From the IMG/VR virus record IMGVR_UViG_2526164598_000024: a stretch of DNA of 34,178 nucleotides. One strand, written 5' to 3'. A model generated the notes under the pieces. The model was given only the letters and a program-made list of their open reading frames with translations. It was not told the origin of the DNA and searched no databases. This document shows positions 1 to 34,178 of this stretch, in pieces. Positions within the stretch are counted from its first letter, which is position 1. Each line of letters starts with the position of its first letter. The translations under genes were made by a program, and so were the position numbers. The stretch comes from a virus (lineage: Duplodnaviria; Heunggongvirae; Uroviricota; Caudoviricetes).

Positions 1-981
1 TTATAACGTCACTCCGCCTTTTAGTGGATTCAGAGCGACGGCGTTCTGCAGGTAGTCAGGCGCAAGGTGCGCATAGGTCATTGTCTGCTGAATGCTCGCA
101 TGCCCCAGAATCTGTTGCAGTGCAATTATGTTGCCCCCATTCATCATGAAATGGCTTGCGAATGTATGCCGCAGAATGTGGGTTGCCTGATTGGGAGGTA
201 TATCAGGTTTCACTCTGCGTAAAATCCCGCAAAACTTCTCATAATCTACCTTGAACAATTTGGCGCTGGCCTCCTCTTTAACTTTTTTCTCCAGTTCCTC
301 AGAAATCGGCACTGTTCGCTTTTTACCGTTTTTGGTTTTCAGGAAGGTAACCCTGCAACTTGTAATCTGTGCTGGTTTTAGTGTGGCAACTTCCGTCCAC
401 CTTCCTCCAGTGCTCAGACATAAAAGCGCGACAAGTAAGTCATCACCAGTCAAAACATTTAGCAGTTTTTCGATTTCTGCTTTTTCCAGGAACGTCATTT
501 CAGGGTTAGCCTCCGTCAGTGGCGGCAGTCCGTGAATTGGGTGTTGCCCGGAAAATTCATCCAATTGAATTAATTTTGTGAACATGCCGGATAATCGGTA
601 CATGTCGCGGTTTATCGTTGCAGCACTGATGCCATCACGTAGTCGCATGGAGCGATAATCCATCAAAGCCCTTTTGTTCATCCGACTCACTGGTATATCA
701 CCTATGCCGCTGATGGTTTTGAGCAGATGATTAAACTCTTTTGTCCCATGCTCGTGGTTTTGCCCGTGGTATTTCCACCAGATGTCGAGCAATTCTGTCA
801 AAGTTCGGCGGTCTGCTCGCTGGCCTCCCCATTCTTTCTGACTGGCATTGGCGATTGTGTATCGCTCAAATGCTAGTGCTTCAGCTTTTCTTTCAAATTT
901 CCTGCGGATGCGTTTTCCGTTGCGACCGCGAGGTCTAATGTCCACTTCATAGCGACCATCATCGAGCTTCTTAATTGCCAT
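1..981 (-). CDS. int: P2-family tyrosine integrase
   Basis: Track ORF 1..1011 on minus strand; internal ATG at 981 is preceded by GGAGGG Shine-Dalgarno so it is the likelier start (MAIKKLDDGRYEV...). C-terminal region has the R..H..R..Y tyrosine-recombinase pattern (HILRHTFASH...MTYAHL). Sits next to a divergent repressor as in P2. Confidence 0.9.
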   Translation of the reverse strand: MAIKKLDDGRYEVDIRPRGRNGKRIRRKFERKAEALAFERYTIANASQKEWGGQRADRRTLTELLDIWWKYHGQNHEHGTKEFNHLLKTISGIGDIPVSRMNKRALMDYRSMRLRDGISAATINRDMYRLSGMFTKLIQLDEFSGQHPIHGLPPLTEANPEMTFLEKAEIEKLLNVLTGDDLLVALLCLSTGGRWTEVATLKPAQITSCRVTFLKTKNGKKRTVPISEELEKKVKEEASAKLFKVDYEKFCGILRRVKPDIPPNQATHILRHTFASHFMMNGGNIIALQQILGHASIQQTMTYAHLAPDYLQNAVALNPLKGGVTL

Positions 982-1050
982 AAGAAAGCCCTCCGGCGCT
1001 GTATTCACCATCTTGGTGGCAAATGGTGAAAATGTAATTTTTATATAGAG

Positions 1051-1344
1051 TTAGCCAATCCTTTTCGCGGAGTGGTTGGATTCTGTTGACTCTGGCCCAC
1101 TGTGCGCGAGAGCCGGTGCGATTTGTCCCGCTTCCGGCGCTGTTTTATCTGTCATGAGCCATAGTGTGTATTTTTGGAACTGAGGTGCATTGGTGACCTG
1201 CAACACAACTTGGATGCCAGGGTCTTGATGGCCTCCTTCGTAATTCTTTAGCGTTCCTAACGCTATGCCGCTGATTTCACTGAATTTTGCTTGAGTTAGC
1301 CCTTCCGATTGTCTTATTGCTCTTAATTTCTGTGCGATATTCAT
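1051..1344 (-). CDS. C: Immunity repressor, HTH XRE-like (P2 C-type)
   Basis: 97-aa ORF with ATG start; N-terminal helix-turn-helix (LTQAKFSEISGIALGTLKNYE); located between int and cox, transcribed divergently from cox as in the P2 switch. Confidence 0.8.
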   Translation of the reverse strand: MNIAQKLRAIRQSEGLTQAKFSEISGIALGTLKNYEGGHQDPGIQVVLQVTNAPQFQKYTLWLMTDKTAPEAGQIAPALAHSGPESTESNHSAKRIG

Positions 1345-1480
1345 TTGACATAGTCCTGACTTAATGACTATATTCCCCGAAAAAGGTCATTAATCCAGAA
1401 CCTTTTCGGGCGTGAGTCCAGCGCCGCTTAAACGGTTCCAAGCGGTTTTTAAGGGGCTGGATCCTATGAGGGTAACATAG
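1345..1480. promoter_or_regulatory. Lysis-lysogeny switch region (divergent/face-to-face Pc and Pe promoters and operators)
   Basis: Intergenic region between divergent C and cox; contains an imperfect inverted repeat ccgaaaaagg...ccttttcgg (about 1376-1410) and a GAGGG Shine-Dalgarno before cox ATG. Exact promoter elements not resolved. Confidence 0.5.
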
Positions 1481-1753
1481 ATGGAAGTTAATGATTATGT
1501 GATTAAGTACCCGCTTGATGCGGTACATGCGGAAAAGTTTGCAGATTTATTGGGTAAACCAAAAACCGCAGTTACAGAAATGATAAAGGCTAACAAGCTA
1601 CCGGTTATCGAGCTTCGAGATCCAAATAAGCCGAAGGCCCGCGCCGGTGAGAAATGGGTTTTCATTCCAGAGTTTAATCGCGCTGTACGTGAGGCGTTTT
1701 ATAACCGACCGGTTGAACAGCGTGATGCATGGCTTTTGTGGATGGGGTTGTGA
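1481..1753 (+). CDS. cox: Cox-like excisionase / transcriptional switch protein
   Basis: 90-aa ORF, ATG at 1481 with Shine-Dalgarno; first gene of the early operon opposite C; size and position as P2 Cox (about 91 aa). Confidence 0.8.
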   Translation: MEVNDYVIKYPLDAVHAEKFADLLGKPKTAVTEMIKANKLPVIELRDPNKPKARAGEKWVFIPEFNRAVREAFYNRPVEQRDAWLLWMGL

Positions 1754-1755
1754 TT

Positions 1756-1926
1756 ATGAATGAGCCGCGTTGTATTGCGCAGTTACTGCGTAACGAAAGC
1801 CCCAGGGCGATTGACTTCACCATCACCCACGGTAAGGGGCGTAAGGGAATCATTATCCGCACCAAAAAACAGAGTCCGTTAAAAAAGGCTCTGAACTTTC
1901 TGAAAAGCCGGAGGGTCTGGAAATGA
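1756..1926 (+). CDS. Small early protein (P2 orf78-like)
   Basis: ATG at 1756 overlapping cox stop (TGATTATG); 56 codons; position matches P2 orf78. Confidence 0.55.
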   Translation: MNEPRCIAQLLRNESPRAIDFTITHGKGRKGIIIRTKKQSPLKKALNFLKSRRVWK

Positions 1927-2423
1927 CAGTGATGACACTTAATCTCGTCGAAAAACAGCCAGCAGCTATGCGCCGGATAATTGGTAAGCATCTGGCCGTC
2001 CCTCGCTGGCAGGAGACATGTGATTATTATAATCAGATGATGGAACGTGAACGGCTAACGGTTTGCTTCCATGCGCAGTTAAAACAACGTCACGCAACGA
2101 TGCGTTTCGAAGAAATGAACGATGTCGAACGTGAACGGCTGGTTTGTGCAATTGATGAATTGCGTGGGGCATTCTCAAAACGCCGTCAGGTCGGTGCAAG
2201 TGAGTATGCATATATTAGTTTTTTAACAGTCAGTCAGCGGCGTACTTTATTTATGCATGCCAGATTGACAGAAAAAGAATTCAACCAGCCATACTGGCTA
2301 ATTAATGAAAAATCATGTTACTGGCGTGATGCTTTATTCCGTGCATTACGTGAATTATTCAGTCTGTTTGAGTATGCACCGACAATTCTGACATCGGTAA
2401 AACCAGAGCAATATCTGCATTAA
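1923..2423 (+). CDS. B: Replication protein B-like (helicase-loader-type early protein)
   Basis: 166-aa ORF, ATG at 1923 overlapping the previous stop (ATGA); length and position match P2 gpB. Confidence 0.7.
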   Translation: MTVMTLNLVEKQPAAMRRIIGKHLAVPRWQETCDYYNQMMERERLTVCFHAQLKQRHATMRFEEMNDVERERLVCAIDELRGAFSKRRQVGASEYAYISFLTVSQRRTLFMHARLTEKEFNQPYWLINEKSCYWRDALFRALRELFSLFEYAPTILTSVKPEQYLH

Positions 2424-2486
2424 GCAATTAACCAGAGTTTTTAACGCACTTAATTGTGCGGGGCTTCTTTTTGCCTGGAGAAAGTC

Positions 2487-2711
2487 ATGCATACAGTTTC
2501 TGAAAATCAGTGCGGTAAATACGCATTACTGCTGCAACAGGCCAGAACCGAAGCACAGGCCGACGCTGCGACGCGCTTTTCTTCTCATCTTGACGCCATG
2601 ATTCGCCACATCACAAAGGCGGAGTTATCCCGCGTGGAGATAGTTGAGCTGCTCAGTCAGGAGTCGGAAAAATTTCACAATATCGGATTGTCTCGCGGGG
2701 AGGTGCTTTGA
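2487..2711 (+). CDS. Small early protein (P2 orf80-like)
   Basis: ATG at 2487 preceded by GGAG; 74 codons; synteny with P2 early operon. Confidence 0.55.
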
Positions 2712-3013
2712 TGTCCTGTTCTCGTTCGGTTGTATTACTGAATAACGCCTTAAAAATCGCCGTTATGAAAAATGGTGATTTGTCTCTTATTCAACTTGGT
2801 ATTGATAAAGAGAAGCGCGAAATAACTGAATCTGTTATCGCGATTTATCAGAGTGAATTAAACCTCCTGTCTGATGTGGTCAATTTACTTGTTAAACGCG
2901 CTGTATTCCACAAGCAAATTTCCTCAGTGGATGAACTGACAAAATTAACGACAGAACTCGCCAGTTATTGCGCTGATGAATTTAAGAAGCTGAACGACAA
3001 AAGGAGCTGGTAA
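2711..3013 (+). CDS. Small early protein (P2 orf81-like)
   Basis: ATG at 2711 overlapping previous stop (TGATG); synteny. Confidence 0.55.
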   Translation: MSCSRSVVLLNNALKIAVMKNGDLSLIQLGIDKEKREITESVIAIYQSELNLLSDVVNLLVKRAVFHKQISSVDELTKLTTELASYCADEFKKLNDKRSW

Positions 3014-3237
3014 TGCCGGACAACGTGGATTTTATTCAGGAACAACAGGCTGAATTACTGGAGCGCCAGATTAACGCGGCAAGGGTAAAACATTGCGGTG
3101 TTTCTGCGCTGGTTTGCGAAGAGTGTGACGCGCCAATACCTGCTGCCCGTCGTGCGGCTTATCCGTCAGCCACGCGTTGTGTTTCCTGTCAGTCAGTCTT
3201 TGAAGCAAAAAACAAACATTACCGGAGAACGGCATGA
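3013..3237 (+). CDS. TraR/DksA-type C4 zinc-finger protein (P2 orf82-like)
   Basis: 74 aa with CxxC...CxxC pattern (CEECDAPIP...CVSCQ); AAGGAG Shine-Dalgarno before ATG 3013. Confidence 0.65.
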   Translation: MPDNVDFIQEQQAELLERQINAARVKHCGVSALVCEECDAPIPAARRAAYPSATRCVSCQSVFEAKNKHYRRTA

Positions 3238-3509
3238 GTATTCGTATTGAAATTGGCGAACGTTATGTCGTTACCAGTGACAGCTTTCAGTTTATTCTCC
3301 ACGAGAAAAAGAGAGCGGAAAGCGGTAAAAACGCCGGTCAGGAATGGCTGGCGGTGGTTGGTTATTACCCGAAATTAGGCCAGCTCGTTTCCGGCCTGAT
3401 GCATCACGATATTCTGACCGGAAGCGCAAAATCTTTTGCTGATTTAAACGCGCAGGTTGAGCAACTCAGCAAGCGTTGTTCAGAGGCTTTTGGCTCATAT
3501 GGCCGTTAA
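3234..3509 (+). CDS. Small early protein (P2 orf83-like)
   Basis: 91-aa ORF, ATG at 3234 overlapping previous stop; synteny. Confidence 0.55.
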   Translation: MSIRIEIGERYVVTSDSFQFILHEKKRAESGKNAGQEWLAVVGYYPKLGQLVSGLMHHDILTGSAKSFADLNAQVEQLSKRCSEAFGSYGR

Positions 3510-5775
3510 AGCCTCCGGGCGTTTTGTCCCTCCGTCAGCATTTACCGCAGGCACCGGTAAGGCGTTTACCGGTGCTTATGCATGGAACGCGCCACGCGAG
3601 GCTGTCGGGCGCGAAAGACCTCTTACACGTGACGAGATGCGTCAGGTGCAAGGTGTTTTATCCACGATTAACCGCCTGCCTTACTTTTTGCGCTCGCTGT
3701 TTACTTCACGCTATGACTACATCCGGCGCAATAAAAGCCCGGTGCACGGGTTTTATTTCCTCACATCCACTTTTCAGCGTCGTTTATGGCCGCGCATTGA
3801 GCGTGTGAATCAGCGCCATGAAATGAACACCGACGCGTCGTTGCTGTTTCTGGCAGAGCGTGACCACTATGCGCGCCTGCCGGGAATGAATGACAAGGAG
3901 CTGAAAAAGTTTGCCGCCCGTATCTCATCGCAGCTTTTCATGATGTATGAGGAACTCTGCGATGCATGGGTTGATGCGCATGGTGAAAAAGAATCGCTGT
4001 TTACGGATGAGGCGCAGGCTCACCTGTATGGTCATGTTGCTGGCGCTGCACGTGCTTTCAATATTTCCCCGCTCTACTGGAAAAAATACCGTAAAGGACA
4101 GATGACCACGAGGCAGGCATATTCTGCCATTGCCCGTCTGTTTAACGATGAGTGGTGGACTCATCAGCTTAAAGGCCAGCGTATGCGCTGGCATGAAGCG
4201 TTACTGATAGCTGTCGGGGAGGTCAATAAAGACCGTTCTCCTTATGCCAGTAAACACGCCATTCGTGATGTGCGTGCGCGCCGCCAGGCAAATCTGGAAT
4301 TTCTTAAATCGTGTGACCTTGAAAACAGGGAAACCGGCGAGCGCATCGACCTTATCAGTAAGGTGATGGGCAGTATTTCTAATCCTGAAATTCGCCGGAT
4401 GGAGCTGATGAACACCATTGCCGGTATTGAGCGTTACGCCGCCGCAGAGGGCGATGTGGGGATGTTTATCACGCTGACCGCACCGTCAAAGTATCACCCG
4501 ACACGTCAGGTCGGAAAAGGCGAAAGTAAAACCGTGCAGCTTAATCACGGCTGGAACGATGAGGCATTTAATCCAAAGGATGCGCAGCGTTATCTCTGCC
4601 GTATCTGGAGCCTGATGCGCACGGCATTCAAGGATAATGATTTACAGGTTTACGGTTTGCGAGTCGTCGAGCCACACCACGACGGAACGCCGCACTGGCA
4701 TATGATGCTTTTTTGTAATCCACGCCAGCGTAACCAGATTATTGAAATCATGCGTCGCTACGCGCTCAAAGAGGATGGCGACGAAAGAGGAGCTGCGCGA
4801 AACCGTTTTCAGGCAAAACACCTTAACCGGGGCGGTGCTGCGGGATATATCGCGAAATACATTTCAAAAAACATCGACGGCTATGCACTGGATGGTCAGC
4901 TCGATAACGATACCGGCAGGCCGCTGAAAGACACTGCCGCGGCTGTTACCGCATGGGCGTCAACGTGGCGCATTCCGCAATTTAAAACGGTTGGCCTGCC
5001 GACAATGGGGGCTTACCGTGAACTACGCAAATTGCCTCGCGGCGTCAGCATTGCTGATGAGTTTGACGAGCGCGTCGAGGCTGCACGCGCCGCCGCAGAC
5101 AGTGGTGATTTTGCGTTGTATATCAGCGCGCAGGGTGGGGCAAATGTCCCGCGCGATTGTCAGACTGTCAGGGTCGCCCGTAGCCCGTCGGATGACGTTA
5201 ACGAGTACGAGGAAGAAGTCGAGAGAGTGGTCGGCATTTACGCGCCGCATCTCGGCGCGCGTCATATTCATATCACCAGAACGACGGACTGGCGCATTGT
5301 GCCGAAAGTTCCGGTCGTTGAGCCTTTGACTTTAAAAAGCGGCATCGCCGCGCCTCGGAGTCCTGTCAATAACTGTGGAAAGCTCACCGGTGGTGATACT
5401 TCGTTACCGGCTCCCACACCTTCTGAGCACGCCGCAGCAGTGCTTAATCTGGTTGATGACGGTGTTATCGAATGGAATGACCCGGAGGTCGTGAGGGCGC
5501 TCAAAAGCGCATTAAAACACGGCCTGAGAAGACCAAACCGTCAGCAAAGAAACGGAAACCCGTTAAAACCACATGAAATTGCACCATCGGCCAGACTGAG
5601 CCGGTCGGAGCGATTGCAAATCACCCGTATCCGCGTTGACCTTGCTCAGAATGGAATCTTGCCCCAGCGATGGGAGCTTGAGGCGCTGGCGCGTGGGGCA
5701 ACCGTAAATTATGACGGGAAAAAATTCACGTATCCGGTTGCTGATGAGTGGTCGGTTTTTTCAATTAAACAATAA
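3499..5775 (+). CDS. A: Replication initiation protein A (rolling-circle nickase)
   Basis: Large ORF (track 3457..5775); ATG at 3499 overlaps end of the upstream gene and gives about 758 aa, close to P2 gpA. Contains a tyrosine-rich motif region (AGYIAKYISKNIDGY) typical of rolling-circle initiators. Confidence 0.85.
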   Translation: MAVKASGRFVPPSAFTAGTGKAFTGAYAWNAPREAVGRERPLTRDEMRQVQGVLSTINRLPYFLRSLFTSRYDYIRRNKSPVHGFYFLTSTFQRRLWPRIERVNQRHEMNTDASLLFLAERDHYARLPGMNDKELKKFAARISSQLFMMYEELCDAWVDAHGEKESLFTDEAQAHLYGHVAGAARAFNISPLYWKKYRKGQMTTRQAYSAIARLFNDEWWTHQLKGQRMRWHEALLIAVGEVNKDRSPYASKHAIRDVRARRQANLEFLKSCDLENRETGERIDLISKVMGSISNPEIRRMELMNTIAGIERYAAAEGDVGMFITLTAPSKYHPTRQVGKGESKTVQLNHGWNDEAFNPKDAQRYLCRIWSLMRTAFKDNDLQVYGLRVVEPHHDGTPHWHMMLFCNPRQRNQIIEIMRRYALKEDGDERGAARNRFQAKHLNRGGAAGYIAKYISKNIDGYALDGQLDNDTGRPLKDTAAAVTAWASTWRIPQFKTVGLPTMGAYRELRKLPRGVSIADEFDERVEAARAAADSGDFALYISAQGGANVPRDCQTVRVARSPSDDVNEYEEEVERVVGIYAPHLGARHIHITRTTDWRIVPKVPVVEPLTLKSGIAAPRSPVNNCGKLTGGDTSLPAPTPSEHAAAVLNLVDDGVIEWNDPEVVRALKSALKHGLRRPNRQQRNGNPLKPHEIAPSARLSRSERLQITRIRVDLAQNGILPQRWELEALARGATVNYDGKKFTYPVADEWSVFSIKQ

Positions 5776-5976
5776 TGGCTACTGCCGCAGCGTTGTGGGA
5801 ATGCTATAGTGTTTGTAGAATTATCCCATGAAAAACAACTAATTAATCTGTTTTTCATATTGAACTAATTTTTTATGGCCACAGTTGTTAAAAAGTGAGA
5901 ACATAATCTTGTTCAAAACCTGCTTCTATATACGGAGGCTTTCGCTATAATACGCGGTCGGTTTTAGGAGGGGATA

Positions 5977-6921
5977 ATGCCAACAGTAGTTTCACTTTTT
6001 TCTGGATGCGGTGGTTCCGATGCGGGGGTTCTGAGAGCTGGCTTTGATGTGCTTATGGCCAACGATATCTTGCCGTATGCGCGCGATGTTTATATTGCCA
6101 ATCATCCAGAAACTGATTACATTTTAGGCAATATTGCTGATGTAACTACTTTTCCTAAATCTGATTTGCTAGTAGGTTGTTATCCATGTCAGGGATTCAG
6201 CCAGGGTGGTGCGCGTAAGGCCGATCGAAAAATTAATACTCTTTATTTAGAGTTTGCTAGAGCTTTAAACAATATAAAGCCTAAAGCTTTTATAGTAGAA
6301 AACGTGTCTGGTATGGTTAGAAAAAACTTCGAGCATTTGTTATCTGACCAGATCAGGGTTTTTACTGAAGCAGGTTATGCTGTTTCAGCAAAAGTTTTGA
6401 ATGCGGCTGAATATGGAGTAGCGCAGGAAAGAAAAAGAATATTTATCGTAGGAATCCGTAATGATTTCAAAGTTAAGTACGAGTTCCCTCAGCCAACTCA
6501 TGGGCCGGCGACTGGCGTCAACTATGTTACTATTAAAGATGCTATAGGGCATTTACCTGAATGGCCAGAAGGTGAATTTTATGATATGGGGTTCCATTGG
6601 TATTATATGTCTCGCAATCGTCGCCAAGATTGGGATCAAATTTCAAAGACAATAGTTGCTAATGCAAGGCATATGCCGTTGCATCCTATCAGTCCTTCGA
6701 TGGAGAAAGTAAGAACTGATGAATGGAGGTTTGTTGAGGATCGGAGAGCTCGCAGATTCAGTTTTCGAGAGGCAGCACTATTACAAGGGTTTGAGGATCT
6801 AGTGTTTCCCGAAACAAATGCTGCAAGTCTTGGCATGAAATACACGGTGGTTGGTAATGCAGTGCCTCCGCCGCTTTTTGAAGCTGTAACGAAGGCATTG
6901 CCAATAGAATTATGGGATTGA
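5977..6921 (+). CDS. DNA (cytosine-5)-methyltransferase, Dcm family
   Basis: 314 aa; canonical C5-MTase motifs visible: FSGCGG (motif I, AdoMet binding), PCQGFS (motif IV catalytic Cys), IVENVSGM (motif VI), QERKRIFIVG (motif VIII), GNAVPPPL (motif X). Strong Shine-Dalgarno AGGAGG before ATG 5977. AT-rich compared with phage backbone. Confidence 0.9.
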   Translation: MPTVVSLFSGCGGSDAGVLRAGFDVLMANDILPYARDVYIANHPETDYILGNIADVTTFPKSDLLVGCYPCQGFSQGGARKADRKINTLYLEFARALNNIKPKAFIVENVSGMVRKNFEHLLSDQIRVFTEAGYAVSAKVLNAAEYGVAQERKRIFIVGIRNDFKVKYEFPQPTHGPATGVNYVTIKDAIGHLPEWPEGEFYDMGFHWYYMSRNRRQDWDQISKTIVANARHMPLHPISPSMEKVRTDEWRFVEDRRARRFSFREAALLQGFEDLVFPETNAASLGMKYTVVGNAVPPPLFEAVTKALPIELWD

Positions 6922-6928
6922 TAAGCTA

Positions 6929-7921
6929 TTAAGGCTCTGGATTTAATGTATAAAGTTCTTCTTCAAATTCGCGAAACCAATCAGAGGTAGTTATCGCTTC
7001 CCATTGGTTTGCCTTATCAAGTAGATATATGATCCTCAACCTATCTAATAATAATACACCAGCGGTTGCATGTGTGCTTACCCATTCGCCATTTGCTTCC
7101 CGATAGAAAACAGGCGTGAACATTGTTGATGGATGCTGGAAAGCAATTTGGAAATAGGTGGTCAGTTTTAACACGTTAGCCTCTAATGTTTTGCTTGGCC
7201 ACCCTGTTTCTTGTGCACCACATTGACCAAGAATTCCATAGTTGCTAGTTTGACCATCAGGAAATTCCACTGTAGCAATTAGGTCAAACCCAGCATCACC
7301 AGATGTGGGAGCTTTATTTATTTCCCTTGTGTTTAAACTACAAACTCCAAGATCTTTTCCTAAAATTTGTAGAGCATTCCGAAGATTCGTTCCATAATAT
7401 TTTTGCCTATCATCGGAGTTAGCATCAAAAATTCTTACGGTGCCATGTGCAGGTAAGAGAGAAATCATTGCAACTTTACATACTCTGGCAAAGCTCTTTG
7501 CCCAACGTTGTGCTGCTCCTCTAATCGACTTAAAGGATCTAAGTCTAGAGCAACAAAGGAGAAAAACATATATTCTTTGTTGTTGGTTTAGATTTTCTTT
7601 AATAATTATCTCATCACCTGAAATTATAAATGGATATATCTTTCCAAGAGCGCTTTCTCTATATTCGAGTTGTGTCCAAACATCTTCTAGTTGCTCTTCA
7701 AAACGATCATTTCTCTCTGCGTCTCCATCAATTTCTTCTTCAAAATTACATTCTTCATCAATTTCTTCAACACTTGTCATGCCGAATTTTCTTACTGAAT
7801 CTAAATCATTTTTATGCAGAGAGTTACGTCCGATATAATTAATCACCGTGAGTAACTCGGCTAAATCTGCAAACAAATGGGGAGAGTTGGGATGCATAAC
7901 TCCTACTTCAAAAGTCATCAT
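6929..7921 (-). CDS. Hypothetical protein, 330-aa, candidate nuclease/effector partner of the adjacent methyltransferase and ParB-like gene
   Basis: Long uninterrupted minus-strand ORF in AT-rich DNA; ATG at 7921/7918 preceded by GAGGTG; converges on the MTase with only a 7-bp gap between stop codons; overlaps the end of the upstream ParB-like gene by about 14 bp (operon-like). No motif I can assign with confidence. Confidence 0.7.
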   Translation of the reverse strand: MMTFEVGVMHPNSPHLFADLAELLTVINYIGRNSLHKNDLDSVRKFGMTSVEEIDEECNFEEEIDGDAERNDRFEEQLEDVWTQLEYRESALGKIYPFIISGDEIIIKENLNQQQRIYVFLLCCSRLRSFKSIRGAAQRWAKSFARVCKVAMISLLPAHGTVRIFDANSDDRQKYYGTNLRNALQILGKDLGVCSLNTREINKAPTSGDAGFDLIATVEFPDGQTSNYGILGQCGAQETGWPSKTLEANVLKLTTYFQIAFQHPSTMFTPVFYREANGEWVSTHATAGVLLLDRLRIIYLLDKANQWEAITTSDWFREFEEELYTLNPEP

Positions 7922-8350
7922 CACCTCTGCTATTTTTCTCTGCTATTTCAGAACCTATAAGCTTAATATGTTTATTGATTCTTCGTGCTACTTCATGAGC
8001 CTGTCTATCATACTCTACTGTGGCAACCATGCCTGCTGCATCTATCAAAGCCGCTTCAACTTGATAAAGTAACTGGAGAAAGTCCTTAGTAATATCAGAT
8101 GTCAATTGGTAGGCCACTGCGAGTGGAGCCCCCATTCGGAATTGCTCCAATGCCTTAGGGCTACTAACAACAGCAGCTAATTCTCTTAAATTACGTGACT
8201 CTCCAACACGAGTTTTTTTATCCTCACCTTTTTTATATAACCACTCAGTTAGCTCTTTTATTTCTTTGTTCTTTAAGCTATTAGAGTTGATAATAGGATG
8301 ACTTGGTATTGTGTCTCCATCGTCTTCGATTGAAACTCCGACAAATTGGC
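7908..8350 (-). pseudogene. C-terminal fragment of ParB/Srx-domain protein gene split by IS2
   Basis: Reading frame continues exactly from the N-terminal fragment (9682..10365) once IS2 and one TTGGC copy are removed: ...ERLGQ|FVGVSIEDDGDT.... The track ORF 7908..8387 borrows an in-frame GTG start inside the IS2 right end. Confidence 0.8.
8346..8350. repeat. IS2 target-site duplication TTGGC (copy 1)
   Basis: 5-bp direct repeat immediately flanking the IS2 terminus at 8351; identical to 9682..9686. Confidence 0.85.
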
Positions 8351-8361
8351 TGGATTTGCCC

Positions 8362-9267
8362 CTATATTTCCAGACACCTGTTATCACTTAACCCATTACT
8401 GGCCTGCTGCCGCAGATATTCCCGTGGCGAGCGATAACCCAGTGCACTATGCGGATGCCATTCGTTATAATGCTCGAACGCCTCTGCAAGGTTCTTTGCT
8501 GCCGTTAACCCGTCTGGTTTAGGCATGATACTGATGTAGTCACGCTTTATCGTTTTCACGAAGCTCTCTGCTATGCCGTTACTCTCCGGACTCCGCACCG
8601 CCGTGTTCTTCGGTTCAAGCCCCAACATCCGGGCAAACTGCCGTGTTTCATTAGCCCGGTAGCATGAACCATTATCCGTCAGCCACTCTACTGGAGACGC
8701 CGGAAGCTCGTTGCCGAAGCGGCGTTCCACCGCTCCCAGCATTACGTCCTGTACTGTTTCACTGTCGAAGCCGCCCGTAGTGACTGCCCAGTGCAGTGCC
8801 TCACGGTCACAGCAGTCCAGCGCGAACGTGACTCGCAGTTTTTCTCCGTTATCACAGCGGAACTCGAACCCGTCAGAGCACCATCGTTGATTGCTTTCTT
8901 TCACGGCCACTTTGCCAGTATGTGCCCGTTTCGATGGCGGTACAGCGGTTTTTCGCTCAAGCAACAGCGCATTCTGGCGCATGATCCGGTAAACACGTTT
9001 GGCATTGATCGCAGGCATACCATCAAGTTCGGCCTGTCTGCGAAGCAGCGCCCATACCCGACGATAACCATACGTGGGCAGCTCTCCGATAACATGGTGT
9101 ATACGGAGAAGCACATCCGTATCATCTGAGTGACGGCTGCGGCGACCATCTTTCCAGTCATCGGTTCGTCTGAGAATTACGTGCAACTGCGCACGCGACA
9201 CCCGGAGACAACGGCTGACTAAGCTTACTCCCCATCCCCGGGCAATAAGGGCGCGTGCGCTATCCAC
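8362..9267 (-). CDS. insD: IS2 transposase OrfB (InsD), DDE integrase domain
   Basis: 301-aa ORF inside IS2; recognisable IS2 InsD sequence (..[20 protein letters not shown]..); overlaps insC as expected for -1 frameshift fusion. Confidence 0.9.
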
Positions 9268-9590
9268 TTTTTTGCACGCCCGTATTCAACGGCTTCTTTA
9301 AGGAGTTCATTTTCCATCGTTTTTTTGCCGAGCAGGCGCTGGAGTTCTTTAATCTGCTTCATGGCAGCAGCAAGTTCAGAGGCAGGAACGACCTGCTCTC
9401 CTGCGGCCACAGCAGTAAGACTTCCCTCCTGGTATTGCTTGCGCCAGAGAAATAACTGGCTGGCTGCCACACCGTGTTGCCGGGCAACAAGGGAGACCGT
9501 CATTCCCGGTTCAAAACTCTGCTGAACAATAGCGATCTTTTCCTGTGTAGTACGCCGTCTGCGTTTCTCCGGTCCTAAGACATCAATCAT
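9225..9590 (-). CDS. insC: IS2 transposase OrfA (InsC), HTH DNA-binding
   Basis: ATG at 9590 gives 121 aa starting [18 protein letters not shown], recognisable as IS2 InsC; track ORF extends further upstream to an earlier start. Confidence 0.9.
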
Positions 9591-9678
9591 CTGCTCTCCA
9601 ATGACTAGTCTAAAAACTAGTATTAAGACTATCACTTATTTAAGTGATATTGGTTGTCTGGAGATTCAGGGGGCCAGT

Positions 9679-10365
9679 CTATTGGCCTAACCGCTCATCA
9701 GCAAGTGCTGTTGATAATACTGAAAATTTAATCGTTTCTTCATCTAGTTTTTCAATACCATAAAAATCATTTTCTTTAATGATTTCATACACCGCTAAAG
9801 CGTCTAGGTTACGCTTGATATGATCCCTACGACTGCCAATAGCTCTGGCAACCTCATAGTAGCGTAGCATCGGATCCTGATTTGCATTGGTATAATCAAA
9901 AAGCTGTTTAATATATCGAGCTTTTGATAAGGGCTCCCATTGTTTGACACCAGTAATATGTCTGAAACCAAGATACGGAAGAATCTCTTCTCTTGTTTGG
10001 CGCTCAATGACAGGAACACGATCGACTGTATGTTTTGCATTTGATGCAATTTCTCGTAGTCGAGCACTTGGATTTTCACATAGTGTCGGATCGCGTAATA
10101 ATTTAACTGCGGATAGGCGACGGTTTCCTTCAACTACAATGTACTTCCCCGGCGCGACACTGTCAGGAATGACAATCAATGGTTCTCCAGGGAAAAAACC
10201 ATTTTCCGCAATAGCACTCATTAGATCTTCGATAGATGTTGAGGTTGCTATGTAGTTAATCATTCCCAATTGGTCACGAGACACGCCTTCAGGAAGTCTT
10301 GGGTTTTCTGTGTCAAGTTCCAAATCATCTAGCGGAACATAAAGTATTTCTGAATCAGCAATCAT
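9679..10365 (-). pseudogene. N-terminal fragment of ParB/Srx N-domain protein gene, truncated by IS2 (stop codon supplied by IS2 terminus)
   Basis: 228-aa ORF with ATG at 10365 and GGAG Shine-Dalgarno; contains ParB-box-like motif IVVEGNRRLSAVKLL (GxxRxxA arginine patch of ParB/sulfiredoxin fold). The TAG stop at 9679..9681 is the first three bases of IS2 (TAGACTGG...). Confidence 0.8.
9682..9686. repeat. IS2 target-site duplication TTGGC (copy 2)
   Basis: Identical 5-mer to 8346..8350, directly abutting the other IS2 terminus. Confidence 0.85.
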
Positions 10366-10591
10366 CTGGATCTCCGTTGAACATGTCTACGAGAAGGAGC
10401 ACAAAGTTATTTCATAACATGCAATATACTCATTCTGTAGCCATAAATGAATTATTCATGATGTAAGATTCGCGTTGATGTGCGTGAATTCGCAAGTAAT
10501 TTTATAGCAAGGTTTGATTGGGTATCGTTAGCACTGGCGCGGTTTCAACGTATTCATGCACCTGCATTAAAACCGACCCATGAAGCGGGCG

Positions 10592-10610
10592 GGCGAGGCG
10601 GGGAAAGCAC
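10592..10610. other. cos site, 19-nt cohesive end sequence of P2-type phages
   Basis: Sequence GGCGAGGCGGGGAAAGCAC matches the P2 cohesive end as I recall it; located between the cargo island and the portal gene Q, as expected. Confidence 0.7.
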
Positions 10611-10779
10611 TGCGCGCTGGCGGTGGTGCTGATTTTATTTTTTCAGCGTCTGAGCGCGTCGTGATGGCGTTTAGATTGTTAGCCGGGGCGTTGGTGTGTC
10701 TGCGGGCTGTTTTGTGCGGTGGTGAGCGTGTGAGAGCGTGATGGCGGGTTGTAAAAAAGCCGCCCGCAGGCGGCGATGT

Positions 10780-11814
10780 TCAGCCGTTGTCAGTGTCCAG
10801 TGAGTAGTTTTTAAAGCGGATGACCTCCTGACCGAGCCAGCCGTTTATCTCGCGGATCCTGTCCTGTAACGGGATAAGTTCATTGCGGACAAAGACCTTT
10901 GCCACTTTCTCAATATCACCCAGCGACCCGACGTTCTCCGGCTTGCCACCCATCAACTGAAAGGGGATGCGGTGCGCGTCCAGCAGGTCAGCGGCGCTGG
11001 CTTTTTTGATATTAAAAAAATCGTCCTTCGTCGCCACTTCACTGAGGGGGATAATTTTAATGCCGTCGGCTTTCCCCTGTGGGGCATAGAGAAACAGGTT
11101 TTTAAAGTTGTTGCGGCCTTTCGACTTGACCATGTTTTCGCGAAGCATTTCGATATCGTTGCGGTCCTGCACGGCATCGGTGACGTACATGATGTATCCG
11201 GCATGTGCGCCGTTTTCGTAATACTTGCGGCGGAACAGCGTGGCCGACTCATTCAGCCAGGCAGAGTTAAGGGCGCTGAGATATTCCGGCAGACCGTACA
11301 GCTCCTGATTAATATCCGGCTCCAGCAGGTGAAACACGGAGCCGGGCGCGAAAGGTGTCGGCTCGTTGAAAGACGGCACCCACCAGTAAACATCCTCCTC
11401 CACGCCACGACGGGTATATTTGGCCGGTGAGGTTTCCAGTCTGATGACCTTACCGGTGGTGCTGTAACGCTTTTCCAGAAACGCATTACCGAACACCAGA
11501 AAATCCAGCACAAAACGGCTGAAATCCTGCTGGGAAAGCCACGGGTGCGGGATAAACGTTGAAGCCAGAATATTACGTTTGACGTAAATCGGTGAGCTGT
11601 GATGCACGGCAGCACGCAGACTTTTTGCCAGGCCGGTAAAGCTGACCGGTGGCTCATACCATCTGCCGTTACTGATGCACTCGACGTAATCCAGAATGTC
11701 ACGCCGGTCGAGTACCGGTACCGGCTCACCAAAGGTGAATGCCTCCATTTTCGGGGCGCTGGCGGTCATTGTTTTTGCCGCAGGTTGCGGTGTTTTCCCT
11801 TTTTTCTTGCTCAT
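10780..11814 (-). CDS. Q: Portal protein
   Basis: 344-aa ORF, ATG at 11814 overlapping the terminase stop (ATGA); divergent from O/N/M as in P2; length equals P2 gpQ. Confidence 0.9.
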   Translation of the reverse strand: MSKKKGKTPQPAAKTMTASAPKMEAFTFGEPVPVLDRRDILDYVECISNGRWYEPPVSFTGLAKSLRAAVHHSSPIYVKRNILASTFIPHPWLSQQDFSRFVLDFLVFGNAFLEKRYSTTGKVIRLETSPAKYTRRGVEEDVYWWVPSFNEPTPFAPGSVFHLLEPDINQELYGLPEYLSALNSAWLNESATLFRRKYYENGAHAGYIMYVTDAVQDRNDIEMLRENMVKSKGRNNFKNLFLYAPQGKADGIKIIPLSEVATKDDFFNIKKASAADLLDAHRIPFQLMGGKPENVGSLGDIEKVAKVFVRNELIPLQDRIREINGWLGQEVIRFKNYSLDTDNG

Positions 11815-13586
11815 CAGTAAAACTCCAGAATGGTGGATGTCAGCGGAGTGCTGATACCGGCGGTGAGTGGCTCATTTAACAGGGCGTGCATGGTCGCCCA
11901 GGCGAGGTCGGCGTGGCTGGCTTCCTCGCTGCGGCTGGCCTCATAGGTGGCACTGCGTCCGCTGCTGGTCATGGTCTTGCGGATAGCCATAAACGAGCTG
12001 GTGATGTCGGTGGCGCTGACGTCATATTCCAGACAGCCACGGCGGATAACGTCTTTTGCCTTGAGCACCATTGCGGTTTTCATTTCCGGCGTGTAGCGGA
12101 TATCGCGCGCGGCGGGATAGAACGAGCGCACGAGCTGGAACACGCCGACACCGAGGCCGGTGGCATCAATTCCGATGTATTCGACGTTGTATTTCTCGGT
12201 GAGTTTGCGGATGGATTCAGCCTGAGTGGCAAAGTCCATGCCTTTCCACTGGTGACGCTCAAGGATCCTGAATTTGCCACCGGCCACCACCGGCGGTGCC
12301 AGTACCACGCATCCGGCGCTGTCGCCACGGTGTGACGGGTCGTAACCAATCCATACCGGGCGGGAGCCGAACGGATTCGCGGCAAACGGCGCATAGTCTT
12401 CCCATTCTTCCAGCGTGTCGACCATGCAGCGTTGCAGCTCCTCGAACGGGAACACCGATGCCTTGTCGTCAACAAATTCACACATGAACAGGTTTTTAAA
12501 ATCGTCGGCGCTGTTTTCACGTTTGAGCTGCTCAATGTCGAACAGCGTGCAGCCGCCTTTCAGGGCATCCTCAATGGTGACAATCTGCCGCCACTGGCCG
12601 TCCGCACAGAGAAGACCTCCGGCAAGGGCGTTATGACTGACGTCGATTTCCACGCGTTCGGCGGCGCTGGCGCGTCCCCGGTTGAACAGTTCACCCGACC
12701 AGAACGGGTAGGCGTCGTGCGCCAGCGTGGACGGGGTGGAGAAATAGGTCGAGCGCAGGTGACTCTGTGAGGCCATACCTGATGCCACCTTACGCAGTAC
12801 CTGAAAATTCGGGATCCAGAAAATCTCGTCGACGTACAGGTCGCCGTTATGGCTCTGTGCGGTGTTGGAGTTGGTGCCGAGAAAAATCAGTTTTGCGCCG
12901 TTATTGCCCAGGACAATCGGGTCACCGGTCAGGTCAACGTCAACCAGTCGGGCAAAGGCGATGATGTATTCGCGGAACACATACGCCTGCGTTTTACTGG
13001 CCGACAGAAAAATCTGGTTATGACCGGTTTTCAGGGCGCGCAGCAGCGCCTCGCGGGAAAAATAAAACGTCGCGCCAATCTGGCGGGATTTCAGGATATC
13101 GCGGATGCGGTGCTCAAGCCCGGCGCGATACCAGTGCAACTGATATTCGAAAGACTGCTCAAAGAAAATCTGCTCCAGCTTTTCGATAGCCTCGTCGCTG
13201 AAAAAATTCTTTTTCGGTTTGCGCCGCCCGCCTTTGTTGCGGTTAGCGATGTTCGGATTAAGGTCTGCCTCGTTGCCGGTCTGGTTGTAGCGGTTTACCC
13301 GTGCCAGTCGTTCAATCTGGCGTCCGAGCAGGTCAATTTCCTTGAAGTCACCGCCGGTTTTCTGCGGTTTTATGATGAGCTGGGTCAGCCGCGCTTCCAG
13401 ACTCATTTCGACACGGCTGATGGGGGCAACGCTGTCCCAGCCGTCGCGCTGTTTCCAGCTCTGCACCGTCGGGCGTTTCATCTGCAACATGGCGGCAATC
13501 TGCGGCACGGAAAACCCCTGCCAGTACAGCAGCGCCGCCTGACGACGCGGGTCGTGTAAAAGAGTGGTGTCTGTGGTGATGGTCAT
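11814..13586 (-). CDS. P: Terminase large (ATPase/nuclease) subunit
   Basis: ATG at 13586 (MTITTDTT...) gives 590 aa, the P2 gpP length; track ORF extends 10 codons upstream. Confidence 0.9.
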   Translation of the reverse strand: MTITTDTTLLHDPRRQAALLYWQGFSVPQIAAMLQMKRPTVQSWKQRDGWDSVAPISRVEMSLEARLTQLIIKPQKTGGDFKEIDLLGRQIERLARVNRYNQTGNEADLNPNIANRNKGGRRKPKKNFFSDEAIEKLEQIFFEQSFEYQLHWYRAGLEHRIRDILKSRQIGATFYFSREALLRALKTGHNQIFLSASKTQAYVFREYIIAFARLVDVDLTGDPIVLGNNGAKLIFLGTNSNTAQSHNGDLYVDEIFWIPNFQVLRKVASGMASQSHLRSTYFSTPSTLAHDAYPFWSGELFNRGRASAAERVEIDVSHNALAGGLLCADGQWRQIVTIEDALKGGCTLFDIEQLKRENSADDFKNLFMCEFVDDKASVFPFEELQRCMVDTLEEWEDYAPFAANPFGSRPVWIGYDPSHRGDSAGCVVLAPPVVAGGKFRILERHQWKGMDFATQAESIRKLTEKYNVEYIGIDATGLGVGVFQLVRSFYPAARDIRYTPEMKTAMVLKAKDVIRRGCLEYDVSATDITSSFMAIRKTMTSSGRSATYEASRSEEASHADLAWATMHALLNEPLTAGISTPLTSTILEFY

Positions 13587-13759
13587 GAATACCTCGCCGT
13601 GATGAATACACGGCAAGGCTACTGAGTCGTGCCCTGCGATTCGCTAAGGTGCTGTTGTGTCAGTGATAAGCCATCCGGGACTGATGGCGGAGGATGCGCA
13701 TCGTCGGGAAACTGATGCCGACATGTGACTCCTCTAATCACTATTCAGGACTCCTGACA

Positions 13760-14614
13760 ATGGCAAAAAAAGTCTCAAAATTCTTTCGTATCGGCGTTGA
13801 GGGTGACACCTGTGACGGGCGTGTCATCAGTGCGCAGGATATTCAGGAAATGGCCGAAACCTTTGACCCGCGTGTCTATGGTTGCCGCATTAACCTGGAA
13901 CATCTGCGCGGCATCCTGCCTGACGGCATTTTTAAACGTTATGGCGATGTGGTCGAACTGAAGGCCGAAAAGATTGACGATGATTCGGCGCTGAAAGGCA
14001 AATGGGCGCTGTTTGCGAAAATCACCCCGACCGATGACCTTATCGCGATGAACAAGGCCGCGCAGAAGGTCTATACCTCAATGGAAATTCAGCCGAACTT
14101 TGCCAATACCGGCAAATGTTATCTGGTGGGTCTGGCCGTCACCGATGACCCGGCAAGCCTCGGCACGGAATACCTGGAATTCTGCCGCACGGCAAAACAC
14201 AACCCCCTGAACCGCTTCAAATTAAGCCCTGAAAACCTGATTTCAGTGGCAACGCCCGTTGAGCTGGAATTTGAAGACCTGCCTGAAACCGTGTTCACCG
14301 CCCTGACCGAAAAGGTGAAATCCATTTTTGGCCGCAAACAGGCCAGTGATGACGCCCGTCTGAATGACGTGCATGAAGCGGTGACCGCTGTTGCTGAACA
14401 TGTGCAGGAAAAGCTGAGTGCCACTGAGCAGCGCCTCGCTGAGATGGAAACCGCTTTTTCCGCACTTAAGCAGGATGTGACTGACAGGGCGGATGAAACC
14501 AGCCAGGCATTCACCCGCCTGAAAAACAGTCTCGACAGCACCGAAAGTCTGACCCAGCAGCGCCGCAGCAAGGCCACCGGCGGTGGCGGTGATGCCCTGA
14601 TGACGAACTGCTGA
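13760..14614 (+). CDS. O: Capsid scaffolding protein
   Basis: ATG at 13760 (MAKKVSKFF...) gives 284 aa as P2 gpO; coiled-coil-like C-terminus; immediately upstream of major capsid gene. Confidence 0.85.
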   Translation: MAKKVSKFFRIGVEGDTCDGRVISAQDIQEMAETFDPRVYGCRINLEHLRGILPDGIFKRYGDVVELKAEKIDDDSALKGKWALFAKITPTDDLIAMNKAAQKVYTSMEIQPNFANTGKCYLVGLAVTDDPASLGTEYLEFCRTAKHNPLNRFKLSPENLISVATPVELEFEDLPETVFTALTEKVKSIFGRKQASDDARLNDVHEAVTAVAEHVQEKLSATEQRLAEMETAFSALKQDVTDRADETSQAFTRLKNSLDSTESLTQQRRSKATGGGGDALMTNC

Positions 14615-14672
14615 CCGGCGTCAGTCAGTCCGGGAAAACCTTCACGATTAACCCTTAATTTCAGGAAAAACT

Positions 14673-15746
14673 ATGCGCCAGGAAACCCGCTTTAAATTTA
14701 ATGCCTACCTGTCCCGTGTTGCCGAACTGAACGGCATCGACGCCGGTGATGTGTCGAAAAAATTCACCGTTGAACCGTCGGTCACCCAGACCCTGATGAA
14801 CACCATGCAGGAGTCCTCTGACTTTCTGACCCGCATCAACATTGTGCCGGTCAGCGAAATGAAAGGGGAAAAAATTGGTATTGGTGTCACCGGCTCCATC
14901 GCCAGCACCACCGACACCGCCGGTGGCACCGAGCGTCAGCCGAAGGACTTCTCGAAGCTGGCGTCAAACAAGTACGAATGCGACCAGATTAACTTCGATT
15001 TTTATATCCGCTACAAAACGCTTGACCTGTGGGCGCGTTATCAGGATTTCCAGCTCCGTATCCGTAACGCCATTATCAAACGCCAGTCCCTTGATTTCAT
15101 CATGGCCGGTTTTAACGGCGTGAAGCGTGCCGAAACCTCTGACCGCAACAGCAATCCGATGTTGCAGGATGTGGCGGTCGGCTGGCTGCAGAAATACCGC
15201 AATGAAGCCCCGGCGCGCGTGATGAGCAAGGTCACTGACGAGGAAGGGCGCACCACCTCTGAGGTTATCCGCGTGGGTAAGGGCGGTGATTATGCCAGCC
15301 TTGACGCACTGGTGATGGATGCGACCAACAACCTGATTGAACCGTGGTATCAGGAAGACCCTGACCTTGTGGTGATTGTGGGACGTCAGCTACTGGCGGA
15401 CAAATATTTCCCCATCGTCAACAAGGAGCAGGACAACAGCGAAATGCTGGCCGCTGACGTCATCATCAGCCAGAAACGCATCGGTAACCTGCCGGCGGTA
15501 CGCGTCCCGTACTTCCCGGCGGATGCGATGCTCATCACGAAGCTGGAAAACCTGTCCATCTACTACATGGATGACAGCCATCGCCGCGTGATTGAGGAAA
15601 ACCCGAAACTCGACCGCGTGGAGAACTACGAGTCAATGAACATTGATTACGTGGTGGAAGACTACGCCGCCGGTTGTCTGGTGGAAAAAATTAAGGTCGG
15701 TGATTTCTCCACACCGGCTAAGGCGACCGCAGAGCCGGGAGCGTAA
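14673..15746 (+). CDS. N: Major capsid protein
   Basis: 357-aa ORF, same length as P2 gpN; position after scaffold gene. Confidence 0.9.
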   Translation: MRQETRFKFNAYLSRVAELNGIDAGDVSKKFTVEPSVTQTLMNTMQESSDFLTRINIVPVSEMKGEKIGIGVTGSIASTTDTAGGTERQPKDFSKLASNKYECDQINFDFYIRYKTLDLWARYQDFQLRIRNAIIKRQSLDFIMAGFNGVKRAETSDRNSNPMLQDVAVGWLQKYRNEAPARVMSKVTDEEGRTTSEVIRVGKGGDYASLDALVMDATNNLIEPWYQEDPDLVVIVGRQLLADKYFPIVNKEQDNSEMLAADVIISQKRIGNLPAVRVPYFPADAMLITKLENLSIYYMDDSHRRVIEENPKLDRVENYESMNIDYVVEDYAAGCLVEKIKVGDFSTPAKATAEPGA

Positions 15747-15749
15747 CCG

Positions 15750-16493
15750 ATGACGAGTCCCGCACAGCGCCACATGATGCGGGTCTCGGCAGCGATGACC
15801 GCGCAGCGGGAAGTCGCCCCGCTGCGACATGCAACTGTCTATGAGCAGATGCTGGTTAAGCTCGCCGCAGACCAGCGCACACTGAAAGCGATTTATTCAA
15901 AAGAGCTGAAGGCCGCGAAAAAACGCGAACTGCTGCCGTTCTGGTTGCCGTGGGTGAACGGCGTGCTGGAGCAGGGCAAAGGTGCACAGGATGACATTCT
16001 GATGACGGTCATGCTGTGGCGTCTGGATACCGGCGATATTGCCGGTGCGCTGGAGATTGCCCGTTATGCCCTGAAGTACGGTCTGACCATGCCGGGTAAA
16101 CACCGCCGCACCCCGCCGTACATGTTCACCGAGGAGGTGGCGCTCGCGGCCATGCGTGCTCACGCTGCCGGTGAGTCTGTGGATACCCGCCTGCTGACGG
16201 AGACCCTTGAACTGACCGCCACGGCTGACATGCCTGATGAAGTGCGCGCAAAGCTGCACAAAATCACCGGTCTGTTTCTGCGTGACGGTGGTGATGCCGC
16301 AGGGGCGCTGGCGCACCTGCAACGTGCGACACAGCTCGACTGTCAGGCAGGCGTCAAAAAAGAGATTGAACGACTGGAGCGGGAGCTGAAACCGAAGCCG
16401 GAGCCGCAGCCCAAAGCGGCCACCCGTACCCCGCGTAAGACCCGGAGCGTGACACCGGCAAAACGTGGACGCCCGAAAAAGAAAGCCAGTTAA
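15750..16493 (+). CDS. M: Terminase small (endonuclease) subunit
   Basis: 247-aa ORF, same length as P2 gpM; basic Lys/Arg-rich C-terminal tail. Confidence 0.85.
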   Translation: MTSPAQRHMMRVSAAMTAQREVAPLRHATVYEQMLVKLAADQRTLKAIYSKELKAAKKRELLPFWLPWVNGVLEQGKGAQDDILMTVMLWRLDTGDIAGALEIARYALKYGLTMPGKHRRTPPYMFTEEVALAAMRAHAAGESVDTRLLTETLELTATADMPDEVRAKLHKITGLFLRDGGDAAGALAHLQRATQLDCQAGVKKEIERLERELKPKPEPQPKAATRTPRKTRSVTPAKRGRPKKKAS

Positions 16494-16592
16494 CAACCGA
16501 ATGCGCCCCGCGCCAGGGCGGCACGCCGGTCAGTGAGGGTGAATCACCTGACACTGCACCGGCGTCCACCGCCCGACTTTTCAGAGGTGGTC

Positions 16593-17102
16593 ATGATGAC
16601 GCTGATTATTCCGCGAAAGGAGGCTCCCGTGTCCGGTGAGGGTACGGTGGTCATCCCGCAACCGGCAGGCGACGAGCCGGTGATTAAAAACACGTTCTTT
16701 TTTCCCGATATCGACCCGAAGCGCGTCCGGGAACGTATGCGCCTTGAGCAGACCGTCGCCCCCGCCCGTCTGCGTGAGGCTATCAAGTCAGGCATGGCGG
16801 AGACAAATGCGGAGCTGTACGAGTATCGCGAACAGAAAATTGCCGCCGGTTTTACGCGTCTGGCGGACGTCCCGGCGGACGACATCGACGGTGAAAGCAT
16901 CAAAGTTTTTTACTACGAGCGCGCCGTGTGTGCGATGGCGACCGCGTCGCTTTATGAGCGTTATCGCGGCGTGGATGCCAGTGCGAAAGGCGACAAGAAG
17001 GCCGACAGCATTGACAGCACCATTGATGAACTGTGGCGGGATATGCGCTGGGCGGTGGCGCGTATCCAGGACAAGCCGCGCTGCATCGTGAGTCAAATCT
17101 GA
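16593..17102 (+). CDS. L: Head completion/stabilisation protein
   Basis: ATG at 16593 gives 169 aa as P2 gpL; track ORF starts 20 codons earlier. Confidence 0.8.
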   Translation: MMTLIIPRKEAPVSGEGTVVIPQPAGDEPVIKNTFFFPDIDPKRVRERMRLEQTVAPARLREAIKSGMAETNAELYEYREQKIAAGFTRLADVPADDIDGESIKVFYYERAVCAMATASLYERYRGVDASAKGDKKADSIDSTIDELWRDMRWAVARIQDKPRCIVSQI

Positions 17103-17305
17103 TGAAGACCTTTGCGCTACAGGGCGACACGCTCGACGCCATTTGTGTCCGGTATTACGGGCGCACTGAGGGCGTGGTTGAGACCGTGCTCGCCGCAAAT
17201 CCGGGACTGGCTGAACTGGGTGCGGTGCTGCCACACGGCACCGCCGTCGAACTGCCCGACGTTCAGACCGCGCCCGTGGCTGAAACTGTCAATCTGTGGG
17301 AGTAA
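17102..17305 (+). CDS. X: Tail protein X (LysM-like)
   Basis: ATG at 17102 overlapping L stop (TGATG); 67 aa (MKTFALQGDTLDAICVRYYG...), same length as P2 gpX. Confidence 0.8.
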   Translation: MKTFALQGDTLDAICVRYYGRTEGVVETVLAANPGLAELGAVLPHGTAVELPDVQTAPVAETVNLWE

Positions 17306-17308
17306 CGC

Positions 17309-17590
17309 ATGACAGCAGAAGAAAAAAGCGTCCTGTCGCTTTTCATGATTGGGGTGCTGATTGTTGTCGGCAAGGTGCTTGCCGGTGGTGAACCCATCAC
17401 CCCGCGTCTGTTTATCGGGCGCATGTTGCTCGGCGGTTTTGTCTCGATGGTTGCCGGTGTTGTTCTGGTGCAGTTTCCTGACCTGTCACTGCCTGCGGTG
17501 TGCGGCATCGGTTCCATGCTGGGTATCGCCGGTTATCAGGTGATTGAGATTGCCATTCAGCGCCGCTTTAAGGGCAGGGGGAAACCGTAA
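17309..17590 (+). CDS. Y: Holin
   Basis: 93 aa, hydrophobic with predicted transmembrane segments (LSLFMIGVLIVVGKVLAGG.. and LLGGFVSMVAGVVLV); first gene of lysis cassette. Confidence 0.85.
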   Translation: MTAEEKSVLSLFMIGVLIVVGKVLAGGEPITPRLFIGRMLLGGFVSMVAGVVLVQFPDLSLPAVCGIGSMLGIAGYQVIEIAIQRRFKGRGKP

Positions 17591-18087
17591 TGCCGGTAAT
17601 TAACACGCATCAGAATATCGCCGCCTTTCTCGACATGCTGGCCGTGTCCGAAGGGACGGCGAATCATCCGCTGACGAAAAACCGGGGCTATGACGTGATA
17701 GTCACCGGACTGGACGGAAAGCCGGAAATTTTCACCGACTACAGTGACCACCCGTTCGCGCATGGCCGACCGGCGAAGGTGTTTAACCGTCGCGGTGAAA
17801 AATCCACGGCCTCCGGTCGCTATCAGCAGCTTTACCTGTTCTGGCCGCACTACCGCAAACAGCTTGCCCTGCCGGATTTCAGTCCGTTGTCACAGGACAG
17901 GCTCGCCATTCAGTTGATCCGCGAACGCGGTGCACTGGATGACATCCGGGCGGGACGCATTGAGCGCGCCATTTCACGCTGTCGCAATATCTGGGCGTCC
18001 CTGCCGGGTGCCGGTTACGGTCAGCGTGAGCATTCACTGGAAAAACTGGTCACCGTCTGGCGTACCGCCGGCGGCGTACCGGCTTAA
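17590..18087 (+). CDS. K: Endolysin (lysozyme)
   Basis: 165 aa; start ATG overlaps holin stop; phage lysozyme-like N-terminus (FLDMLAVSEGT) with catalytic Glu context; P2 gpK length. Confidence 0.85.
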   Translation: MPVINTHQNIAAFLDMLAVSEGTANHPLTKNRGYDVIVTGLDGKPEIFTDYSDHPFAHGRPAKVFNRRGEKSTASGRYQQLYLFWPHYRKQLALPDFSPLSQDRLAIQLIRERGALDDIRAGRIERAISRCRNIWASLPGAGYGQREHSLEKLVTVWRTAGGVPA

Positions 18088-18101
18088 ACGGAGTAAACAC
18101 C

Positions 18102-18527
18102 ATGAAGAAATTATCCCTTTCACTGATGCTGAACGTGTCGCTGGCGCTGATGCTGGCACTGTCCCTGATTTACCCGCAGAGCGTGGCCGTCAGTTTTGTC
18201 GCCACCTGGGCGATTCTGGCGACGGTTATCTGTGTGGTTGCCGGTGGTGTCGGCGTGTATGCCACGGAGTATGTGCTGGAACGCTACGGGCGGGAGCTGC
18301 CGCCGGAATCGCTGGCCGTGAAGATTGTCACGTCGCTGTTTTTGCAGCCGGTGCCGTGGCGCAGACGGGCGGCGGCTCTGGTGGTGATGGTGGCGACGTT
18401 TATCTCGCTGGTCGCTGCCGGGTGGATTTTTACCGCGCTGATTTATCTCGTGGCGTCGCTGTTTTTCCGGTTGATGCATACGGCCTGCCGCCAGCGTCTT
18501 GAGGGGCGGAAACCATGTCAAGGCTGA
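18102..18527 (+). CDS. lysA: LysA, membrane protein of lysis cassette (antiholin-like)
   Basis: 141 aa, multiple hydrophobic helices; position after endolysin as in P2. Confidence 0.75.
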   Translation: MKKLSLSLMLNVSLALMLALSLIYPQSVAVSFVATWAILATVICVVAGGVGVYATEYVLERYGRELPPESLAVKIVTSLFLQPVPWRRRAAALVVMVATFISLVAAGWIFTALIYLVASLFFRLMHTACRQRLEGRKPCQG

Positions 18528-18958
18528 TGACTGTGCTGATTGTGTTGTTATCGCTGGCGGTGGCCGGTCTGTTTCTGGTGAAACACAAAAATGCCAGCCT
18601 GCGCGCCTCGCTGGACAGGGCGAACAATGTCGCCAGTGGGCAGCAGACGACCATCACCATGCTGAAAAATCAGCTTCATGTTGCACTCACCAGGGCAGAC
18701 AAAAACGAGCTGGCGCAGGTGGCACTGCGTCAGGAACTGGAGAACGCCGCGAAGCGTGAAGCACAGCGCGAGAAAACCATCACGAGGTTACTCAATGAAA
18801 ACGAAGATTTTCGCCGCTGGTACGGTGCTGACCTGCCTGATGCTGTGCGCCGGTTGCACCAGCGCCCCGCCTGCACCGACGCCAGTGATTGTCCACAACG
18901 CCTGCCCGAAAGTGAGTCTTTGCCCGATGCCGGGCAGCGACCCGCAGACGAACGGTGA
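18515..18958 (+). CDS. lysB: LysB, Rz-like inner-membrane spanin (i-spanin)
   Basis: N-terminal TM segment (MTVLIVLLSLAVAGLFLV) followed by coiled-coil region; contains embedded +1 frame lipoprotein gene. Confidence 0.75.
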   Translation: MSRLMTVLIVLLSLAVAGLFLVKHKNASLRASLDRANNVASGQQTTITMLKNQLHVALTRADKNELAQVALRQELENAAKREAQREKTITRLLNENEDFRRWYGADLPDAVRRLHQRPACTDASDCPQRLPESESLPDAGQRPADER

Positions 18959-19085
18959 TTTAAGTGCCGATATCCGGCAGCTTGAGAACGCGCTGGCGCG
19001 CTGTGCCAGCCAGGTAAAAATGATTAAACACTGTCAGGACGAAAACGATGCTCAAACCCGACAGCCTGCGCAGGGCGCTGACTGA
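18795..19085 (+). CDS. lysC: LysC, Rz1-like outer-membrane lipoprotein spanin (o-spanin)
   Basis: ATG at 18795 in +1 frame relative to lysB; lipoprotein signal with lipobox (MKTKIFAAGTVLTCLMLCAGC|TS); proline-rich mature part; 96 aa. Confidence 0.75.
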   Translation: MKTKIFAAGTVLTCLMLCAGCTSAPPAPTPVIVHNACPKVSLCPMPGSDPQTNGDLSADIRQLENALARCASQVKMIKHCQDENDAQTRQPAQGAD

Positions 19086-19515
19086 TGCCGTCACGGTGCT
19101 GAAAACTAACCCCGATATGCTGCGGATATTCGTGGATAACGGGAGTATTGCCTCCACACTGGCGGCGTCGCTGTCATTCGAAAAGCGTTACACGCTCAAT
19201 GTGATTGTGACCGACTTTACCGGTGATTTTGACCTGCTCATTGTGCCGGTGCTGGCGTGGCTGCGGGAAAATCAGCCCGACATCATGACCACCGACGAAG
19301 GCCAGAAAAAGGGCTTCACGTTTTATGCAGACATCAACAATGACAGCAGCTTTGATATCAGTATCAGCCTGATGCTGACCGAGCGCACGCTGGTCAGTGA
19401 GGTGGACGGCGCACTGCATGTGAAGAATATCCCGGAACCCCCGCCGCCGGAGCCGGTCACCCGCCCGATGGAGCTTTATATCAATGGCGAACTGGTGAGT
19501 AAGTGGGATGAATGA
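19048..19515 (+). CDS. R: Tail completion protein R
   Basis: 155 aa, P2 gpR length and position. Confidence 0.8.
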   Translation: MLKPDSLRRALTDAVTVLKTNPDMLRIFVDNGSIASTLAASLSFEKRYTLNVIVTDFTGDFDLLIVPVLAWLRENQPDIMTTDEGQKKGFTFYADINNDSSFDISISLMLTERTLVSEVDGALHVKNIPEPPPPEPVTRPMELYINGELVSKWDE

Positions 19516-19960
19516 GTTTAAGCGTTTTGAAGACCGGCTGACCGGGCTGATTGAATCGCTGTCACCGTCAGGGCGTCGGCGACTGAGCGCCGAACTGGCG
19601 AAACGTCTGCGTCAGAGTCAGCAGCGTCGGGTGATGGCACAGAAAGCCCCGGACGGCACCCCCTACGCGCCACGTCAGCAGCAGAGCGCCAGAAAAAAGA
19701 CCGGTCGCGTTAAGCGAAAAATGTTTGCGAAACTTATCACCAGTCGTTTTTTGCATATCCGCGCCAGCCCGGAACAGGCATCAATGGAATTTTACGGCGG
19801 GAAGTCGCCGAAAATCGCCAGTGTGCATCAGTTCGGTCTGTCGGAAGAAACCCGGAAAGACGGTAAGAAAATTGATTATCCGGCGCGTCCTCTGCTCGGC
19901 TTTACCGGTGAGGATGTGCAGATGATTGAAGAGATTATCCTGGCTCACCTCGACCGTTAG
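19508..19960 (+). CDS. S: Tail completion protein S
   Basis: 150 aa, P2 gpS length and position; start overlaps R stop. Confidence 0.8.
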   Translation: MNEFKRFEDRLTGLIESLSPSGRRRLSAELAKRLRQSQQRRVMAQKAPDGTPYAPRQQQSARKKTGRVKRKMFAKLITSRFLHIRASPEQASMEFYGGKSPKIASVHQFGLSEETRKDGKKIDYPARPLLGFTGEDVQMIEEIILAHLDR

Positions 19961-20026
19961 TTGTGCCATTCCCGACACCTCATCGTCACATTGCCGCCGG
20001 TATGACCCGGCGGCATCCTTCCCGTT

Positions 20027-20662
20027 ATGAACACTCTCGCAAATATTCAGGAACTCGCGCGCGCACTGCGCAACATGATACGCACCGGCATTATCGTCGA
20101 AACCGACCTTAACGCCGGTCGCTGCCGTGTGCAGACCGGCGGCATGTGCACCGACTGGCTTCAGTGGCTGACCCATCGCGCCGGACGTTCGCGCACGTGG
20201 TGGGCACCTTCCGAGGGGGAACAGGTGCTGATTCTGGCCGTGGGCGGTGAACTCGACACAGCGTTCGTTCTGCCGGGGATTTATTCCGGTGATAACCCCG
20301 CGCCGTCTGCGTCGGCGGATGCCCTGCATATCCGTTTCCCTGACGGGGCGGTGATTGAGTATGAACCCGAAACCAGTGCACTCACGGTAAGCGGAATTAA
20401 AACGGCCAGCGTGACGGCTTCTGATTCTGTTACTGCCACGGTGCCGGTGGTCATGGTGAAAGCGTCAACCCGCATCACCCTGGACACCCCGGAGGTGGTC
20501 TGCACCAACAGACTGATTACCGGCGCGCTGGAAGTGCAGAAGGGCGGGACGATGCGCGGCAACATTAAACATACCGGCGGTGAACTCTCATCAAACGGTA
20601 AGGTACTGCATACCCATAAACACCCCGGCGACAGCGGCGGCACAACCGGGAGTCCTCTATGA
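20027..20662 (+). CDS. V: Baseplate central spike protein V
   Basis: 211 aa, P2 gpV length; begins baseplate operon. Confidence 0.85.
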   Translation: MNTLANIQELARALRNMIRTGIIVETDLNAGRCRVQTGGMCTDWLQWLTHRAGRSRTWWAPSEGEQVLILAVGGELDTAFVLPGIYSGDNPAPSASADALHIRFPDGAVIEYEPETSALTVSGIKTASVTASDSVTATVPVVMVKASTRITLDTPEVVCTNRLITGALEVQKGGTMRGNIKHTGGELSSNGKVLHTHKHPGDSGGTTGSPL

Positions 20663-21006
20663 CAGCGCGTTATCTTGGAATGAATCGCAGTGATGGCCTG
20701 ACTGTCACTGACCTTGAGCATATCAGCCAGAGTATCGGCGATATCCTGCGCACGCCGGTCGGCTCACGGGTGATGCGTCGTGATTACGGCTCATTGCTGG
20801 CGTCAATGATTGACCAGCCGCAGACCCCGGCGCTTGAGTTACAGATTAAGGTCGCCTGTTACATGGCGGTGCTGAAATGGGAACCCCGCGTCACCCTGTC
20901 ATCCGTCACCACTGAGCGCAGTTTTGACGGGCGAATGACAGTTACGTTAACCGGCCAGCACAACGACACCGGCCAGCAACTTTCGTTAACCATCCCTGTG
21001 AGTTGA
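20659..21006 (+). CDS. W: Baseplate wedge protein W (gp25-like)
   Basis: 115 aa; overlapping start/stop with V; P2 gpW length. Confidence 0.85.
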   Translation: MTARYLGMNRSDGLTVTDLEHISQSIGDILRTPVGSRVMRRDYGSLLASMIDQPQTPALELQIKVACYMAVLKWEPRVTLSSVTTERSFDGRMTVTLTGQHNDTGQQLSLTIPVS

Positions 21007-21010
21007 AACC

Positions 21011-21919
21011 ATGCCGATTATCGACCTGAACCAGCTACCCGCACCGGATGTGGTCGAGGAGCTGGACTTTGAAACCATTCTTGCCGAACGCAAGGCGACA
21101 CTGATTTCCCTTTACCCGGAAGACCAGCAGGAGGCGGTTGCCCGTACCCTGACGCTGGAATCCGAGCCTCTCGTCAAACTGCTGGAGGAAAATGCTTATC
21201 GTGAGCTTATCTGGCGTCAGCGTGTGAATGAGGCCGCACGGGCGGTAATGCTGGCCTGTGCCGCCGGTAATGACCTTGATGTGATTGGTGCCAATTACAA
21301 CACCACACGCCTGATTATCACCCCGGCAGATGATTCGACCATCCCGCCGACACCGGCAGTGATGGAATCTGACACCGATTATCGGCTGCGTATTCAGCAG
21401 GCGTTTGAAGGTTTAAGCGTCGCCGGGTCGGTGGGTGCCTATCAGTATCATGGCCGCAGTGCCGACGGGCGTGTCGCGGATATCTCTGTCACCAGTCCGT
21501 CTCCGGCCTGCGTCACTATCTCTGTGCTGTCACGTGAAAATAACGGTGTCGCATCCGAAGACCTGCTGGCGGTGGTGCGTAACGCCCTTAATGGCGAGGA
21601 CGTCAGGCCGGTGGCCGACCGCGTGACCGTGCAGTCTGCCGCCATCGTTGAATACCAGATAAACGCCACGCTTTACCTTTACCCTGGTCCCGAAAGCGAA
21701 CCCATACGCGCTGCCGCCGTGAAAAAACTGGAAGCGTATATCACGGCACAGCACCGGCTGGGGCGCGATATCCGACTGTCTGCCATTTATGCCGCTTTGC
21801 ATGTGGAAGGCGTGCAGCGTGTCGAACTGGCTGCACCGCTGGCCGATATCGTGCTTAACAGCACGCAGGCGTCTTTCTGTACCGAATACCGCGTCGTGAC
21901 CGGAGGCTCGGATGAGTGA
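21011..21919 (+). CDS. J: Baseplate protein J
   Basis: 302 aa; P2 gpJ length and order. Confidence 0.85.
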   Translation: MPIIDLNQLPAPDVVEELDFETILAERKATLISLYPEDQQEAVARTLTLESEPLVKLLEENAYRELIWRQRVNEAARAVMLACAAGNDLDVIGANYNTTRLIITPADDSTIPPTPAVMESDTDYRLRIQQAFEGLSVAGSVGAYQYHGRSADGRVADISVTSPSPACVTISVLSRENNGVASEDLLAVVRNALNGEDVRPVADRVTVQSAAIVEYQINATLYLYPGPESEPIRAAAVKKLEAYITAQHRLGRDIRLSAIYAALHVEGVQRVELAAPLADIVLNSTQASFCTEYRVVTGGSDE

Positions 21920-22442
21920 TTCGCGACTGCTGCCGACCGGCTCATCACCGCTTGAAGTCGCCGCCGCAAAAGCCTGTGCGGAAATTGAAAAAACGCCGGT
22001 CAGGATTCGTGAGCTGTGGAACCCGGACACCTGCCCGGCAAATTTGCTGCCGTGGCTGGCGTGGGCGTTTTCGGTCGACAGATGGGATGAAAAGTGGCCG
22101 GAAGCGACAAAACGCGCCGTTATCCGCGATGCCTATTTCATCCACTGTCATAAAGGCACTATCGGCGCAATCCGGCGTGTGGTGGAGCCGCTCGGCTATC
22201 TCATCAACGTGACGGAGTGGTGGGAAAACAGTGACCCGCCCGGCACCTTCCGGCTCGATATTGGTGTACTGGAAAGCGGTATCACAGAGGCAATGTATCA
22301 GGAAATGGAACGGCTGATTGCTGATGCCAAACCTGCAAGCCGTCACCTTATTGGTCTGAACATTACCCGGGACATTCCCGGCTACCTGTTCGCCGGTGGT
22401 GTGGCTTATGACGGCGATGTAATTACGGTTTACCCCGGATAA
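21912..22442 (+). CDS. I: Baseplate protein I
   Basis: 176 aa; overlaps J stop; P2 gpI length. Confidence 0.85.
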   Translation: MSDSRLLPTGSSPLEVAAAKACAEIEKTPVRIRELWNPDTCPANLLPWLAWAFSVDRWDEKWPEATKRAVIRDAYFIHCHKGTIGAIRRVVEPLGYLINVTEWWENSDPPGTFRLDIGVLESGITEAMYQEMERLIADAKPASRHLIGLNITRDIPGYLFAGGVAYDGDVITVYPG

Positions 22443-22452
22443 GTGAGGAATA

Positions 22453-24474
22453 ATGAGCACAAAATTCAGAACCGTTATCACCACTGCCGGTGCAGCAAAG
22501 CTGGCAGCGGCAACCGCGCCGGGAGGGCGGAAGGTCAACATTACCACGATGGCCGTCGGGGATGGCGGTGGTAAATTGCCTGTCCCGGATGCCGGACAGA
22601 CCGGGCTTATCCACGAAGTCTGGCGACATGCGCTGAACAAAATCAGCCAGGACAAACGAAACAGTAATTATATTATCGCAGAGCTGGTTATTCCGCCGGA
22701 GGTGGGCGGTTTCTGGATGCGTGAGCTTGGCCTGTACGATGATGCGGGAACGTTAATTGCCGTGGCGAACATGGCCGAAAGTTATAAGCCAGCTCTTGCC
22801 GAAGGCTCAGGGCGTTCGCAGACCTGCCGCATGGTCATCATCGTCAGCAGTGTGGCCTCAGTGGAGCTGACCATTGACACCACAACGGTGATGGCGACGC
22901 AGGATTACGTTGATGACAAAATTGCAGAGCACGAACAGTCACGACGTCACCCGGACGCCTCGCTGACCGCAAAAGGTTTTACTCAGTTAAGCAGTGCGAC
23001 CAACAGCATGTCTGAAATGCTTGCCGCAACGCCAAAAGCCGTTAAGACGGTAATGGATGAAACGAACAAGAAAGCGCCATTAAACAGCCCTGTACTGACC
23101 GGAACGCCAACGACGCCAACTGCGCGACAGGGAACGAATAATACTCAGATCGCAAACACGGCTTTCGTTATGGCCGCGATTGCCGCCCTTGTAGACTCGT
23201 CGCCTGACGCACTGAATACGCTGAACGAGCTGGCGGCGGCGCTGGGCAATGACCCGAATTTTGCTACCACCATGACTAATGCGCTTGCGGGTAAGCAACC
23301 GAAAGATGCTACCCTGACGGCGCTGGCGGGGCTTGCTACTGCGGCAGACAGGTTTCCGTATTTTACGGGGAATGATGTTGCCAGCCTGGCAACCCTGACA
23401 AAAGTCGGGCGGGATATTCTGGCTAAATCGACCGTTGCCGCCGTTATCGAATATCTCGGTTTACAGGAAACGGTAAACCGAGCCGGGAACGCCGTGCAAA
23501 AAAATGGCGATACCTTGTCCGGTGGACTTACTTTTGAAAACGACTCAATCCTTGCCTGGATTCGAAATACTGACTGGGCGAAGATTGGATTTAAAAATGA
23601 TGCCGATGGTGACACTGATTCATTCATGTGGTTTGAAACGGGGGATAACGGCAATGAATATTTCAAATGGAGAAGCCGCCAGAGTACTACAACAAAAGAC
23701 CTGATGAATCTTAAATGGGATGCTTTGTATGTTCTTGTCAATGCCATTGTAAATGGCGAAGTCATATCAAAATCAGCAAACGGCCTACGTATTGCTTATG
23801 GTAATTACGGATTCTTTATTCGTAATGATGGTTCAAATACATACTTCATGTTGACAAACTCCGGTGACAACATGGGGACTTATAACGGATTAAGGCCATT
23901 ATGGATTAATAACGCTACTGGCGCTGTTTCGATGGGGCGTGGCCTTAATGTTTCAGGGGAGACGCTTTCAGACCGTTTTGCTATTAACAGCAGTAATGGT
24001 ATGTGGATTCAGATGCGCGATAACAACGCTATCTTTGGGAAAAATATAGTTAACACTGATAGCGCTCAGGCGTTGCTTCGCCAGAATCACGCTGACCGCA
24101 AGTTCATGATAGGTGGACTGGGGAACAAGCAATTTGGCATCTACATGATTAATAACTCAAGGACAGCCAATGGCACCGATGGTCAGGCGTACATGGATAA
24201 TAACGGTAACTGGCTTTGTGGCTCGCAAGTTATTCCCGGCAACTATGGCAATTTTGATTCCAGATATGTGAAAGATGTTCGACTTGGTTCACAGCAATAT
24301 TATGGAGTTAACAACTGGCAAACATGGAATTTCCAGTGCCCGTCAGGTCATGTATTGTCTGGTATTAATGTTCAGGATACAGGGTCCAACTCTGCCGATA
24401 ATATAGCGGGCGTTTATTACAGACCCGTTCAAAAGTATATAAATGGCACCTGGTATAATGTAGCGAGCGTTTAA
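22453..24474 (+). CDS. H: Tail fibre protein H
   Basis: 673 aa; Ala/Thr-rich repeats in the N-terminal half, Asn/Gly-rich C-terminal receptor-binding part; followed by tail-fibre assembly gene. Confidence 0.85.
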
Positions 24475-24475
24475 T

Positions 24476-25003
24476 ATGATGCACTTAAAGAACATAAAAG
24501 CGGGTAACGCTAAAACACTGGAACAGTATGAGTTAACAAAGAAACACGGAGTTATCTGGCTTTACTCTGAGGACGGAAAAAACTGGTATGAGGAAGTGAA
24601 GAACTTTCAGCCAGACACAATAAAGATTGTTTACGATGAAAATAATATTATTGTCGCTATCACCAGAGATGCTTCAACGCTTAATCCTGAAGGTTTTAGC
24701 GTTGTTGAGGTTCCTGATATTACCTCCAACCGACGTGCTGACGACTCAGGTAAATGGATGTTTAAGGATGGTGCTGTGGTTAAACGGATTTATACGGCAG
24801 ATGAACAGCAACAACAGGCAGAATCACAAAAGGCAGCGTTACTTTCCGAAGCGGAAAGCGTTATTCAGCCACTGGAACGCGCTGTCAGGCTGAATATGGC
24901 GACGGATGAGGAACGTGCACGACTGGAGTCATGGGAACGCTACAGCGTTCTGGTCAGCCGTGTGGATCCTGCAAATCCTGAATGGCCGGAAATGCCGCAA
25001 TAA
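24476..25003 (+). CDS. G: Tail fibre assembly chaperone G
   Basis: 175 aa; ATG 2 bp after H stop; P2 gpG length. Confidence 0.85.
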
Positions 25004-25218
25004 GTTGTATGAGCTCTAGTGTGGGCTTACATATCTATGGCACAGAGTAAAGCCTAATCTGACAGTCCACTCTGTGCCAGAGGTGGGCATTGCTGATGTC
25101 ATAAAATATTATGCCAGCAGCCGTCTTAGGGGAGTGTTTACATTTCAATGATCGGGTATGATCTCGGCATGTTAATGGTTTATTACTAAATGCTTGCGCC
25201 TATCTTTATGGAGGAGTA

Positions 25219-26118
25219 ATGAGTGGTATTCGTATAACTCAGGCTATTGATAACAATCAGATTTTAGTCAATGTAAATACTTTTAATTATAGTGTTAATC
25301 CCTATCCACTCAAATGTCCTGACCCAAATTGCTCTGCTCATTTGGTGTATGTCAAAAGCCATATTCGTCGGAGTTTTAATAAAACCTTGCATATCCCCGC
25401 CTTCTTTAGACTGGAAAAAAATTTCACGCATGACAAATTATGTCAGTATGGAACTTCAGGATTGAATACAATTTATGCAAGTGATTCCAGTCATGATATC
25501 AGCCGTGCGCTTGCCACAGGTAATAATATATTCCGTATACATATACTCGATGAAGATGATATCTCTAAATTAAGCAGAAAAGCTGCAGCTATGCAGGCAA
25601 ATCCACCTTCTGATACTACAGACCGCGTTTATGTCAAGAGAGGTCGGAAAGCCCCCTATGTGAAGAACATGGATAGCTTACGGGAGATCTATGAATATGG
25701 AAAAGCTCACCCCAACAAGAGAAACAGCATAAAAATTGTTACTGGAACAAGTACTGTAACGTGGTCTGATTTTTTCTATGAAACAACGCAGTTAGAACGA
25801 TTGTCAACTTACCTCCAGAAAGTAAAAATAGCTCAGGTTGCTGTAATTATGAAAGTGCATGTGGCGAGAATCCCTATGGCGAAATTTAATTATCGACACT
25901 TCATTGAAGGTTCGCCAATGAGGATAAAAGGGGGCTTTAATATATATCCTACGATTCAATTAGGAAATGTTACTCCAAAATTATTTCCGTTGAGTAGCAT
26001 TGTCATGGTACTCGGTAAATTTACTATTCCAACAAATAGAAAAATGATAATGGATCCAACATTTGAGCGTGAAGTCAGAACCATAGTTTCTAGTGAAGAG
26101 CAAGTGCTAATTCTTTGA
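25219..26118 (+). CDS. Hypothetical protein in the Z/fun cargo locus (candidate phage-exclusion/defence gene)
   Basis: 299-aa ORF with strong GGAGGA Shine-Dalgarno, visibly AT-rich, flanked by long non-coding spacers between G and FI (the P2 Z/fun position). N-terminal Cys/His cluster (CPDPNCSAHLVYVKSH). May be the P2 Z/fun homologue; I cannot confirm from memory. Confidence 0.65.
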   Translation: MSGIRITQAIDNNQILVNVNTFNYSVNPYPLKCPDPNCSAHLVYVKSHIRRSFNKTLHIPAFFRLEKNFTHDKLCQYGTSGLNTIYASDSSHDISRALATGNNIFRIHILDEDDISKLSRKAAAMQANPPSDTTDRVYVKRGRKAPYVKNMDSLREIYEYGKAHPNKRNSIKIVTGTSTVTWSDFFYETTQLERLSTYLQKVKIAQVAVIMKVHVARIPMAKFNYRHFIEGSPMRIKGGFNIYPTIQLGNVTPKLFPLSSIVMVLGKFTIPTNRKMIMDPTFEREVRTIVSSEEQVLIL

Positions 26119-26437
26119 AATCAAGAGGATTTGGCTCGGATGATTATGTGCGGCTTATAACCATAACGTAATGAGCGGATTTTTCTACTGCTTTTTATCA
26201 TTTTGGTTAACTAAAACTAATCTCTGCTCCTCGCTCAAAGCAGACTGTCAGATTTGATAGCGTTTTGGCTATGTAAATTGTCAGTCGGAAAATGAGTGAG
26301 TACAAATCAGGACAGGCGGGCGAATTGCCTGCCTTTTCTTTATCTGTTGTTTCATCCACTGACCAGCCAGGTCAAATAGCGTCTCATGCTCTGCACAACA
26401 GAAAATAGTTGCACCCATTAACCACGGAGTTAAACGG

Positions 26438-27628
26438 ATGAGCGACTATCATCATGGCGTGCAGGTGCTGGAGATTAACGACGGCACCCGCGTCATTTCC
26501 ACTGTATCCACCGCCATTGTCGGCATGGTCTGCACGGCCAGCGATGCGGATGCGGAAACCTTCCCCCTCAATAAACCGGTGCTGATTACCAATGTGCAGA
26601 GCGCAATTGCAAAGGCTGGTAAAAAAGGCACGCTGGCGGCATCGTTGCAGGCCATCGCTGACCAGTCAAAACCGGTCACCGTTGTTGTGCGTGTGGAAGA
26701 CGGCACCGGCGACGACGAGGAAACGAAACTCGCGCAGACCGTATCCAATATCATCGGCACCACCGACGAAAACGGTCAGTACACCGGACTGAAAGCCCTG
26801 CTGGCGGCGGAGTCGGTAACCGGTGTTAAACCGCGTATTCTCGGCGTGCCGGGGCTGGATACCAAAGAGGTGGCTGTTGCACTGGCATCAGTCTGTCAGA
26901 AGCTGCGCGCTTTCGGGTATATCAGCGCATGGGGCTGTAAAACCATTTCCGAGGTGAAAGCCTACCGCCAGAATTTCAGCCAGCGTGAGCTGATGGTCAT
27001 CTGGCCAGATTTCCTCGCATGGGATACGGTCACCAGTACCACCGCCACCGCGTATGCCACCGCCCGTGCGCTGGGTCTGCGCGCTAAAATCGACCAGGAG
27101 CAGGGCTGGCATAAAACGCTGTCCAATGTCGGGGTAAACGGTGTTACCGGCATCAGTGCCTCTGTATTCTGGGATTTGCAGGAGTCCGGCACCGATGCTG
27201 ACCTGTTGAACGAGTCAGGTGTCACAACGCTGATTCGCCGTGACGGTTTCCGCTTCTGGGGTAACCGTACCTGCTCTGATGACCCGCTGTTCCTCTTTGA
27301 AAACTACACCCGCACCGCGCAGGTGCTGGCCGACACGATGGCTGAGGCGCACATGTGGGCGGTGGACAAGCCCATCACCGCAACGCTGATTCGCGACATC
27401 GTTGACGGCATCAATGCCAAATTCCGTGAGCTGAAAACAAACGGCTATATCGTGGATGCGACCTGCTGGTTCAGCGAAGAATCCAACGATGCGGAAACCC
27501 TCAAGGCCGGAAAACTGTATATCGACTACGACTATACACCGGTGCCTCCTCTTGAAAACCTGACCCTGCGCCAGCGTATTACCGATAAATACCTGGCAAA
27601 TCTGGTCACCTCGGTTAACAGCAATTAA
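26438..27628 (+). CDS. FI: Contractile tail sheath protein FI
   Basis: 396 aa, P2 gpFI length; ACGGAG Shine-Dalgarno; followed by tube gene. Confidence 0.9.
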   Translation: MSDYHHGVQVLEINDGTRVISTVSTAIVGMVCTASDADAETFPLNKPVLITNVQSAIAKAGKKGTLAASLQAIADQSKPVTVVVRVEDGTGDDEETKLAQTVSNIIGTTDENGQYTGLKALLAAESVTGVKPRILGVPGLDTKEVAVALASVCQKLRAFGYISAWGCKTISEVKAYRQNFSQRELMVIWPDFLAWDTVTSTTATAYATARALGLRAKIDQEQGWHKTLSNVGVNGVTGISASVFWDLQESGTDADLLNESGVTTLIRRDGFRFWGNRTCSDDPLFLFENYTRTAQVLADTMAEAHMWAVDKPITATLIRDIVDGINAKFRELKTNGYIVDATCWFSEESNDAETLKAGKLYIDYDYTPVPPLENLTLRQRITDKYLANLVTSVNSN

Positions 27629-27640
27629 GGAGCCTGACCG

Positions 27641-28159
27641 ATGGCAATGCCGCGCAAACTCAAGTTAATGAACGTCTTTCTGAACGGCTACAGCTATCAG
27701 GGCGTCGCGAAGTCCGTCACGCTACCAAAACTGACCCGTAAGCTCGAAAACTATCGCGGTGCGGGGATGAACGGCAGCGCACCGGTAGACCTCGGCCTTG
27801 ATGACGATGCGCTGTCAATGGAGTGGTCGCTCGGTGGCTTCCCGGATTCGGTTATCTGGGAGCTTTACGCCGCAACCGGTGTGGATGCCGTACCGATTCG
27901 TTTTGCAGGCTCTTACCAGCGCGACGATACCGGCGAAACGGTGGCCGTCGAGGTGGTCATGCGTGGACGTCAGAAAGAAATCGACACCGGCGAGGGCAAA
28001 CAGGGAGAAGACACCGAGTCGAAAATCTCCGTGGTCTGCACCTATTTCCGGCTGACGATGGACGGTAAGGAGCTGGTCGAAATCGACACCATCAACATGA
28101 TTGAGAAGGTGAACGGCGTCGACCGGCTGGAGCAACACCGCCGCAATATCGGCCTGTGA
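27641..28159 (+). CDS. FII: Tail tube protein FII
   Basis: 172 aa, P2 gpFII length; AAGGAG Shine-Dalgarno. Confidence 0.9.
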   Translation: MAMPRKLKLMNVFLNGYSYQGVAKSVTLPKLTRKLENYRGAGMNGSAPVDLGLDDDALSMEWSLGGFPDSVIWELYAATGVDAVPIRFAGSYQRDDTGETVAVEVVMRGRQKEIDTGEGKQGEDTESKISVVCTYFRLTMDGKELVEIDTINMIEKVNGVDRLEQHRRNIGL

Positions 28160-28215
28160 TTTTCATCCGGTCAGCCTGGCTGACCGGTTAACCCCGATTC
28201 AGAAGTGAGAAAACC

Positions 28216-28491
28216 ATGAACAAAGAAAATGTGATTACCCTGGACAATCCGGTCAAGCGTGGTGAGCAGGTTATCGAACAGGTCACGCTGATGAAACCTA
28301 ATGCCGGGACGCTGCGCGGTGTCAGTCTGGCTGCGGTCGCAAACTCCGAAGTCGATGCACTGATTAAGGTGCTGCCGCGCATGACGGCACCGATGCTGAC
28401 CGAGCAGGAGGTCGCCGCGCTGGAACTGCCTGACCTTGTGGCGCTGGCCGGTAAGGTGGTCGGTTTTTTGTCGCCGAACTCGGTGCAGTGA
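28216..28491 (+). CDS. E: Tail assembly chaperone E
   Basis: 91 aa; ends just after a TTTTTTG slippery heptamer. Confidence 0.8.
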   Translation: MNKENVITLDNPVKRGEQVIEQVTLMKPNAGTLRGVSLAAVANSEVDALIKVLPRMTAPMLTEQEVAALELPDLVALAGKVVGFLSPNSVQ

Positions 28492-28643
28492 CGTTTCCGA
28501 AAAATCTCTCGGTCGATGACCTGATGGCAGATGTGGCTGTGATATTTCACTGGCCGCCATCAGAACTGTATCCCATGAGTCTGACCGAACTCATCACATG
28601 GCGCGAAAAGGCGCTCCGGCGAAGCGGAAACACGAATGAGTAA
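28216..28643 (+). CDS. E': Tail assembly chaperone E+E' (-1 programmed frameshift product)
   Basis: Slippery site GGTTTTTTG at 28462..28470; in the -1 frame the ORF continues (FVAELGAVTFPKNLSVDDLMADVAVIFHWPPSELYPMSLTELITWREKALRRSGNTNE) to TAA at 28641..28643, overlapping the tape-measure start. Same arrangement as P2 E/E' and lambda G/GT. Confidence 0.7.
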
Positions 28644-31083
28644 CAATGTAAAATTACAGGTATTGCTCAGGGCTGTTGACCAGGCATCCCGCCCGTTTAA
28701 ATCCATCCGCACAGCGAGCAAATCGCTGTCGGGGGATATCCGGGAAACACAAAAATCACTGCGCGAGCTGAACGGTCAGGCATCCCGTATTGAGGGATTT
28801 CGCAAGACCAGTGCACAGCTCGCCGTGACTGGTCATGCACTTGAAAAGGCACGGCAGGAGGCCGAAGCCCTTGCCACACAGTTTAAAAACACCGAACGTC
28901 CGACACGTGCTCAGGCGAAAGTGCTGGAATCCGCGAAGCGTGCGGCGGAGGACTTACAGGCGAAATATAACCGCCTGACGGATTCCGTTAAACGCCAGCA
29001 GCGGGAACTGGCCGTTGTGGGAATTAATACCCGCAATCTTGCACATGATGAGCAGGGACTGAAAAACCGTATCAGTGAAACCACCGCACAGCTTAACCGT
29101 CAGCGTGACGCGCTGGCGCGTGTCAGTGCGCAACAGGCAAAACTTAACGCAGTAAAACAGCGTTATCAGGCAGGCAAGGAACTGGCCGGAAATATGGCCT
29201 CAGTGGGCGCTGCCGGTGTGGGGATTGCGGCGGCGGGAACGATGGCCGGAGTTAAGTTGCTGATGCCAGGTTATGAGTTTGCGCAGAAAAACTCAGAATT
29301 GCTGGCCGTGCTCGGAGTGGCAAAAGACTCCGCCGAAATGACCGCACTACGCAAACAGGCGCGCCAGCTCGGCGACAATACCGCCGCCTCGGCGGATGAT
29401 GCGGCCGGTGCACAGATAATCATCGCGAAAGCCGGTGGGGATGTTGATGCCATTCAGGCGGCAACGCCGGTCACGCTGAATATGGCGCTGGCGAACCGCC
29501 GCACGATGGAAGAAAACGCCGCCCTGCTGATGGGGATGAAATCCGCCTTTCAGCTTTCAAACGATAAGGTCGCTCATATCGGGGATGTTCTCTCCATGAC
29601 GATGAACAAAACCGCCGCCGATTTTGACGGCATGAGCGATGCGCTGACCTATGCCGCACCTGTGGCAAAAAATGCCGGTGTCAGCATTGAAGAAACCGCC
29701 GCAATGGTCGGGGCGCTGCATGATGCAAAAATCACAGGCTCAATGGCGGGGACGGGAAGCCGTGCCGTGTTAAGCCGCCTGCAGGCACCGACGGGAAAAG
29801 CGTGGGATGCACTGAAAGAGCTTGGTGTGAAAACCTCAGACAGCAAGGGAAACACCCGACCAGTATTTACCATTCTGAAAGAAATGCAGGCCAGTTTTGA
29901 GAAAAACCGGCTCGGTACTGCCCAGCAGGCAGAATACATGAAAACCATTTTCGGGGAGGAGGCCAGCTCAGCCGCCGCTGTGCTGATGACTGCCGCGTCA
30001 ACCGGAAAGCTGGACAAACTGACCGCTGCGTTTAAAGCCTCAGACGGAAAGACCGCAGAACTGGTAAATATCATGCAGGACAACCTCGGCGGTGACTTTA
30101 AGGAGTTTCAGTCCGCTTATGAGGCGGTGGGGACTGACCTGTTTGACCAGCAGGAAGGCGCACTGCGTAAGCTCACTCAGACGGCCACAAAGTATGTGTT
30201 AAAACTCGACGGCTGGATCCAGAAAAACAAATCACTGGCGTCAACCATCGGCATCATTGCCGGTGGCGCACTGGCGCTGACTGGCATCATCGGTGCCATT
30301 GGTCTTGTAGCCTGGCCGGTTATCACCGGCATCAATGCCATCATCGCGGCAGCAGGCGCAATGGGGGCAATCTTCACGACGGTTGGCAGTGCTGTTATGA
30401 CGGCCATCGGGGCGATTAGCTGGCCGGTTGTGGCCGTGGTGGCCGCCATTGTCGCCGGGGTGTTGCTTATCCGTAAATACTGGGAGCCTGTCAGCGCATT
30501 CTTTGGCGGTGTGGTGGAAGGGCTGAAAGCGGCATTTGCGCCGGTGGGGGAACTGTTCACGCCACTTAAGCCGGTGTTTGACTGGCTGGGCGAAAAGTTA
30601 CAGGCCGCGTGGCAGTGGTTTAAAAACCTGATTGCCCCGGTCAAAGCCACACAGGACACCCTGAACCGTTGCCGTGACACGGGCGTCATGTTCGGGCAGG
30701 CACTGGCTGACGCGCTGATGCTGCCGCTTAATGCGTTCAACAAACTGCGCAGCGGCATTGACTGGGTACTGGAAAAGCTCGGGGTCATCAACAAAGAGTC
30801 AGACACACTTGACCAGACCGCCGCCAGAACTCATGCCGCCACGTATGGCACCGGTGGTTATATTCCGGCGACCAGCTCTTATGCAGGCTATCAGGCTTAT
30901 CAGCCGGTCACGGCACCGGCTGGCCGCTCTTATGTGGACCAGAGTAAAAACGAATATCACATCAGCCTGACGGGTGGTACTGCGCCGGGGACACAGCTTG
31001 ACCGCCAGTTACAGGATGCGCTCGAAAAATACGAGCGGGATAAACGTGCGCGCGCCCGTGCCAGCATGATGCATGACGGTTAA
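28636..31083 (+). CDS. T: Tail tape-measure protein T
   Basis: 815 aa, P2 gpT length; Ala-rich coiled-coil N-terminal half and glycine/hydrophobic transmembrane-like block (about aa 530-600). Confidence 0.9.
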   Translation: MSNNVKLQVLLRAVDQASRPFKSIRTASKSLSGDIRETQKSLRELNGQASRIEGFRKTSAQLAVTGHALEKARQEAEALATQFKNTERPTRAQAKVLESAKRAAEDLQAKYNRLTDSVKRQQRELAVVGINTRNLAHDEQGLKNRISETTAQLNRQRDALARVSAQQAKLNAVKQRYQAGKELAGNMASVGAAGVGIAAAGTMAGVKLLMPGYEFAQKNSELLAVLGVAKDSAEMTALRKQARQLGDNTAASADDAAGAQIIIAKAGGDVDAIQAATPVTLNMALANRRTMEENAALLMGMKSAFQLSNDKVAHIGDVLSMTMNKTAADFDGMSDALTYAAPVAKNAGVSIEETAAMVGALHDAKITGSMAGTGSRAVLSRLQAPTGKAWDALKELGVKTSDSKGNTRPVFTILKEMQASFEKNRLGTAQQAEYMKTIFGEEASSAAAVLMTAASTGKLDKLTAAFKASDGKTAELVNIMQDNLGGDFKEFQSAYEAVGTDLFDQQEGALRKLTQTATKYVLKLDGWIQKNKSLASTIGIIAGGALALTGIIGAIGLVAWPVITGINAIIAAAGAMGAIFTTVGSAVMTAIGAISWPVVAVVAAIVAGVLLIRKYWEPVSAFFGGVVEGLKAAFAPVGELFTPLKPVFDWLGEKLQAAWQWFKNLIAPVKATQDTLNRCRDTGVMFGQALADALMLPLNAFNKLRSGIDWVLEKLGVINKESDTLDQTAARTHAATYGTGGYIPATSSYAGYQAYQPVTAPAGRSYVDQSKNEYHISLTGGTAPGTQLDRQLQDALEKYERDKRARARASMMHDG

Positions 31084-31097
31084 GGAGGTGACGAAAA

Positions 31098-31577
31098 ATG
31101 ATGCTCGCGTTAGGTATGTTTGTTTTTATGCGCCAGACGCTGCCACACCAGACCATGCAGCGTGAATCAGATTATCGCTGGCCGTCAAATTCCCGTATCG
31201 GTAAACGGGATGCCTACCAGTTTCTCGGCGTTGGCGAGGAAAACATGACGCTGGCCGGTGTGCTTTATCCCGAACTGACCGGCGGCAAGCTGACGATGAC
31301 CACGCTCAGGCTGATGGCAGAGGAAGGTCGGGCGTGGCCGTTGCTGGATGGCACCGGCATGATTTACGGCATGTATGTCATCAGCAGGGTGAGTGAAACA
31401 GGGAGTATTTTCTTTGCAGACGGCACACCCCGAAAAATTGATTTTACGCTGTCGCTCACCCGCGTTGACGAATCACTGGCCGCGCTTTATGGCGATATCG
31501 GTAAACAGGCGGAATCGCTCATCGGTAAGGCTGGCAGTATGGCGACTAAATTCACAGGTATGACGGGGGCGGGATAA
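31098..31577 (+). CDS. U: Tail protein U
   Basis: 159 aa; AGGAGG Shine-Dalgarno; P2 gpU length. Confidence 0.85.
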   Translation: MMLALGMFVFMRQTLPHQTMQRESDYRWPSNSRIGKRDAYQFLGVGEENMTLAGVLYPELTGGKLTMTTLRLMAEEGRAWPLLDGTGMIYGMYVISRVSETGSIFFADGTPRKIDFTLSLTRVDESLAALYGDIGKQAESLIGKAGSMATKFTGMTGAG

Positions 31578-32740
31578 TGCTGGATGCACTGACATTTGAT
31601 GCAGGCAGTACGCTGACGCCGGATTACATGCTGATGCTCGACAGCAGGGATATTACCGGCAATATCAGCGACCGTCTAATGAGCATGACTCTGACGGATA
31701 ACCGGGGCTTTGAGGCTGACCAGCTTGATATTGAACTGAACGATGCCGACGGGCAGGTCGGGCTGCCGATTCGTGGCGCTGTCCTGACGGTGTATATCGG
31801 CTGGAAAGGTTTTGCCCTGGTATGCAAAGGGAAATTTACCGTTGATGAGGTTGAACACCGGGGCGCGCCGGATGTGGTCACCATCCGCGCCCGGAGTGCA
31901 GATTTTCGCGGGACGCTCAATTCCCGCCGTGAAGGCTCCTGGCATGACACCACGCTCGGTGCGATTGTTGAGGCAATAGCCTCCCGTAACAGGCTGGAAG
32001 CCAGTGTCGCGCCGTCACTGGCCGGAATTAAAATCCCGCACATCGACCAGTCGCAGGAGTCTGATGCAAAATTCCTGACCCGCCTTGCTGAACGCAACGG
32101 CGGTGAGGTGTCGGTAAAAATGGGAAAATTGTTGTTTCTCAAAGCGGGGCAGGGGGTGACGGCCAGCGGTAAAAAAATCCAGCAGGTCACCATCACCCGC
32201 AGCGACGGCGACCGTCATCATTTTGCGATTGCTGACCGTGGAGCCTACACCGGCGTAACGGCAAAGTGGTTACACACCAAAGACCCGAAGCCGCAAAAGC
32301 AGAAGGTAAAACTGAAACGCAAAAAGAAAGAGAAACACCTGCGCGCACTGGAGCACCCGAAAGCGAAACCGGTCAGGCAGAAGAAAGCGCCAAAAGTACC
32401 GGAAGCGCGCGAAGGTGAATACATGGCCGGTGAGGCTGACAACGTTTTTGCCCTGACCACGGTATATGCCACGAAAGCACAGGCCATGCGCGCCGCTCAG
32501 GCTAAGTGGGATAAACTGCAACGGAGTGTAGCAGAGTTCTCCATCAGCCTGGCTACCGGTCGGGCCGATATTTACACGGAAACACCGGTTAAAGTGTCAG
32601 GCTTTAAGCGCGTCATAGACGAGCAGGACTGGACAATCACTAAGGTGACACATTTTCTTAATAATAGCGGCTTCACGACGTCCTTAGATCTTGAGGTCAG
32701 GCTTTCTGATGTGGAGTACGAAACAGAAGATGATGAGTGA
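31577..32740 (+). CDS. D: Tail protein D (late gene D)
   Basis: 387 aa; ATG overlaps U stop (TAATG); P2 gpD length; internal Lys-rich stretch. Confidence 0.85.
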   Translation: MLDALTFDAGSTLTPDYMLMLDSRDITGNISDRLMSMTLTDNRGFEADQLDIELNDADGQVGLPIRGAVLTVYIGWKGFALVCKGKFTVDEVEHRGAPDVVTIRARSADFRGTLNSRREGSWHDTTLGAIVEAIASRNRLEASVAPSLAGIKIPHIDQSQESDAKFLTRLAERNGGEVSVKMGKLLFLKAGQGVTASGKKIQQVTITRSDGDRHHFAIADRGAYTGVTAKWLHTKDPKPQKQKVKLKRKKKEKHLRALEHPKAKPVRQKKAPKVPEAREGEYMAGEADNVFALTTVYATKAQAMRAAQAKWDKLQRSVAEFSISLATGRADIYTETPVKVSGFKRVIDEQDWTITKVTHFLNNSGFTTSLDLEVRLSDVEYETEDDE

Positions 32741-32821
32741 TGTTTTTATTTTATCTGTTTGTTTTGTAAGGATAAATTAACTAAAATGACACCATCAACA
32801 AAACCGGAAGAGGTGCTCGCG

Positions 32822-33040
32822 ATGTTTCATTGTCCTTTATGCCAGCATGCCGCACATGCGCGTACAAGCCGCTATATCACTGACACGACAAAAGAGCGTT
32901 ATCACCAGTGTCAGAACGTGAATTGCAGCGCCACGTTCATCACTTATGAGTCGGTGCAGCGATACATCGTGAAGCCGGGAGAAGTCCACGCCGTAAGGCC
33001 GCACCCGTTGCCGTCAGGACAGCAAATTATGTGGATGTGA
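32822..33040 (+). CDS. ogr: Late transcription activator Ogr (C4 zinc finger)
   Basis: ATG at 32822 gives 72 aa MFHCPLCQHAAHARTSRYITDTTKERYHQCQNVNCSATF... with the CxxC-N22-CxxxxC zinc-binding pattern; recognisably Ogr; last phage gene before host DNA. Confidence 0.9.
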   Translation: MFHCPLCQHAAHARTSRYITDTTKERYHQCQNVNCSATFITYESVQRYIVKPGEVHAVRPHPLPSGQQIMWM

Positions 33041-33051
33041 TCACAAAAATA

Positions 33052-33076
33052 GCCCCTCAGTTGAGGGGCTTTATTT
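33052..33076 (+). terminator. Rho-independent terminator after ogr
   Basis: GC-rich hairpin GCCCCTCA-GT-TGAGGGGC followed by TTTATTT. Confidence 0.7.
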
Positions 33077-33167
33077 ATGGTCGATGTGGACGCTATGTGG
33101 ACAGAGTTTGATATAAATCCATTTATATCATCAGGTTAGGTGCTTTTTTGTGACACCATCCCTGTCT

Positions 33168-33194
33168 TCCCCCACATGATGTGGGGTTTTTTTT
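33168..33194 (+). terminator. Rho-independent terminator-like hairpin with T8 tract
   Basis: CCCCCACAT-GATGTGGGG stem followed by TTTTTTTT; may belong to the host gene upstream of fieF or to the att region. Confidence 0.6.
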
Positions 33195-33275
33195 ATCCTC
33201 AATTTGCCTGCTGCTTAATGCATTGCAGATGATTTGCTTCCGTTATACTAGCGTCAGTTGATAGCGGGAGTATTT

Positions 33276-34178
33276 ATGAATCAATCTTATGGACGGCTGG
33301 TCAGTCGGGCGGCGATTGCTGCGACGGCGATGGCTTCGTTGCTATTGCTGATTAAAATTTTTGCATGGTGGTATACCGGGTCGGTGAGTATTCTCGCCGC
33401 GCTGGTGGATTCGCTGGTGGATATCGGCGCGTCGTTGACGAATTTATTGGTGGTGCGATATTCCCTGCAACCTGCCGACGATAATCACTCGTTTGGTCAC
33501 GGTAAAGCTGAGTCCCTCGCGGCGCTGGCGCAAAGTATGTTTATCTCCGGTTCGGCACTATTCCTGTTTTTGACGGGTATTCAACATCTGATATCTCCAA
33601 CACCGATGACAGATCCAGGCGTCGGGGTTATCGTGACAATTGTGGCGCTAATTTGTACGATTATCCTTGTCTCGTTTCAGCGTTGGGTGGTGCGGCGGAC
33701 GCAAAGCCAGGCGGTGCGGGCTGATATGCTACATTACCAGTCTGATGTTATGATGAACGGCGCAATTCTGCTGGCGCTGGGGTTGTCCTGGTACGGCTGG
33801 CATCGCGCCGATGCTCTGTTTGCATTGGGAATCGGCATCTATATTTTATATAGCGCGTTACGCATGGGATATGAGGCGGTACAGTCATTACTGGATCGCG
33901 CATTGCCTGATGAGGAACGGCAAGAAATTATTGATATCGTGACTTCCTGGCCGGGTGTTAGCGGCGCTCACGATCTTCGCACGCGGCAGTCAGGGCCGAC
34001 CCGCTTTATTCAGATTCATTTGGAAATGGAAGACTCTCTGCCTTTGGTTCAGGCACATATGGTGGCGGATCAGGTAGAGCAGGCTATTTTACGGCGTTTT
34101 CCGGGATCGGATGTAATTATCCATCAGGACCCCTGTTCCGTCGTACCCAGGGAGGGTAAACGGTCTATGCTTTCATAA
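33276..34178 (+). CDS. fieF: Cation-diffusion-facilitator family metal efflux transporter FieF (YiiP)
   Basis: 300-aa protein starting [49 protein letters not shown]..., recognisable as E. coli FieF/YiiP; six hydrophobic helices then cytoplasmic C-terminal domain; marks host chromosome to the right of the prophage. Confidence 0.9.

Follow-up and report, generated by a model that had tools for sequence, protein, structure and literature searches.

The window, the whole 34,178-nucleotide stretch of DNA analysed here, contains a complete P2-like (Peduovirus) prophage of Escherichia coli, an ordinary member of the WΦ/P2 family, and spans from the stop codon of the integrase gene int to the stop codon of fieF. 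The modestly favoured interpretation of its status is that of a coding-intact, non-inducible prophage in early immobilisation or decay, where excision or re-integration is probably impaired. The genome is colinear with those of HQ103, WΦ, P37 and P2, all of which form plaques. A preliminary description had presented the element as an intact P2-type prophage with all core modules present and with a cargo gene as its sole casualty, a view that holds: all 37 core genes are uninterrupted and align over their full length, careful alignment of them revealed neither frameshifts nor premature stops, and the one gene disrupted within the window is an accessory gene split by a single IS2.

The element had also been taken to end at 33040, which falls short, as its ogr-side attachment site (attR, POB') reaches to about 33197. 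Compared with the attP sequences of WΦ, HQ103 and P37 and with K-12 attB/cpxQ, this site (33084..33197, plus strand) consists of two conserved P-arm Int repeats ATGTGGAC within the window (33084-33091 and 33095-33102), an IHF-region spacer and a 45-bp core (33153-33197) that duplicates the 3' part of cpxQ. The attB overlaps cpxQ, and the attachment sequences locate the integration to the 3' end of this sRNA gene, between cpxP and fieF, making the prophage no twin of P2. The same location is listed for WΦ in E. coli W, where Wphi1 lies at cpxP-fieF (PMC3032704). The fieF gene itself (33276..34178, plus strand) is a host gene outside the prophage and carries the fieF annotation in both TW10590 and K-12. 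The attR core reads G4T8, as compared to G5T8 in attP and attB; homopolymer differences of this kind in the att core (G5T7, G4T8, G4T9) may represent sequencing errors.

The WΦ phage (NC_005056; prophage Wphi1 of E. coli W) shares this site, the att core and the P-arm, has the same late-gene order, likewise lacks orf30, fun(Z), tin and old, and has the same cargo layout of a C5 methyltransferase with two convergent genes. It differs in its cargo proteins (only 26-76% identical) and in the receptor-binding part of the tail fibre H; it also lacks IS2 and carries both P'-arm repeats. The Yersinia phage HQ103 (MZ420230) is colinear over its whole genome at 95-98% and carries the same cargo cassette in intact form, although its C repressor is different and apparently frameshifted. 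A second Yersinia phage, P37 (MT239398), has a 99.3% identical immunity region but other cargo and another H. Both Yersinia phages are free and plaque-forming, lack IS2 and carry two P'-arm repeats. With P2 (NC_001895) the prophage shares the gene order, the 19-nt cos, the ori segment, the E/E' slip site and Ogr, together with late proteins that are 94-100% identical. However, identity drops to 45-52% for Int, C and Cox, the attachment site is another, and none of the P2 cargo genes (orf30, fun(Z), orf91, tin, old) is present in the prophage, which has other cargo in their place.

All 37 core ORFs begin with ATG, have no internal stop and align end to end with P2, WΦ, HQ103 or P37. The early operon (orf78, B, orf80, orf81, orf82, orf83 and A; 1756..5775, plus strand) aligns without gaps with its counterparts in P2, WΦ and HQ103 (95-99%). 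It is followed by the portal and large terminase genes Q and P (10780..13586, minus strand; 99.4% and 99.5% to P2, full length), by O, N, M, L, X, Y, K, lysA, lysB, lysC, R and S (13760..19960, plus strand), by V, W, J, I, H and G (20027..25003, plus strand), by FI, FII, E, E+E', T, U and D (26438..32740, plus strand; 98-100% to P2) and by the late-gene activator ogr (32822..33040, plus strand), whose 72-residue product is 100% identical to Ogr of P2 and WΦ and gives an NCBIfam equivalog match. Other than H, each of these genes gives a gapless, full-length match to P2 at 94-100% identity in tblastn with all P2 proteins. The -1 frameshift product E+E' is open and is the same as in P2 bar one residue in the E part.

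The earlier statement that gene lengths match P2 is not borne out for int, C, cox, A, lysB and H. The first three have 326, 97 and 90 codons as compared to 337, 99 and 91 in P2 and belong to another allele class (Int of WΦ type, C and Cox of P37 type); given that Int, C and Cox are only 52%, 45% and 46% identical to their P2 counterparts, and that the site is that of WΦ, the likeness to P2 does not extend to this region. The A protein has 758 residues (761 in P2), a length also found in the viable HQ103. In lysB the stop codon is lost (*142R), which adds 6 residues and gives 147 instead of 141; the exact 147-residue allele is found on 18 contigs and 141-residue alleles on hundreds. H, with 673 residues (669 in P2), is a mosaic tail fibre whose variable receptor-binding part is 99.5% identical to that of SIAC10, a spontaneously released P2-like phage, and about 97% to the S fibre of P1/D108.

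Could the prophage already be dead for a reason hidden from ORF reading, with an essential function inactivated by a missense substitution or by the longer LysB, independently of its attachment sites? There are 42 private amino-acid changes at positions where P2, WΦ, HQ103 and P37 all agree, including Q A154P, V V63E, W P107Q, D P202Q, B R126L and, in the N-terminal part of the integrase, Int D21N, and these, with the lost LysB stop, are what such a reading would draw on. It is nonetheless unlikely: the changes are for the most part conservative and, scattered over about 0.5% of residues, are no more than is usual in the P2 family; LysB carries a non-essential annotation in P2; and the changes in G accompany the alternative H allele of the viable SIAC10.

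The cis-acting sites within the window are equally well preserved. The 19-nt cohesive-end sequence of cos, GGCGAGGCGGGGAAAGCAC (10592..10610, plus strand), is an exact match to P2 cosL/cosR, and its flanks are identical to those of WΦ and HQ103. A 64-bp ori segment, with the nick region near 5357, is identical to P2, as is the E/E' slip site GGTTTTTTG near 28465, and the tQ terminator is conserved relative to P2. The divergent late promoters PP and PO with their Ogr-responsive region (13603..13763) match P2 3010-3170 at 159 of 161 bases. In the PV region (19961-20026) the S-V spacer does not differ from that of WΦ, the PF region is three positions off WΦ with the same Ogr-site segment, and the ogr promoter (32746-32821) is 2 bases in 81 away from that of P2.

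The regulatory region determines how such a phage could leave lysogeny. The tyrosine integrase gene int, of WΦ type (1..981, minus strand; Pfam Int_N and Phage_integrase), starts the window, where position 1 is the final base of its stop codon; Int is 96.6% identical to that of WΦ and 99.7% to that of P37. Beside it lies the gene for the 97-residue immunity repressor C (1051..1344, minus strand), which matches Pfam HTH_3 only and lacks the S24 peptidase domain in Pfam searches. C is 97.9% identical to that of P37 and only 69% to that of WΦ, and its exact sequence occurs on more than 1000 contigs. The gene is faced by cox (1481..1753, plus strand; Pfam Phage_Cox, E=7e-25), whose 90-residue product, the excisionase and Pc repressor, is 100% identical to that of P37 and 84-86% identical to that of WΦ. 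Between them, the Pe/Pc switch region (1345..1480) has an inverted TTAATGAC/GTCATTAA pair flanking the -10 element TATATT and equals P37 save for one extra A at 1380. The operators of WΦ are different, which together with the C and Cox identities means that the immunity class is not that of WΦ; the predicted C/Cox switch is instead of P2 type and of the P37 immunity class.

P2 is the textbook non-inducible temperate phage, and its lysogens release phage spontaneously in a Cox-dependent manner. The title of one reference likewise calls P2 'temperate, non-inducible'. In the 186 branch, SOS induction requires the LexA-controlled antirepressor Tum. The prophage has no tum-like gene between A and cos, where the gene content leaves no space for one, and no 186-type cI/apl/cII set; its regulatory regions are free of LexA boxes, with loose CTG-N10-CAG matches only within late structural genes. 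Lysogeny would therefore be held by a short HTH repressor that RecA could not cleave, and with Tum absent the prophage would not be SOS-inducible, leaving a rare spontaneous switch to Cox expression as the only route into lytic growth. The HTH-only C without an autocleavage domain, the missing tum and the want of a LexA box do not bear out the earlier 'inducible-looking' label: induction by mitomycin C is not expected, only spontaneous release, and mitomycin C would be the wrong test for this prophage. That the P2-like phages AC1 and DC1 came out of mitomycin-treated cultures in the work of Rousset et al., where the need for mitomycin was not established (PMC9122126), is the one point in favour of an SOS- or mitomycin-inducible prophage, which in view of the switch is very improbable.

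The IS2 (8351..9681, minus strand; 1331 bp) is the only IS element in the prophage. It has canonical ends and terminal repeats, a 5-bp target duplication TTGGC (8346-8350 and 9682-9686), insC (9225-9635), insD (8362-9267) and an A6G frameshift motif. The copy is 99.8% identical to the IS2 of OR339795.1, a phage record, and 95.5% to the one annotated in U82084.1; relative to a K-12-derived copy (99.8%), only the insertion site is new. The element looks active and has transposed into a gene of the variable, defence-type cargo cassette in the hotspot adjoining cos; the gene hit encodes a 373-residue protein with a ParB N-terminal domain. It is left as a 5' fragment (9682..10365, minus strand; 228 codons) and a 3' fragment (7908..8350, minus strand), the latter colinear with the intact TW10590 gene (WP_000559726.1), and the gene is also unbroken in HQ103. 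The intact protein matches PADLOC PD-Lambda-5_A (E=1.6e-28, over the N-terminal 190 residues) and PDC-M38A, along with phrog_3694, and hotspots next to cos in P2 carry defence systems (PMC9122126). Downstream lies the partner gene for a 329-residue protein (6929..7918, minus strand); in TW10590 its start and the 3' end of the ParB-like gene overlap. It matches phrog_3984 and nothing in Pfam, PADLOC or NCBIfam. The IS2 probably silences this partner too, by polarity, and touches no core function. With the insertion the genome is 33,301 bp, less than the 33,593 bp of P2, such that the IS2-bearing genome would fit the P2 head; without it the length is 31,965 bp (31,962 bp in HQ103), and P2-like phages sequenced so far reach up to 34.8 kb.

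What then points to impairment is the int-side attachment site, which sits some 150 bp left of window position 1, beyond the view of the window. It can be read on the source contig AIHH01000059.1, which was recognised by its unique IS2 fusion ORF and is 100% identical to window 1-20365, and there one of the two TGTGGACA P'-arm Int repeats of this site (BOP') is gone through an 11-bp deletion. The deletion is present in four independent assemblies, which makes an assembly error unlikely. WΦ, HQ103 and P37 have two P'-arm repeats each, and every P2-type phage is reported to carry two or more direct repeats, tgTGGaCa, to either side of the core (PMC3448106). Among full-length matches the deletion occurs in 2 of 528 in RefSeq complete E. 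coli genomes and in none of 20 in the phage collection, a difference between prophages and phages without statistical meaning. Loss of the TGTGGACA repeat probably impairs excision, or re-integration.

In P2 the excised circle serves the terminase as packaging substrate. Here, too, Cox and Int would excise the genome as a circle on which a P2-type terminase could act and, if excision still works, a 33.3-kb genome with its IS2 would be packaged normally. The preliminary description had suggested as much, and a fully functional temperate phage, for which one P'-arm repeat suffices, with normal spontaneous P2-like excision and infectious virions that carry IS2, is a real if rather doubtful prospect. 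The intact core ORFs and in-window cis sites speak for it, as do the genome size and IS2 copies in other deposited phage genomes. Its modules, moreover, each occur in a plaque-forming phage (the immunity region of P37, the H of SIAC10 and the backbone of HQ103), and SIAC10 came from an uninduced culture (PMC9122126). Against it, the arm repeat that is missing is kept by all functional relatives and by 526 of the 528 comparable prophages, and the LysB read-through and the additional base of the switch spacer are uncommon or restricted to a clade.

A further argument against a functional phage comes from a sister strain. The prophage of ETEC strain TW10590 (NZ_CP035850.1, 1,077,830-1,110,869) is 2 SNPs and one homopolymer base apart over about 32 kb and shares the integration site and the 11-bp P'-arm deletion, and it carries an IS2 of 100% identical sequence. 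There, however, the IS2 lies in H, at the equivalent of window 23641-23646, which kills the phage. The lineage thus gives no sign of selection for staying infectious and, together with the lost P'-arm repeat, this undermines the idea that the prophage is still functional.

The same deleted attL and int 3' segment is also found in poultry strain E5, in another prophage background with another immunity region. This sharing counts for a functional phage and against impaired excision, as it could mean that the deleted version moved between phages and is hence tolerated; it could instead reflect in situ recombination or recurrent slippage between both repeats. An analogy with lambda, where each direction of the reaction can do without some of the arm sites, likewise counts against impairment.

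Two further cargo genes accompany the core. One encodes a C5 cytosine DNA methyltransferase of 314 residues (5977..6921, plus strand; Pfam DNA_methylase, E=5e-65) that is 76% identical to WΦ Mth. The other, in the second hotspot at the Z/fun position (25219..26118, plus strand), encodes a 299-residue protein that is 100% identical to the product of WΦ orf44 (gp44) and that, in searches of Pfam, PADLOC, PHROG and NCBIfam profiles, matches only phrog_7195.

The window opens at the stop codon of int (1-981, minus strand), so that the int-proximal junction is missing from it, and ends precisely with the stop codon of fieF, a gene of the host (33276-34178). Within it lies a prophage with the P2 (Peduovirus) gene order int-C-cox-B-A, cargo, cos, Q-P, O-S, V-G, FI-D and ogr, an order that is established by colinear full-length tblastn matches to P2 and WΦ proteins and with which the DNA alignment concurs; no tRNA genes or Rfam families are found in the window. 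The flanks are fieF and, as seen in relatives and in the source contig, cpxP. Prophage Wphi1 of E. coli W occupies the same cpxP-fieF interval (PMC3032704), and a P2-like right end adjoins fieF in about 692 of 5426 complete E. coli genomes (~13%). The preliminary description was right about the prophage and its coding content, and its limits, 1-33040, require correction, with the ogr-side attachment site lying further to the right inside the window and the int-side site about 150 bp to the left of position 1.

When the first 25 kb of the window are compared with phage records by megablast, the matches are P2-family phages at 95-97% identity, headed by Yersinia phage HQ103 at 92% query coverage, to which the backbone and the cargo cassette are colinear along the entire phage genome. 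The relationship to P2 is more distant at the left end, where Int, C and Cox are 52%, 45% and 46% identical to their P2 counterparts, whereas Int is 96.6% identical to that of WΦ and 99.7% identical to that of P37, with which the prophage also shares an identical Cox and, at 99.3% identity, a 461-bp C-operator-cox segment. Int has one private change, D21N, in the clade to which the window belongs. By these identities the prophage has a WΦ-type Int and a P37-type switch and is not a P2 twin. The comparisons with SIAC10, L-413C and E5 were made solely via alignment and search.

The coding capacity of the core is complete. Each annotated P2 gene was translated and searched against the window by tblastn, and Q, P, O, N, M, L, X, Y, K, lysA, lysB, lysC, R and S, then V, W, J, I, G, FI, FII, E, T, U, D and ogr, as well as orf78, B, orf80-83 and A, all align gaplessly from first to last residue at 94-100% identity. 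The core genes are likewise full-length against WΦ, HQ103 and P37, and all 37 core ORFs have an ATG start and no internal stop. The E+E' product, made via a programmed -1 frameshift, is open, its frameshifted E' portion being exactly that of P2, and the late activator Ogr, a zinc-finger protein, is 100% identical to that of P2. Protein A, the rolling-circle initiator, is 97% identical to P2 A and is 758 residues long as against 761, a length it shares with the viable phage HQ103. The core modules are thus uninterrupted, as the preliminary description held, and careful alignment reveals neither the frameshifts nor the premature stops that it had named as evidence against its reading. LysB, an Rz-like spanin, has no stop codon at its usual place (*142R, window 18938-18958) and is 147 residues long instead of 141, an extension of six; exact copies of this allele occur on only 18 contigs as against hundreds for 141-residue alleles, and LysB is annotated as non-essential in P2. 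The tail fibre H is a mosaic, with a variable part that is 99.5% identical to that of the P2-like phage SIAC10 and ~97% identical to the S fibre of P1/D108. At the DNA level the receptor-binding part (23700-24290) shares ~97% identity with the genes for the S fibre in P1, D6 and D108 and ~95% with that in Mu, which points to a clear exchange of a fibre module between unrelated phages.

The cis-acting sites inside the window are equally well preserved. The 19-nt cos sequence GGCGAGGCGGGGAAAGCAC is exact at 10592-10610, adjoining Q, with flanks of the WΦ/HQ103 type, and the 64-bp ori segment within gene A matches P2 exactly. The P2 sequence is likewise kept, unchanged or nearly so, in the terminator that follows B, the tQ terminator, the O-operon attenuator, the PP/PO region, the E/E' slip site and the promoter of ogr. 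The PV region in the S-V spacer is identical to that of WΦ, and three bases of the PF region depart from WΦ, the upstream activator-site segment there being the same. A search for the strict Ogr motif TGT-N12-ACA finds no match, not even in the PP/PO region that is identical to that of P2, and the motif is therefore uninformative; identity to functional phages was used instead, and on this measure four predicted Ogr-dependent late promoter regions, of P2- or WΦ-like sequence, are present.

The only gene that is broken in the window belongs to the cargo, as had been claimed. The window aligns with the prophage of the enterotoxigenic strain TW10590 in three blocks that omit 8351-9681, a segment of 1331 bp that is 100% identical to an element of the IS3 family located at another place in that prophage and 99.8% identical to an IS2 copy in the record of a phage propagated on K-12. 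Its ends are canonical, it is bordered by a 5-bp duplication (TTGGC at 8346-8350 and 9682-9686), and its insC and insD are open with an A6G frameshift motif, the source annotation giving a fused transposase of 409 residues. The size, the ends, the duplication and the orfA/orfB arrangement with its -1 frameshift motif together identify the element as IS2, and its junction in the window occurs in no genome of the RefSeq complete E. coli set. The insertion splits a gene for a 373-residue ParB-like protein near codon 227, a gene that is intact in both TW10590 and HQ103. This protein has a ParB-like N-terminal domain, and its first 190 residues match the PADLOC model PD-Lambda-5_A; the PD-λ-5 system, for which both A and B are needed, is not complete here, the 329-residue partner matching no PADLOC model. 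The ParB-like gene is the first of a two-gene minus-strand operon, the second encoding that 329-residue protein of no assigned function, and both converge on a gene for a C5 cytosine methyltransferase. The cassette sits where P2 has old/tin, adjoining cos, a slot that is a documented defence hotspot of P2-like phages (PMC9122126). Since no core gene lies downstream of IS2, polarity can affect cargo alone. When the cargo region was scanned for promoter and terminator consensus sequences, the counts did not exceed those in shuffled sequence, from which no conclusion on cargo transcription follows.

Several further observations concern the cargo itself. The three-gene hotspot layout (5977-10365), with a C5 methyltransferase facing a ParB-like protein and a partner of ~330-370 residues, recurs in WΦ at 29419-32589 (mth/orf96/orf98, 26-76% identity) and in SIAC10 at 228-3266, and may represent a modification-linked defence cassette, although the match to PD-Lambda-5_A is confined to the N-terminus of the ParB-like protein and the partner falls in no family. 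Separate PHROGs families match residues 1-226 and 299-373 of the ParB-like protein, which implies that split versions exist elsewhere. A second cargo slot, at the Z/fun position (25219-26118), holds a 299-residue protein that is 100% identical to WΦ gp44 and has no Pfam, PADLOC or NCBIfam match. IS insertions in prophage cargo are routine. The recurring cassette to which the disrupted gene belongs may hold more interest as a target than the prophage as a whole.

Where the preliminary description does not hold is in calling the prophage inducible-looking. The C repressor is a protein of 97 residues in which a Pfam search gives HTH_3 only, the RecA-stimulated S24 autocleavage domain of lambda-type repressors being absent, and Cox matches Phage_Cox, with C and cox transcribed face to face across a 136-bp spacer that contains TTGACA and TATATT. 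In the 186 branch SOS induction depends on a LexA-controlled Tum antirepressor. The switch region here contains no other genes and none of the 186-type set (cI/apl/cII/tum), there is no tum-type antirepressor between A and cos, where the slot is taken by the methyltransferase, the 329-residue protein and the ParB-like gene with its IS2, and loose CTG-N10-CAG matches to a LexA-like box fall only inside late structural genes. The switch is accordingly of the P2 type and not of the 186 type. P2 is the classical 'temperate, non-inducible' phage, and its lysogens release phage only spontaneously, in a Cox-dependent manner; SIAC10, which has the same H allele, was recovered from an uninduced culture (PMC9122126). 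With neither an S24 domain, nor tum, nor a regulatory LexA box, mitomycin C is the wrong test here, as it is unsuitable for P2-type prophages generally.

Within the same switch region, the Pe/Pc spacer has a run of five As at 1376-1380 as against four in P37 and most genomes with an identical C. The extra A at 1380, which is common to the clade with the same Int allele, sets the inverted pair TTAATGAC/GTCATTAA one base further apart and spoils a perfect CCCGAAAAGG/CCTTTTCGGG inverted repeat. The operator repeats of HQ103, CCTATATAGG, differ from those of the window, and its C gene (23696-24187 of the HQ103 sequence) lies in two frames, comprising an N-terminal part of 61 residues and a conserved C-terminal part of 42; the gene has the look of a frameshifted one, as might be expected of a lytic isolate with clear plaques.

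Open reading frames alone do not establish that a prophage functions, and the attachment sites must be read too, one of which is here both atypical and outside the window. The int-side junction, attL, was taken from contig AIHH01000059.1 (assembly GCA_000250355.2), which was found by an exact match of the 228-residue ORF that fuses the ParB fragment to IS2. Its reverse complement equals window 1-20365 with zero mismatches and adds 322 bp on the left, in which a cpxQ-type core is followed by a P' arm with a single TGTGGACA repeat. The P' arm of WΦ, HQ103 and P37 contains a pair of repeats spaced 11 bp apart (GAGTGTGGACACTATGTGGACACTCAG), and the single repeat of the source contig results from an 11-bp deletion. 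Two TGTGGACA repeats are present on the P arm (window 33084-33102). According to a comparative study (PMC3448106), the core in P2-type phages is flanked on either side by two or more such direct repeats, and for a WΦ-type prophage the P' arm falls short of that number. This rare cis lesion in an attachment site lies outside the window. The same deletion is found in TW10590, in AIHI01000030.1 and in a Logan assembly of SRR096910, and is absent from five other contigs that encode an identical Int; its occurrence in the complete TW10590 genome, in the AIHH and AIHI assemblies and in an independent Logan assembly led us to reject an assembly artefact. It is carried by 2 of the 528 full-length matches in complete E. 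coli genomes, namely TW10590 and the poultry strain E5, as against none of 20 full-length matches in the phage collection, a sample too small for its absence from phage records to be taken as proof of lethality.

Cox and Int are thought to assemble the excisome on the int-side junction, and we infer that a single P'-arm repeat would impair excision; a literature search for arm-site mutagenesis found no mutational comparison of one repeat with two. We lean, with modest confidence, towards a prophage that is complete but non-inducible, in which excision or integration is probably impaired. A fully functional prophage that is released spontaneously and carries IS2 with it is a somewhat weaker prospect, at rather less than an even chance. 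Both int and cox are intact, and the att cores match apart from homopolymer lengths (G5T7 on the int side, G4T8 on the ogr side), which may be sequencing errors. Size is no obstacle to packaging, as the distance between equivalent core positions, 33,301 bp when IS2 is counted and 31,965 bp when it is not, falls within the P2-like range (P2 33,593 bp; deposited P2-like phages up to 34.8 kb). For the capsid and packaging proteins the identity to P2 is 98-99.7%, and other deposited phage genomes also carry IS2 copies, such that the limiting question for packaging of IS2 is excision and not fit. One argument, from strain E5, points away from impairment, in that this strain shares the deleted junction and, next to it, ~850 bp of almost the same sequence from the 3' part of int, whereas the 5' end of its int and its immunity region are different. 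Either the deleted segment moved between phages or recombined in situ, or it would have arisen twice by slippage. The E5 prophage (NZ_CP104521.1, 10251-11520 of the extracted locus) is a different P2-like element in the same position, whose C and Cox are not those of the window and which has additional genes; its mosaic joint falls inside int. Everything found belongs to well-known kinds, and the finding matters little beyond correct annotation.

The sister strain offers signs of relaxed selection. Relative to the window, the TW10590 prophage has two SNPs (2840 and 17115) and a difference of one base in a T run (33186), and it carries the same IS2 in the tail-fibre gene H (11731-13061 of the locus extracted from TW10590, NZ_CP035850.1; equivalent to window 23641-23646), its cargo gene being intact. 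An IS2-containing query matches 21 places in TW10590, showing that IS2 is abundant in this lineage. The two independent hits in one prophage lineage, one in cargo that makes up ~15% of the element and one in an essential gene, look like random insertion rather than selection for infectious phage. In an unlikely scenario, the 11-bp loss would have been a 'grounding' mutation by which a WΦ-type prophage with defence cargo became locked in place at cpxQ in this enterotoxigenic lineage, and the IS2 hits in cargo and tail fibre in the sister strains would be the first steps of the neutral decay that followed immobilisation. If true, these strains would form a dated natural series of P2-like prophage domestication.

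The G/T run of the att core (window 33182-33193) varies among near-identical assemblies, reading G5T8 in attP and attB, G5T7 in the source attL, G4T8 in the attR of the window and G4T9 in both the attR of TW10590 and the attL of E5; the variation may reflect sequencing errors or real slippage in the cpxQ terminator. In K-12 the 45-47-bp att core belongs to the sRNA gene cpxQ (831-888 of the extracted K-12 locus), of which it makes up the 3' two-thirds, terminator included; in the prophage it is seen at window 33153-33197 and in the attL of the source contig. Integration restores cpxQ at the cpxP side with phage DNA, changing one base of the terminator loop from C to A, and a partial cpxQ copy remains beside fieF.

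Follow-up and report, generated by a model that had tools for sequence, protein, structure and literature searches.

The three genes found between gene A and cos in the window (the whole stretch of viral DNA analysed, 34,178 nt) encode what we read, with a probability of roughly 0.55, as a mobile three-protein restriction–modification (R-M)-like system whose PD-(D/E)xK restriction arm is controlled by a ParB-type switch. A C5-methyltransferase would mark resident DNA at a short GGCC-like site, and the ParB-like and winged-helix/PD-(D/E)xK proteins, products of one translationally coupled operon, would jointly form the restriction arm. Within it, the ParB-like subunit would act as a DNA-loading, nucleotide-controlled switch that brings in the PD-(D/E)xK subunit, or licenses it, to cleave DNA lacking the methyl mark. 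We presume that methylation blocks the nuclease, that the switch uses a nucleotide and that the outcome is anti-phage. The locus is laid out as follows (coordinates within the window).

5828–5858, no strand: perfect 10-bp inverted repeat ATGAAAAACA-N11-TGTTTTTCAT, ~149 nt upstream of the methylase start
5977–6921, plus strand: intact C5-cytosine DNA methyltransferase gene, 314 aa (Pfam DNA_methylase, NCBIfam dcm, motifs)
6929–7924, minus strand: intact gene for a winged-helix + PD-(D/E)xK protein, assigned from predicted structure
7908–8350, minus strand: 3′ portion of the ParB-like gene, from codon ~228 onwards, overlapping the nuclease gene start by 11–17 nt
8351–9681, minus strand: IS2, 1331 bp, with insA/insB-type ORFs, inside the ParB-like gene; both terminal repeats and the duplication located
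9682–10365, minus strand: 5′ part of the ParB-like gene, encoding a ParB/Srx N domain (DxxNPR and EGNRR motifs) and HTH
10592–10610, plus strand: right-hand hotspot boundary, an exact match to the 19-mer GGCGAGGCGGGGAAAGCAC, which we take to be the P2 cos cohesive-end sequence
10780–11814, minus strand: portal gene Q

The cassette thus sits where the preliminary description had placed it, at a defence hotspot already known in P2-type prophages, between the end of the gene A ORF at 5775 (its left flank) and cos at 10592–10610, and it is as AT-rich as claimed there (39.8% GC with IS2 excluded, against 53.2% for the remaining window). The inverted repeat ahead of the methylase may serve as an operator or mark where the gene A transcript ends. 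A related repeat, GAAAAATA-N18-TATTTTTC, stands at equal distance in diverged P2/186-type loci; among the homologous loci compared, none was found outside P2-type backbones.

The methylase has strong matches to Pfam DNA_methylase (E 5e-65) and NCBIfam dcm (2.6e-56). Every catalytic motif attributed to it beforehand was located (FSGCGG, PCQGFS, ENV, QERKR, RRFSFREAALLQGF and GNAVPP), giving the cassette a DNA methyltransferase with intact catalytic motifs, as expected of an R-M system. Among solved structures M.HaeIII is its closest match (E 2.8e-48); the alignment covers residues 4–308 and takes in the target-recognition domain. Because the two target-recognition domains align, a GGCC-like site is predicted for the window's enzyme, and arginines are found at the positions aligned to M.HaeIII Arg225, Arg227 and Arg243, which reportedly contact DNA in the 1995 structure of that enzyme.

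Converging on the methylase, with exactly 7 nt from stop to stop as first described, is a gene whose product has 331 aa if translation begins at a GTG and 329 aa if it begins at the ATG at 7918 (the RefSeq start). This protein had been called an unknown without recognizable motif and a putative R-M partner; the second part gains from structure prediction and the first does not stand, since the model confidently indicates an N-terminal winged helix and a C-terminal restriction-endonuclease fold of the PD-(D/E)xK type. No sequence similarity to solved endonucleases was found. The family numbers ~1200 diverged representatives in public data; neither a Pfam family nor a defence-finder model covers it, and it is not known to have any activity. 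Across these representatives the acidic residues of GD.G.D are invariant just where they are normally found, ahead of core strand 2, as are a nearby Q and K, and the acidic/polar residues of GD.G.D, GQC, W..K and DR.R are conserved in all subfamilies examined; the lysine of the (D/E)xK triad is missing from its usual place. The protein is presumably catalytically active. For a middle gene annotated 'hypothetical', the analysis supplies a fold and candidate catalytic residues, and for the cassette a predicted methylation site.

The ParB-like gene can be read only after repair. Deleting IS2 and one copy of its 5-bp target duplication (TTGGC, at 8346–8350 and 9682–9686) yields an ORF of 373 aa, the length anticipated for the ParB/Srx N-domain protein, identical to WP_000559726. 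Its layout is that of ParB/KorB: an NTP-binding N domain (GNRR), an HTH and a helical C domain, which probably dimerises. The GERR nucleotide-binding motif is kept as GNRR with both arginines, and the N-domain fold with NPR and GxRR motifs followed by HTH is as in the classical ParB-CTPase branch. The hydrolysis motif ENLQR is absent from the protein, its place taken by an invariant F-R-H-I-T-G. The best structural match is KorB, a ParB-family CTP-dependent repressor, and the structural neighbours in general are CTP/ATP-binding switches and kinases, not proven nucleases. Relative to the canonical ParB, KorB and Noc CTP-switch clamps, the window's protein shares the N domain–HTH–C domain order and the NPR and GxRR motifs but is without ENLQR, ParA and a parS array, and its partners are a nuclease and a methylase. 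No ParA gene was found in any locus examined, and neither a parS-like repeat array nor a StbA partner was seen. The overlap with the nuclease gene, first put at about 14 bp, measures 11 nt in the window when the ATG is taken as start and 17 nt with the GTG; in the two homologous loci whose gene calls were read (Burkholderia and Pseudomonas) it is 14 nt.

This arrangement recurs in dozens of unrelated genomes, and so lies far beyond chance. The nuclease-fold gene is immediately preceded by an overlapping ParB-like gene in 17/17 genome loci and in all 28 viral contigs with sufficient upstream sequence (45/45 together), bearing out the proposed operon; on its other side, only a few bases away, comes a convergent C5-methylase in 11/15 genome loci and 29/29 contigs. 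All three genes therefore travel together as anticipated, with methylase and nuclease co-inherited, as in R-M systems, at 40 of the 44 informative loci. Hosts are Gamma- and Betaproteobacteria, and the carriers comprise the P2/186 hotspot, integrase-adjacent islands in Burkholderia and Pseudomonas, a Pseudomonas Citexvirus and a site adjacent to an inovirus-like prophage. Remote relatives of the nuclease (about 28–33% identity) are still positioned behind a ParB-like gene and adjoin other C5-methylases (30% and 42% identical to the window's) together with Vsr, the T:G repair nuclease that typically accompanies 5mC R-M systems. Between subfamilies, identity is 63–76% for the methylase, 34% for ParB and 26% for the nuclease; a methylase better conserved than its partners is the usual R-M pattern, and R-M cassettes that spread horizontally typically have low GC and methylase and restriction genes that converge tail to tail.

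The same proteins are already on record. The P2-hotspot table of Rousset et al. 2022 (PMC9122126) lists the exact proteins of the window's cassette (Table S5A: WP_001143635/6, WP_000142507/9 and WP_000559725/6, the accessions also annotated in loci L001 and L002) under system #2, 'RM-like system', whose 1136 occurrences among 18,150 loci make it the second most frequent occupant group; the arrangement given, DNA_methylase, hypothetical and ParBc between gpA and gpQ, is matched by the window. The preliminary description, which could place the combination in no named defence system, is corrected on this point; its reading of modification-dependent self/non-self discrimination persists, methylation-based DNA targeting being our best reading too. 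The entry is a catalogue label, with neither a fold for the middle protein nor a mechanism. From the same study, the cassette of phage Wφ (E. coli W) was cloned (pFR107 'RM-like'), apparently without conferring protection, and stands among the additional tested, not the validated, systems (PMC9122126). Wφ orf98-orf96-mth shares with the window the locus (gpA to cos/gpQ), the three-gene architecture and the orientation: hhalign relates gp96 to the 329-aa protein (99.4%), gp98 is a homologue of the ParB-like protein at 34% identity, and the two methylases share 76% identity. With ParB at 34% and the nuclease at 26% identity, Wφ represents another sequence lineage than the window's subfamily. Host Type IV enzymes such as McrBC are a reason why this sole published K-12 test may not decide. 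The cassette is thus widespread and catalogued, and the best reading is an R-M-like variant that includes an NTP-switch subunit and whose window copy has been inactivated.

PADLOC matches the ParB-like protein to PD-Lambda-5_A (aa 9–192, E 1.6e-28), so a named system is indeed hit, with the match limited to the N-terminal ~190 aa; hhalign pairs aa 7–201 with the PD-λ-5_A-type protein of Marinobacter phage AS1 (98.8%). The match ends at ~196 of 440 profile positions (profiles are 440–500 aa), leaving the HEPN-type C-terminal half absent, whereas in true PD-λ-5_A (AS1_27 and the Vibrio gp42+gp41 pair) it extends to the profile end. The window's methylase has no significant BLASTP similarity to AS1_26 (E 0.028 over 46 aa), which is PD-Lambda-5_B (4e-103) and Pfam MethyltransfD12, whereas the window's enzyme is Pfam DNA_methylase (C5). 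Of the parts that define PD-λ-5 in PADLOC/DefenseFinder, the window has the N-terminal module; there is no HEPN half, and the methylase is C5, not D12-class N6-adenine. PD-λ-5 is a validated methylase-containing defence system, for which an mrr-deleted host was required (Vassallo et al. 2022). Both systems combine a ParB N+HTH module with a DNA methylase and ride on prophages near an integrase or hotspot. In PD-λ-5 a HEPN effector is fused to the ParB module and the D12-class methylase gene is co-directional with gene A; in the window the presumed effector, with winged helix and PD-(D/E)xK fold, is encoded apart from the ParB-like protein, which carries a helical C domain of its own, and the C5 methylase is convergent. 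A phenotype is proven for PD-λ-5 and none for the window's cassette.

Other systems share parts of this design. The ParB–DNA methylase–HEPN (MAE_28990) operons, for which comparative genomics led to the prediction of an R-M-like conflict system (Anantharaman et al. 2013), likewise join a ParB fold, a methylase and a nucleic-acid-cleaving protein, the third component being a HEPN RNase there and a REase-fold protein here. GmrSD/SspE/DndB-type DUF262 enzymes also unite a ParB-superfamily NTPase domain and a nuclease in modification-aware defence, but as one polypeptide (DUF262 with a DGQQR motif plus HNH-type DUF1524) that is modification-dependent or PT-sensing and needs no cognate methylase; the window pairs a classical GxRR-type ParB, on a subunit of its own, with a PD-(D/E)xK fold and a methylase that would protect. 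McrBC is similar in operon form, with two overlapping genes for an NTP-dependent DNA-binding subunit and a PD-(D/E)xK nuclease subunit as in the window, but McrB is an AAA+ GTPase and the enzyme attacks methylated DNA and works without a methylase. HaeIII-type Type II R-M offers a methylase, M.HaeIII, that aligns end to end with the window's; here the restriction arm consists of two unrelated proteins, one with a ParB fold.

A bolder form of our reading, possible if doubtful, makes the ParB-like subunit a true nucleotide-switch clamp and the 'motor/licensing' subunit of an NTP-dependent restriction class outside Types I–IV. Loaded onto DNA without the methyl mark, such a clamp would shut once NTP is bound and then slide, bringing in the PD-(D/E)xK subunit or switching it on. 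The ParB sensor could be swapped among effectors, a DNase in the window and an RNase in PD-λ-5, and among methylases of the C5 and N6A kinds. If true, the ParB nucleotide-switch fold would join the SF2 helicase/translocase and the AAA+ GTPase among restriction engines, and the mechanism would also account for DNA sensing by PD-λ-5.

The subunit roles might instead be reversed, with the ParB-like protein as DNase/NTPase effector and the REase-fold protein as a catalytically dead DNA-binding or methylation-reading sensor. Aravind and colleagues (Anantharaman et al.) read R-M-operon ParB domains in that way, inactive REase sensor domains are proposed in Menshen, the PD-λ-5 ParB module works with a non-DNase partner (HEPN), and the absence of the triad lysine from its usual place would fit a dead enzyme; the invariance of GD.G.D and its neighbouring Q and K, and structural neighbours that are nucleotide switches and kinases, make the exchange unlikely. 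That the ParB-like protein does no more than control transcription in the manner of KorB, as an oversized counterpart of a C protein beside an ordinary Type II pair, we judge very unlikely. The match to KorB, the HTH and the conserved inverted repeats upstream of the methylase speak for control, but the repeat is missing outside P2-type backbones, the protein is tied to the nuclease as strictly as any subunit (overlapping in 45/45) and is better conserved than it (mean column identity 66% versus 62%), and fusion of the same N+HTH module directly to the HEPN effector in PD-λ-5_A is unexpected for a regulator.

The nuclease arm could also belong to an abortive-infection or addiction module ('RM+Abi'), kept inactive until infection or loss of the element triggers it to kill the cell, with methylation as antidote or independent first line. 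Because the Wφ-type cassette figures only among the additional tested systems of Rousset et al., constitutive restriction may be absent, and carrier prophages and islands would profit from post-segregational killing. A DNase-fold rather than HEPN RNase effector, the lack of an evident trigger-sensing domain, and Vsr and varied C5-methylases pointing to long-term genome-wide methylation as in standard R-M leave this quite unlikely. Most improbable is that defence plays no part, the methylase serving the phage's own anti-restriction or epigenetic control and the ParB-like/nuclease pair its DNA handling or plasmid-like maintenance. ParB-family proteins usually partition DNA, no phenotype has been demonstrated for the cassette, and partition systems are common in the hotspot, but those are StbA-type, unlike this cassette (Rousset et al., PMC9122126). 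The missing ParA/StbA partner and parS-like array, a restriction-endonuclease fold and Vsr linkage foreign to partition, and carriage on P2-unrelated chromosomal islands and beside a filamentous prophage argue against such a role.

For the window itself the finding is modest, its copy being inactivated by IS2. The IS2-free 3480-bp cassette is 100% identical to an intact copy in E. coli TW10590, and no record among the complete E. coli genomes in the collection covers at least 80% of the IS2-split form. With the operon's leading gene interrupted by IS2, the restriction arm is either dead or badly impaired, and the insertion is probably polar on the nuclease gene; the methylase is intact. This copy is a relic in which probably only the methylase remains active. 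The disruptions seen, IS2 here and a frameshift in NCTC8623, both fall in the ParB gene and none in the methylase; loss of the restriction arm with the methylase kept would be the order of loss that an R-M system tolerates.

The preliminary description of the AT-rich cargo that this P2-type prophage carries between gene A and cos was accurate in structure, down to the arrangement of its genes:

up to 5775: end of gene A, left flank of the cassette
5977–6921 (+): C5-cytosine methyltransferase, 314 aa
6929–7924 (-): middle gene, convergent; 331 aa from GTG, 329 aa from ATG (RefSeq start)
7908–8350 and 9682–10365 (-): the two pieces of the ParB-like gene
8351–9681: IS2 (1331 bp), both terminal repeats present, flanked by a target duplication of 5 bp, TTGGC
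10592–10610: P2 cos 19-mer, between gene A and Q
10780–11814 (-): portal gene Q

The block from gene A to Q has 39.8% GC, against 53.2% for the remaining window. The stop of the middle gene lies 7 nt from that of the methylase, and the ParB-like gene, upstream of the middle gene and overlapping it by 11–17 nt, is split by the insertion. Removing IS2 in silico brings back the 373-aa ParB-like ORF that had been anticipated, and the repaired 3480-bp cassette is the same, base for base, as the intact cassette of E. coli TW10590 and 99.9% identical to that of ATCC 8739. Of 5426 complete E. coli genomes, 48 carry this variant at full length (≥95% nucleotide identity), annotated in all 48 as 'ParB N-terminal domain-containing protein | hypothetical protein | DNA cytosine methyltransferase'; the IS2 insertion occurs in none of these 48.

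The methyltransferase (Pfam DNA_methylase, E 5e-65) retains all the usual motifs, in keeping with the earlier reading of a complete catalytic set. Its closest solved relative is M.HaeIII (GGCC; E 2.8e-48), with an alignment that spans the whole enzyme, target-recognition domain included. Arg225, Arg227 and Arg243 are DNA-contacting residues of M.HaeIII, and the aligned positions of the prophage enzyme are all arginines. This HaeIII-like recognition domain is almost unchanged across all subfamilies (between-subfamily identity is 63–76% for the methylase, ~34% for the ParB-like protein and ~26% for the nuclease-fold protein), which leads us to predict a GGCC-like target site, modified as GG(5mC)C. 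Considered as a restriction footprint, GGCC occurs 3.75 times per kb in the prophage, compared with 8.6 times for CCGG; phage λ has a similar ratio, and the count is therefore uninformative.

Profile searches found as little in the middle protein as the preliminary description, which recognized no motif in it: there is no match in Pfam, NCBIfam or PADLOC, PHROG matches are confined to families of unknown function and an HMM comparison with all PDB sequences detects no relative. Fold comparison was the sole informative approach. The AlphaFold model is confident (pLDDT 87.7, pTM 0.89) and reveals a winged helix joined to a PD-(D/E)xK fold. Three diverged subfamilies, represented by the window's protein, gp96 of phage Wφ and a 299-aa protein of Pseudomonas phage vB_PaeM-D14A, are homologous (hhalign 99.4% and 99.7%), and share with two remote members the motifs GD.G.D, GQC, W..K and DR.R. 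The first of these precedes a core strand, GQC lies on the next strand and W..K on the following helix, an arrangement compatible with a PD-(D/E)xK site whose lysine has been relocated; D208, D212, Q232 and K243 are the candidate catalytic residues. Because the usual lysine position is G or A in this family, catalytic competence is something that we infer.

The ParB-like protein, modelled from a 91%-identical homologue (pLDDT 89.5), has a full ParB architecture. All positions of its DxxNPR and EGNRR motifs are invariant except R23 (conserved to at least 90%), and in an alignment with a genuine ParB the GNRR falls opposite GERR. True ParB carries an ENLQR motif, whose place is taken here by an invariant FRHITG. 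With DxxNPR and EGNRR kept and GNRR equivalent to GERR, binding of some nucleotide, with or without hydrolysis, is plausible. The search for a named system proposed at the outset, empty for the middle protein, did give a result here: PADLOC PD-Lambda-5_A models match the first ~190 residues (E 1.6e-28), and the 25 listed of 26 matched PADLOC families are all PD-Lambda-5_A or PDC-M38A models.

The three genes, suspected from the window to form one module, do travel together. In all 17 of 17 loci drawn from GTDB species representatives, from four contig look-ups and from two annotated E. coli copies, the middle gene is immediately preceded by the ParB-like gene, which overlaps it, and a convergent C5-methylase comes next in 11 of the 15 informative cases; IMG/VR viral contigs have the ParB-like gene in 28/28 and the methylase in 29/29. 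Middle-protein homologues of ~50% identity are spread across Gamma- and Betaproteobacteria. Carriers include the P2/186 hotspot of E. coli, Salmonella and Yersinia phages, integrase-adjacent islands of Burkholderia and Pseudomonas, and phage vB_PaeM-D14A, where the cassette sits at a different position. A Methylophilaceae locus (L026) places it beside an inovirus-like prophage (Zot, Rep_trans, secretin), with the nuclease-fold gene separated from the methylase by an inserted 254-aa HNH_2 endonuclease gene (10165–10929).

Four loci depart from the pattern. In a Methylovulum MAG (L010), an IS607-type element at 3283–5104 stands exactly in the usual place of the methylase; the element, a serine recombinase plus TnpB, directly follows the nuclease-fold gene and is itself followed by an AIPR-like gene. 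On one short contig that place is taken by a convergent gene of unrelated kind. The other two, on methanotroph chromosomes (L014 and L015; Crenothrix, Methylococcaceae), hold the ParB–nuclease pair but no methylase in its vicinity; they may be relics, or a form that is independent of the methylase. These pairs lie at about 5850–7960 amid housekeeping genes, and the nuclease gene of L015 is shortened, with the C-terminal helices missing. Separately, the plague-diagnostic Yersinia phage L-413C (L020) retains a 330-aa ParB-like remnant at 207–1199 (aa 9–303, 62% identical), with both nuclease gene and methylase missing; its cassette appears decayed.

Among 1.84 billion representative proteins, a profile search picked up 1193 that are related to the middle protein (E ≤ 1e-3); the best-scoring 150 are all stand-alone proteins, mostly of 290–365 aa, the shorter ones covering part of the profile. 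The genomic setting is preserved in the two remote relatives that were looked up. One, on metagenome contig L059, has a ParB-like gene of full length (hhalign 100%, 42% identity) 5′ of the nuclease-family gene, neighboured by Vsr and a different C5-methylase of 413 aa (30% identical to the window's). On contigs L061 and L062, the genes 3′ of the nuclease-family gene are those for a C5-methylase of 329 aa (42% identical), Vsr and ArdC; one case among the metagenome contigs L059–L062 has an extra 386-aa gene of unknown kind. The nuclease/ParB-like family is wider, and its modules combine more freely, than the P2 cases alone would indicate, and its ties to changing C5-methylases and to Vsr are the expectation for a 5-methylcytosine restriction–modification (R-M) system.

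This cassette is already on record. The P2 hotspot loci table of Rousset et al. 2022 (PMC9122126) lists the cassette's exact accessions as 'DNA_methylase + hypothetical + ParBc' and merges such cassettes into system #2, 'RM-like system' (1136 occurrences). The three-gene homologue from E. coli W (phage Wφ, orf98-orf96-mth) was cloned there as pFR107 'RM-like', and stands in the table of additional tested systems, outside the validated ones. The preliminary reading as R-M-like was reasonable, but the cassette had been catalogued as such and is related to a named system, PD-λ-5, described as 'ParB/HEPN, methyltransferase' (Vassallo et al. 2022, PMC9519451). Anantharaman et al. 2013 had earlier drawn attention to operons that join a ParB nuclease and a DNA methylase to a HEPN protein.

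For comparison we took genuine PD-λ-5 systems, one from Marinobacter phage AS1 and one from Vibrio phage ValB1MD-2. Their ParB N+HTH module is homologous to that of the cassette (hhalign 98.8% over aa 7–201), whereas the HEPN half is missing from the cassette and the PD-λ-5 methylase is a D12 N6-adenine enzyme rather than a C5-cytosine one. Two of three sequence-definable features fail, and we reject identity with PD-λ-5. In ValB1MD-2 (L023, 3132–5571), PD-λ-5 protein A is encoded as two genes (a 252-aa ParB part and a 265-aa C-terminal part) followed by the adenine methylase, so the ParB module can form a subunit by itself, as it does in the cassette of the window. A Menshen or DUF262-type ParB system is rejected on motif (GNRR versus DGQQR) and on the listed PADLOC matches. 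Partition is likewise rejected: the partition systems found in a quarter of P2 phages by Rousset et al. (PMC9122126) are StbA/Plasmid_stab_B system #1, not this cassette. A literature search for a characterized ParB–nuclease–methylase system found none. The cassette is neither a PD-λ-5 member as defined nor categorically new; it is a third-effector variant of a known, mechanistically unexplained kind. The additions made here are the fold of the middle protein, the complete ParB architecture of the first, the HaeIII-like methylase, and a strict three-gene linkage in which effector and methylase are swapped relative to PD-λ-5.

From the observed gene linkage, folds and motif conservation we infer an R-M-like mechanism, at a probability of roughly 55%. 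The methylase would mark resident DNA; the ParB-like and nuclease-fold proteins, co-translated, would jointly form the restriction arm, the former loading onto DNA and acting as a switch under nucleotide control, the PD-(D/E)xK subunit cleaving unmarked DNA. The more specific idea of a ParB nucleotide-switch clamp as the restriction engine we consider possible though less probable. E. coli MG1655 carries McrBC, which attacks HaeIII-type methylated DNA. The main point against the R-M-like mechanism is that the Wφ-type cassette, the sister put to the one published assay, with K-12 as test host, is not among the validated systems of Rousset et al. (PMC9122126), a result that carries a caveat because of McrBC in MG1655 and because PD-λ-5 needed an mrr deletion.

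It is also weakened by an active site that departs from the canonical form, by modest fold scores and by the four loci lacking a methylase. Less probable alternatives are that the two proteins have exchanged roles, ParB being the DNase and the REase-fold protein a sensor; that the cassette is an ordinary Type II pair under a KorB-like controller; that it is a module for Abi or addiction; or that it serves a non-defence role.

The copy in the window is broken. IS2 sits at codon ~228 of the ParB-like gene, 3′ of the N domain and HTH, in the first gene of a two-gene operon, and the methylase and nuclease ORFs are unbroken; this leaves a restriction arm that is most probably inactive and a methylase that probably still works. 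A ParB-like lesion with the methylase spared is a decay order permitted for an R-M system, and the only other lesion seen, in E. coli NCTC8623, one of the 48 genomes above, also falls in the ParB-like gene. There (L025, 2284–3406) a 1-bp difference splits the gene into two CDS, with nuclease and methylase whole, and could be a true frameshift or an assembly error.

Operator-like repeats were sought 5′ of the ParB-like gene, with nothing convincing. On the methylase side, a perfect inverted repeat, ATGAAAAACA-N11-TGTTTTTCAT, occupies 5828–5858, ~149 nt upstream of the start, and a kindred repeat, GAAAAATA-N18-TATTTTTC, lies at the same distance in diverged P2/186-type loci. The repeat is confined to P2-type backbones, being absent from non-P2 contexts, and may be an operator or a terminator for gene A. 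Elsewhere in the window, a 299-aa ORF of ~38% GC at 25219–26118 (+), with no match in Pfam or PADLOC, has the tail-fibre assembly gene on one side and the sheath gene on the other; its position is that of P2 Z/fun, Vassallo's second P2 defence hotspot, making it a second unannotated cargo gene of this prophage.

What the first reader, a model, noticed from the sequence alone, without database searches (positions are those of the whole stretch)
5977..6921. Prophage-borne Dcm-family C5-methyltransferase: self-protection partner versus stand-alone anti-restriction gene
All conserved C5-MTase motifs are present (FSGCGG, PCQ, ENV, QxRxR, GNAVPPP), so the enzyme is probably active. Its specificity (the variable region between motifs VIII and IX, about aa 165-280) cannot be read from sequence. 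It may protect the host and prophage DNA from the neighbouring putative nuclease, or be an orphan MTase that protects phage DNA from host restriction. Either way it should leave a methylation signature on the whole genome.
Basis: partly seen in the sequence, partly recalled or inferred. Interest (0 to 1): 0.55.

Follow-up and report, generated by a model that had tools for sequence, protein, structure and literature searches.

The report
Prophage methylase of a three-gene restriction cassette
The gene is an intact cytosine-5 DNA methylase that travels with two partner genes (a ParB-like protein and a nuclease-like protein) as one conserved, untested defence-type cassette in P2-like prophages, and in this copy an IS2 element has broken the ParB-like gene.

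Summary
Window 5977-6921 (+) encodes a 314-aa C5 DNA methyltransferase with motifs I, IV, VI, VIII, IX and X intact.

It is not a stand-alone gene. It is one of three genes in the P2 "replication endonuclease-portal" hotspot: MTase (+), converging on an operon of a ParB/Srx-like protein (373 aa when intact) and a 329-331-aa protein. The model of that protein resembles PD-(D/E)xK restriction endonucleases, but only weakly.

The trio recurs in prophages and islands of Escherichia, Klebsiella, Salmonella, Pseudomonas, Burkholderia and others:
- 72 of 75 informative viral loci carry all three genes.
- 12 of 19 informative species-representative genome loci carry all three genes.
- The gene order sometimes differs.
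- Coliphage Wphi carries it as gp98-gp96-mth.

The ParB-like protein matches PD-lambda-5_A models. PD-lambda-5 is a validated "ParB/HEPN + methyltransferase" defence system.

The specificity is partly readable. The target-recognition domain matches only M.HaeIII, and the four residues linked to GGCC specificity in M.HaeIII are conserved, so I predict GGCC.

In this window IS2 (8351-9681, TTGGC duplication) splits the ParB-like gene, so the cassette is probably crippled and the MTase may now act alone.

Nuclease activity, methylation and defence are all untested.

The parts
5776..5976 (+). Intergenic region between the gpA stop and the MTase start. It holds a strong Shine-Dalgarno sequence (AGGAGG) and a TATAAT hexamer. 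The promoter is not established.
   Evidence: Sequence read. The consensus promoter scan found no site of at least 9/12 matches here.
5977..6921 (+). C5 DNA methyltransferase, 314 aa. All catalytic motifs are intact. The target-recognition domain is HaeIII-like.
6929..7924 (-). 329-331-aa protein of unknown family (RefSeq start is the ATG at 7918). It has an N-terminal winged-helix domain and a C-terminal domain with a restriction-endonuclease-like fold. It is the presumed nuclease effector. Its stop codon lies 7 bp from the MTase stop.
7908..8350 (-). C-terminal fragment of the ParB/Srx-like gene (about the last 147 codons). It overlaps the start of the 331-aa gene by 11 nt, as in intact copies.
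   Evidence: Alignment to intact loci L001 and L002. Intact protein sequence.
8351..9681 (-). IS2 (IS3 family), 1331 bp, with both transposase ORFs on the minus strand (9225-9635 and 8362-9267). It is inserted in the ParB-like gene. The 5-bp target duplication TTGGC lies at 8346-8350 and 9682-9686.
   Evidence: No complete E. coli genome in the collection has this junction.
9682..10365 (-). N-terminal fragment of the ParB/Srx-like gene (about 226 codons), with the invariant EGNRR box. It matches PD-Lambda-5_A profiles.
3499..5775 (+). P2 gpA replication endonuclease, the left border of the hotspot. The mechanical ORF starts at 3457.
10780..11814 (-). P2 portal protein Q, the right border of the hotspot. 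A terminator-like hairpin at 10759-10774 separates it from the cassette.

Best explanation
The MTase is the modification component of a conserved three-gene, restriction-modification-like defence cassette. The cassette is carried as a low-GC moron in the gpA-portal hotspot of P2/186-like prophages.

Shown:
- The enzyme has every catalytic motif.
- Its target-recognition domain is of the M.HaeIII type.
- Close relatives are almost always next to a translationally coupled operon. That operon encodes a ParB/Srx-fold protein with an invariant EGNRR box, followed by a roughly 330-aa protein.
- The ParB-like protein is homologous over its first 280 or so residues to component A of the validated PD-lambda-5 system.

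Inferred:
- The MTase methylates GGCC (probably GGmCC) on host and prophage DNA.
- The 330-aa protein is the nuclease that attacks incoming DNA lacking that mark.
- The ParB-like protein is an NTP-dependent DNA-binding partner that loads, gates or activates the nuclease. This role would explain why the pair can survive in some genomes without a linked MTase.

In this particular window, IS2 has split the ParB-like gene. The copy is otherwise 1 mismatch in 10.5 kb from an intact prophage. The restriction arm is therefore probably inactive or deregulated, and the MTase is left as a likely still active, effectively solitary methylase.
For: MTase integrity and family:
-.

Target-recognition domain:
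- The full-length best PDB hit is M.HaeIII at 2.8e-48; the next best is 9e-25.
- The domain alone hits only M.HaeIII (E 5.9e-6, 62 ungapped residues).
- Ser224, Arg225, Arg227 and Arg243 of M.HaeIII are all conserved. PMC3526282 describes the first three as contacting GGCC bases. It also reports that Arg243Gln shifts preference away from GGCC.
- The domain motif is conserved in all cassette MTases examined.

Linkage:
- The same trio occurs in Pseudomonas, Burkholderia, Methylophilaceae and Salmonella.
- All three close MTase homologues examined in Klebsiella/Enterobacter lie in the same hotspot with both partners.
- 12 of 19 informative species-representative loci have the trio, two of them with the order MT-ParB-RE on one strand.
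- 72 of 75 informative IMG/VR loci have it.
- In E. coli, 48 complete genomes carry an MTase at 95% identity or more, and 48 carry the whole cassette.
- Phage Wphi carries gp98/gp96/mth.

Fold of the 331-aa protein:
-.

ParB fold and PD-lambda-5_A homology:
-.
- PD-lambda-5 is described as 'ParB/HEPN, methyltransferase', and had to be cloned in a host deleted for the mrr region.

Foreign origin:
- Cassette GC is 0.38-0.42 against 0.53 for the flanking genes.

IS2:
-.
Against: - No biochemical or genetic data were found for this cassette.
- The catalytic residues could not be assigned.
- 7 of 19 informative genomic loci have an intact-looking ParB + nuclease pair with no C5 MTase within 5 kb. 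A constitutive restriction enzyme should not tolerate that.
- The MTase is far more conserved (75-76%) than its partners (26-34%) between cassette subtypes. The partnership may therefore be modular rather than specificity-matched.
- GGCC is only mildly under-represented in the prophage (observed/expected 0.66) and not at all in the cassette.
- Expression from the prophage is unknown.
Confidence: 0.62

Rival explanations
1. 'RM + Abi'-type or gated system. The ParB-like + nuclease pair is a self-contained sensor/effector whose activity does not depend on the methylation state of the target. The MTase is an accessory that serves another purpose, such as protecting prophage or host DNA from other restriction systems, or tuning the pair.
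For: - 7 of 19 informative genomic loci keep the pair, with the nuclease signature intact, but no nearby C5 MTase.
- One viral locus has RE without MT (L124).
- Vassallo et al. describe PD-lambda-5 as a compacted RM+Abi system with unusually broad protection.
- The partners diverge to 26-34% identity while the MTase stays at 75-76%.
Against: - In viral contexts the MTase is present in 72 of 75 informative loci, and it stays linked even where the gene order changes. That is hard to explain for a dispensable accessory.
- MTase-less genomes may carry an unlinked MTase. This could not be checked.
Confidence: 0.2
2. Stand-alone (orphan) phage MTase. Its job is to protect phage DNA from host restriction or to act epigenetically, and the neighbouring genes are unrelated morons.
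For: - Phage-borne orphan MTases are common (general knowledge).
- In this window the neighbouring operon is broken by IS2 while the MTase is intact.
- The MTase has its own intergenic region and is transcribed convergently, not as part of the partner operon.
Against: - Synteny with the same two partner families is conserved across Gamma- and Betaproteobacteria and an Acidobacteriota MAG, in prophages and in integrase-linked islands.
- The 48 E. coli genomes with a close MTase copy match in number the 48 that hold the whole cassette.
Confidence: 0.08
3. Addiction (post-segregational killing) module whose main role is to stabilise the prophage or island rather than to defend against phage. The long-lived nuclease kills cells that lose the MTase.
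For: - Type II restriction-modification systems are known to behave as selfish addiction modules (general knowledge).
- The cassette is always on mobile elements, often next to integrases.
Against: - It occupies the P2 hotspot, where other cargo has been shown to be antiviral (PMC9519451).
- Loss of the ParB gene by IS2 while MTase and nuclease are retained shows that partial loss is tolerated.
- This rival is not exclusive of the defence role.
Confidence: 0.07

Closest known systems
PD-lambda-5 (Vassallo et al. 2022, PMC9519451): 'ParB/HEPN + methyltransferase', from E. coli ECOR7
   Same: - A ParB-like protein is paired with a DNA methyltransferase on a mobile element.
- The ParB-like protein here matches many PD-Lambda-5_A profiles (best 6e-29, residues 9-282 on profile positions 7-277 of 440).
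- The authors read PD-lambda-5 as a compact RM+Abi system. They had to clone it in a host lacking the mrr region, which fits an active methylase.
   Different: - PD-lambda-5 has two genes; this cassette has three.
- The C-terminal (HEPN) part of the PD-Lambda-5_A profiles is not matched. An Rx4-6H motif is not conserved in this family (consensus RRIxxN).
- A separate 330-aa protein with a restriction-endonuclease-like fold occupies the effector position.
- No PD-Lambda-5_B model appeared among the listed MTase hits. The MTases may therefore be unrelated; I could not fetch the ECOR7 sequences.
Classical Type II restriction-modification systems with a C5 MTase, such as HaeIII (GGCC)
   Same: - A monospecific C5 MTase of about 310-330 aa converges on a gene whose product has a PD-(D/E)xK-like fold.
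- The target-recognition domain is homologous to that of M.HaeIII, with Ser224, Arg225, Arg227 and Arg243 conserved.
   Different: - A third, obligatorily linked and translationally coupled ParB/Srx-like gene is present.
- The nuclease-like protein matches no Pfam family at all, so it matched none of Pfam's restriction-endonuclease families.
- Some loci lack the MTase.
Coliphage Wphi TO-region genes gp98, gp96 and mth (GenBank AY135739)
   Same: - Same position between gpA and the cos/portal end.
- Same three families in the same order and orientation.
- mth is annotated as 'DNA cytosine methylase' and is 76% identical to the window MTase.
   Different: - gp98 and gp96 are only 34% and 26% identical to the window's ParB-like and nuclease-like proteins.
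- No functional study of these genes was found.
Druantia type II methylase DruM
   Same: The best PADLOC profile for the MTase is DruM2 (1e-113, full length including the target-recognition domain).
   Different: There are no DruE, DruF or DruG genes. The hotspot holds only the three genes plus IS2. The largest ORF in the window is 815 aa, and the window is otherwise largely occupied by a P2-like prophage.
GmrSD / DndB / DpdB-type ParB-superfamily defence proteins
   Same: A ParB/Srx-fold NTPase- or nuclease-type domain is recruited to a DNA-modification-linked defence context.
   Different: - No DUF262, DUF1524 or HNH domains were found.
- It is associated with a methylase-protected system, not a modification-dependent (Type IV) one.

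Membership tests
C5 DNA methyltransferase (Pfam PF00145 / TIGR00675) | Profile score above the curated cutoff over the full length | tested here: met
   PF00145 scores 220.4 bits against a cutoff of 22. TIGR00675 scores 191.7 against 100.65.
C5 DNA methyltransferase (Pfam PF00145 / TIGR00675) | Conserved motifs I (FxGxGG), IV (PCQ, catalytic Cys), VI (ENV), VIII (QxRxR), IX and X (GNxV) in canonical order | tested here: met
   Positions 8-13, 70-72, 108-110, 150-154, 264-272 and 293-296.
C5 DNA methyltransferase (Pfam PF00145 / TIGR00675) | Methyl transfer to cytosine C5 in DNA | not testable with these tools
   Needs a methylome or a HaeIII-resistance assay.
E. coli Dcm orthologue (NCBIfam NF007772) | Score above the subfamily cutoff | tested here: not met
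   38.1 bits against a cutoff of 710.
M.HaeIII-type (GGCC) specificity group | Homologous target-recognition domain with Ser224, Arg225, Arg227 and Arg243 retained | tested here: met
   The domain alone hits only M.HaeIII (E 5.9e-6). MSRNR and the Arg243 equivalent are conserved. The residue roles come from PMC3526282.
M.HaeIII-type (GGCC) specificity group | Methylation of GGCC demonstrated | not testable with these tools
   This is a prediction only.
Type II restriction-modification system | Cognate endonuclease gene adjacent to the MTase | tested here: inconclusive
Type II restriction-modification system | Two-component architecture (R + M, optionally C) | tested here: not met
   A third ParB-like gene is always coupled to the nuclease-like gene.
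PD-lambda-5 | Component A: ParB-like N-terminal region | tested here: met
   Matches PD-Lambda-5_A profiles, best 6.2e-29. The fold is ParB/Srx.
PD-lambda-5 | Component A: C-terminal HEPN domain | tested here: not met
PD-lambda-5 | Component B: the same methyltransferase family | tested here: inconclusive
   No PD-Lambda-5_B model is among the 25 best listed hits for the whole MTase or its C-terminal half.
PD-lambda-5 | Two-gene system | tested here: not met
   Three genes.
Druantia type II | DruM together with DruE (large helicase), DruF and DruG | tested here: not met
   The MTase matches DruM2 at 1e-113. The hotspot holds only three genes plus IS2. No ORF in the window exceeds 815 aa.
Orphan (solitary) MTase | No conserved partner genes | tested here: not met
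   Synteny with the ParB-like and 330-aa families is conserved. In this window alone, however, the partner operon is IS2-disrupted.
IS2 (IS3 family) | About 1331 bp, two overlapping transposase ORFs (HTH_Tnp_1, rve), 5-bp target duplication | tested here: met
   8351-9681. TTGGC duplication. Pfam hits on both ORFs. A matching phage record annotates the element as IS2.

The most novel reading that the evidence does not exclude
The cassette is a distinct, widespread and so far uncharacterised kind of restriction system. In it, a ParB/Srx-type NTP-dependent DNA clamp or switch (invariant EGNRR box) is an obligatory partner of a new family of nuclease with a restriction-endonuclease-like fold. Self DNA is marked by a HaeIII-type m5C methylase. 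The ParB-like protein would gate or deliver the nuclease, which would explain MTase-less loci. PD-lambda-5 would then be the HEPN-effector sibling of the same design.
Probability: 0.3. Interest if true: 0.7.

Novelty: new variant of a known kind. Interest (0 to 1): 0.45.

Why it matters
The MTase by itself is ordinary. What it points to is more interesting.

- Scale. A conserved three-gene module sits in the best-known prophage defence hotspot. An MTase of this family is present in 226 of 5,426 complete E. coli genomes. One Klebsiella/Enterobacteriaceae MTase cluster alone is indexed in 987 blocks of the assembly collection.
- Unknown partners. Two of the three proteins have no family annotation in Pfam, NCBIfam or PHROGs.
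- Mechanism. If the ParB-like protein really controls a restriction nuclease, this would add a mechanistic class to restriction-modification. It would also explain the validated but mechanistically unexplored PD-lambda-5 system.
- Practical consequence. A GGCC-methylating prophage would make host DNA resistant to HaeIII-type enzymes and sensitive to McrBC in recipients. That affects cloning, gene transfer and methylome interpretation.
- Natural control. The IS2-disrupted copy is a natural mutant, one mismatch in 10.5 kb away from an intact copy, and is useful as a comparison strain.

Tried and rejected
GGCC observed/expected is 0.66 in the prophage and 1.00 in the cassette. This is too weak and too confounded to be informative. 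GATC depletion (0.28) dominates.
- Promoter and terminator scan. It found no convincing promoter upstream of the MTase and no terminator between the convergent genes. The counts do not exceed those of shuffles.
- Sequence-based identification of the 331-aa protein. Pfam, NCBIfam, PADLOC, PHROGs and a profile against PDB sequences all gave nothing functional.
- Foldseek against PDB. It gave no hit at E 0.001 or better. The afdb50 library was unavailable.
- Druantia II membership. Rejected because the partner genes are absent.
- Literature searches. Searches for the RefSeq accessions, for ParB + methylase + endonuclease prophage systems, for Wphi mth and for methylome reports found no characterisation. 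Odegrip 2006 is not held.
- Source strain. No complete RefSeq E. coli genome carries this IS2 junction.
- PD-lambda-5 sequences. I could not retrieve the ECOR7 protein sequences for a direct comparison.
- MTase-less genomes. I could not check whether they carry an unlinked MTase.

Full report
**1. Observation**

Window 5977-6921 (+) is an ATG-initiated ORF of 314 aa, preceded by AGGAGG. It matches Pfam DNA_methylase end to end (E 5.2e-65) and TIGR00675 above its cutoff.

All six diagnostic motifs are intact and in canonical order:
- FSGCGG, 8-13
- PCQ, 70-72
- ENV, 108-110
- QERKR, 150-154
- REAALLQGF, 264-272
- GNAVPPP, 293-299

The protein is not an orthologue of E. coli Dcm: NF007772 scores 38 bits against a cutoff of 710.

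**2. Setting**

The window is largely occupied by a P2-like prophage:
- integrase at 1-1011 (-);
- gpA at 3499-5775;
- portal Q at 10780-11814 (-);
- ogr at 32759-33040;
- the host gene fieF from 33258.

The MTase lies between gpA and Q. This is the locus that holds old/tin in P2. Vassallo et al. call it P2 defence hotspot #1 (PMC9519451).

The 5-kb insert has 38-42% GC, against 53% for its neighbours.

It contains:
- the MTase (+);
- a convergent 329-331-aa ORF (6929-7924, -) whose stop is 7 bp from the MTase stop;
- two fragments of a ParB-like gene (7908-8350 and 9682-10365, -), separated by IS2.

IS2 spans 8351-9681 (1331 bp) and is flanked by a TTGGC duplication.

The intact arrangement has a 373-aa ParB-like gene that overlaps the next gene by 11 nt. 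It is present in E. coli 67-1, TW10590, an ATCC 8739 assembly and Yersinia phage HQ103.

The window differs from TW10590 by one mismatch in 10.5 kb apart from the IS2. No complete RefSeq E. coli genome has this IS2 junction. The insertion is therefore recent.

**3. Is the MTase linked to its neighbours?**

Yes.

*Other bacteria.* Homologues of the 331-aa protein number 246, none with a Pfam domain. In Pseudomonas, Burkholderia, Methylophilaceae and Salmonella they sit in the same arrangement: ParB-like gene, then the 330-aa gene, converging on a C5 MTase. The carriers are different prophages or integrase-linked islands.

*Species-representative genomes.* Twenty-two loci were recovered.
- The ParB-like gene is present immediately upstream wherever the flank allows.
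- An MTase 60-77% identical to this one is adjacent in 12 loci.
- In two of those (L033, L034) the order is MT-ParB-RE on one strand.

*Viral contigs.* Of 80 IMG/VR loci recovered with the ParB-like protein, 75 have enough downstream sequence to judge, and 72 of those carry all three genes. Many of these loci are near-duplicates, so the counts are not independent events.

*Starting from the MTase.* The three close homologues I looked up (Klebsiella/Enterobacter, 75-89% identity) all lie in the gpA-portal hotspot with both partners.

*E. coli.* 48 complete genomes have an MTase at 95% identity or more, and 48 have the whole cassette. 226 of 5,426 carry some member of the MTase family.

*Wphi.* Coliphage Wphi carries the trio as gp98, gp96 and mth, annotated 'DNA cytosine methylase'.

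The 'orphan MTase' reading is therefore poorly supported as the ancestral state.

**4. What are the partners?**

*The ParB-like protein.*
- AF2 pLDDT is 89.
- It has an invariant E-G-N-R-R box.
- It matches 25 PD-Lambda-5_A profiles, best 6e-29, over residues 9-282.
- Its C-terminal 90 residues are helical, but they do not match the HEPN part of those profiles.
- The family lacks a conserved Rx4-6H motif.

*The 331-aa protein.*
- pLDDT is 83.6 and pTM 0.86.
- It has an N-terminal winged helix and a C-terminal alpha/beta domain.
- Foldseek agrees in kind but not in strength: BsaWI E 6e-3, MspJI prob 0.92, nothing at E 0.001 or better.
- A family signature, GDxGxD[LI]...QCG..W..K.LE, survives down to 26% identity.
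- I could not assign a canonical catalytic triad. Residues 237-249 are modelled with pLDDT below 50.

The nuclease role is therefore probable but not shown.

**5. Specificity**

- M.HaeIII is the best PDB match over the full length (2.8e-48, against 9e-25 for the next).
- The variable region alone (aa 173-265) retrieves only M.HaeIII from 177,635 PDB sequences (E 5.9e-6, 62 ungapped residues).
- In that alignment M.HaeIII Ser224, Arg225, Arg227 and Arg243 are all identical in the window protein.
- Rockah-Shmuel and Tawfik (PMC3526282) state that Arg225 contacts the first G of GGCC and that Ser224 and Arg227 contact the internal bases. They also report that Arg243Gln shifts preference away from GGCC.
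- The motif FHWYY[LM]SR[ND]RR..W..SKT[IV]V..RH[MV]PLHP is conserved in all 19 cassette MTases aligned.

I therefore predict GGCC as the recognition sequence, with probability about 0.6.

A subgroup of viral loci has a 44%-identical MTase on the same scaffold, with the Arg243 equivalent replaced. That subgroup may recognise a different site.

Two circumstantial points fit an active methylase that generates RmC sites:
- M.HaeIII must be cloned in hosts lacking McrA, McrBC and Mrr, and PD-lambda-5 needed a host deleted for the mrr region.
- E. coli W and Crooks, both reported to lack hsdRMS, mcrBC and mrr (PMC3032704), each have an assembly carrying an MTase of this family. This is n = 2 and only suggestive.

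**6. Mechanism I commit to**

The MTase marks host and prophage DNA (inferred: GGmCC). The ParB-like and 331-aa proteins form the restriction arm against unmarked incoming DNA. The ParB-like protein acts as an NTP-dependent DNA-binding partner that gates or delivers the nuclease.

Shown:
- gene integrity;
- fold and family assignments;
- synteny;
- homology to PD-lambda-5_A;
- the IS2 disruption.

Inferred:
- methylation activity and motif;
- nuclease activity;
- the ParB role;
- the defence phenotype.

In this window the ParB-like gene is split. The nuclease gene is intact and lies downstream of IS2 in the same orientation as the transposase genes. An ORF starting inside IS2 (GTG at 8387) runs in frame into the ParB C-terminal fragment. 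Residual expression is therefore possible but unknown. The MTase is probably the only fully functional component left.

**7. What does not fit**

Seven of 19 informative genomic loci have the ParB + nuclease pair, with the signature intact, but no C5 MTase within 5 kb. These are L014, L017, L019, L022 and L025-L027. Their neighbours are housekeeping genes, a type I S subunit or an IS605-type element.

There are three possible explanations:
- an unlinked MTase exists elsewhere in those genomes;
- these copies are silent;
- the pair is not a constitutive restriction enzyme.

The last possibility is the main rival: a gated or 'RM+Abi' design, as Vassallo et al. suggested for PD-lambda-5.

In addition, the MTase is much more conserved between cassette subtypes (75-76%) than its partners (26-34%).

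**8. Comparison with known systems, and novelty**

The MTase is a new member of a well-known family.

The cassette is best described as a new variant of known kinds.
- It resembles a Type II restriction-modification system. The differences are an obligatory ParB-like third gene and an unclassified nuclease family.
- It resembles PD-lambda-5, but with a separate effector of restriction-endonuclease-like fold in place of a fused HEPN domain.
- It is not Druantia II, despite the DruM2 profile match, because no DruE, DruF or DruG is present.
- It is not GmrSD-like.

The genes have been in GenBank since the Wphi record. I found no functional study. PHROGs lists both partners as unknown.

**9. Verdict**

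The 'partner' alternative is favoured, with the twist that the partner operon is broken here.
- Interest is moderate (0.45): the enzyme is ordinary, and the system it belongs to is unstudied.

Noticed in passing
window 8351-9681 (target duplication at 8346-8350 and 9682-9686): IS2 is inserted in the ParB-like gene with a TTGGC duplication. The prophage is otherwise 1 mismatch in 10.5 kb from that of E. coli TW10590. No complete RefSeq E. coli genome has this junction.
   Followed up: yes
window 25219-26118 (+): A 299-aa ORF sits at the P2 Z/fun position, the second P2 defence hotspot described by Vassallo et al. It has no Pfam or PADLOC hit and matches only phrog_7195 (unknown function). It is a candidate moron or defence gene.
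   Followed up: partly
whole window: GATC is strongly depleted: 38 observed against 136 expected, ratio 0.28. GGCC is mildly depleted (0.66). The cassette itself shows neither.
   Followed up: partly
L003 (Yersinia phage HQ103, MZ420230) 4202-5146: The 99%-identical MTase ORF is present but not annotated in the phage record.
   Followed up: partly
L043 (Yersinia phage L-413C) 207-1199: Only a truncated ParB-like gene remains (62% identical, residues 9-303). There is no nuclease or MTase. This is a decayed copy of the cassette.
   Followed up: partly
L008 7165-7929 and L009 3165-4097 (Methylophilaceae): An HNH_2-domain gene is inserted between the nuclease-like gene and the MTase in these loci.
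   Followed up: no
L037 (Klebsiella) and L042 (phage Wphi), compared with the window: Between cassette subtypes the MTase stays 75-76% identical, while the nuclease-like protein (26-27%) and the ParB-like protein (32-34%) have diverged strongly.
   Followed up: partly
L077, L082, L084, L085, L115 (IMG/VR): A subgroup has a co-directional C5 MTase that is 44% identical. It has the same HaeIII-like target-recognition scaffold, but the Arg243 equivalent is replaced by His or Ala, so its specificity may be shifted.
   Followed up: partly
window 7690-7780 (-), residues ~48-80 of the 331-aa protein: A very acidic helical stretch (EEIDEECNFEEEIDGDAERNDRFEEQLED) lies between the winged-helix and nuclease-like domains. 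Its function is unknown.
   Followed up: no
window 6919-6931: The MTase and nuclease-like genes converge with only 7 bp between their stop codons. No terminator-like hairpin was found, so convergent transcripts would overlap.
   Followed up: partly
window 33258-34178 (+): The host gene fieF (cation efflux family) lies just beyond ogr. Archer et al. give the cpxP-fieF interval as the site of prophage Wphi1 in E. coli W.
   Followed up: partly
window 3457-5775 (+): The mechanical gpA ORF (TTG start, 772 aa) is longer than the RefSeq gene, which corresponds to 3499-5775 (758 aa).
   Followed up: partly

Follow-up and report, generated by a model that had tools for sequence, protein, structure and literature searches.

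PD-lambda-5 is a prophage-borne system described as 'ParB/HEPN, methyltransferase' (Vassallo et al. 2022, PMC9519451); its cloning required a strain from which the mrr region had been removed (PMC9519451). A three-gene cargo, coding for a C5 methyltransferase and for proteins of 329 aa and 373 aa, is listed without being discussed in supplementary file 6 of Rousset 2022 among the contents of the P2 hotspot, which is flanked by the genes for gpA and the portal. A literature search found no paper naming the protein accessions or PDC-M38.

The DNA analysed here (the window, 34,178 nt; IMG/VR record IMGVR_UViG_2526164598_000024, Caudoviricetes) carries this cargo in a P2-like prophage, with the gene for the 373-aa ParB-like protein split by the insertion sequence IS2 (Table 1). 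With a probability of roughly 0.85, a single, recent and incidental IS2 hit disrupted the first gene of the operon, with the inferred consequences and module mechanism set out below.

Table 1. Features of the interrupted module and of the IS2 element, in coordinates of the window.
Feature	Position	Strand	Description and basis
C5 cytosine DNA methyltransferase gene	5977..6921	+	Intact, 314 aa; convergent with the ParB/nuclease operon
Partner gene	6929..7918	-	329 aa from ATG at 7918; downstream of the ParB-like gene
ParB-like gene, 3' fragment	7908..8345	-	Codons 229-373 and stop; reconstruction, alignment, AlphaFold2
Chimeric ORF	7908..8387	-	159 aa; GTG in IRR; 14 IS2 codons and codons 229-373
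Target-site duplication TTGGC, IRR side	8346..8350		
IS2 (IS3 family), complete	8351..9681	-	1331 bp; co-directional with the interrupted gene
Right inverted repeat (IRR)	8351..8391		Part of IS2
IS2 orfB (insD)	8362..9267	-	DDE transposase frame, 301 aa; NF006918, Pfam
IS2 orfA (insC)	9225..9590	-	Repressor/TnpA, 121 aa; NCBIfam NF006928
A6G -1 frameshift motif of IS2	9267..9273		Sequence scan
Left inverted repeat (IRL)	9640..9681		Part of IS2
Target-site duplication TTGGC, IRL side	9682..9686		
ParB-like gene, 5' fragment	9682..10365	-	Codons 1-228; ORF list, PADLOC, Foldseek

An intact IS2 splits a ParB-like gene

The initial annotation had placed an IS2 of 1331 bp at 8351..9681 with a TTGGC duplication, and all of its coordinates proved right on re-checking. 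The element has the features of IS2 and the IS3 family, namely overlapping orfA and orfB frames, the frameshift motif, an rve domain, terminal inverted repeats of 42 and 41 bp (31 of 42 positions identical) and a perfect 5-bp direct repeat, TTGGC, on both sides. Full-length matches were obtained with the NCBIfam models for IS2 TnpA (NF006928, 275.8 bits against a cut-off of 229; residues 16-136 of a 136-aa ORF aligned to model positions 1-121) and IS2 TnpB (NF006918, 706.5 bits against a cut-off of 597; positions 1-301 of 301), and orfB also matched the Pfam families rve, rve_3 and HTH_21. The prophage of Escherichia coli TW10590 has an IS2 copy that is identical at 1331 of 1331 positions and bears the annotation of an IS3-family transposase with programmed frameshift. 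These data show that a single recent copy-out/paste-in transposition placed an intact IS2 in the gene and duplicated TTGGC.

The N-terminal ORF, including its stop, spans 9679..10365 on the minus strand (228 aa). As had been noted from the ORF list, its TAG stop is supplied by the IS2 end, being the reverse complement of 9679..9681, the final three bases of the element. Removal of IS2 and one copy of TTGGC was claimed to restore a 373-aa frame, and joining 7908..8350 to 9687..10365 in silico indeed gave 1122 nt in frame coding for 373 aa, with the insertion point between codons 228 and 229 and a junction reading ADERLGQ/FVGVSIEDDGD. At the DNA level, all 1122 nt of the reconstructed ORF match (100% identity) a CDS that is annotated without interruption in TW10590 (WP_000559726.1), showing that the frame did not arise by chance; the gene order around this CDS is the same as in the window.

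The 5' fragment, with its upstream Shine-Dalgarno sequence GGAG still intact, spans a ParB/Srx N-terminal domain with a GNRR motif and a helix-turn-helix-like middle domain. The 3' fragment encodes a mostly helical, family-specific C-terminal domain, in which a GESRNLR motif is conserved and the tail, ending in DDDF, is acidic. In an AlphaFold2 model of the reconstructed protein (mean pLDDT 88.9), the cut site falls where the fold is predicted with confidence (pLDDT about 90-94) and not in a linker, and the PADLOC match to PDC-M38A covers aa 43-339, bridging the junction. The ORFs of 228 aa and 159 aa should be flagged in annotation as pieces of one pseudogene.

Fold of the ParB-like protein

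Foldseek matched the reconstructed protein to ParB, KorB, Noc and sulfiredoxin (E down to 8.7e-7, probability 1.0), and residues E79-G80-N81-R82-R83, with the Box II arginine pair in the form GNRR, were invariant in an alignment of 37 sequences. Pfam returned no match at E <= 0.01 for this protein or for the 329-aa partner; at E <= 10 both gave noise, apart from ParB_N at E 0.039 with the reconstructed sequence, and PF02195 is precomputed on many homologues. Judged by its modelled fold and GxRR motif, the protein is a member of the ParB/Srx fold superfamily, and the earlier name 'ParB-like' is thus apt at fold level, given the Foldseek matches to ParB, KorB and Noc.

An identity as a partition ParB (ParABS) was rejected: no parA adjoins the gene, either in the hotspot or in those related loci that were examined for gene content, the N-terminus (MIADSEILYVPLDD) has no LG(K/R)GL-type ParA-binding motif, and the TIGR00180 score of 32.8 bits is below the cut-off of 58.45. 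HEPN identity of the C-terminal domain was likewise rejected as a family feature, the R-x4-H motif (RRINKH, 349-354, in the window protein) being present in only 11 of 37 members and thus not conserved. The intergenic regions held no convincing inverted repeat as a parS-like site, and Rfam gave no match within 5700..10900.

The partner gene and the three-gene module

The partner gene is served by a Shine-Dalgarno sequence of its own, GAGGTG, and its start and the stop of the ParB-like gene overlap by 11 nt; PGAP lists the identical gene as WP_000142507.1. In the PDB, Foldseek ranked MspJI first (E 7e-3, probability 0.94), followed by NgoMIV, with a TM of only about 0.26, and the top BFVD matches were 'Restriction endonuclease' and 'Mrr-like'. 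The invariant residues of the family are D212, Q232 and K243, a D...Q...K arrangement with atypical, non-canonical spacing. None of 32 family members had a Pfam match, PDB sequence searches with the partner (single sequence and profile) gave nothing meaningful and PADLOC had no match for the 329-aa protein; one distant family member matched PADLOC mREase_II at 1.3e-4. The structural matches weakly predict an MspJI/Mrr-type PD-(D/E)XK-like nuclease.

The third gene encodes a methyltransferase (PF00145, E 5e-65; TIGR00675 match), whose best solved relative is M.HaeIII over its full length (E 2.8e-48), a similarity from which GGCC may be guessed as the target. The ParB-like gene and, behind it, the partner form a two-gene operon in the cargo slot of the P2-like prophage, flanked by the genes for gpA and the portal. 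The initial annotation had spoken of hotspot cargo, rightly so, as the three-gene set appears in supplementary file 6 of Rousset 2022 for the P2 hotspot; the intact module is recurrent cargo at this site, and TW10590, ATCC 8739 and phage HQ103 all carry it. In other genera the ParB-like gene lies directly 5' of the partner gene in all 20 informative loci, and the full three-gene set is also found in Methylomonas and Pseudomonas. The methyltransferase adjoins the pair in all 48 E. coli genomes with the module and in 12 of 18 informative loci of other genera; the remaining 6 of 18 have no adjacent homologous C5 methyltransferase, which makes strict restriction-modification dependence doubtful. 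This experimentally uncharacterised ParB/nuclease pair is conserved across Proteobacteria.

The insertion is recent and rare

Among 5426 complete E. coli genomes, 48 have the gene, uninterrupted in each, and in these 48 the partner and methyltransferase genes are also contiguous and uninterrupted; the IS2/gene junction of the window occurs in none of the 5426. The truncated 228-aa product was found on 3 contigs only, one of which, AIHH01000059.1, matches the window with 100% identity over 16.7 kb. Over about 32.8 kb, only 3 differing positions separate the TW10590 prophage from the window, and the identical IS2 of that prophage sits in the tail-fibre gene H, not in the ParB-like gene. By these sequence comparisons, the insertion is recent, rare and limited to one E. 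coli lineage.

Two explanations had been offered at the outset, selection against a costly or toxic defence gene and recent decay. The second is supported by the 3 differences from the TW10590 sister prophage. According to the first, the insertion was selected for relieving a toxic or costly ParB-like/nuclease operon, with the protective methyltransferase kept. In keeping with this, IS2 struck the leading gene of the putative effector operon, leaving the methyltransferase untouched; restriction-modification-like modules tolerate loss of the effector with the methyltransferase retained and no other order, so that effector-first is the sole order of loss open to such a module. The cloning of PD-lambda-5 in an mrr-region deletion strain also shows that modules of this kind can clash with host systems. 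However, the insertion is a single event at a single site on 3 contigs, all 48 other genomes have the operon uninterrupted, and the viable phage HQ103 also has an intact one. In 6 of 18 loci, ParB/nuclease pairs have been kept with no methyltransferase next to them, which argues that the pair is not obviously lethal alone. Since the same IS2 struck the tail-fibre gene of the sister prophage, the insertion looks like random IS2 activity. One lineage carries the event, and neutral and adaptive insertion are therefore not separable. We consider selection unlikely; the IS2 hit looks like an incidental result of an active IS2, and not like recurrent selected inactivation.

Expression after the insertion

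The in-frame GTG-start ORF that had been reported inside the IS2 right end (7908..8387) is present in the ORF list and is also predicted by the gene caller on the source contig. If it were translated from IS2 read-through, the 228-aa and 159-aa fragments might work together as a split protein and keep the nuclease gene active, a possibility to which the co-directionality of IS2 with the ParB-like gene, the existence and gene calling of the chimeric frame and the Shine-Dalgarno sequence of the 329-aa gene lend some weight. Inspection of the sequence directly upstream of the GTG at 8387 (GTAATGGGTTAA), however, revealed no usable Shine-Dalgarno sequence, a custom scan found no hybrid promoter formed by the IS2 right end and the flank at the junction, and the wild-type IS2 right end has been reported to have no detectable promoter activity (PMC12095673). 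Promoters and terminators predicted in 5700..10900 were no more numerous than in shuffled sequence. As judged from ribosome-binding site and promoter sequences, read-through expression of the C-terminal remnant is not supported, and with the cut lying inside a confidently folded region (pLDDT about 90-94) instead of a linker, a functional split protein is very improbable.

Under the preferred reading of a disruptive insertion, the product left behind would be a 228-aa protein with the ParB N-terminal and helix-turn-helix parts, ending at the IS2 TAG and lacking the conserved C-terminal domain. Through polarity, the insertion probably lowers transcription of the downstream nuclease gene (329 aa), while the methyltransferase would stay intact. 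The good Shine-Dalgarno sequence of the 329-aa gene means that any read-through transcript could still be translated.

The two fragments belong to one gene

The initial annotation had treated the two fragments as one gene and proposed a search for IS-free alleles, and this search found continuous genes throughout: in the 48 complete genomes, in phage HQ103, whose allele forms one CDS of 1122 nt, and in 36 aligned homologues (58-91% identity), which read across the insertion point with no natural stop there. In one of the 48 genomes, NCTC8623, the ParB gene has a 1-bp length difference and is annotated as two ORFs. PHROGs has separate families matching the N-terminal part only (1-226) and the C-terminal part only (299-373), and these families (phrog_18017 and phrog_25440) appear to have been built from fragments of the IS2-split gene. 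That the fragments are naturally separate genes, or the junction an assembly artefact, is refuted: the PHROGs families, the one observation in its favour, are best explained as products of the IS2 split, the target-site duplication is perfect over 5 bp, the 373-aa gene is continuous in 48 complete genomes and 36 aligned homologues, and three separate assemblies share the junction, with contigs from the two read sets SRR096911 and SRR13614867 among them.

Significance of the locus

By itself, the insertion is an ordinary case of an insertion sequence eroding a prophage and matters little, and the context of the three-gene module is of more use than the IS2 event. The insertion shows that loss of the module with the methyltransferase retained does not kill the host. 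In the intact module, the ParB-like protein may be an NTP-gated DNA-binding partner by which the nuclease is positioned or licensed on DNA, with the methyltransferase marking resident DNA. It is conceivable, though we hold it for doubtful at present, that the module is a distinct methylation-linked anti-phage system in which a ParB-fold switch, and not a helicase or translocase, licenses an MspJI/Mrr-like nuclease. If so, the IS2 allele would be a natural methyltransferase-only mutant that can be compared with the isogenic intact TW10590 prophage, and this near-isogenic pair is ready for such a test.

Comparison with known systems

As a gene disruption by IS2 (IS3 family), the element in the window is the same as other insertions in length, repeats, orfA/orfB, A6G site and duplication; its sole novelty is the target site, which is absent as an insertion site from the 5426 complete E. 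coli genomes. With the canonical CTP-dependent ParB/KorB/Noc clamps, the ParB-like protein shares the N-terminal and helix-turn-helix fold (Foldseek E about 1e-6) and the invariant GNRR arginines, whereas every member of its family has Asn for the Glu of GERR, the C-terminal domain differs and the examined loci lack parA. The module resembles type II restriction-modification systems whose M and R genes converge (such as HaeIII-type), in that a HaeIII-like C5 methyltransferase gene is convergent with an operon encoding a restriction-nuclease-like fold; here, however, the nuclease call is weak, a ParB-like gene is added and an adjacent homologous methyltransferase is missing from 6 of 18 related loci.

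The logic proposed for the intact module is likened to that of the validated PD-lambda-5 (ParB/HEPN protein and methyltransferase). Both are prophage-borne and have a homologous N-terminal ParB-like part, with a DNA methyltransferase encoded alongside. The PADLOC match to PD-Lambda-5_A covers aa 9-192 of the ParB-like protein (E 1.6e-28) and profile positions 7-196 of 440, but homology ends at position 196, the C-terminal domains differ and the window protein has 373 aa compared with about 500 aa. Moreover, the methyltransferase in the window is of the C5 class (PF00145), whereas PD-lambda-5B is a D12 N6-adenine methyltransferase (PF02086). Membership in PD-lambda-5 was rejected, as the module has neither a ParB+HEPN protein A nor a D12-class protein B. 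The sequence comparison points to a distant relationship of the ParB-like part to PD-lambda-5, in a module distinguished from that system by its extra 329-aa nuclease-like gene.

An IS2 insertion splits a single ParB-like gene

Deletion of the IS2 element and of one of the two TTGGC copies that flank it yielded a 1122-nt ORF coding for 373 aa (junction ...ADERLGQ|FVGVS...), and all features described in the initial annotation (IS2, TTGGC repeats, TAG stop and junction) were seen in the sequence. The reconstructed 1122 nt matched as a single unbroken piece in 48 of the 5426 complete E. coli genomes, with 100% identity in TW10590, a strain carrying a sister prophage, and 99.9% in an assembly of ATCC 8739. 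In IS-free genomes the gene is one 373-aa CDS (WP_000559726.1, annotated 'ParB N-terminal domain-containing protein') and the gene order is that of the window, running from the replication endonuclease gene gpA through a DNA cytosine methyltransferase, a hypothetical protein of 329 aa (hereafter the partner) and the ParB-like gene to the portal gene. In phage HQ103 (Peduovirus, isolated on Yersinia pestis) the module is 97.3% identical and neither gene is broken. Thirty-six homologues (58-91% identity; Enterobacteria to Methylomonas, Burkholderia and Pseudomonas) all have lengths of approximately 370-390 aa, and their alignment is continuous across the insertion site, which is flanked by invariant residues (A222 and G231). 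The unbroken match in 48 complete genomes bears out the proposal that IS2 cut one gene, and since the homologues align straight across the site rather than showing a natural stop there, the fragments represent one split gene.

Features of the module, the IS2 element and associated loci in the window
Feature	Position	Strand	Remarks
Inverted repeat	5828..5858		Perfect, 10 nt, ATGAAAAACA ... TGTTTTTCAT, 11 nt apart; gpA-methyltransferase intergenic region
C5 methyltransferase	5977..6921	plus	314 aa; best solved relative M.HaeIII, full length
Partner gene	6929..7918		329 aa; overlaps the ParB-like stop by 11 nt; own Shine-Dalgarno GAGGTG
TTGGC copies	8346..8350 and 9682..9686		Either side of IS2
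IS2	8351..9681	minus (transposase)	1331 bp; ends TGGATTTGCCCC... and ...GGGGGCCAGTCTA
IS2 frameshift motif	9267..9273		AAAAAAG
N-terminal fragment ORF	9679..10365	minus	228 aa; stop TAG formed by the final three bases of IS2
Tail-fibre gene H	22453..24474		Position of the TW10590 IS2: ~23641..23646
ORF between tail-fibre assembly and tail-sheath genes	25219..26118	plus	299 aa

Read in transposase orientation (minus strand), the element starts with TAGACTGGCCCCCTGAATCTCCAGACA and has imperfect terminal repeats of 42/41 bp. Both frames gave full-length matches above the curated cut-offs to NCBIfam 'IS2 repressor TnpA' and 'IS2 transposase TnpB', which, together with the terminal repeats and the frameshift motif, identifies the element as an IS2 that is complete and probably active. 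Within the target TTGGC|C (8346..8351, 9682..9687) lies GGCC, which M.HaeIII has as its site; M.HaeIII is also the nearest solved relative of the adjoining methyltransferase, probably a coincidence.

The insertion is recent and rare

IS2 itself was found in 4465 of the 5426 complete E. coli genomes, and the IS2 junction of the window in none of them. Only three contigs on record code for the exact 228-aa truncated product: AIHH01000059.1 (GCA_000250355.2), 100% identical to the window across 16.7 kb including IS2, and contigs of read sets SRR096911 and SRR13614867, which end inside IS2 and have the same junction. The TW10590 prophage occupies the same site (cpxP-fieF), and across ~32.8 kb its differences from the window amount to two mismatches and a single gap, in line with the earlier suggestion that the gene was cut recently. 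Its ParB-like gene is intact, and a 1331/1331-identical IS2 (15231..16561 of the TW10590 locus, L004) lies in tail-fibre gene H. The two insertions are independent events on sister copies of one prophage, and that these were hit at different places indicates a very recent insertion in a lineage with active IS2.

The initial annotation had also considered selection against a toxic gene. Methyltransferase, partner and ParB-like gene were contiguous and unbroken in all 48 complete genomes carrying the module, with no sign of recurrent inactivation among them, so that this reading of a single event is without population support and is unlikely; the IS2 event is ordinary pseudogenisation.

As to expression of the C-terminal remnant, a 159-aa ORF with a GTG start exists (preceded by GTAATGGGTTAA|GTG). 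No usable Shine-Dalgarno sequence was present upstream of this GTG, no -35/-10 pair spanning the IS2 right-end junction was found, and a general promoter scan gave no excess over shuffled sequence. A reporter study picked the 150-bp IS2 right end for having no detectable promoter activity (PMC12095673). The lack of a usable ribosome binding site and of a junction promoter, together with this property of the right end, suggests that expression would be possible only via weak read-through, and the proposed remnant expression is unsupported.

Properties of the encoded proteins

The reconstructed 373-aa protein had no Pfam match at normal thresholds. PADLOC gave two matches, PD-Lambda-5_A over aa 9-192 (E 1.6e-28) and the candidate family PDC-M38A over aa 43-339, and phrog_3694 in PHROGs is its full-length family, with function listed as unknown. 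In the AlphaFold2 model (mean pLDDT 88.9), Foldseek matched the N-terminal and helix-turn-helix part to CTP-dependent ParB, KorB and Noc (E about 1e-6, probability 1.0). The Box II motif of the family is an invariant GNRR, with Asn in place of the Glu of canonical ParB (GERR). A role as partition ParB was rejected, as the loci examined had no adjoining parA and the protein lacks a ParA-binding motif and scores below the TIGR00180 cut-off. The C-terminal 145 residues severed by IS2 make up a mostly helical domain that is specific to the family and has a conserved GESRNLR motif. A HEPN assignment of this domain is unjustified: R-x4-H occurs in the window allele, yet only 11 of the 37 members have it. 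The acidic tail (...DDDF; 7908..7925, minus strand), whose final Phe is invariant in every family member, resembles the C-terminal tail of SSB (DDDIPF) and by analogy may be a partner-docking peptide. Two further PHROGs, phrog_18017 (227 positions), which matches only residues 1-226 (9682..10365), and phrog_25440 (75 positions), which matches exactly M299..F373 (7908..8132, minus strand), look like families built from IS2-split fragments, not real proteins.

The partner family comprises 1237 cluster representatives at E <= 1e-3, with no Pfam domain in the 32 members searched. The best PDB match of the partner model (mean pLDDT 80) was MspJI (E 7e-3, probability 0.94), with NgoMIV next, and its best viral matches were 'Restriction endonuclease' and 'Mrr-like' proteins. 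One distant member weakly matched the PADLOC methyl-directed type II restriction enzyme model, and the family invariants include D212, Q232 and K243. On the basis of these results, the partner is a probable, still putative, PD-(D/E)XK-type nuclease. The inverted repeat upstream of the methyltransferase could be an operator or terminator.

Distribution and predicted function of the module

In other genera, all 20 informative loci have the ParB-like gene immediately ahead of the partner gene, and a homologous C5 methyltransferase adjoins the pair in 12 of 18; the complete three-gene set also occurs in Methylomonas and Pseudomonas nitroreducens. The pair is intact without an adjoining homologous C5 methyltransferase in six loci, mostly from Methylococcales (L016, L021, L024, L027, L028, L029), which argues against strict restriction-modification dependence. 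Immediately downstream of the pair, L021 has ORFs that, to judge by their N-terminal sequences only, resemble IS607-type transposition genes.

The ParB-fold protein of the intact module probably binds DNA NTP-dependently and probably recruits or licenses the putative nuclease, while the methyltransferase would mark resident DNA. IS2 would cut the ParB-like protein short after its helix-turn-helix part, with loss of the conserved C-terminal domain. Since IS2 polarity is established in the gal operon, transcription of the nuclease gene is probably reduced as well; the methyltransferase would be unaffected.

Comparison with known defence systems

The cargo found here is also listed, as 'DNA_methylase + hypothetical + ParBc', among P2 hotspot contents (supplementary file 6 of Rousset et al. 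2022), where it was neither discussed nor tested. The tail-fibre assembly/tail-sheath interval is a second P2 defence hotspot (Vassallo et al.), and the 299-aa ORF located there in the window had no match in Pfam or PADLOC.

The validated system closest to the module is PD-lambda-5, recorded as 'ParB/HEPN, methyltransferase' and termed a compacted prophage 'RM+Abi' system (Vassallo et al. 2022, PMC9519451). Common to the two are a ParB-like N-terminal part and an accompanying methyltransferase. Membership of the module in PD-lambda-5 was rejected, because the C-terminal domain of the ParB-like protein differs, the methyltransferase is of the C5 class whereas that of PD-lambda-5 is a D12 N6-adenine enzyme, and the module has an extra nuclease-like gene. 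By analogy, we infer that the three-gene module hit by IS2 works like a relative, not a member, of PD-lambda-5, and as an uncharacterised relative of that system it is worth experiment.

Follow-up and report, generated by a model that had tools for sequence, protein, structure and literature searches.

A winged-helix protein with a predicted restriction endonuclease fold, encoded with a ParB-like protein and a C5 methyltransferase in a prophage cassette

The window analyzed here is a stretch of 34,178 nucleotides (IMG/VR virus record IMGVR_UViG_2526164598_000024, Caudoviricetes). The gene under study occupies 6929..7921 on the minus strand, with its stop codon at 6929-6931 according to the open reading frame list and the sequence, and encodes a protein predicted to combine a winged helix with a PD-(D/E)xK fold. 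Its reading frame (6929-7924) is intact and offers a GTG start giving 331 aa, an ATG at 7921 giving 330 aa, and an ATG at 7918 giving 329 aa. The 329-aa form is called by RefSeq/PGAP as a hypothetical protein in strains whose DNA here is identical or nearly so, and an AGAGG Shine-Dalgarno sequence at 7928-7924 best fits ATG 7918, which is most likely the true start. A sequence-only reading had placed this gene as the distal member of a ParB-like operon, convergent with a methyltransferase gene whose stop lies 7 bp away. Both placements agree with the coordinates: the start overlaps the stop of the upstream ParB-like reading frame (7908-7910) by 11 to 17 nt, depending on the start used, and the stop codon faces a methyltransferase gene whose own stop ends at 6921.

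The ParB-like gene is split in the window by an IS2 element of 1331 bp (8351..9681, minus strand). A 5-bp target duplication, TTGGC, lies on both sides (8346-8350 and 9682-9686), so that the interruption read earlier from the letters holds to the base. The 5′ part (9682..10365, minus strand; N-terminal ∼228 codons) encodes a ParB/Srx NTPase fold, in which an EGNRR box is invariant. The 3′ part (7908..8350, minus strand; C-terminal ∼147 codons) matches phrog_3694 residues 226-376 and is collinear with its intact counterpart in phage HQ103 and in E. coli ATCC 8739, TW10590, and 67-1. In ATCC 8739 (NZ_CP043852), the intact cassette spans 3850111-3853163. The whole protein consists of a ParB/Srx NTP-binding fold, a KorB/Spo0J-like helix-turn-helix (HTH), and a helical C terminus; N stands in the GERR box where the catalytic E would be, and searches detected neither a nuclease nor a HEPN domain. 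The IS2 junction occurred in none of 5,426 complete E. coli genomes, and the insertion is private to this strain. Promoter and terminator scans around IS2 gave the same site counts as shuffled sequence. The nuclease-fold and methyltransferase genes are both intact despite IS2, and the cassette in this window is most likely disabled or altered through its split ParB-like gene. The IS2 allele, confined to this strain and accompanied by an intact methyltransferase gene, yields no readable toxicity signal and so does not bear on the earlier suggestion that loss of the ParB-like partner may have changed or relaxed the activity of the nuclease.

The protein under study had been described as an orphan, which is incorrect. 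It matches phrog_3984 over its full length (E = 1e−173) and has 236 close relatives as well as 1,235 related cluster representatives in a profile search (clusters counted at 50% identity), nearly all of them 310 to 350 aa long. Searches of Pfam, NCBIfam, and PADLOC with the protein gave no significant match, a sequence-profile search of the PDB gave only spurious coiled-coil matches, and a Pfam scan of 50 distant members of the family found no common family.

The predicted structure was more informative. An AlphaFold2 model (pLDDT of 83) consists of an N-terminal winged helix and a C-terminal restriction endonuclease fold, in which the core alpha-beta-beta-beta-alpha-beta arrangement of the PD-(D/E)xK superfamily is present. 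Its closest fold matches are MspJI (the best), NgoMIV, BspD6I, AspBHI, and FokI, with Cfr10I and BsaWI, like NgoMIV, also among the matches. Clear homology to a nonnuclease family would have spoken against the earlier suggestion of a nuclease; the predicted structure pointed the opposite way. The N-terminal domain (residues ∼1 to 130; 7532..7921, minus strand) matches winged-helix proteins only, contains no SRA-like 5mC-binding domain, and carries invariant D19, E22, R88, Y96, F98, and Y118. The acidic N-terminal block remarked on earlier does exist (residues ∼53 to 78) and sits in a low-confidence linker of variable length (residues ∼50 to 80; 7682..7774, minus strand; pLDDT of 61 to 72), where homologs insert up to 16 acidic residues.

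The C-terminal domain (residues ∼135 to 330; 6932..7519, minus strand) contains three conserved motifs, all on the minus strand. In GDAGFD (residues 208 to 213; 7283..7300), D213 lies at the start of core strand beta-2, occupies the position of the "PD" aspartate, and is invariant in 50 of 50 distant members, while D209 is present in 49. In GQC (residues 232 to 234; 7220..7228), where core strand beta-3 ends, Q233 is likewise invariant (50/50) and takes the (D/E/Q) position of (D/E/Q)xK. MspJI-type enzymes also have Q in place of the acidic residue. The lysine position two residues further on is Ala, Gly, or Thr in 47 of the 50 members, and Gly in the protein of this window. In WPSK (residues 241 to 244; 7190..7201), W241 is invariant and K244 is found in 49 of 50. 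K244, nine residues beyond the replaced lysine position, is a candidate relocated catalytic lysine, and we infer its placement in the active site. NgoMIV, Cfr10I, and BsaWI have a displaced active-site residue. The family motif can be written GDxGxD213 ... GQ233C[A/G] ... WxxK244. No canonical PD-(D/E)xK motif had been visible by eye because the lysine position is Ala/Gly across the family. The earlier suggestion of a candidate restriction endonuclease or effector is thus strengthened by a predicted restriction endonuclease fold behind a winged helix, by invariant or near-invariant D213, Q233, and K244 located at or close to where an active site is expected, and by the methyltransferase linkage described below.

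A winged-helix N-terminal domain joined to a C-terminal nuclease domain is also the layout of Mrr. Mrr_cat (PF04471) gave no match at an E value of ≤1 in the protein or in 49 distant relatives. Family member P0204 matches the PADLOC mREase_II model (E = 1e−4) over residues 194 to 235, the motif region, while the protein under study, P0176, and P0219 have no such match. Alignment with hhalign of a divergent family alignment to a 20-sequence Mrr profile gave probabilities of 7 to 18%, the profile being narrow (its relatives are all at least 72% identical), and alignment to E. coli Mrr alone gave 5%. The confident part of these alignments is limited to the last strand and helix, and permissive settings bring the GDxGxD motifs into register. 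Given these weak values and the narrow profile, we do not claim membership in Mrr_cat. The family differs from Mrr, MspJI, and AspBHI in having no significant profile relationship to them (0/50 Pfam matches in addition to the hhalign values), in the Ala/Gly that replaces the lysine of QxK, in the lack of an SRA domain, and in its genetic setting. Mrr, MspJI, and AspBHI are solitary enzymes that attack modified DNA, whereas the protein studied here is encoded with a ParB-like partner and, in all but one examined locus, with a methyltransferase. In the accessible part of DefensePredictor (2026), the family appears as a predicted, untested defense gene, with a type IV protein carrying an Mrr domain as its closest known relative (HHblits probability of 54%, coverage of 31%).

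The linkage of the three genes was conserved in all but one of the loci examined. In 39 of 39 related loci, the nuclease-fold gene has a ParB-like gene overlapping it on its upstream side and a C5 methyltransferase gene facing it. At 24 to 30% identity, the three genes remain linked in four rearranged orders. The methyltransferase adjoins in five of six distant loci, the exception (L051/L052) having a Dnd cluster instead, and the ParB-like gene overlaps or directly precedes the nuclease-fold gene at every locus with sequence available. One distant locus additionally encodes Vsr, the usual companion of C5 methyltransferases. This linkage suggests that the nuclease would depend functionally on its ParB-like partner. 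The cassette occupies the P2 "tin/old" hotspot, which lies between the portal gene and replication gene A and whose cargo differs among otherwise syntenic P2-like phages. It is also carried by unrelated mobile elements, and its carriers include prophages and integrative elements. No ParA neighbor was found in any locus examined. The main text of the survey of P2/P4 hotspots by Rousset (2022) mentions neither methyltransferases nor ParB.

The methyltransferase (5977..6921, plus strand) is an intact C5 DNA cytosine methyltransferase of 314 aa (PF00145, E = 5e−65; TIGR00675) that aligns over its full length with M.HaeIII, including the target recognition domain (E = 3e−48). It is the most conserved gene of the cassette, and the nuclease-fold gene is the fastest evolving of the three. 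Because all 34 distinct cassettes share a conserved recognition domain, with no switch among them, covariation of that domain with the nuclease or ParB-like domains gave no information. The likeness to M.HaeIII would predict a GGCC-like site. GGCC is depleted in the window (123 versus 186 expected), which may reflect the general E. coli background and is not counted as evidence. A Pectobacteriaceae Tn-seq preprint considered as evidence for methyltransferase essentiality concerns other restriction-modification systems.

The sequence-only reading had seen in this arrangement the geometry of a type II restriction-modification pair. The likeness to HaeIII and to the CCGG family of NgoMIV, Cfr10I, and BsaWI does extend to the convergent, tightly spaced methyltransferase and restriction endonuclease-fold genes, to the M.HaeIII-like methyltransferase, and to the three CCGG enzymes among the fold matches. 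The two-gene description fails, however, since the unit is a conserved three-gene cassette in which the gene for the ParB-like NTP-binding protein is an obligate neighbor. To our knowledge, type II enzymes need no NTP-binding partner.

Among described defense systems, PD-lambda-5 shares several features with the cassette; this two-gene system comes from an E. coli ECOR7 prophage (Vassallo et al. 2022, PMC9519451). The ParB-like protein has an N-terminal domain of the PD-Lambda-5_A family (PADLOC, E = 1e−25 to 1e−30), which ties it by homology to a validated system, and both units have a DNA methyltransferase partner, prophage carriage, and restriction-modification-like logic. Cloning of PD-lambda-5 required a host deleted for the mrr region, and its methyltransferase is therefore active (PMC9519451). 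The cassette is nonetheless not a PD-lambda-5 system. PD-lambda-5A is ∼500 aa long and gives a weak DUF4145/HEPN signal at its C terminus, and its system has no nuclease encoded as a gene apart, whereas our ParB-like protein matches PD-Lambda-5_A over the first ∼150 to 170 residues only and lacks the long HEPN-ended C-terminal region. The PD-lambda-5 methyltransferase is Dam type (PF02086, MethyltransfD12, N6-adenine) rather than C5 (PF00145), the nuclease-fold protein matches no PD-lambda-5 model, and three genes stand against two.

The best 25 of 26 PADLOC matches of the ParB-like protein are to PD-Lambda-5_A and PDC-M38A and include no Menshen model. Residues 59 to 350 of PDC-M38A, a PADLOC candidate of 715 aa, align with residues 43 to 349, almost the whole of the ParB-like protein; PDC-M38A has an extra C-terminal half of ∼365 residues, in which no sequence similarity to the nuclease-fold protein was detected. 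The combination of a ParB/Srx-fold NTP-binding domain with a nuclease effector in phage defense is shared with GmrSD/BrxU, SspE, Menshen NsnA-B-C, and PD-T4-2, which use the DUF262 subfamily (DGxQR) and HNH or BECR/RNase effectors (PMC12065111). The cassette differs from them in a ParB domain nearer to canonical ParB (EGNRR, then a KorB/Spo0J-like HTH), in a separate restriction endonuclease-fold effector, and in a methyltransferase that is part of the unit. Menshen (NsnABC) joins a ParB-DUF262 sensor to the ABC ATPase NsnB and an inPIN effector (PMC12065111); the cassette has no ATPase gene and EGNRR instead of DGxQR, and it was not assigned to that system.

We propose, and consider somewhat better supported than its alternatives taken together, that the protein is the nuclease subunit of a three-gene, restriction-modification-like defense cassette gated by a ParB-type NTP switch. 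The C5 methyltransferase, with its M.HaeIII-like recognition domain, would constitutively mark host and prophage DNA. The ParB-like and nuclease proteins, whose genes overlap and are probably coupled in translation, would act jointly on unmodified incoming DNA, with the ParB-like protein binding or clamping DNA under NTP control and licensing or positioning the nuclease. The nuclease would then cut with a variant active site formed by D209/D213, Q233, and the relocated K244. On this proposal the two proteins would interact physically, cleavage would be sensitive to methylation, and the cassette would protect against phages.

Four alternatives were considered. The likeliest of them, which we nevertheless think improbable, treats the methyltransferase as an antidote and makes the nuclease, with the ParB-like protein, a latent toxin that is freed by a phage cue to kill the cell or that stabilizes the prophage through postsegregational killing. 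A ParB-type NTP switch could serve as the sensor, carriage on prophages and integrative elements is where addiction pays, the nuclease gene evolves fastest of the three, as expected if its product meets phage proteins, and an "RM+Abi" logic was suggested for PD-lambda-5 by Vassallo et al. (PMC9519451). The cassette lacks the HEPN or RNase domain seen in PD-lambda-5A, however, and direct restriction of unmodified DNA is the simpler account of a winged-helix, restriction endonuclease-fold protein paired with a DNA methyltransferase, although the sequence holds nothing that separates the two. It is less likely still that substrate polarity is reversed, with a modification-dependent (type IV or type IIM-like) nuclease cutting modified foreign DNA, such as the hmC or glucosyl-hmC DNA of T-even phages, and the methyltransferase otherwise employed, for example, in shielding the prophage from host restriction or in making an unrecognized mark. 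Both the best fold match, MspJI, and AspBHI are modification dependent; the two-domain layout is that of E. coli Mrr, with motifs in register under permissive alignment; P0204 matches a methyl-directed restriction endonuclease model of PADLOC; and the Mrr-domain relative given by DefensePredictor points the same way. ParB-like (DUF262) domains sense modified DNA in GmrSD and SspE (PMC12065111), and PD-lambda-5 protects most strongly against T-even phages (PMC9519451). Against this, strict cis linkage to a constitutive C5 methyltransferase (39/39 loci and four rearranged orders) would be self-destructive unless its mark were excluded, and tight linkage together with a methyltransferase that is the most conserved gene is the signature of an antidote. 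The N terminus carries a winged helix instead of an SRA-like domain for flipping 5mC, and similarity in the catalytic domain is uninformative on substrate polarity.

The canonical catalytic lysine is missing family-wide, as would be expected of a catalytically dead adaptor that only binds DNA and recruits or regulates the ParB-like protein as the true effector (by NTP hydrolysis or depletion, or by nicking), or that controls methyltransferase expression together with it. Inactive restriction endonuclease domains serve DNA binding alone in Menshen NsnA (PMC12065111), and nuclease or NTPase activities of ParB/Srx proteins are cited in PMC12839542 and PMC10853773. The invariance of D213, Q233, and W241 and near-invariance of D209 and K244 at 22 to 52% identity argue instead for a preserved site rather than decay, and the N that replaces the catalytic E in the GERR box argues against the ParB-like protein as a fast NTPase effector; we place this explanation just below the reversed polarity. 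We consider it very improbable that the cassette is a prophage housekeeping module unrelated to defense, for example one in which a ParB-like protein carries out partition or silences transcription, helped by a DNA-binding accessory protein and by a methyltransferase that sets epigenetic marks. Against this stand the lack of a ParA neighbor, the variable cargo hotspot, the sharing of the cassette by unrelated mobile elements, the nuclease fold of the partner, and the defensive score given to the family by DefensePredictor.

Nucleotide switches with a ParB fold are understood best from chromosome segregation and, more recently, from the control of transcription over long distances, and those known from defense are mainly DUF262 domains fused to HNH nucleases. 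Here, a ParB protein of canonical appearance invariably accompanies a separate winged-helix, restriction endonuclease-fold protein and, with rare exceptions, a C5 methyltransferase, within a large family (>1,200 clusters at 50% identity in many Proteobacteria and metagenomes) that is unnamed in curated libraries. The cassette is thus widespread yet uncharacterized, and the gene is unannotated in the prophage. Other nucleotide-dependent restriction relies on a helicase-like motor in types I and III or on the AAA+ GTPase McrB. If the cassette restricts unmodified DNA, it would represent a third kind of nucleotide-dependent control for restriction enzymes, and PD-lambda-5, validated but of unknown mechanism, would gain a tractable relative with a recognizable nuclease. 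A bolder version, which we regard as doubtful, is that the cassette exemplifies a novel class of NTP-dependent restriction enzymes, with a ParB-type (CTP-like) clamp that licenses an Mrr-like nuclease on DNA without the cognate modification, as a portable reader-cutter pair working mostly with C5 methylation and possibly with Dnd phosphorothioation in L051/L052. If restriction of unmodified DNA holds, ∼1% of complete E. coli genomes, among them that of the laboratory strain ATCC 8739, would also carry one more active restriction system than their annotation shows, which bears on transformation and phage work with these strains. The IS2 allele of this window amounts to a naturally occurring knockout of the ParB-like gene, open to comparison with intact strains.

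The window is a P2-like prophage, whose annotated ORFs include the integrase (1-1011), replication endonuclease A (3457-5775), the portal gene (10780-11814) and the terminase (11814-13616). A low-GC insert (GC 0.38-0.42 versus ~0.55 in the flanks) lies between the replication and portal genes, an interval that corresponds to the P2 "tin/old" defence hotspot (PMC9519451). The ORF studied here occupies 6929-7924 on the minus strand and encodes 331 aa from a GTG start, 330 aa from the ATG at 7921 or 329 aa from the ATG at 7918. RefSeq calls the 329-aa form on identical DNA, and its ATG at 7918 is the start that best suits an AGAGG at 7928-7924. A C5 methyltransferase gene (5977-6921) converges on this ORF with the two stops 7 bp apart, and the start of the ORF overlaps the end of an upstream ParB-like reading frame (stop at 7908-7910), which is interrupted by an IS2 that is exactly 1331 bp long (8351-9681) and has a 5-bp duplication, TTGGC, on either side. 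The sequence-only reading of 6929-7921 had described a convergent methyltransferase, a 7-bp gap between stops, a position distal to the ParB-like gene and disruption of that gene by IS2, and its account of the geometry is correct in every respect.

That reading had also called the protein an orphan, which it is not. A word-indexed search returned 236 relatives, and an exhaustive profile search returned 1,235 representatives of 50%-identity clusters (210 at E < 1e-30), with nearly all of the relatives listed by the profile search being 310 to 350 aa long. Every relative is named "hypothetical protein" in its source. The protein had no match in Pfam, NCBIfam or the PADLOC defence-system models, its PHROGs match (phrog_3984) is of unknown function, and a Pfam scan of 50 family members at 22-52% identity found no shared family.

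Gene context is the strongest evidence on the function of this protein. Close loci (40-98% identity) with enough flanking sequence comprised 31 of 32 viral-contig loci and 8 from Pseudomonas, Burkholderia and Salmonella, and in all 39 a same-strand ParB-like gene overlaps the 5' end of the nuclease-fold gene while a C5 methyltransferase gene converges on its 3' end. The elements that host them vary, including P2-like prophages, other prophages and integrase-bearing islands. At distant loci (24-31% identity), the gene upstream of the nuclease is still a ParB-like homologue (35-43% identity) and the methyltransferase gene still adjoins, in a different gene order: it is divergent and upstream in L013, it precedes the ParB-like and nuclease genes in L055 and, following a Vsr gene, in L054, and it comes after them in L050 and L056. 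The three-gene linkage persists through this shuffling, which indicates that the genes depend on each other functionally.

Two distant loci encode a DNA-repair protein beside the C5 methyltransferase, Vsr in L054 (412-825) and an HhH-GPD/EndoIII-like glycosylase in L013 (183-878). Both plausibly act alongside cytosine methylation in T:G mismatch repair, and their presence favours a methyltransferase that works in vivo. The exception to the methyltransferase linkage is seen in two metagenome contigs, L051 (3881-5966) and L052 (ERZ25072670 / ERZ25067264). Their ParB-like and nuclease pair, ~30% identical, is convergent with a DndB-C-D-E phosphorothioation cluster, lies after genes for a DEAD/ResIII helicase, an SMC-like ATPase and a "dnd-associated 4" protein, and has no C5 methyltransferase gene within 5 kb. 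The pair could be able to partner another modification system, or its position could be a defence-island coincidence.

An AlphaFold2 model of the protein built with 51 homologues had a mean pLDDT of 83.4 and a pTM of 0.86. The protein had been proposed as a candidate restriction endonuclease or effector, and a Foldseek search of the PDB with the model returned nuclease-type matches: MspJI at the top (E 4e-3, probability 0.99), with BsaWI and the CARF-nuclease VC1899 next. The scores are moderate and derive from a predicted model; both methods used agree, and the secondary-structure elements come in the order expected of a PD-(D/E)xK core. Sixteen residues are invariant in 50 family sequences (22-52% identity), namely, D19, E22, R88, Y96, F98, Y118, L122, F144, D213, Q233, W241, R274, W280, D293, R294 and R296, and D209 and K244 are each conserved in 49 of them. 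Core strand beta-2 begins at a GDxGxD motif whose last residue is D213, beta-3 ends in a GQC motif that contains Q233, and K244 lies within a WxxK motif ahead of the next helix. At the canonical-lysine position, two residues beyond Q233, 47 of 50 sequences have Ala, Gly or Thr. The family thus appears to use a variant active site, D ... Q-x-[A/G] ... K, in which K244 may stand in for the canonical lysine.

Three signals at the sequence level weakly suggest the Mrr/MspJI-type branch of the superfamily. The distant relative P0204 matches a PADLOC "type II methyl-directed REase" model exactly over the motif region (E 1e-4); the nearest known defence protein by HHblits in DefensePredictor, a 2026 defence-gene prediction study, is an Mrr-domain type IV enzyme (probability 54%, coverage 0.31); and in a permissive alignment the GDGGID, following strand, W and final VLVDGxRL strand-helix of E. 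coli Mrr are in register with the family motifs. The formal profile-profile probability between the family and Mrr is just 7-18%, and the protein is therefore not placed in the Mrr family.

Where unbroken, as in phage HQ103 and E. coli ATCC 8739, TW10590 and 67-1, the ParB-like protein has 373 aa, and it was modeled with a pLDDT of 88.8. No nuclease or HEPN domain was detected in it. Its box II (within 9682-10365; residues 79-84 of the intact protein) is an invariant EGNRRL, which compared with the GERR nucleotide-binding motif of ParB keeps both arginines and replaces Glu with Asn. ParB requires the GERR glutamate to hydrolyze CTP. If the same requirement holds here, the motif suggests a protein that binds nucleotide and hydrolyzes it slowly or not at all.

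The first ~150-170 residues of the ParB-like protein match the PADLOC PD-Lambda-5_A models (E 1e-25 to 1e-30), while the remainder has no match. PD-lambda-5 is a validated two-gene system of E. coli ECOR7, "ParB/HEPN, methyltransferase," which its authors regard as a compacted RM+Abi system and which could be cloned only in a host lacking the mrr region (PMC9519451). HHpred assigned ParBc to residues 6-89 of PD-lambda-5A, with weak DUF4145/HEPN signals near 388-498, and the Dam-type methyltransferase family PF02086 to PD-lambda-5B (PMC9519451). By this comparison, our cassette is a relative of PD-lambda-5 and not a member: the ParB N-domain family and the pairing with a methyltransferase are the same, but the methyltransferase class (C5 versus Dam-type) and the ParB C-terminal part differ, and an extra nuclease-fold gene stands where PD-lambda-5A has a fused HEPN-like end. 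Separately, PADLOC model PDLC04607 (PDC-M38A, 715 positions) aligns with nearly the whole ParB-like protein (P0270 and L051 3881-5008; 43-349 versus 59-350 of 715) and extends ~365 positions beyond the match. The model, to which the nuclease-fold protein shows no sequence similarity, could describe a fused counterpart of the ParB-like and effector pair.

We lean slightly towards a mechanism in which the methyltransferase would mark resident DNA and the ParB-like and winged-helix/REase-fold proteins, produced from overlapping genes and presumably forming a complex, would jointly act on unmodified incoming DNA, including that of phages. A ParB-type nucleotide switch would control DNA loading or licensing, and the nuclease-fold protein would do the cutting. 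The fold, the set of conserved residues, the linkage of the three genes and the kinship of the ParB-like protein with a validated system are shown by the analysis, whereas catalysis, a complex between the two proteins, selectivity for unmodified DNA and an effect on phages are inferred. Its nearest structural relatives are modification-dependent nucleases, and the same polarity here is unlikely given the obligatory linkage to a constitutive methyltransferase. An abortive-infection or addiction system, recalling the RM+Abi description of PD-lambda-5, is improbable. That the protein is a catalytically dead DNA-binding adaptor is likewise unlikely, since D213, Q233 and K244 are conserved, and a non-defence housekeeping role for the cassette is very improbable. 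The methyltransferase-marked, ParB-gated nuclease directed against unmodified DNA is the reading that we prefer.

The methyltransferase has the highest mean column identity across cassettes (~0.83, versus 0.69 for the ParB-like protein and 0.63 for the nuclease), and its recognition domain is of one type in all of them. It aligns with M.HaeIII over its full length, recognition domain included (E 3e-48), which makes a GGCC-like specificity plausible. GGCC, the site of that relative, occurs 123 times in the window versus 186 expected under a Markov model, which may merely be E. coli background; CCGG (264 versus 240) and GCGC (267 versus 253) are not depleted.

The cassette is found in 48 of 5,426 complete E. 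coli genomes, each matching at least 80% of the methyltransferase-nuclease-ParB query, and the ParB-like gene was intact in all three cassette strains inspected. The IS2 junction of the window is absent from all 5,426, which marks the insertion as a recent event confined to this strain. With its methyltransferase gene unbroken, the host is protected whatever the nuclease does, and the IS2 allele is thus uninformative on toxicity. Positions 5850-8350 match E. coli TW10590 at 100% identity and ATCC 8739 at 99.8%, and the ParB-like gene is intact in both strains, so that ATCC 8739, a common laboratory strain, carries an apparently complete cassette. IS2 orfA/orfB (8362-9635, minus strand) share the orientation of the interrupted operon, and read-through or an outward IS2 promoter could still drive the ParB C-terminal fragment and the nuclease-fold gene; promoter-like sites around the insertion are no commoner than chance. 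A 159-aa ORF at 7908-8387 is a chimera that begins inside the IS2 end.

No description of the cassette was found in the literature searched, and it is not covered in the Menshen, BREX and Dnd comparative-genomics papers or in a ParB-CTPase survey. In Table S10 of DefensePredictor, which gives predictions for 3,000 E. coli strains, the family appears as cluster WP_000142509.1 with the label "Predicted novel defense gene" (mean log-odds, 13.8), and none of the six cassette accessions searched for is among the units listed as picked for testing. The family has thus been flagged computationally already, yet is uncharacterised. As restriction-modification-like defence with a ParB-fold partner, the cassette is no categorical surprise; its interest lies in a large, unnamed family with an unusual, testable control element, present in a strain that laboratories can readily obtain.

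A second low-GC island (GC 0.39-0.42) contains a plus-strand 299-aa ORF (25219-26118) between a gene for tail-fibre assembly (24476-25003, PF02413) and the following tail gene, which begins at 26438, a site that corresponds to the second P2 cargo hotspot (Z/fun). This ORF had no match in Pfam or PADLOC; it is an uncharacterised cargo gene and may be another defence candidate.

What the first reader, a model, noticed from the sequence alone, without database searches (positions are those of the whole stretch)
8346..9686. Intact IS2 with perfect 5-bp target-site duplication indicates a recent, simple transposition into the prophage
Both IS2 termini are intact, the element is exactly 1331 bp, and TTGGC is duplicated on both sides. 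No rearrangement accompanies the insertion. IS2 is transcribed on the same strand as the downstream 331-aa gene, so the insertion may be polar or, alternatively, supply outward transcription.
Basis: seen in the sequence. Interest (0 to 1): 0.5.

Follow-up and report, generated by a model that had tools for sequence, protein, structure and literature searches.

The report
IS2 knocks out prophage restriction-like gene
An ordinary, intact IS2 insertion sequence has recently jumped into a P2-like prophage and split the first gene of an uncharacterised restriction-modification-like cassette, which gives a natural knockout but is not a new kind of element.

Summary
A complete 1331-bp IS2 lies at 8351-9681 on the minus strand, flanked by a perfect TTGGC duplication (8346-8350 and 9682-9686).

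The "recent, simple transposition" reading is strongly supported:
- Removing the IS and one TTGGC gives a sequence 100% identical to E. coli TW10590.
- The TW10590 prophage is collinear with the window and differs by only 3 changes in 32.8 kb.
- TW10590 carries an identical IS2 elsewhere in the same prophage, in the tail-fibre gene.
- None of 5,426 complete E. coli genomes has this filled site, and 48 have the empty one.

It cuts a 373-aa ParB/Srx-like protein after codon 228. That gene overlaps, and is very probably co-transcribed with, the 331-aa gene, which has a winged-helix domain and a tentative PD-(D/E)XK nuclease fold. A convergent C5 cytosine methyltransferase stays intact.

The three-gene module sits in the P2 defence hotspot between gpA and the portal gene, and it recurs in other mobile elements in Burkholderia, Pseudomonas and Methylophilaceae.

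A polar loss of function is the likely effect. An IS2-flank hybrid promoter is not supported by the sequence. The IS2 event is ordinary, and the disrupted module is the more interesting object.

The parts
8351..9681 (-). Complete IS2 (IS3 family), 1331 bp. The IRL tip is at 9681 and the IRR tip at 8351.
   Evidence: same length as K-12 IS2A, 95.7% identical, no indels; 100%-identical full-length copies in many E. coli chromosomes and plasmids.
8346..8350 (.). Target-site duplication TTGGC, copy next to IRR
   Evidence: The empty site in TW10590 has a single TTGGC.
9682..9686 (.). Target-site duplication TTGGC, copy next to IRL
9640..9681 (-). IRL (42 bp). The OrfA docking site TAAATAA and the TGAT of the weak extended -10 promoter PIRL lie just inside it.
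   Evidence: sequence compared with the description in PMC3299598. Identical to K-12 IS2A.
8351..8391 (-). IRR (41 bp), with the outward-facing -35-like hexamer TGGAAA at 8372-8367
   Evidence: PMC3299598 and PMC9330008. One substitution relative to K-12 IS2A.
9225..9590 (-). IS2 orfA (InsA/TnpA, 121 aa), identical to the K-12 protein
   Evidence: (NF006928, 276 bits against a cut-off of 229)
8362..9267 (-). IS2 orfB (301 aa; HTH_21, rve and rve_3 domains). It is expressed as OrfAB by -1 frameshifting at the A6G site at window 9273-9267.
   Evidence: (NF006918, 706 bits against a cut-off of 597)
9682..10365 (-). 5' fragment (codons 1-228) of the interrupted ParB/Srx-like gene. Its stop codon TAG (9681-9679) is supplied by the IS2 IRL tip. 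RefSeq names the truncated product WP_244428790.1.
   Evidence: ParB-N/PD-Lambda-5_A N-terminal similarity. ParB/Noc/KorB fold in a 91%-identical homologue.
7908..8350 (-). 3' fragment (codons 227/229-373) of the interrupted gene. The 159-aa ORF 8387->7908 (WP_000627860.1) starts at a GTG inside IRR and reads into this fragment in frame.
6929..7924 (-). 331-aa partner gene (annotated as 329 aa in RefSeq). It overlaps the stop of the interrupted gene. The model shows a winged-helix domain and a restriction-endonuclease-like C-terminal domain. It is probably subject to polarity from the IS.
   Evidence: The overlap with the upstream gene is conserved in L003, L005 and L007.
5977..6921 (+). C5 cytosine DNA methyltransferase, convergent with the 331-aa gene, intact
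   Evidence: (PF00145, 5e-65)
10592..10610 (+). Exact match to the P2 cos 19-mer, between the portal-gene terminator and the interrupted gene. It places the cassette at the right-hand end of the phage map.
   Evidence: The cos sequence itself is recalled from memory. The intact cassette lies at the right end of Yersinia phage HQ103.

Best explanation
An active copy of a common IS2 variant (IS3 family) transposed once into a resident P2-like prophage integrated between cpxP and fieF. IS2 moves by copy-out/paste-in through a minicircle whose abutted ends form the Pjunc promoter. Staggered 5-bp cleavage of the target produced the TTGGC duplication.

The insertion landed after codon 228 of a 373-aa ParB/Srx-like gene. 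That gene is the first in a two-gene operon (ParB-like protein, then a 331-aa winged-helix/nuclease-like protein). The operon faces a convergent C5 cytosine methyltransferase. Together they form a restriction-modification-like module in the P2 defence hotspot between gpA and the portal gene.

Shown:
- The ParB-like protein is truncated to 228 aa and loses its C-terminal ~145-residue helical region.
- The methyltransferase and the rest of the prophage are untouched.

Inferred:
- The downstream 331-aa gene is separated from its promoter by 1.3 kb of IS. The orfB portion of the IS is mostly untranslated, so Rho-dependent polarity should silence or strongly reduce the 331-aa gene.
- The result is an 'R-minus M-plus' genotype. 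That is the safe way to lose a restriction-like system, because keeping the methyltransferase avoids self-killing.
- The prophage probably stays packageable, at 33,302 bp with the IS.
For: Anatomy: the element is a complete IS2 with a 5-bp target duplication. The literature description of IS2 ends, PIRL, the OrfA site, A6G and Pjunc matches the sequence.

Simple insertion: precise excision in silico restores a 373-aa ORF. The restored sequence is 100% identical to TW10590, where the gene is annotated as intact. The whole window is collinear with the TW10590 prophage, with only 3 differences.

Recency:
- 0 of 5,426 complete genomes have the filled site and 48 have the empty one.
- TW10590 has a 100%-identical IS2 in the same orientation in its tail-fibre gene (TSD GGGGA). 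The window lacks that copy, so each insertion arose after the two lineages split.
- 100%-identical IS2 copies lie at many unrelated loci.

Not an assembly artefact: the exact truncated product, whose stop comes from the IS tip, is on a 127-kb contig of GCA_000250355.2. It is also on two read-set contigs that break 28-29 nt inside the IS.

The module:
- The MTase matches PF00145.
- The ParB-like protein matches PD-Lambda-5_A and ParB models over its N-terminus, keeps an invariant EGNRR box, and has a ParB/Noc/KorB fold.
- The same three-gene arrangement, with overlapping genes, occurs in Burkholderia, Pseudomonas and Methylophilaceae mobile elements.
- The location is P2 hotspot #1.

Packaging size.
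Against: - No expression data exist, so polarity on the 331-aa gene is inferred.
- Promoter-like sites lie in native sequence between the IS and the 331-aa gene (8319-8290 and 8007-7978, minus strand). They could keep that gene expressed.
- No intrinsic terminator was found inside IS2 on this strand, so read-through is possible.
- Neither the defence function nor the restriction function of the module has been tested. The 331-aa protein matches no PADLOC or Pfam model.
- The other IS2 copies of the source genome itself could not be examined. Only a sister strain and other genomes were.
Confidence: 0.85

Rival explanations
1. The insertion is adaptive activation. IS2 supplies outward transcription, through an IRR -35 hybrid promoter or read-through from the transposase promoter, that drives the 331-aa gene independently of the ParB-like gene.
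For: IS2 IRR carries an outward -35 that forms Pjunc and has created fusion promoters at ampC, acrEF and neoR (PMC9330008; PMC3299598). The IS is in the right orientation, with IRR facing the 331-aa gene. A 159-aa ORF starts in IRR and runs in frame into the 3' gene fragment that overlaps the 331-aa start.
Against: At the spacer IS2 requires (17 nt) the flank offers CCAATT, 2 of 6, without the key A2. The best pairing at any spacer is 7 of 12, and the scan reports no junction promoter. PIRL is weak and repressed by OrfA. The 331-aa start lies 427 nt from the IS tip.
Confidence: 0.08
2. The IS2 at this site is an assembly artefact of a draft genome, that is, a repeat placed into the wrong gap.
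For: The only long record with the filled site is a draft assembly (GCA_000250355.2). No complete genome has it.
Against: Both junctions lie inside one 127-kb contig and have a perfect 5-bp duplication, which misassembly would not create. Two separate read-set assemblies (SRR096911, SRR13614867) end 28-29 nt inside the IS with the same flank. The in-frame restoration of the ORF after removing exactly IS plus 5 bp fits real transposition.
Confidence: 0.03
3. The insertion is old and was inherited or acquired with the prophage, not a recent event in this lineage.
For: Whether the jump occurred in this host or in a previous host of the prophage cannot be determined from the window. The same truncated product appears in at least two sequencing projects.
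Against: The nearly identical TW10590 prophage (3 differences in 32.8 kb) lacks it. 48 other carriers of the cassette lack it. The IS is 100% identical to copies elsewhere.
Confidence: 0.04

Closest known systems
IS2 (IS3 family, IS2 group), reference copy IS2A of E. coli K-12 MG1655
   Same: 1331 bp. Imperfect 42/41-bp terminal repeats with identical tips. orfA and orfB with an A6G -1 frameshift site at the same position. 5-bp target duplication. OrfA is identical.
   Different: 57 substitutions (95.7% identity), 11 of them changing OrfB and one in IRR. This is a common non-K-12 variant: 1,285 records have a copy at 99% identity or more.
IS2 insertion in the tail-fibre gene of the sister prophage in E. 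coli TW10590 (NZ_CP035850.1)
   Same: 100%-identical IS2, in the same orientation relative to the prophage, with a perfect 5-bp duplication, in a prophage that differs by 3 changes in 32.8 kb.
   Different: The target is gpH (TSD GGGGA), which probably disables virion production. The R-M-like cassette there is intact, the reverse of the window.
PD-lambda-5 (Vassallo et al. 2022), a compact prophage 'RM+Abi' defence system
   Same: The N-terminal ~190 residues of the interrupted protein match PD-Lambda-5_A models (best E 1.6e-28). Both involve a methyltransferase function, and both occur in E. coli prophages.
   Different: Only the ParB-N part of the 440-500-position profiles is matched. The 331-aa partner matches no PD-Lambda-5_B or other PADLOC model. 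Here the methyltransferase is a separate C5 enzyme on the opposite strand.
Classical Type II restriction-modification cassettes with convergent R and M genes, and their frequent inactivation by IS insertion in R
   Same: A C5 MTase is convergent with a putative nuclease operon. The module is mobile and found in several MGE types. In the knockout, the modification gene is retained.
   Different: The restriction side has two proteins, one a ParB/Noc/KorB-like NTP-binding DNA-binding protein. This is not a feature of characterised Type II enzymes, and no activity has been shown.
tin and old of phage P2, and other cargo of the P2 hotspot between gpA and the portal gene
   Same: Same genomic slot, next to cos, in a P2-like prophage.
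   Different: Unrelated proteins. This cargo is not among the systems discussed in the papers read here: no mention of ParB or methyltransferase in Rousset et al. 2022.

Membership tests
IS2 (IS3 family) | Length about 1331 bp with imperfect terminal inverted repeats of 42 bp (IRL, tip TA) and 41 bp (IRR, tip CA) | tested here: met
   1331 bp. IRL is identical to K-12 IS2A and IRR has 1 substitution. Feature definitions come from PMC3299598.
IS2 (IS3 family) | Two overlapping ORFs (orfA, orfB) with an A6G -1 programmed frameshift window that gives the OrfAB transposase | tested here: met
   A6G at IS position 409 in both this copy and K-12. Both ORFs are open and full length.
IS2 (IS3 family) | Transposase with HTH and DDE (rve) integrase core domains, and matches to the IS2-specific protein models | tested here: met
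   (HTH_Tnp_1, HTH_21, rve, rve_3). (NF006918, 706.5 bits against 597; NF006928, 276.4 bits against 229).
IS2 (IS3 family) | 5-bp direct target-site duplication | tested here: met
   (TTGGC on both sides). The empty site has a single copy. The second copy in TW10590 also has a 5-bp TSD.
IS2 (IS3 family) | Transposition competence (circle formation and insertion) | not testable with these tools
   Indirect only: 100%-identical copies sit at many different loci, and there are two different sites in sister prophages.
P2-like prophage defence hotspot #1 cargo | Located between the replication endonuclease gene (gpA) and the portal gene (gpQ), next to cos | tested here: met
   annotation of the identical TW10590 locus; definition in PMC9519451; cos 19-mer at 10592.
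P2-like prophage defence hotspot #1 cargo | Confers protection against phage infection | not testable with these tools
PD-lambda-5 defence system | Both components (A and B) present and matched over most of their length | tested here: not met
   component A models match only residues ~9-192 of the 373-aa protein (profile positions ~7-196 of 440). The 331-aa protein has 0 PADLOC matches at E <= 1.
ParB/Srx superfamily (ParB-N NTP-binding fold) | ParB-N fold with the conserved GxRRxxA arginine box | tested here: met
   E79-G80-N81-R82-R83 is invariant and A86 nearly invariant across 46 homologues. TIGR00180 matches locally at 5e-08 but below its cut-off. Several homologues carry PF02195. Foldseek hits to ParB, Noc and KorB have E of 1e-6 and probability 1.0, on the model of a 91%-identical homologue.
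ParB/Srx superfamily (ParB-N NTP-binding fold) | CTP (or other NTP) binding/hydrolysis, or nuclease activity | not testable with these tools
   Biochemistry is required.
Type II-like restriction-modification system | DNA methyltransferase with all motifs, adjacent to the effector genes | tested here: met
   PF00145, residues 3-308 on profile positions 2-322 of 324; TIGR00675, 191.7 bits against 100.65. The convergent arrangement is conserved in three other genera.
Type II-like restriction-modification system | A restriction endonuclease with an identifiable catalytic fold or motif | tested here: inconclusive

The most novel reading that the evidence does not exclude
The disrupted cassette (a ParB/Noc/KorB-like NTP-binding DNA-binding protein, an overlapping winged-helix/PD-(D/E)XK-like protein and a convergent C5 methyltransferase) may be an uncharacterised class of restriction-modification or defence system. 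In that reading a ParB-type NTP-dependent DNA clamp recruits or licenses a nuclease. The IS2 allele in this strain and the intact allele in TW10590 would then be a near-isogenic natural knockout/wild-type pair for testing it.
Probability: 0.4. Interest if true: 0.6.

Novelty: already known. Interest (0 to 1): 0.22.

Why it matters
IS2 insertions with 5-bp duplications are textbook events, so the finding as stated adds little.

Its practical value lies in annotation and strain biology. The 228-aa and 159-aa RefSeq proteins (WP_244428790.1, WP_000627860.1) are two halves of one IS-split gene. This strain should be scored as lacking the effector side of a prophage R-M-like module while still methylating its DNA.

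The comparison with TW10590 shows how quickly IS2 is remodelling one prophage. There are two independent hits within a divergence of 3 mutations: one disables cargo, the other the tail fibre.

The disrupted module is conserved at about 60% identity across Gamma- and Betaproteobacteria, has no assigned function, and occupies a known defence hotspot. It is a reasonable candidate for experimental characterisation.

Tried and rejected
1. Filled site in complete E. coli genomes and in GenBank phages: none found. The site turned up only through an exact-protein look-up of the IS-truncated product.
2. IRR-flank hybrid promoter: scored explicitly and rejected.
3. Filing the cassette under PD-lambda-5: rejected. 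Only the ParB-N part of component A matches and the partner does not match.
4. Sequence searches for the 331-aa protein against Pfam, NCBIfam, PADLOC and PDB gave nothing. PHROGs gave only families of unknown function.
5. Literature searches for this cassette (ParB-like protein with methyltransferase in anti-phage or prophage contexts; Rousset et al. 2022) found no description.
6. Searching papers for the source accession (AIHH...) found nothing; only TW10590 is mentioned, as an ETEC isolate.
9. The PHROG families of 227 and 75 positions, which cover only the N- and C-terminal parts, are explained by split or frameshifted alleles in database genomes, not by separate genes.
Full report

Yes. 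Reading 8200-9850 and checking positions by script shows a 1331-bp element at 8351-9681. TTGGC lies directly on both sides, at 8346-8350 and 9682-9686.

In the transposase orientation (the minus strand of the window) the element begins TAGACTGGCCCCCTGAATCTCCAGAC... and ends ...GTCTGGAAATATAGGGGCAAATCCA.

It carries a 121-aa orfA (9590->9225) and a 301-aa orfB (9267->8362) that overlap. The A6G slippery site is at window 9273.
- Pfam finds HTH_Tnp_1 in OrfA, and HTH_21, rve and rve_3 in OrfB.
- The IS2-specific NCBIfam models match end to end, above their cut-offs: NF006928 at 276 bits against 229, and NF006918 at 706 bits against 597.

Compared with the annotated IS2A of K-12 MG1655, the copy has the same length and no indels, and is 95.7% identical.
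- The first 87 nt are identical. They include all of IRL, the OrfA docking site TAAATAA and the TGAT of the PIRL extended -10.
- IRR has one substitution.
- OrfA is identical and OrfB has 11 substitutions.
- A6G is at IS position 409 in both.

These features are the ones described for IS2 in PMC3299598. The termini are therefore intact and the element looks functional.

**2. Is it a simple, recent transposition?**

The evidence is strong.

*Simple.* Deleting the IS and one TTGGC in silico fuses the flanks into one continuous 373-codon ORF. The resulting 1165-bp sequence is 100% identical to the chromosome of E. coli TW10590 and 99.9% identical to an ATCC 8739 record. 48 of 5,426 complete E. 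coli genomes carry the uninterrupted site. A query spanning the filled site found no complete genome and no GenBank phage that covers it.

Aligning the whole window to TW10590 shows collinearity from the integrase gene to fieF. There are just 2 SNPs and one 1-nt indel in 32,842 bp, so no rearrangement accompanies the insertion.

*Recent.* TW10590 carries a 100%-identical IS2 in the same orientation at another place in the same prophage. That copy is inside the tail-fibre gene gpH, at the position equivalent to window 23642-23646, with TSD GGGGA. The gene is intact in the window (673 aa, tail-fibre Pfam domains).

IS2 transposes by copy-out/paste-in through a minicircle (PMC3299598), so the donor copy stays in place. 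The two prophage copies are therefore independent insertions, each made after the two lineages separated. That separation is marked by only three mutations in the prophage.

Full-length copies 100% identical to this one also lie in many unrelated chromosomal and plasmid contexts. The variant is evidently active.

**3. Is it an assembly artefact?**

No. The truncated upstream ORF ends in a TAG supplied by the IS2 tip (...GGC CAA|TAG), so its exact 228-aa product is a fingerprint of this insertion. An exact-sequence look-up finds it in three places:
- on a 127-kb contig of the draft assembly GCA_000250355.2 (AIHH01000059.1), which is 100% identical to the window over the 8.7 kb retrieved and is therefore the source or its equivalent;
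- on a contig assembled from SRR096911;
- on a contig assembled from SRR13614867.

The last two contigs break 28-29 nt inside the IS, as short-read assemblies do at repeats.

**4.

The interrupted ORF (10365->7908 without the IS) is annotated 'ParB N-terminal domain-containing protein' (WP_000559726.1) in TW10590.

The interrupted protein:
- Its first ~190 residues match PADLOC PD-Lambda-5_A models (best E 1.6e-28). They also match ParB models locally (TIGR00180, 5e-08, below the cut-off).
- An EGNRR box (residues 79-83) is invariant across 46 homologues, and A86 is nearly invariant.
- An AlphaFold model of a 91%-identical homologue (pLDDT 87.6) matches the ParB, Noc and KorB NTP-binding plus DNA-binding domains (Foldseek E about 1e-6).
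- The IS cuts the protein after codon 228 and removes a C-terminal helical region of about 145 residues.

The downstream gene:
- The gene's stop overlaps the start of the 331-aa gene (7924->6929; 329 aa in RefSeq).
- That family is conserved at 50-60% identity across Gamma- and Betaproteobacteria but is annotated nowhere.
- These scores are modest, so I treat 'nuclease' as tentative.

The methyltransferase: convergent with this gene, 7 bp away, is an intact C5 cytosine methyltransferase (5977-6921; PF00145, 5e-65).

Conservation of the arrangement: a ~372-aa protein, an overlapping ~330-aa protein and a convergent C5 MTase also occur next to integrases in unrelated elements. These are in Burkholderia vietnamiensis, Pseudomonas nitroreducens and a Methylophilaceae genome, the last with an extra HNH gene. 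The intact cassette also occurs in the viable P2-like Yersinia phage HQ103.

Location in the prophage: the cassette lies between the replication endonuclease gene and the portal gene, next to an exact match to the P2 cos 19-mer at 10592. Vassallo et al. call this slot P2 defence hotspot #1 (PMC9519451).

I therefore read the module as a mobile R-M-like unit. The methyltransferase protects, and the ParB-like/nuclease-like pair is the effector. This is an inference from architecture and folds, not a demonstrated function. It is not a member of PD-lambda-5: only the ParB-N part of component A matches and the partner does not.

**5. Consequence of the insertion.**

Shown:
- The ParB-like gene is split. 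RefSeq names the two halves WP_244428790.1 (228 aa) and WP_000627860.1. The latter is a 159-aa ORF that starts at a GTG in IRR and reads in frame into the 3' fragment.
- The methyltransferase is untouched.

Inferred: the 331-aa gene now lies behind 1.3 kb of IS. The orfB part of the IS is translated only after rare frameshifting, which favours Rho-dependent termination. Established knowledge is that IS2 insertions in operons are strongly polar. Loss of the overlap-coupled upstream translation should add to this effect.

The alternative of outward transcription was tested on the sequence.
- The IRR hexamer that forms the -35 of Pjunc, by the 17-nt spacing rule of PMC3299598, is TGGAAA (8372-8367).
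- It is followed at 16, 17 and 18 nt by GCCAAT, CCAATT and CAATTT, which score 3, 2 and 2 of 6. The best total is 7 of 12.
- The generic scan finds no junction promoter.

Weak promoter-like sites in native DNA at 8319-8290 and 8007-7978 could still give some partner expression. Polarity therefore remains a prediction.

The outcome, effector side broken and methylase kept, is the genotype expected when an R-M-like system is lost without self-killing. A second, independent loss of the same gene exists: a 206-aa frameshift allele on 8 contigs.

The prophage is 31,966 bp without the IS and 33,302 bp with it. That is about the size of P2 itself (from my own knowledge), so packaging should still be possible.

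**6. Comparison with what is known, and verdict.**

The element is a bona fide IS2. All sequence-testable defining features are met, and the event is a textbook one. Novelty is 'already known'.

Its interpretation is partly supported: recent and simple, yes; it overlooked the gene disruption; the promoter alternative is unsupported.

The more interesting object is the disrupted three-gene module. It is conserved, mobile, located in a defence hotspot and uncharacterised. The source strain and TW10590 form a near-isogenic natural pair for it.

Interest in the finding as given is low (0.22). The most novel reading not excluded is that the module is a new ParB-clamp-dependent restriction system, at a probability of about 0.4.

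Noticed in passing
L002 15231-16561 (NZ_CP035850.1 1087230-1088560); equivalent to window 23642-23646: The sister prophage in E. coli TW10590 carries a 100%-identical IS2, in the same orientation, inside the tail-fibre gene gpH (TSD GGGGA). This is a second independent IS2 hit in a prophage that differs from the window by only 3 mutations.
   Followed up: yes
window 5977-10365 (without the IS); L003 4896-7961, L005 4896-7982, L007 4884-8876: The ParB-like (~372 aa), overlapping ~330-aa and convergent C5-methyltransferase module is conserved at about 50-60% protein identity in Burkholderia, Pseudomonas and Methylophilaceae. It sits there next to integrases in unrelated mobile elements. The Methylophilaceae version has an extra HNH_2 gene between the 328-aa gene and the methyltransferase.
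   Followed up: partly
protein P0125 (WP_244428397.1), allele of window 10365-7908: A 206-aa frameshift variant of the same ParB-like gene (it ends ...EIIKKMIFMVLKS) is present on 8 contigs of other E. coli. It occurs together with a 75-aa C-terminal ORF (WP_000501202.1, 15 contigs). The gene has therefore been inactivated independently by another route.
   Followed up: partly
window 7908-8387 (minus strand): A 159-aa ORF (RefSeq WP_000627860.1) starts at a GTG inside the IS2 right inverted repeat. It reads in frame into the last 145 codons of the interrupted gene. This chimeric ORF could in principle express the C-terminal domain and keep translational coupling to the 331-aa gene.
   Followed up: no
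window 25219-26118 (plus strand): A 299-aa ORF lies between the tail-fibre assembly gene and the tail sheath gene, the slot of the second P2 defence hotspot (the Z/fun position). It has no Pfam or PADLOC match and is annotated as hypothetical in TW10590.
   Followed up: partly
window 10592-10610 and 33152-33186: An exact P2 cos 19-mer (GGCGAGGCGGGGAAAGCAC) lies between the portal gene terminator and the cassette. A 35-bp att core (CCCCACATCATGTGGGGGAAGACAGGGATGGTGTC, reverse strand in the window) marks the ogr-side prophage end next to fieF. The int-side copy lies just outside the window, towards cpxP.
   Followed up: partly
window 2840, 17115, 33186: These are the only three differences between the window and the TW10590 prophage apart from the IS2 positions: G/A, C/T and a 1-nt indel.
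   Followed up: no

What the first reader, a model, noticed from the sequence alone, without database searches (positions are those of the whole stretch)
25004..26437. Second cargo locus (Z/fun position) with an AT-rich 299-aa gene of unknown function
Between tail-fibre assembly gene G and sheath gene FI there is about 1.4 kb of visibly AT-rich DNA with a single well-expressed-looking ORF (GGAGGA Shine-Dalgarno, 299 aa) and long non-coding spacers on each side. This matches the second variable cargo site of P2-like phages, which in P2 holds Z/fun, a gene that excludes phage T5 (established knowledge). The protein has an N-terminal Cys/His cluster and no domain I recognise. It could be the Z/fun homologue or a different single-gene exclusion system.
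Basis: partly seen in the sequence, partly recalled or inferred. Interest (0 to 1): 0.6.

Follow-up and report, generated by a model that had tools for sequence, protein, structure and literature searches.

The report
Uncharacterised zinc/OB-fold cargo gene in P2 hotspot
The AT-rich gene between the tail-fibre and tail-sheath genes of this P2-like phage is phage Wphi's orf44, a mobile single gene that is unrelated to P2's Z/fun, is predicted to make a basic zinc-binding, nucleic-acid-binding protein, and keeps turning up beside known anti-phage systems, so it is a plausible but untested new defence gene.

Summary
The 1,434 bp between G (ends 25003) and FI (starts 26438) have 36-40% GC, against about 55-58% in the backbone. 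They contain one real gene, 25219-26118 (+), 299 aa, with a GGAGGA Shine-Dalgarno.

The protein is 100% identical to phage Wphi gp44 (orf44, "hypothetical"). It has no detectable relation to P2 Fun(Z), Tin, any Pfam, NCBIfam or PADLOC model, or any PDB sequence. Its only match is PHROG 7195, function unknown.

An exhaustive profile search finds about 150 distant clusters of roughly 300-aa proteins. They share an invariant C-x4-C...H-x3-C motif. A confident AlphaFold model (pLDDT 89.8) has a C-terminal OB-fold that matches only nucleic-acid binders (MCM N-terminal domain, RPA, MCM10, AspRS anticodon domain). The protein is basic (pI 9.8) and no acidic position reaches 80% conservation.

Relatives lie next to retron I-B, JukA with type I R-M, Tmn, AbiH, AbiTii and Hachiman, and one lies in a lambdoid phage nin region. 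That makes 10 defence-linked settings among the 15 examined, or 11 counting this hotspot.

My best reading is a mobile single-gene defence candidate that acts by binding nucleic acid. This is inferred, not shown. The hotspot itself is already described in the literature.

The parts
24476..25003 (+). Tail-fibre assembly gene G (175 aa). This is the conserved left neighbour of the hotspot.
   Evidence: ORF. Annotated as gpG in Wphi, P2 and other P2-like phages at the matching position.
25004..25090 (.). Conserved P2-backbone left border. It holds a hairpin (arms 25035-25048 / 25069-25082) with no T-tract after it, so it is not an obvious intrinsic terminator. It also holds the left arm AATCTGACAG (25056-25065) of an inverted repeat that brackets the cargo.
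   Evidence: Alignment of 8 P2-like phages with different cargos: identity decays at about 25090-25098. Repeats. Fold energy -24.9 kcal/mol, z = -1.6.
25091..25218 (+). Cargo-specific 5' leader of orf44. It contains a weak sigma-70-like match (25084-25112, TGGGCA-17-TATTAT, 9 of 12) and the GGAGGA Shine-Dalgarno at 25210-25215.
   Evidence: The stretch 25127-25218 travels with the gene into an unrelated lambdoid phage (L037). Only about 21 nt upstream of the ATG is shared with the Serratia copy.
25219..26118 (+). orf44, which is Wphi gp44 (299 aa, pI 9.8). The predicted architecture is an N-terminal beta-rich zinc module, a long helix, an alpha/beta middle domain and a C-terminal OB-fold.
25315..25443 (+). 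Codons 33-75. They encode the invariant C33-x4-C38 ... H71-x3-C75 putative zinc site, with F63, R64 and L65 conserved between the two halves.
   Evidence: C33, C38, H71 and C75 are invariant in 73 homologues of 16-73% identity. Mean pLDDT in the 10-residue blocks covering residues 31-80 is 79-95.
25828..26115 (+). Codons 204-299. They encode the predicted OB-fold beta-barrel (strands 204-220, 226-231, 241-248, 261-269, 283-290).
26119..26221 (.). Cargo-specific 3' spacer, which moves together with the gene.
   Evidence: Homology to the lambdoid-phage copy L037 runs to 26232. Homology to other P2-like phages resumes only at about 26217-26255.
26222..26437 (+). Conserved P2-backbone right border. 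It contains:
- a hairpin at 26223-26244;
- the right arm CTGTCAGATT (26245-26254) of the inverted repeat;
- a strong intrinsic terminator at 26314-26334 with a T-tract to about 26344;
- the equivalent of the pF Ogr/activator site at 26344-26370;
- the equivalent of the pF transcription start at 26412-26414.

A 45-aa minus-strand ORF (26281-26418) overlaps these signals and is probably spurious.
   Evidence: Alignment. Terminator scan; its fold is -17.9 kcal/mol, z = -4.3, with 0 of 200 shuffles as stable. P2's annotated features were mapped onto the window.
26438..27628 (+). Tail sheath gene FI (396 aa). This is the conserved right neighbour of the hotspot.

Best explanation
The locus is hotspot 2 (the Z/fun site) of a Wphi-type P2-like prophage. 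Its cargo is a self-contained single-gene cassette of about 1.13 kb (about 25091-26221), recently acquired and AT-rich.

The product, Wphi gp44, is a basic protein of about 34 kDa. It is built from a CCHC zinc module, a helical and alpha/beta middle part, and a C-terminal OB-fold. It has no recognisable catalytic site.

I propose that it is a stand-alone anti-phage (superinfection-exclusion or abortive-type) protein. It would work stoichiometrically by binding a nucleic acid of the invader, most likely single-stranded DNA replication or recombination intermediates, or possibly an RNA. It might also work by disturbing the invader's own ssDNA-binding machinery. P2 Tin is a functional analogy only: it poisons T4 gp32 (established knowledge, recalled).

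Transcription probably comes from a weak promoter of its own in the lysogen. Read-through from the late V-H-G operon is also likely, because no terminator lies between G and orf44. Both transcripts would end at the conserved terminator at 26314-26334.

Shown here:
- the gene is real and under purifying selection;
- it is gp44;
- it is not Fun(Z);
- it is a cassette that moves between unrelated elements;
- the predicted fold and the invariant CCHC motif;
- its repeated placement next to defence systems.

Inferred, not shown: zinc binding, nucleic-acid binding, the defence phenotype, the target and the promoter.
For: Hotspot:
- Eight P2-like phages hold eight unrelated cargos between identical borders.
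- This locus is published as a defence-enriched P2 hotspot (PMC9519451).

Real gene:
- dN/dS is 0.15-0.22.
- 115 of 5,426 complete E. coli genomes carry the whole interval at 80% coverage or more, out of 1,033 genomes with any match to this interval.

Family:
- 151 clusters at 50% identity, nearly all 300-330 aa.
- C33, C38, H71 and C75 are invariant. Basic and aromatic positions are conserved (R/K5, R50, R64, R106, F63, Y147, W182, F185).
- No acidic position reaches the 80% group-conservation level; the nearest is position 162, acidic in 79% of sequences. pI is 9.8.

Fold:
- AF2 pLDDT 89.8, pTM 0.72.

Context, from 14 settings outside this window, with no conserved partner gene across them:
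- retron I-B RT plus ATPase-Toprim at a Morganella prophage end;
- JukA plus type I HsdR in Serratia;
- Tmn;
- AbiH three times;
- Hachiman, AbiJ and BrnTA;
- Hachiman, NACHT and AGS_C;
- AbiTii, MC2 and CTD6;
- HEPN and UvrD;
- a lambdoid nin region.
Against: - No experiment exists for this gene or for any homologue that I could find.
- No known defence model matches, so the defence role is guilt by association only.
- Five of the 15 settings show no recognised defence neighbour: transposases with a large helicase-topoisomerase (L018), bacteriocin genes (L009), two plasmid regions (L024, L025) and a lambdoid nin region (L037).
- There is no effector or enzymatic domain, which is unusual for a single-gene defence.
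- The gene is co-oriented with late structural operons and no terminator lies upstream. It may therefore be expressed mainly in lytic growth, which fits a phage-benefit function as well.
- The promoter prediction is weak (9 of 12).
Confidence: 0.5

Rival explanations
1. It is a phage-benefit accessory gene rather than host defence. The protein would be an SSB-like or nucleic-acid-binding factor made late in P2 lytic growth. It might protect or process phage DNA, or counter a host defence that senses ssDNA (anti-defence).
For: - The gene has the same orientation as the late V-H-G operon, and the hairpin after G has no T-tract. Late read-through into orf44 is therefore likely.
- The fold is OB-type, like phage SSBs.
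- It also sits in a lambdoid nin region among replication-associated accessory genes.
Against: - Close and distant homologues sit in chromosomal islands and plasmids with no phage genes around them, next to bona fide defence systems.
- It is dispensable and variable among near-identical P2-like phages.
- Anti-defence genes were reported as rare in P2 elements (PMC13586616).
Confidence: 0.15
2. It is a lysogenic-conversion gene with a non-defence role. One example is a DNA- or RNA-binding regulator or nucleoid-associated protein that changes host physiology. Another is a gene involved in bacterial competition.
For: - The protein is basic, is predicted to bind nucleic acid, and has no enzymatic site.
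- One homologue lies beside colicin and pyocin genes.
- P2 hotspots also carry non-defence cargo (PMC9122126).
Against: - Ten of the 14 settings outside this window include recognised defence genes. No conserved metabolic or virulence partner appears in any of them.
- A patchy, island-borne distribution from Enterobacterales to Pseudomonas, Vibrio and Bacillus plasmids is the typical signature of conflict systems.
Confidence: 0.2
3. It is one half of a two-component system, for example with AbiH or another neighbour, and it is an inactive orphan in the P2 hotspot.
For: - An orf44-family gene lies directly upstream of AbiH, 60-136 nt away on the same strand, in two Pseudomonas islands with different flanks. 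In these two islands the orf44-family proteins are 85% identical and the AbiH proteins 78% identical.
- AbiH also lies about 600 nt from a disrupted copy on a Vibrio plasmid.
Against: - Most settings, including this window, the Serratia, Morganella and Proteus copies and several Pseudomonas islands, lack AbiH or any other shared neighbour.
- The downstream gene in L005 is unrelated to AbiH.
- The enterobacterial copies are under purifying selection as solitary genes.
- AbiH is itself known as a single-gene Abi (established knowledge).
Confidence: 0.1
4. It is the Z/fun homologue of this phage and excludes T5 in the same way as P2 Fun(Z).
For: Only the position between G and FI.
Against: - Fun(Z) is 528 aa and lies on the opposite strand.
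- BLASTP gives E=3.6. Profile-sequence hhalign gives probability 0.6%.
Confidence: 0.02

Closest known systems
Escherichia phage Wphi orf44 / gp44 (AAN28239.1; RefSeq WP_000014362.1; PHROG 7195)
   Same: The protein is 100% identical. The position between G and FI is the same. PHROG 7195 matches over the full length at E = 6e-218.
   Different: Nothing differs; it is the same gene. It is annotated only as hypothetical, and PHROG 7195 has no known function.
P2 Fun(Z), the T5-exclusion and FUdR-sensitivity gene at the same site
   Same: It occupies the same variable site between G and FI. It is likewise an AT-rich, non-essential, single-gene cargo.
   Different: There is no sequence or profile similarity. 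Fun(Z) is 528 aa against 299 aa, and lies on the opposite strand.
P2 Tin, which excludes T-even phages by poisoning the gp32 ssDNA-binding protein (established knowledge, recalled: Mosig et al. 1997)
   Same: It is a P2 hotspot-borne single protein without an obvious enzymatic domain. It acts at the level of ssDNA-protein complexes, which is the kind of mechanism proposed here.
   Different: There is no homology (hhalign probability 0.1%). Tin lies in hotspot 1. The mechanistic parallel is an inference only.
Zinc-containing OB-fold ssDNA binders: the MCM N-terminal domain, the MCM10 internal domain and RPA70 DBD-C
   Different: - Sequence identity is 6-16%, and there is no Pfam or PDB sequence match.
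- In gp44 the zinc module is N-terminal and separated from the OB barrel by about 130 residues.
- There is no helicase or other partner domain.
- This is fold-level resemblance, not family membership.
Other hotspot-2 defence cargos of P2-like phages (the PD-T4 and PD-Lambda systems of Vassallo et al. 2022; the SMEK-domain protein in phage 12474III)
   Same: They occupy the same hotspot and are also small, AT-rich, one- or two-gene cassettes.
   Different: No PADLOC model for these systems matches gp44 or any consistent subset of the 73 family members: four unrelated models hit one member each at E of 3e-4 or weaker.

Membership tests
P2 Fun(Z) | Sequence homology to P2 Fun(Z) (NP_046777.1, 528 aa) | tested here: not met
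   BLASTP E=3.6. hhalign of the 73-sequence profile against Fun(Z) gives probability 0.6%.
P2 Fun(Z) | Location between G and FI | tested here: met
   Fun(Z) is on the minus strand and orf44 is on the plus strand.
P2 Fun(Z) | Blocks phage T5 and confers FUdR sensitivity | not testable with these tools
   This needs plating assays.
P2-like hotspot-2 (Z/fun site) cargo cassette | Unrelated cargos in related phages, inserted between the same conserved backbone borders | tested here: met
   Eight phages carry eight cargos. The left border lies at about 25090 and the right border at about 26222.
P2-like hotspot-2 (Z/fun site) cargo cassette | Composition unlike the backbone, indicating recent horizontal acquisition | tested here: met
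   GC is 0.35-0.41 against 0.53-0.59. The gene has GC 0.372 and GC3 0.321.
P2-like hotspot-2 (Z/fun site) cargo cassette | Anti-phage phenotype of the cargo | not testable with these tools
   I found no published test of this gene.
Known anti-phage defence families (PADLOC-DB 2.0) | A significant match to a defence-protein HMM | tested here: not met
   The query gets 0 hits at E of 1 or better. Among the 73 family members there are only four scattered single-member hits, at E of 3e-4 or weaker.
Pfam / NCBIfam curated families | Any curated domain match | tested here: not met
   The PDB sequence profile search gave nothing better than E=7.6.
PHROG 7195 (Wphi gp44 family) | Full-length profile match | tested here: met
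   E = 5.8e-218 over 1-299 of 299. All 73 diverse homologues match it.
OB-fold nucleic-acid-binding proteins | A five-stranded beta-barrel with OB topology | tested here: met
OB-fold nucleic-acid-binding proteins | Demonstrated binding of ssDNA or RNA | not testable with these tools
   The only support is indirect: pI 9.8 and conserved Arg/Lys and aromatic positions.
Zinc-binding (CCHC) module | Four invariant Cys/His ligands with knuckle-like spacing | tested here: met
   C33-x4-C38 and H71-x3-C75 are invariant in 73 sequences at 16-73% identity. Metal binding itself was not tested.
Xer (dif/cer)-type site-specific cassette insertion | A dif-, cer- or psi-like 28-30 bp site at the cassette borders | tested here: not met
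   The best arm matches are 13-15 of 22, which equals the shuffle expectation.

The most novel reading that the evidence does not exclude
gp44 founds a new mechanistic class of single-protein immunity. It would be a non-enzymatic zinc/OB-fold protein that, on its own, recognises a phage-specific ssDNA or RNA intermediate, or mimics or poisons the phage's SSB. It would thereby stop replication without a nuclease, NADase, membrane or other effector domain. The family is carried by P2-like and lambdoid prophages and by defence islands from Enterobacterales to Pseudomonas, with relatives on Vibrio, Pseudoalteromonas and Bacillus plasmids.
Probability: 0.2. Interest if true: 0.7.

Novelty: new variant of a known kind. 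Interest (0 to 1): 0.45.

Why it matters
P2-like prophages are present in roughly a fifth of complete E. coli genomes: 1,033 of 5,426 match this interval. Their two hotspots are proven reservoirs of defence systems. About one in nine of the genomes with a match to this interval carries this same uncharacterised gene (115 genomes).

If gp44 protects against phages, it would add a defence family that current detectors (PADLOC, Pfam and NCBIfam as tested here) cannot see. Its architecture is binding domains only, with no effector, which would point to an inhibitory mechanism rather than a destructive one.

It is also a very easy target. It is one 900-bp gene from the classical phage Wphi and E. 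coli W, with clear point mutants to test (C33, C38, H71, C75).

If it gives no phenotype, it is simply one more hypothetical moron in a known hotspot.

Tried and rejected
1. Z/fun homology: rejected.
2. Homology to P2 Tin, or to the 'metal-binding' hotspot-2 cargo of phage pro147: none.
3. Any Pfam, NCBIfam or PADLOC family, for the query and for 73 homologues: none. PDB by sequence profile: none.
4. First AlphaFold run with only 13 close homologues: unusable, pLDDT 47. It was replaced by the 73-sequence run.
5. The afdb50 fold library was unavailable.
6. Genome-collection scans. The closer alignment found no confirmed locus in the one-genome-per-species set.
7. Xer/dif-like recombination sites at the cassette borders. 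I recalled the title of Nilsson et al. 2004, but the paper is not held. No site scores above chance.
8. Known ncRNA in the spacers: Rfam gives nothing above noise. The left-border hairpin is not significantly stable (z = -1.6).
9. Literature and supplement searches for WP_000014362 or 'Wphi orf44': no hits.
10. AbiH as an obligate partner: rejected as a general rule (and the context calls).
11. The 45-aa minus-strand ORF at 26281-26418: it lies in conserved backbone over the pF promoter and has no Pfam match. I treat it as probably spurious.

Full report
**1. The observation**

Gene G (24476-25003, 175 aa) and gene FI (26438-27628, 396 aa) flank 1,434 bp. The only substantial ORF in that interval is 25219-26118 on the plus strand (299 aa). 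A GGAGGA motif sits at 25210-25215. GC in 300-bp windows is 0.35-0.41 between 25000 and 26350, against 0.53-0.59 in the tail genes on either side.

The ORF is a genuine gene. Its N-terminus MSGI(R/K)I and its full length are conserved in homologues. dN/dS against the Serratia, Proteus and Morganella copies is 0.15-0.22, with dS of about 1.

**2. What the locus is**

The window is a P2-like prophage of the Wphi type. The interval is 96-98% identical to Wphi, to Yersinia phage HQ103 and to one 'Peduovirus P2' isolate. It is 100% identical to a prophage in E. coli TW10590. The protein is 100% identical to Wphi gp44, the product of orf44. Its RefSeq entry is WP_000014362.1, 'hypothetical protein'.

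Seven other P2-like phages carry seven different cargos at the same place:
- P2 carries Fun(Z).
- 12474III carries a SMEK-domain protein.
- L-413C, P2_AC1, 569R9, pro147 and P2DC1 each carry another unrelated cargo.

Alignment of the borders shows that backbone homology stops at about 25090 on the left and resumes at about 26222 on the right. The true cargo is therefore about 1.13 kb.

The remaining 'spacer' is P2 backbone. On the right it holds a strong intrinsic terminator at 26314-26334 (z = -4.3). It also holds the pF late promoter. P2's annotated Ogr site and transcription start map to 26344-26370 and 26412-26414.

This site is already described in the literature as a second, defence-enriched P2 hotspot:
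- Vassallo et al. 2022, PMC9519451.
- The iLund4u preprint.
- Moura de Sousa et al. 2026, PMC13586616.

In complete E. coli genomes, 1,033 of 5,426 match part of the interval. Of these, 115 carry the whole orf44 interval.

**3. It is not Z/fun**

P2 Fun(Z) is 528 aa and lies on the opposite strand. BLASTP gives E=3.6. A 73-sequence profile against Fun(Z) gives 0.6% probability. There is likewise no relation to P2 Tin or to the 'metal-binding' cargo of phage pro147.

**4. The protein**

No Pfam, NCBIfam or PADLOC model matches. The only hit is PHROG 7195, of unknown function.

Close relatives (65% identity or more) form only 12 clusters in Enterobacterales. An exhaustive profile search of 1.8 billion representatives finds 151 clusters at E of 1e-3 or better, nearly all 300-330 aa. 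Relatives occur in Pseudomonas, and tblastn finds weaker, partial matches on Vibrio, Pseudoalteromonas, Bacillus and Klebsiella plasmids.

In an alignment of 73 members (16-73% identity to the query), C33, C38, H71 and C75 are invariant. The spacing is C-x4-C...H-x3-C, a putative zinc site. F63, L65, Y147, W182, F185 and Q295 are nearly invariant, and several basic positions are conserved. No acidic position reaches 80% conservation (the nearest, position 162, is acidic in 79% of members). The pI is 9.8.

AlphaFold with the shallow alignment failed (pLDDT 47). With the 73-sequence alignment it gave pLDDT 89.8 and pTM 0.72. The model has four parts:
- a beta-rich N-terminal zinc module;
- a long helix at residues 112-127;
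- an alpha/beta middle part;
- a C-terminal five-stranded barrel at residues 204-299.

I read this as a non-enzymatic protein that binds nucleic acid. Zinc binding and nucleic-acid binding are both inferred, not shown.

**5. Where relatives live**

No partner gene is shared across the settings. Among the 14 settings I examined outside this window, 10 include recognised defence genes:
- Morganella (71% identity): beside a retron I-B (RT plus ATPase-Toprim) at the int-proximal end of a prophage.
- Serratia fonticola (73% identity): beside JukA and a type I HsdR, in an island bounded by an integrase.
- Six Pseudomonas settings:
  - HEPN, a UvrD-type helicase and DUF4062;
  - BrnTA, AbiJ, AAA_21 with HNH, and Hachiman;
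  - SMEK, AbiH and QatB;
  - Tmn;
  - AbiH with integrases;
  - Hachiman, AGS_C and NACHT.
- A food-metagenome contig: AbiTii, MC2 and CTD6.
- A Vibrio plasmid: AbiH, GIY-YIG and AAA genes beside a disrupted copy.

An IMG/VR contig carries an 88%-identical copy in the nin region of a lambdoid phage. Its neighbours are lambda P, MT-A70, DUF968, GIY-YIG and HNH genes. DNA homology to the window covers just 25127-26232, which is the cargo segment itself.

The other four settings show no recognised defence gene. They are colicin and pyocin genes in Proteus, a transposon-rich region, and two plasmids.

The gene therefore behaves as an autonomous cassette. It hops between unrelated temperate phages, plasmids and chromosomal defence islands.

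**6. Mechanism**

Best reading (confidence about 0.5 overall): a single-gene anti-phage protein that acts by binding nucleic acid. It may sequester or block phage ssDNA or RNA intermediates, or interfere with the phage's own SSB machinery. P2 Tin poisoning T4 gp32 is a functional precedent, which I cite from recalled knowledge. It is not a homologue.

The gene is likely transcribed from a weak promoter of its own (candidate 25084-25112). Read-through from the late V-H-G operon is also likely, because the hairpin after G has no T-tract. Transcription would stop at the conserved terminator at 26314-26334.

Rival readings:
- a phage-benefit or anti-defence SSB-like factor (0.15);
- a non-defence conversion gene (0.2);
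- an orphan half of a two-gene system, for example with AbiH (0.1);
- Z/fun equivalence (0.02).

**7. Novelty and verdict**

The hotspot is known, and the gene has sat in GenBank since the Wphi genome was deposited. What is new is the characterisation made here:
- a widespread, unannotated family with a CCHC zinc motif and an OB-fold;
- no effector domain;
- a mobile single-gene cassette;
- strong association with defence loci.

It is invisible to the defence and domain libraries I could test. I rate it a new variant of a known kind (hotspot-borne single-gene defence candidates) and of moderate interest. The function is untested, but the experiment that would decide it is simple.

Noticed in passing
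window 25056-25065 and 26245-26254 (with hairpins at 25035-25082 and 26223-26244): The cargo is bracketed by an exact 10-nt inverted repeat, AATCTGACAG / CTGTCAGATT, which extends to 25 nt at 80% complementarity. A hairpin lies just inside each arm.

The motif lies in the conserved backbone of most P2-like phages examined, whatever their cargo; several have a point change in one arm, and pro147 lacks the right arm. It is absent from non-P2 copies of the gene. These are the only two exact copies in the 34-kb window.

It could be a remnant of a split palindrome or terminator, or a recombination substrate for cassette swapping. No Xer/dif-like site was found.
   Followed up: partly
window 5977-10365 (hotspot 1, between gene A and portal gene Q): The first cargo locus holds the following:
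- a C5 cytosine DNA methyltransferase (5977-6921, Pfam E = 5e-65);
- two unannotated minus-strand ORFs (6929-7924 of 331 aa, and 7908-8387 of 159 aa) that could be its restriction partner;
- an IS3-family transposase in two frames (8362-9635);
- a 228-aa ORF (9679-10365) that matches only the N-terminal 160-200 residues of the roughly 450-aa PD-Lambda-5_A profiles.

The last item suggests a PD-Lambda-5 system truncated by the IS.
   Followed up: partly
window 26281-26418 (minus strand): A 45-aa ORF is annotated as a hypothetical protein in phages 569R9 and pro147. It lies entirely in the conserved backbone and overlaps the terminator and the pF Ogr-binding site. It has no Pfam match. Its conservation is probably explained by the regulatory DNA it overlaps, so it is likely spurious.
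   Followed up: partly
L007 10001-11965, L017 10001-11889, L023 5551-7900: In two Pseudomonas islands with different flanks, an orf44-family gene is followed 60-136 nt later by an AbiH gene. The orf44-family proteins are 85% identical and the AbiH proteins 78% identical. A Vibrio plasmid has AbiH about 600 nt upstream of a split, probably pseudogenised, family member. This may be a recurrent two-gene module in that subclade.
   Followed up: partly
L022 (E. coli TW10590 prophage, 100% match to window 25004-26437), locus positions 1-971: In the genome with the identical cassette, an IS3-family transposase abuts the region upstream of G. The H-position ORF is annotated as a 304-aa hypothetical protein rather than a full tail fibre. 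That prophage copy may therefore be disrupted in its tail-fibre gene.
   Followed up: no
window 23350-24700: GC drops to 0.38-0.47 across the 3' half of tail-fibre gene H and most of G, before the cargo locus begins. G and the end of H are only 75-86% identical to six of the seven other P2-like phages compared (92% to P2 itself), whereas FI is 91-97% identical. This suggests the receptor-binding end of H, together with G, forms its own exchangeable module.
   Followed up: no
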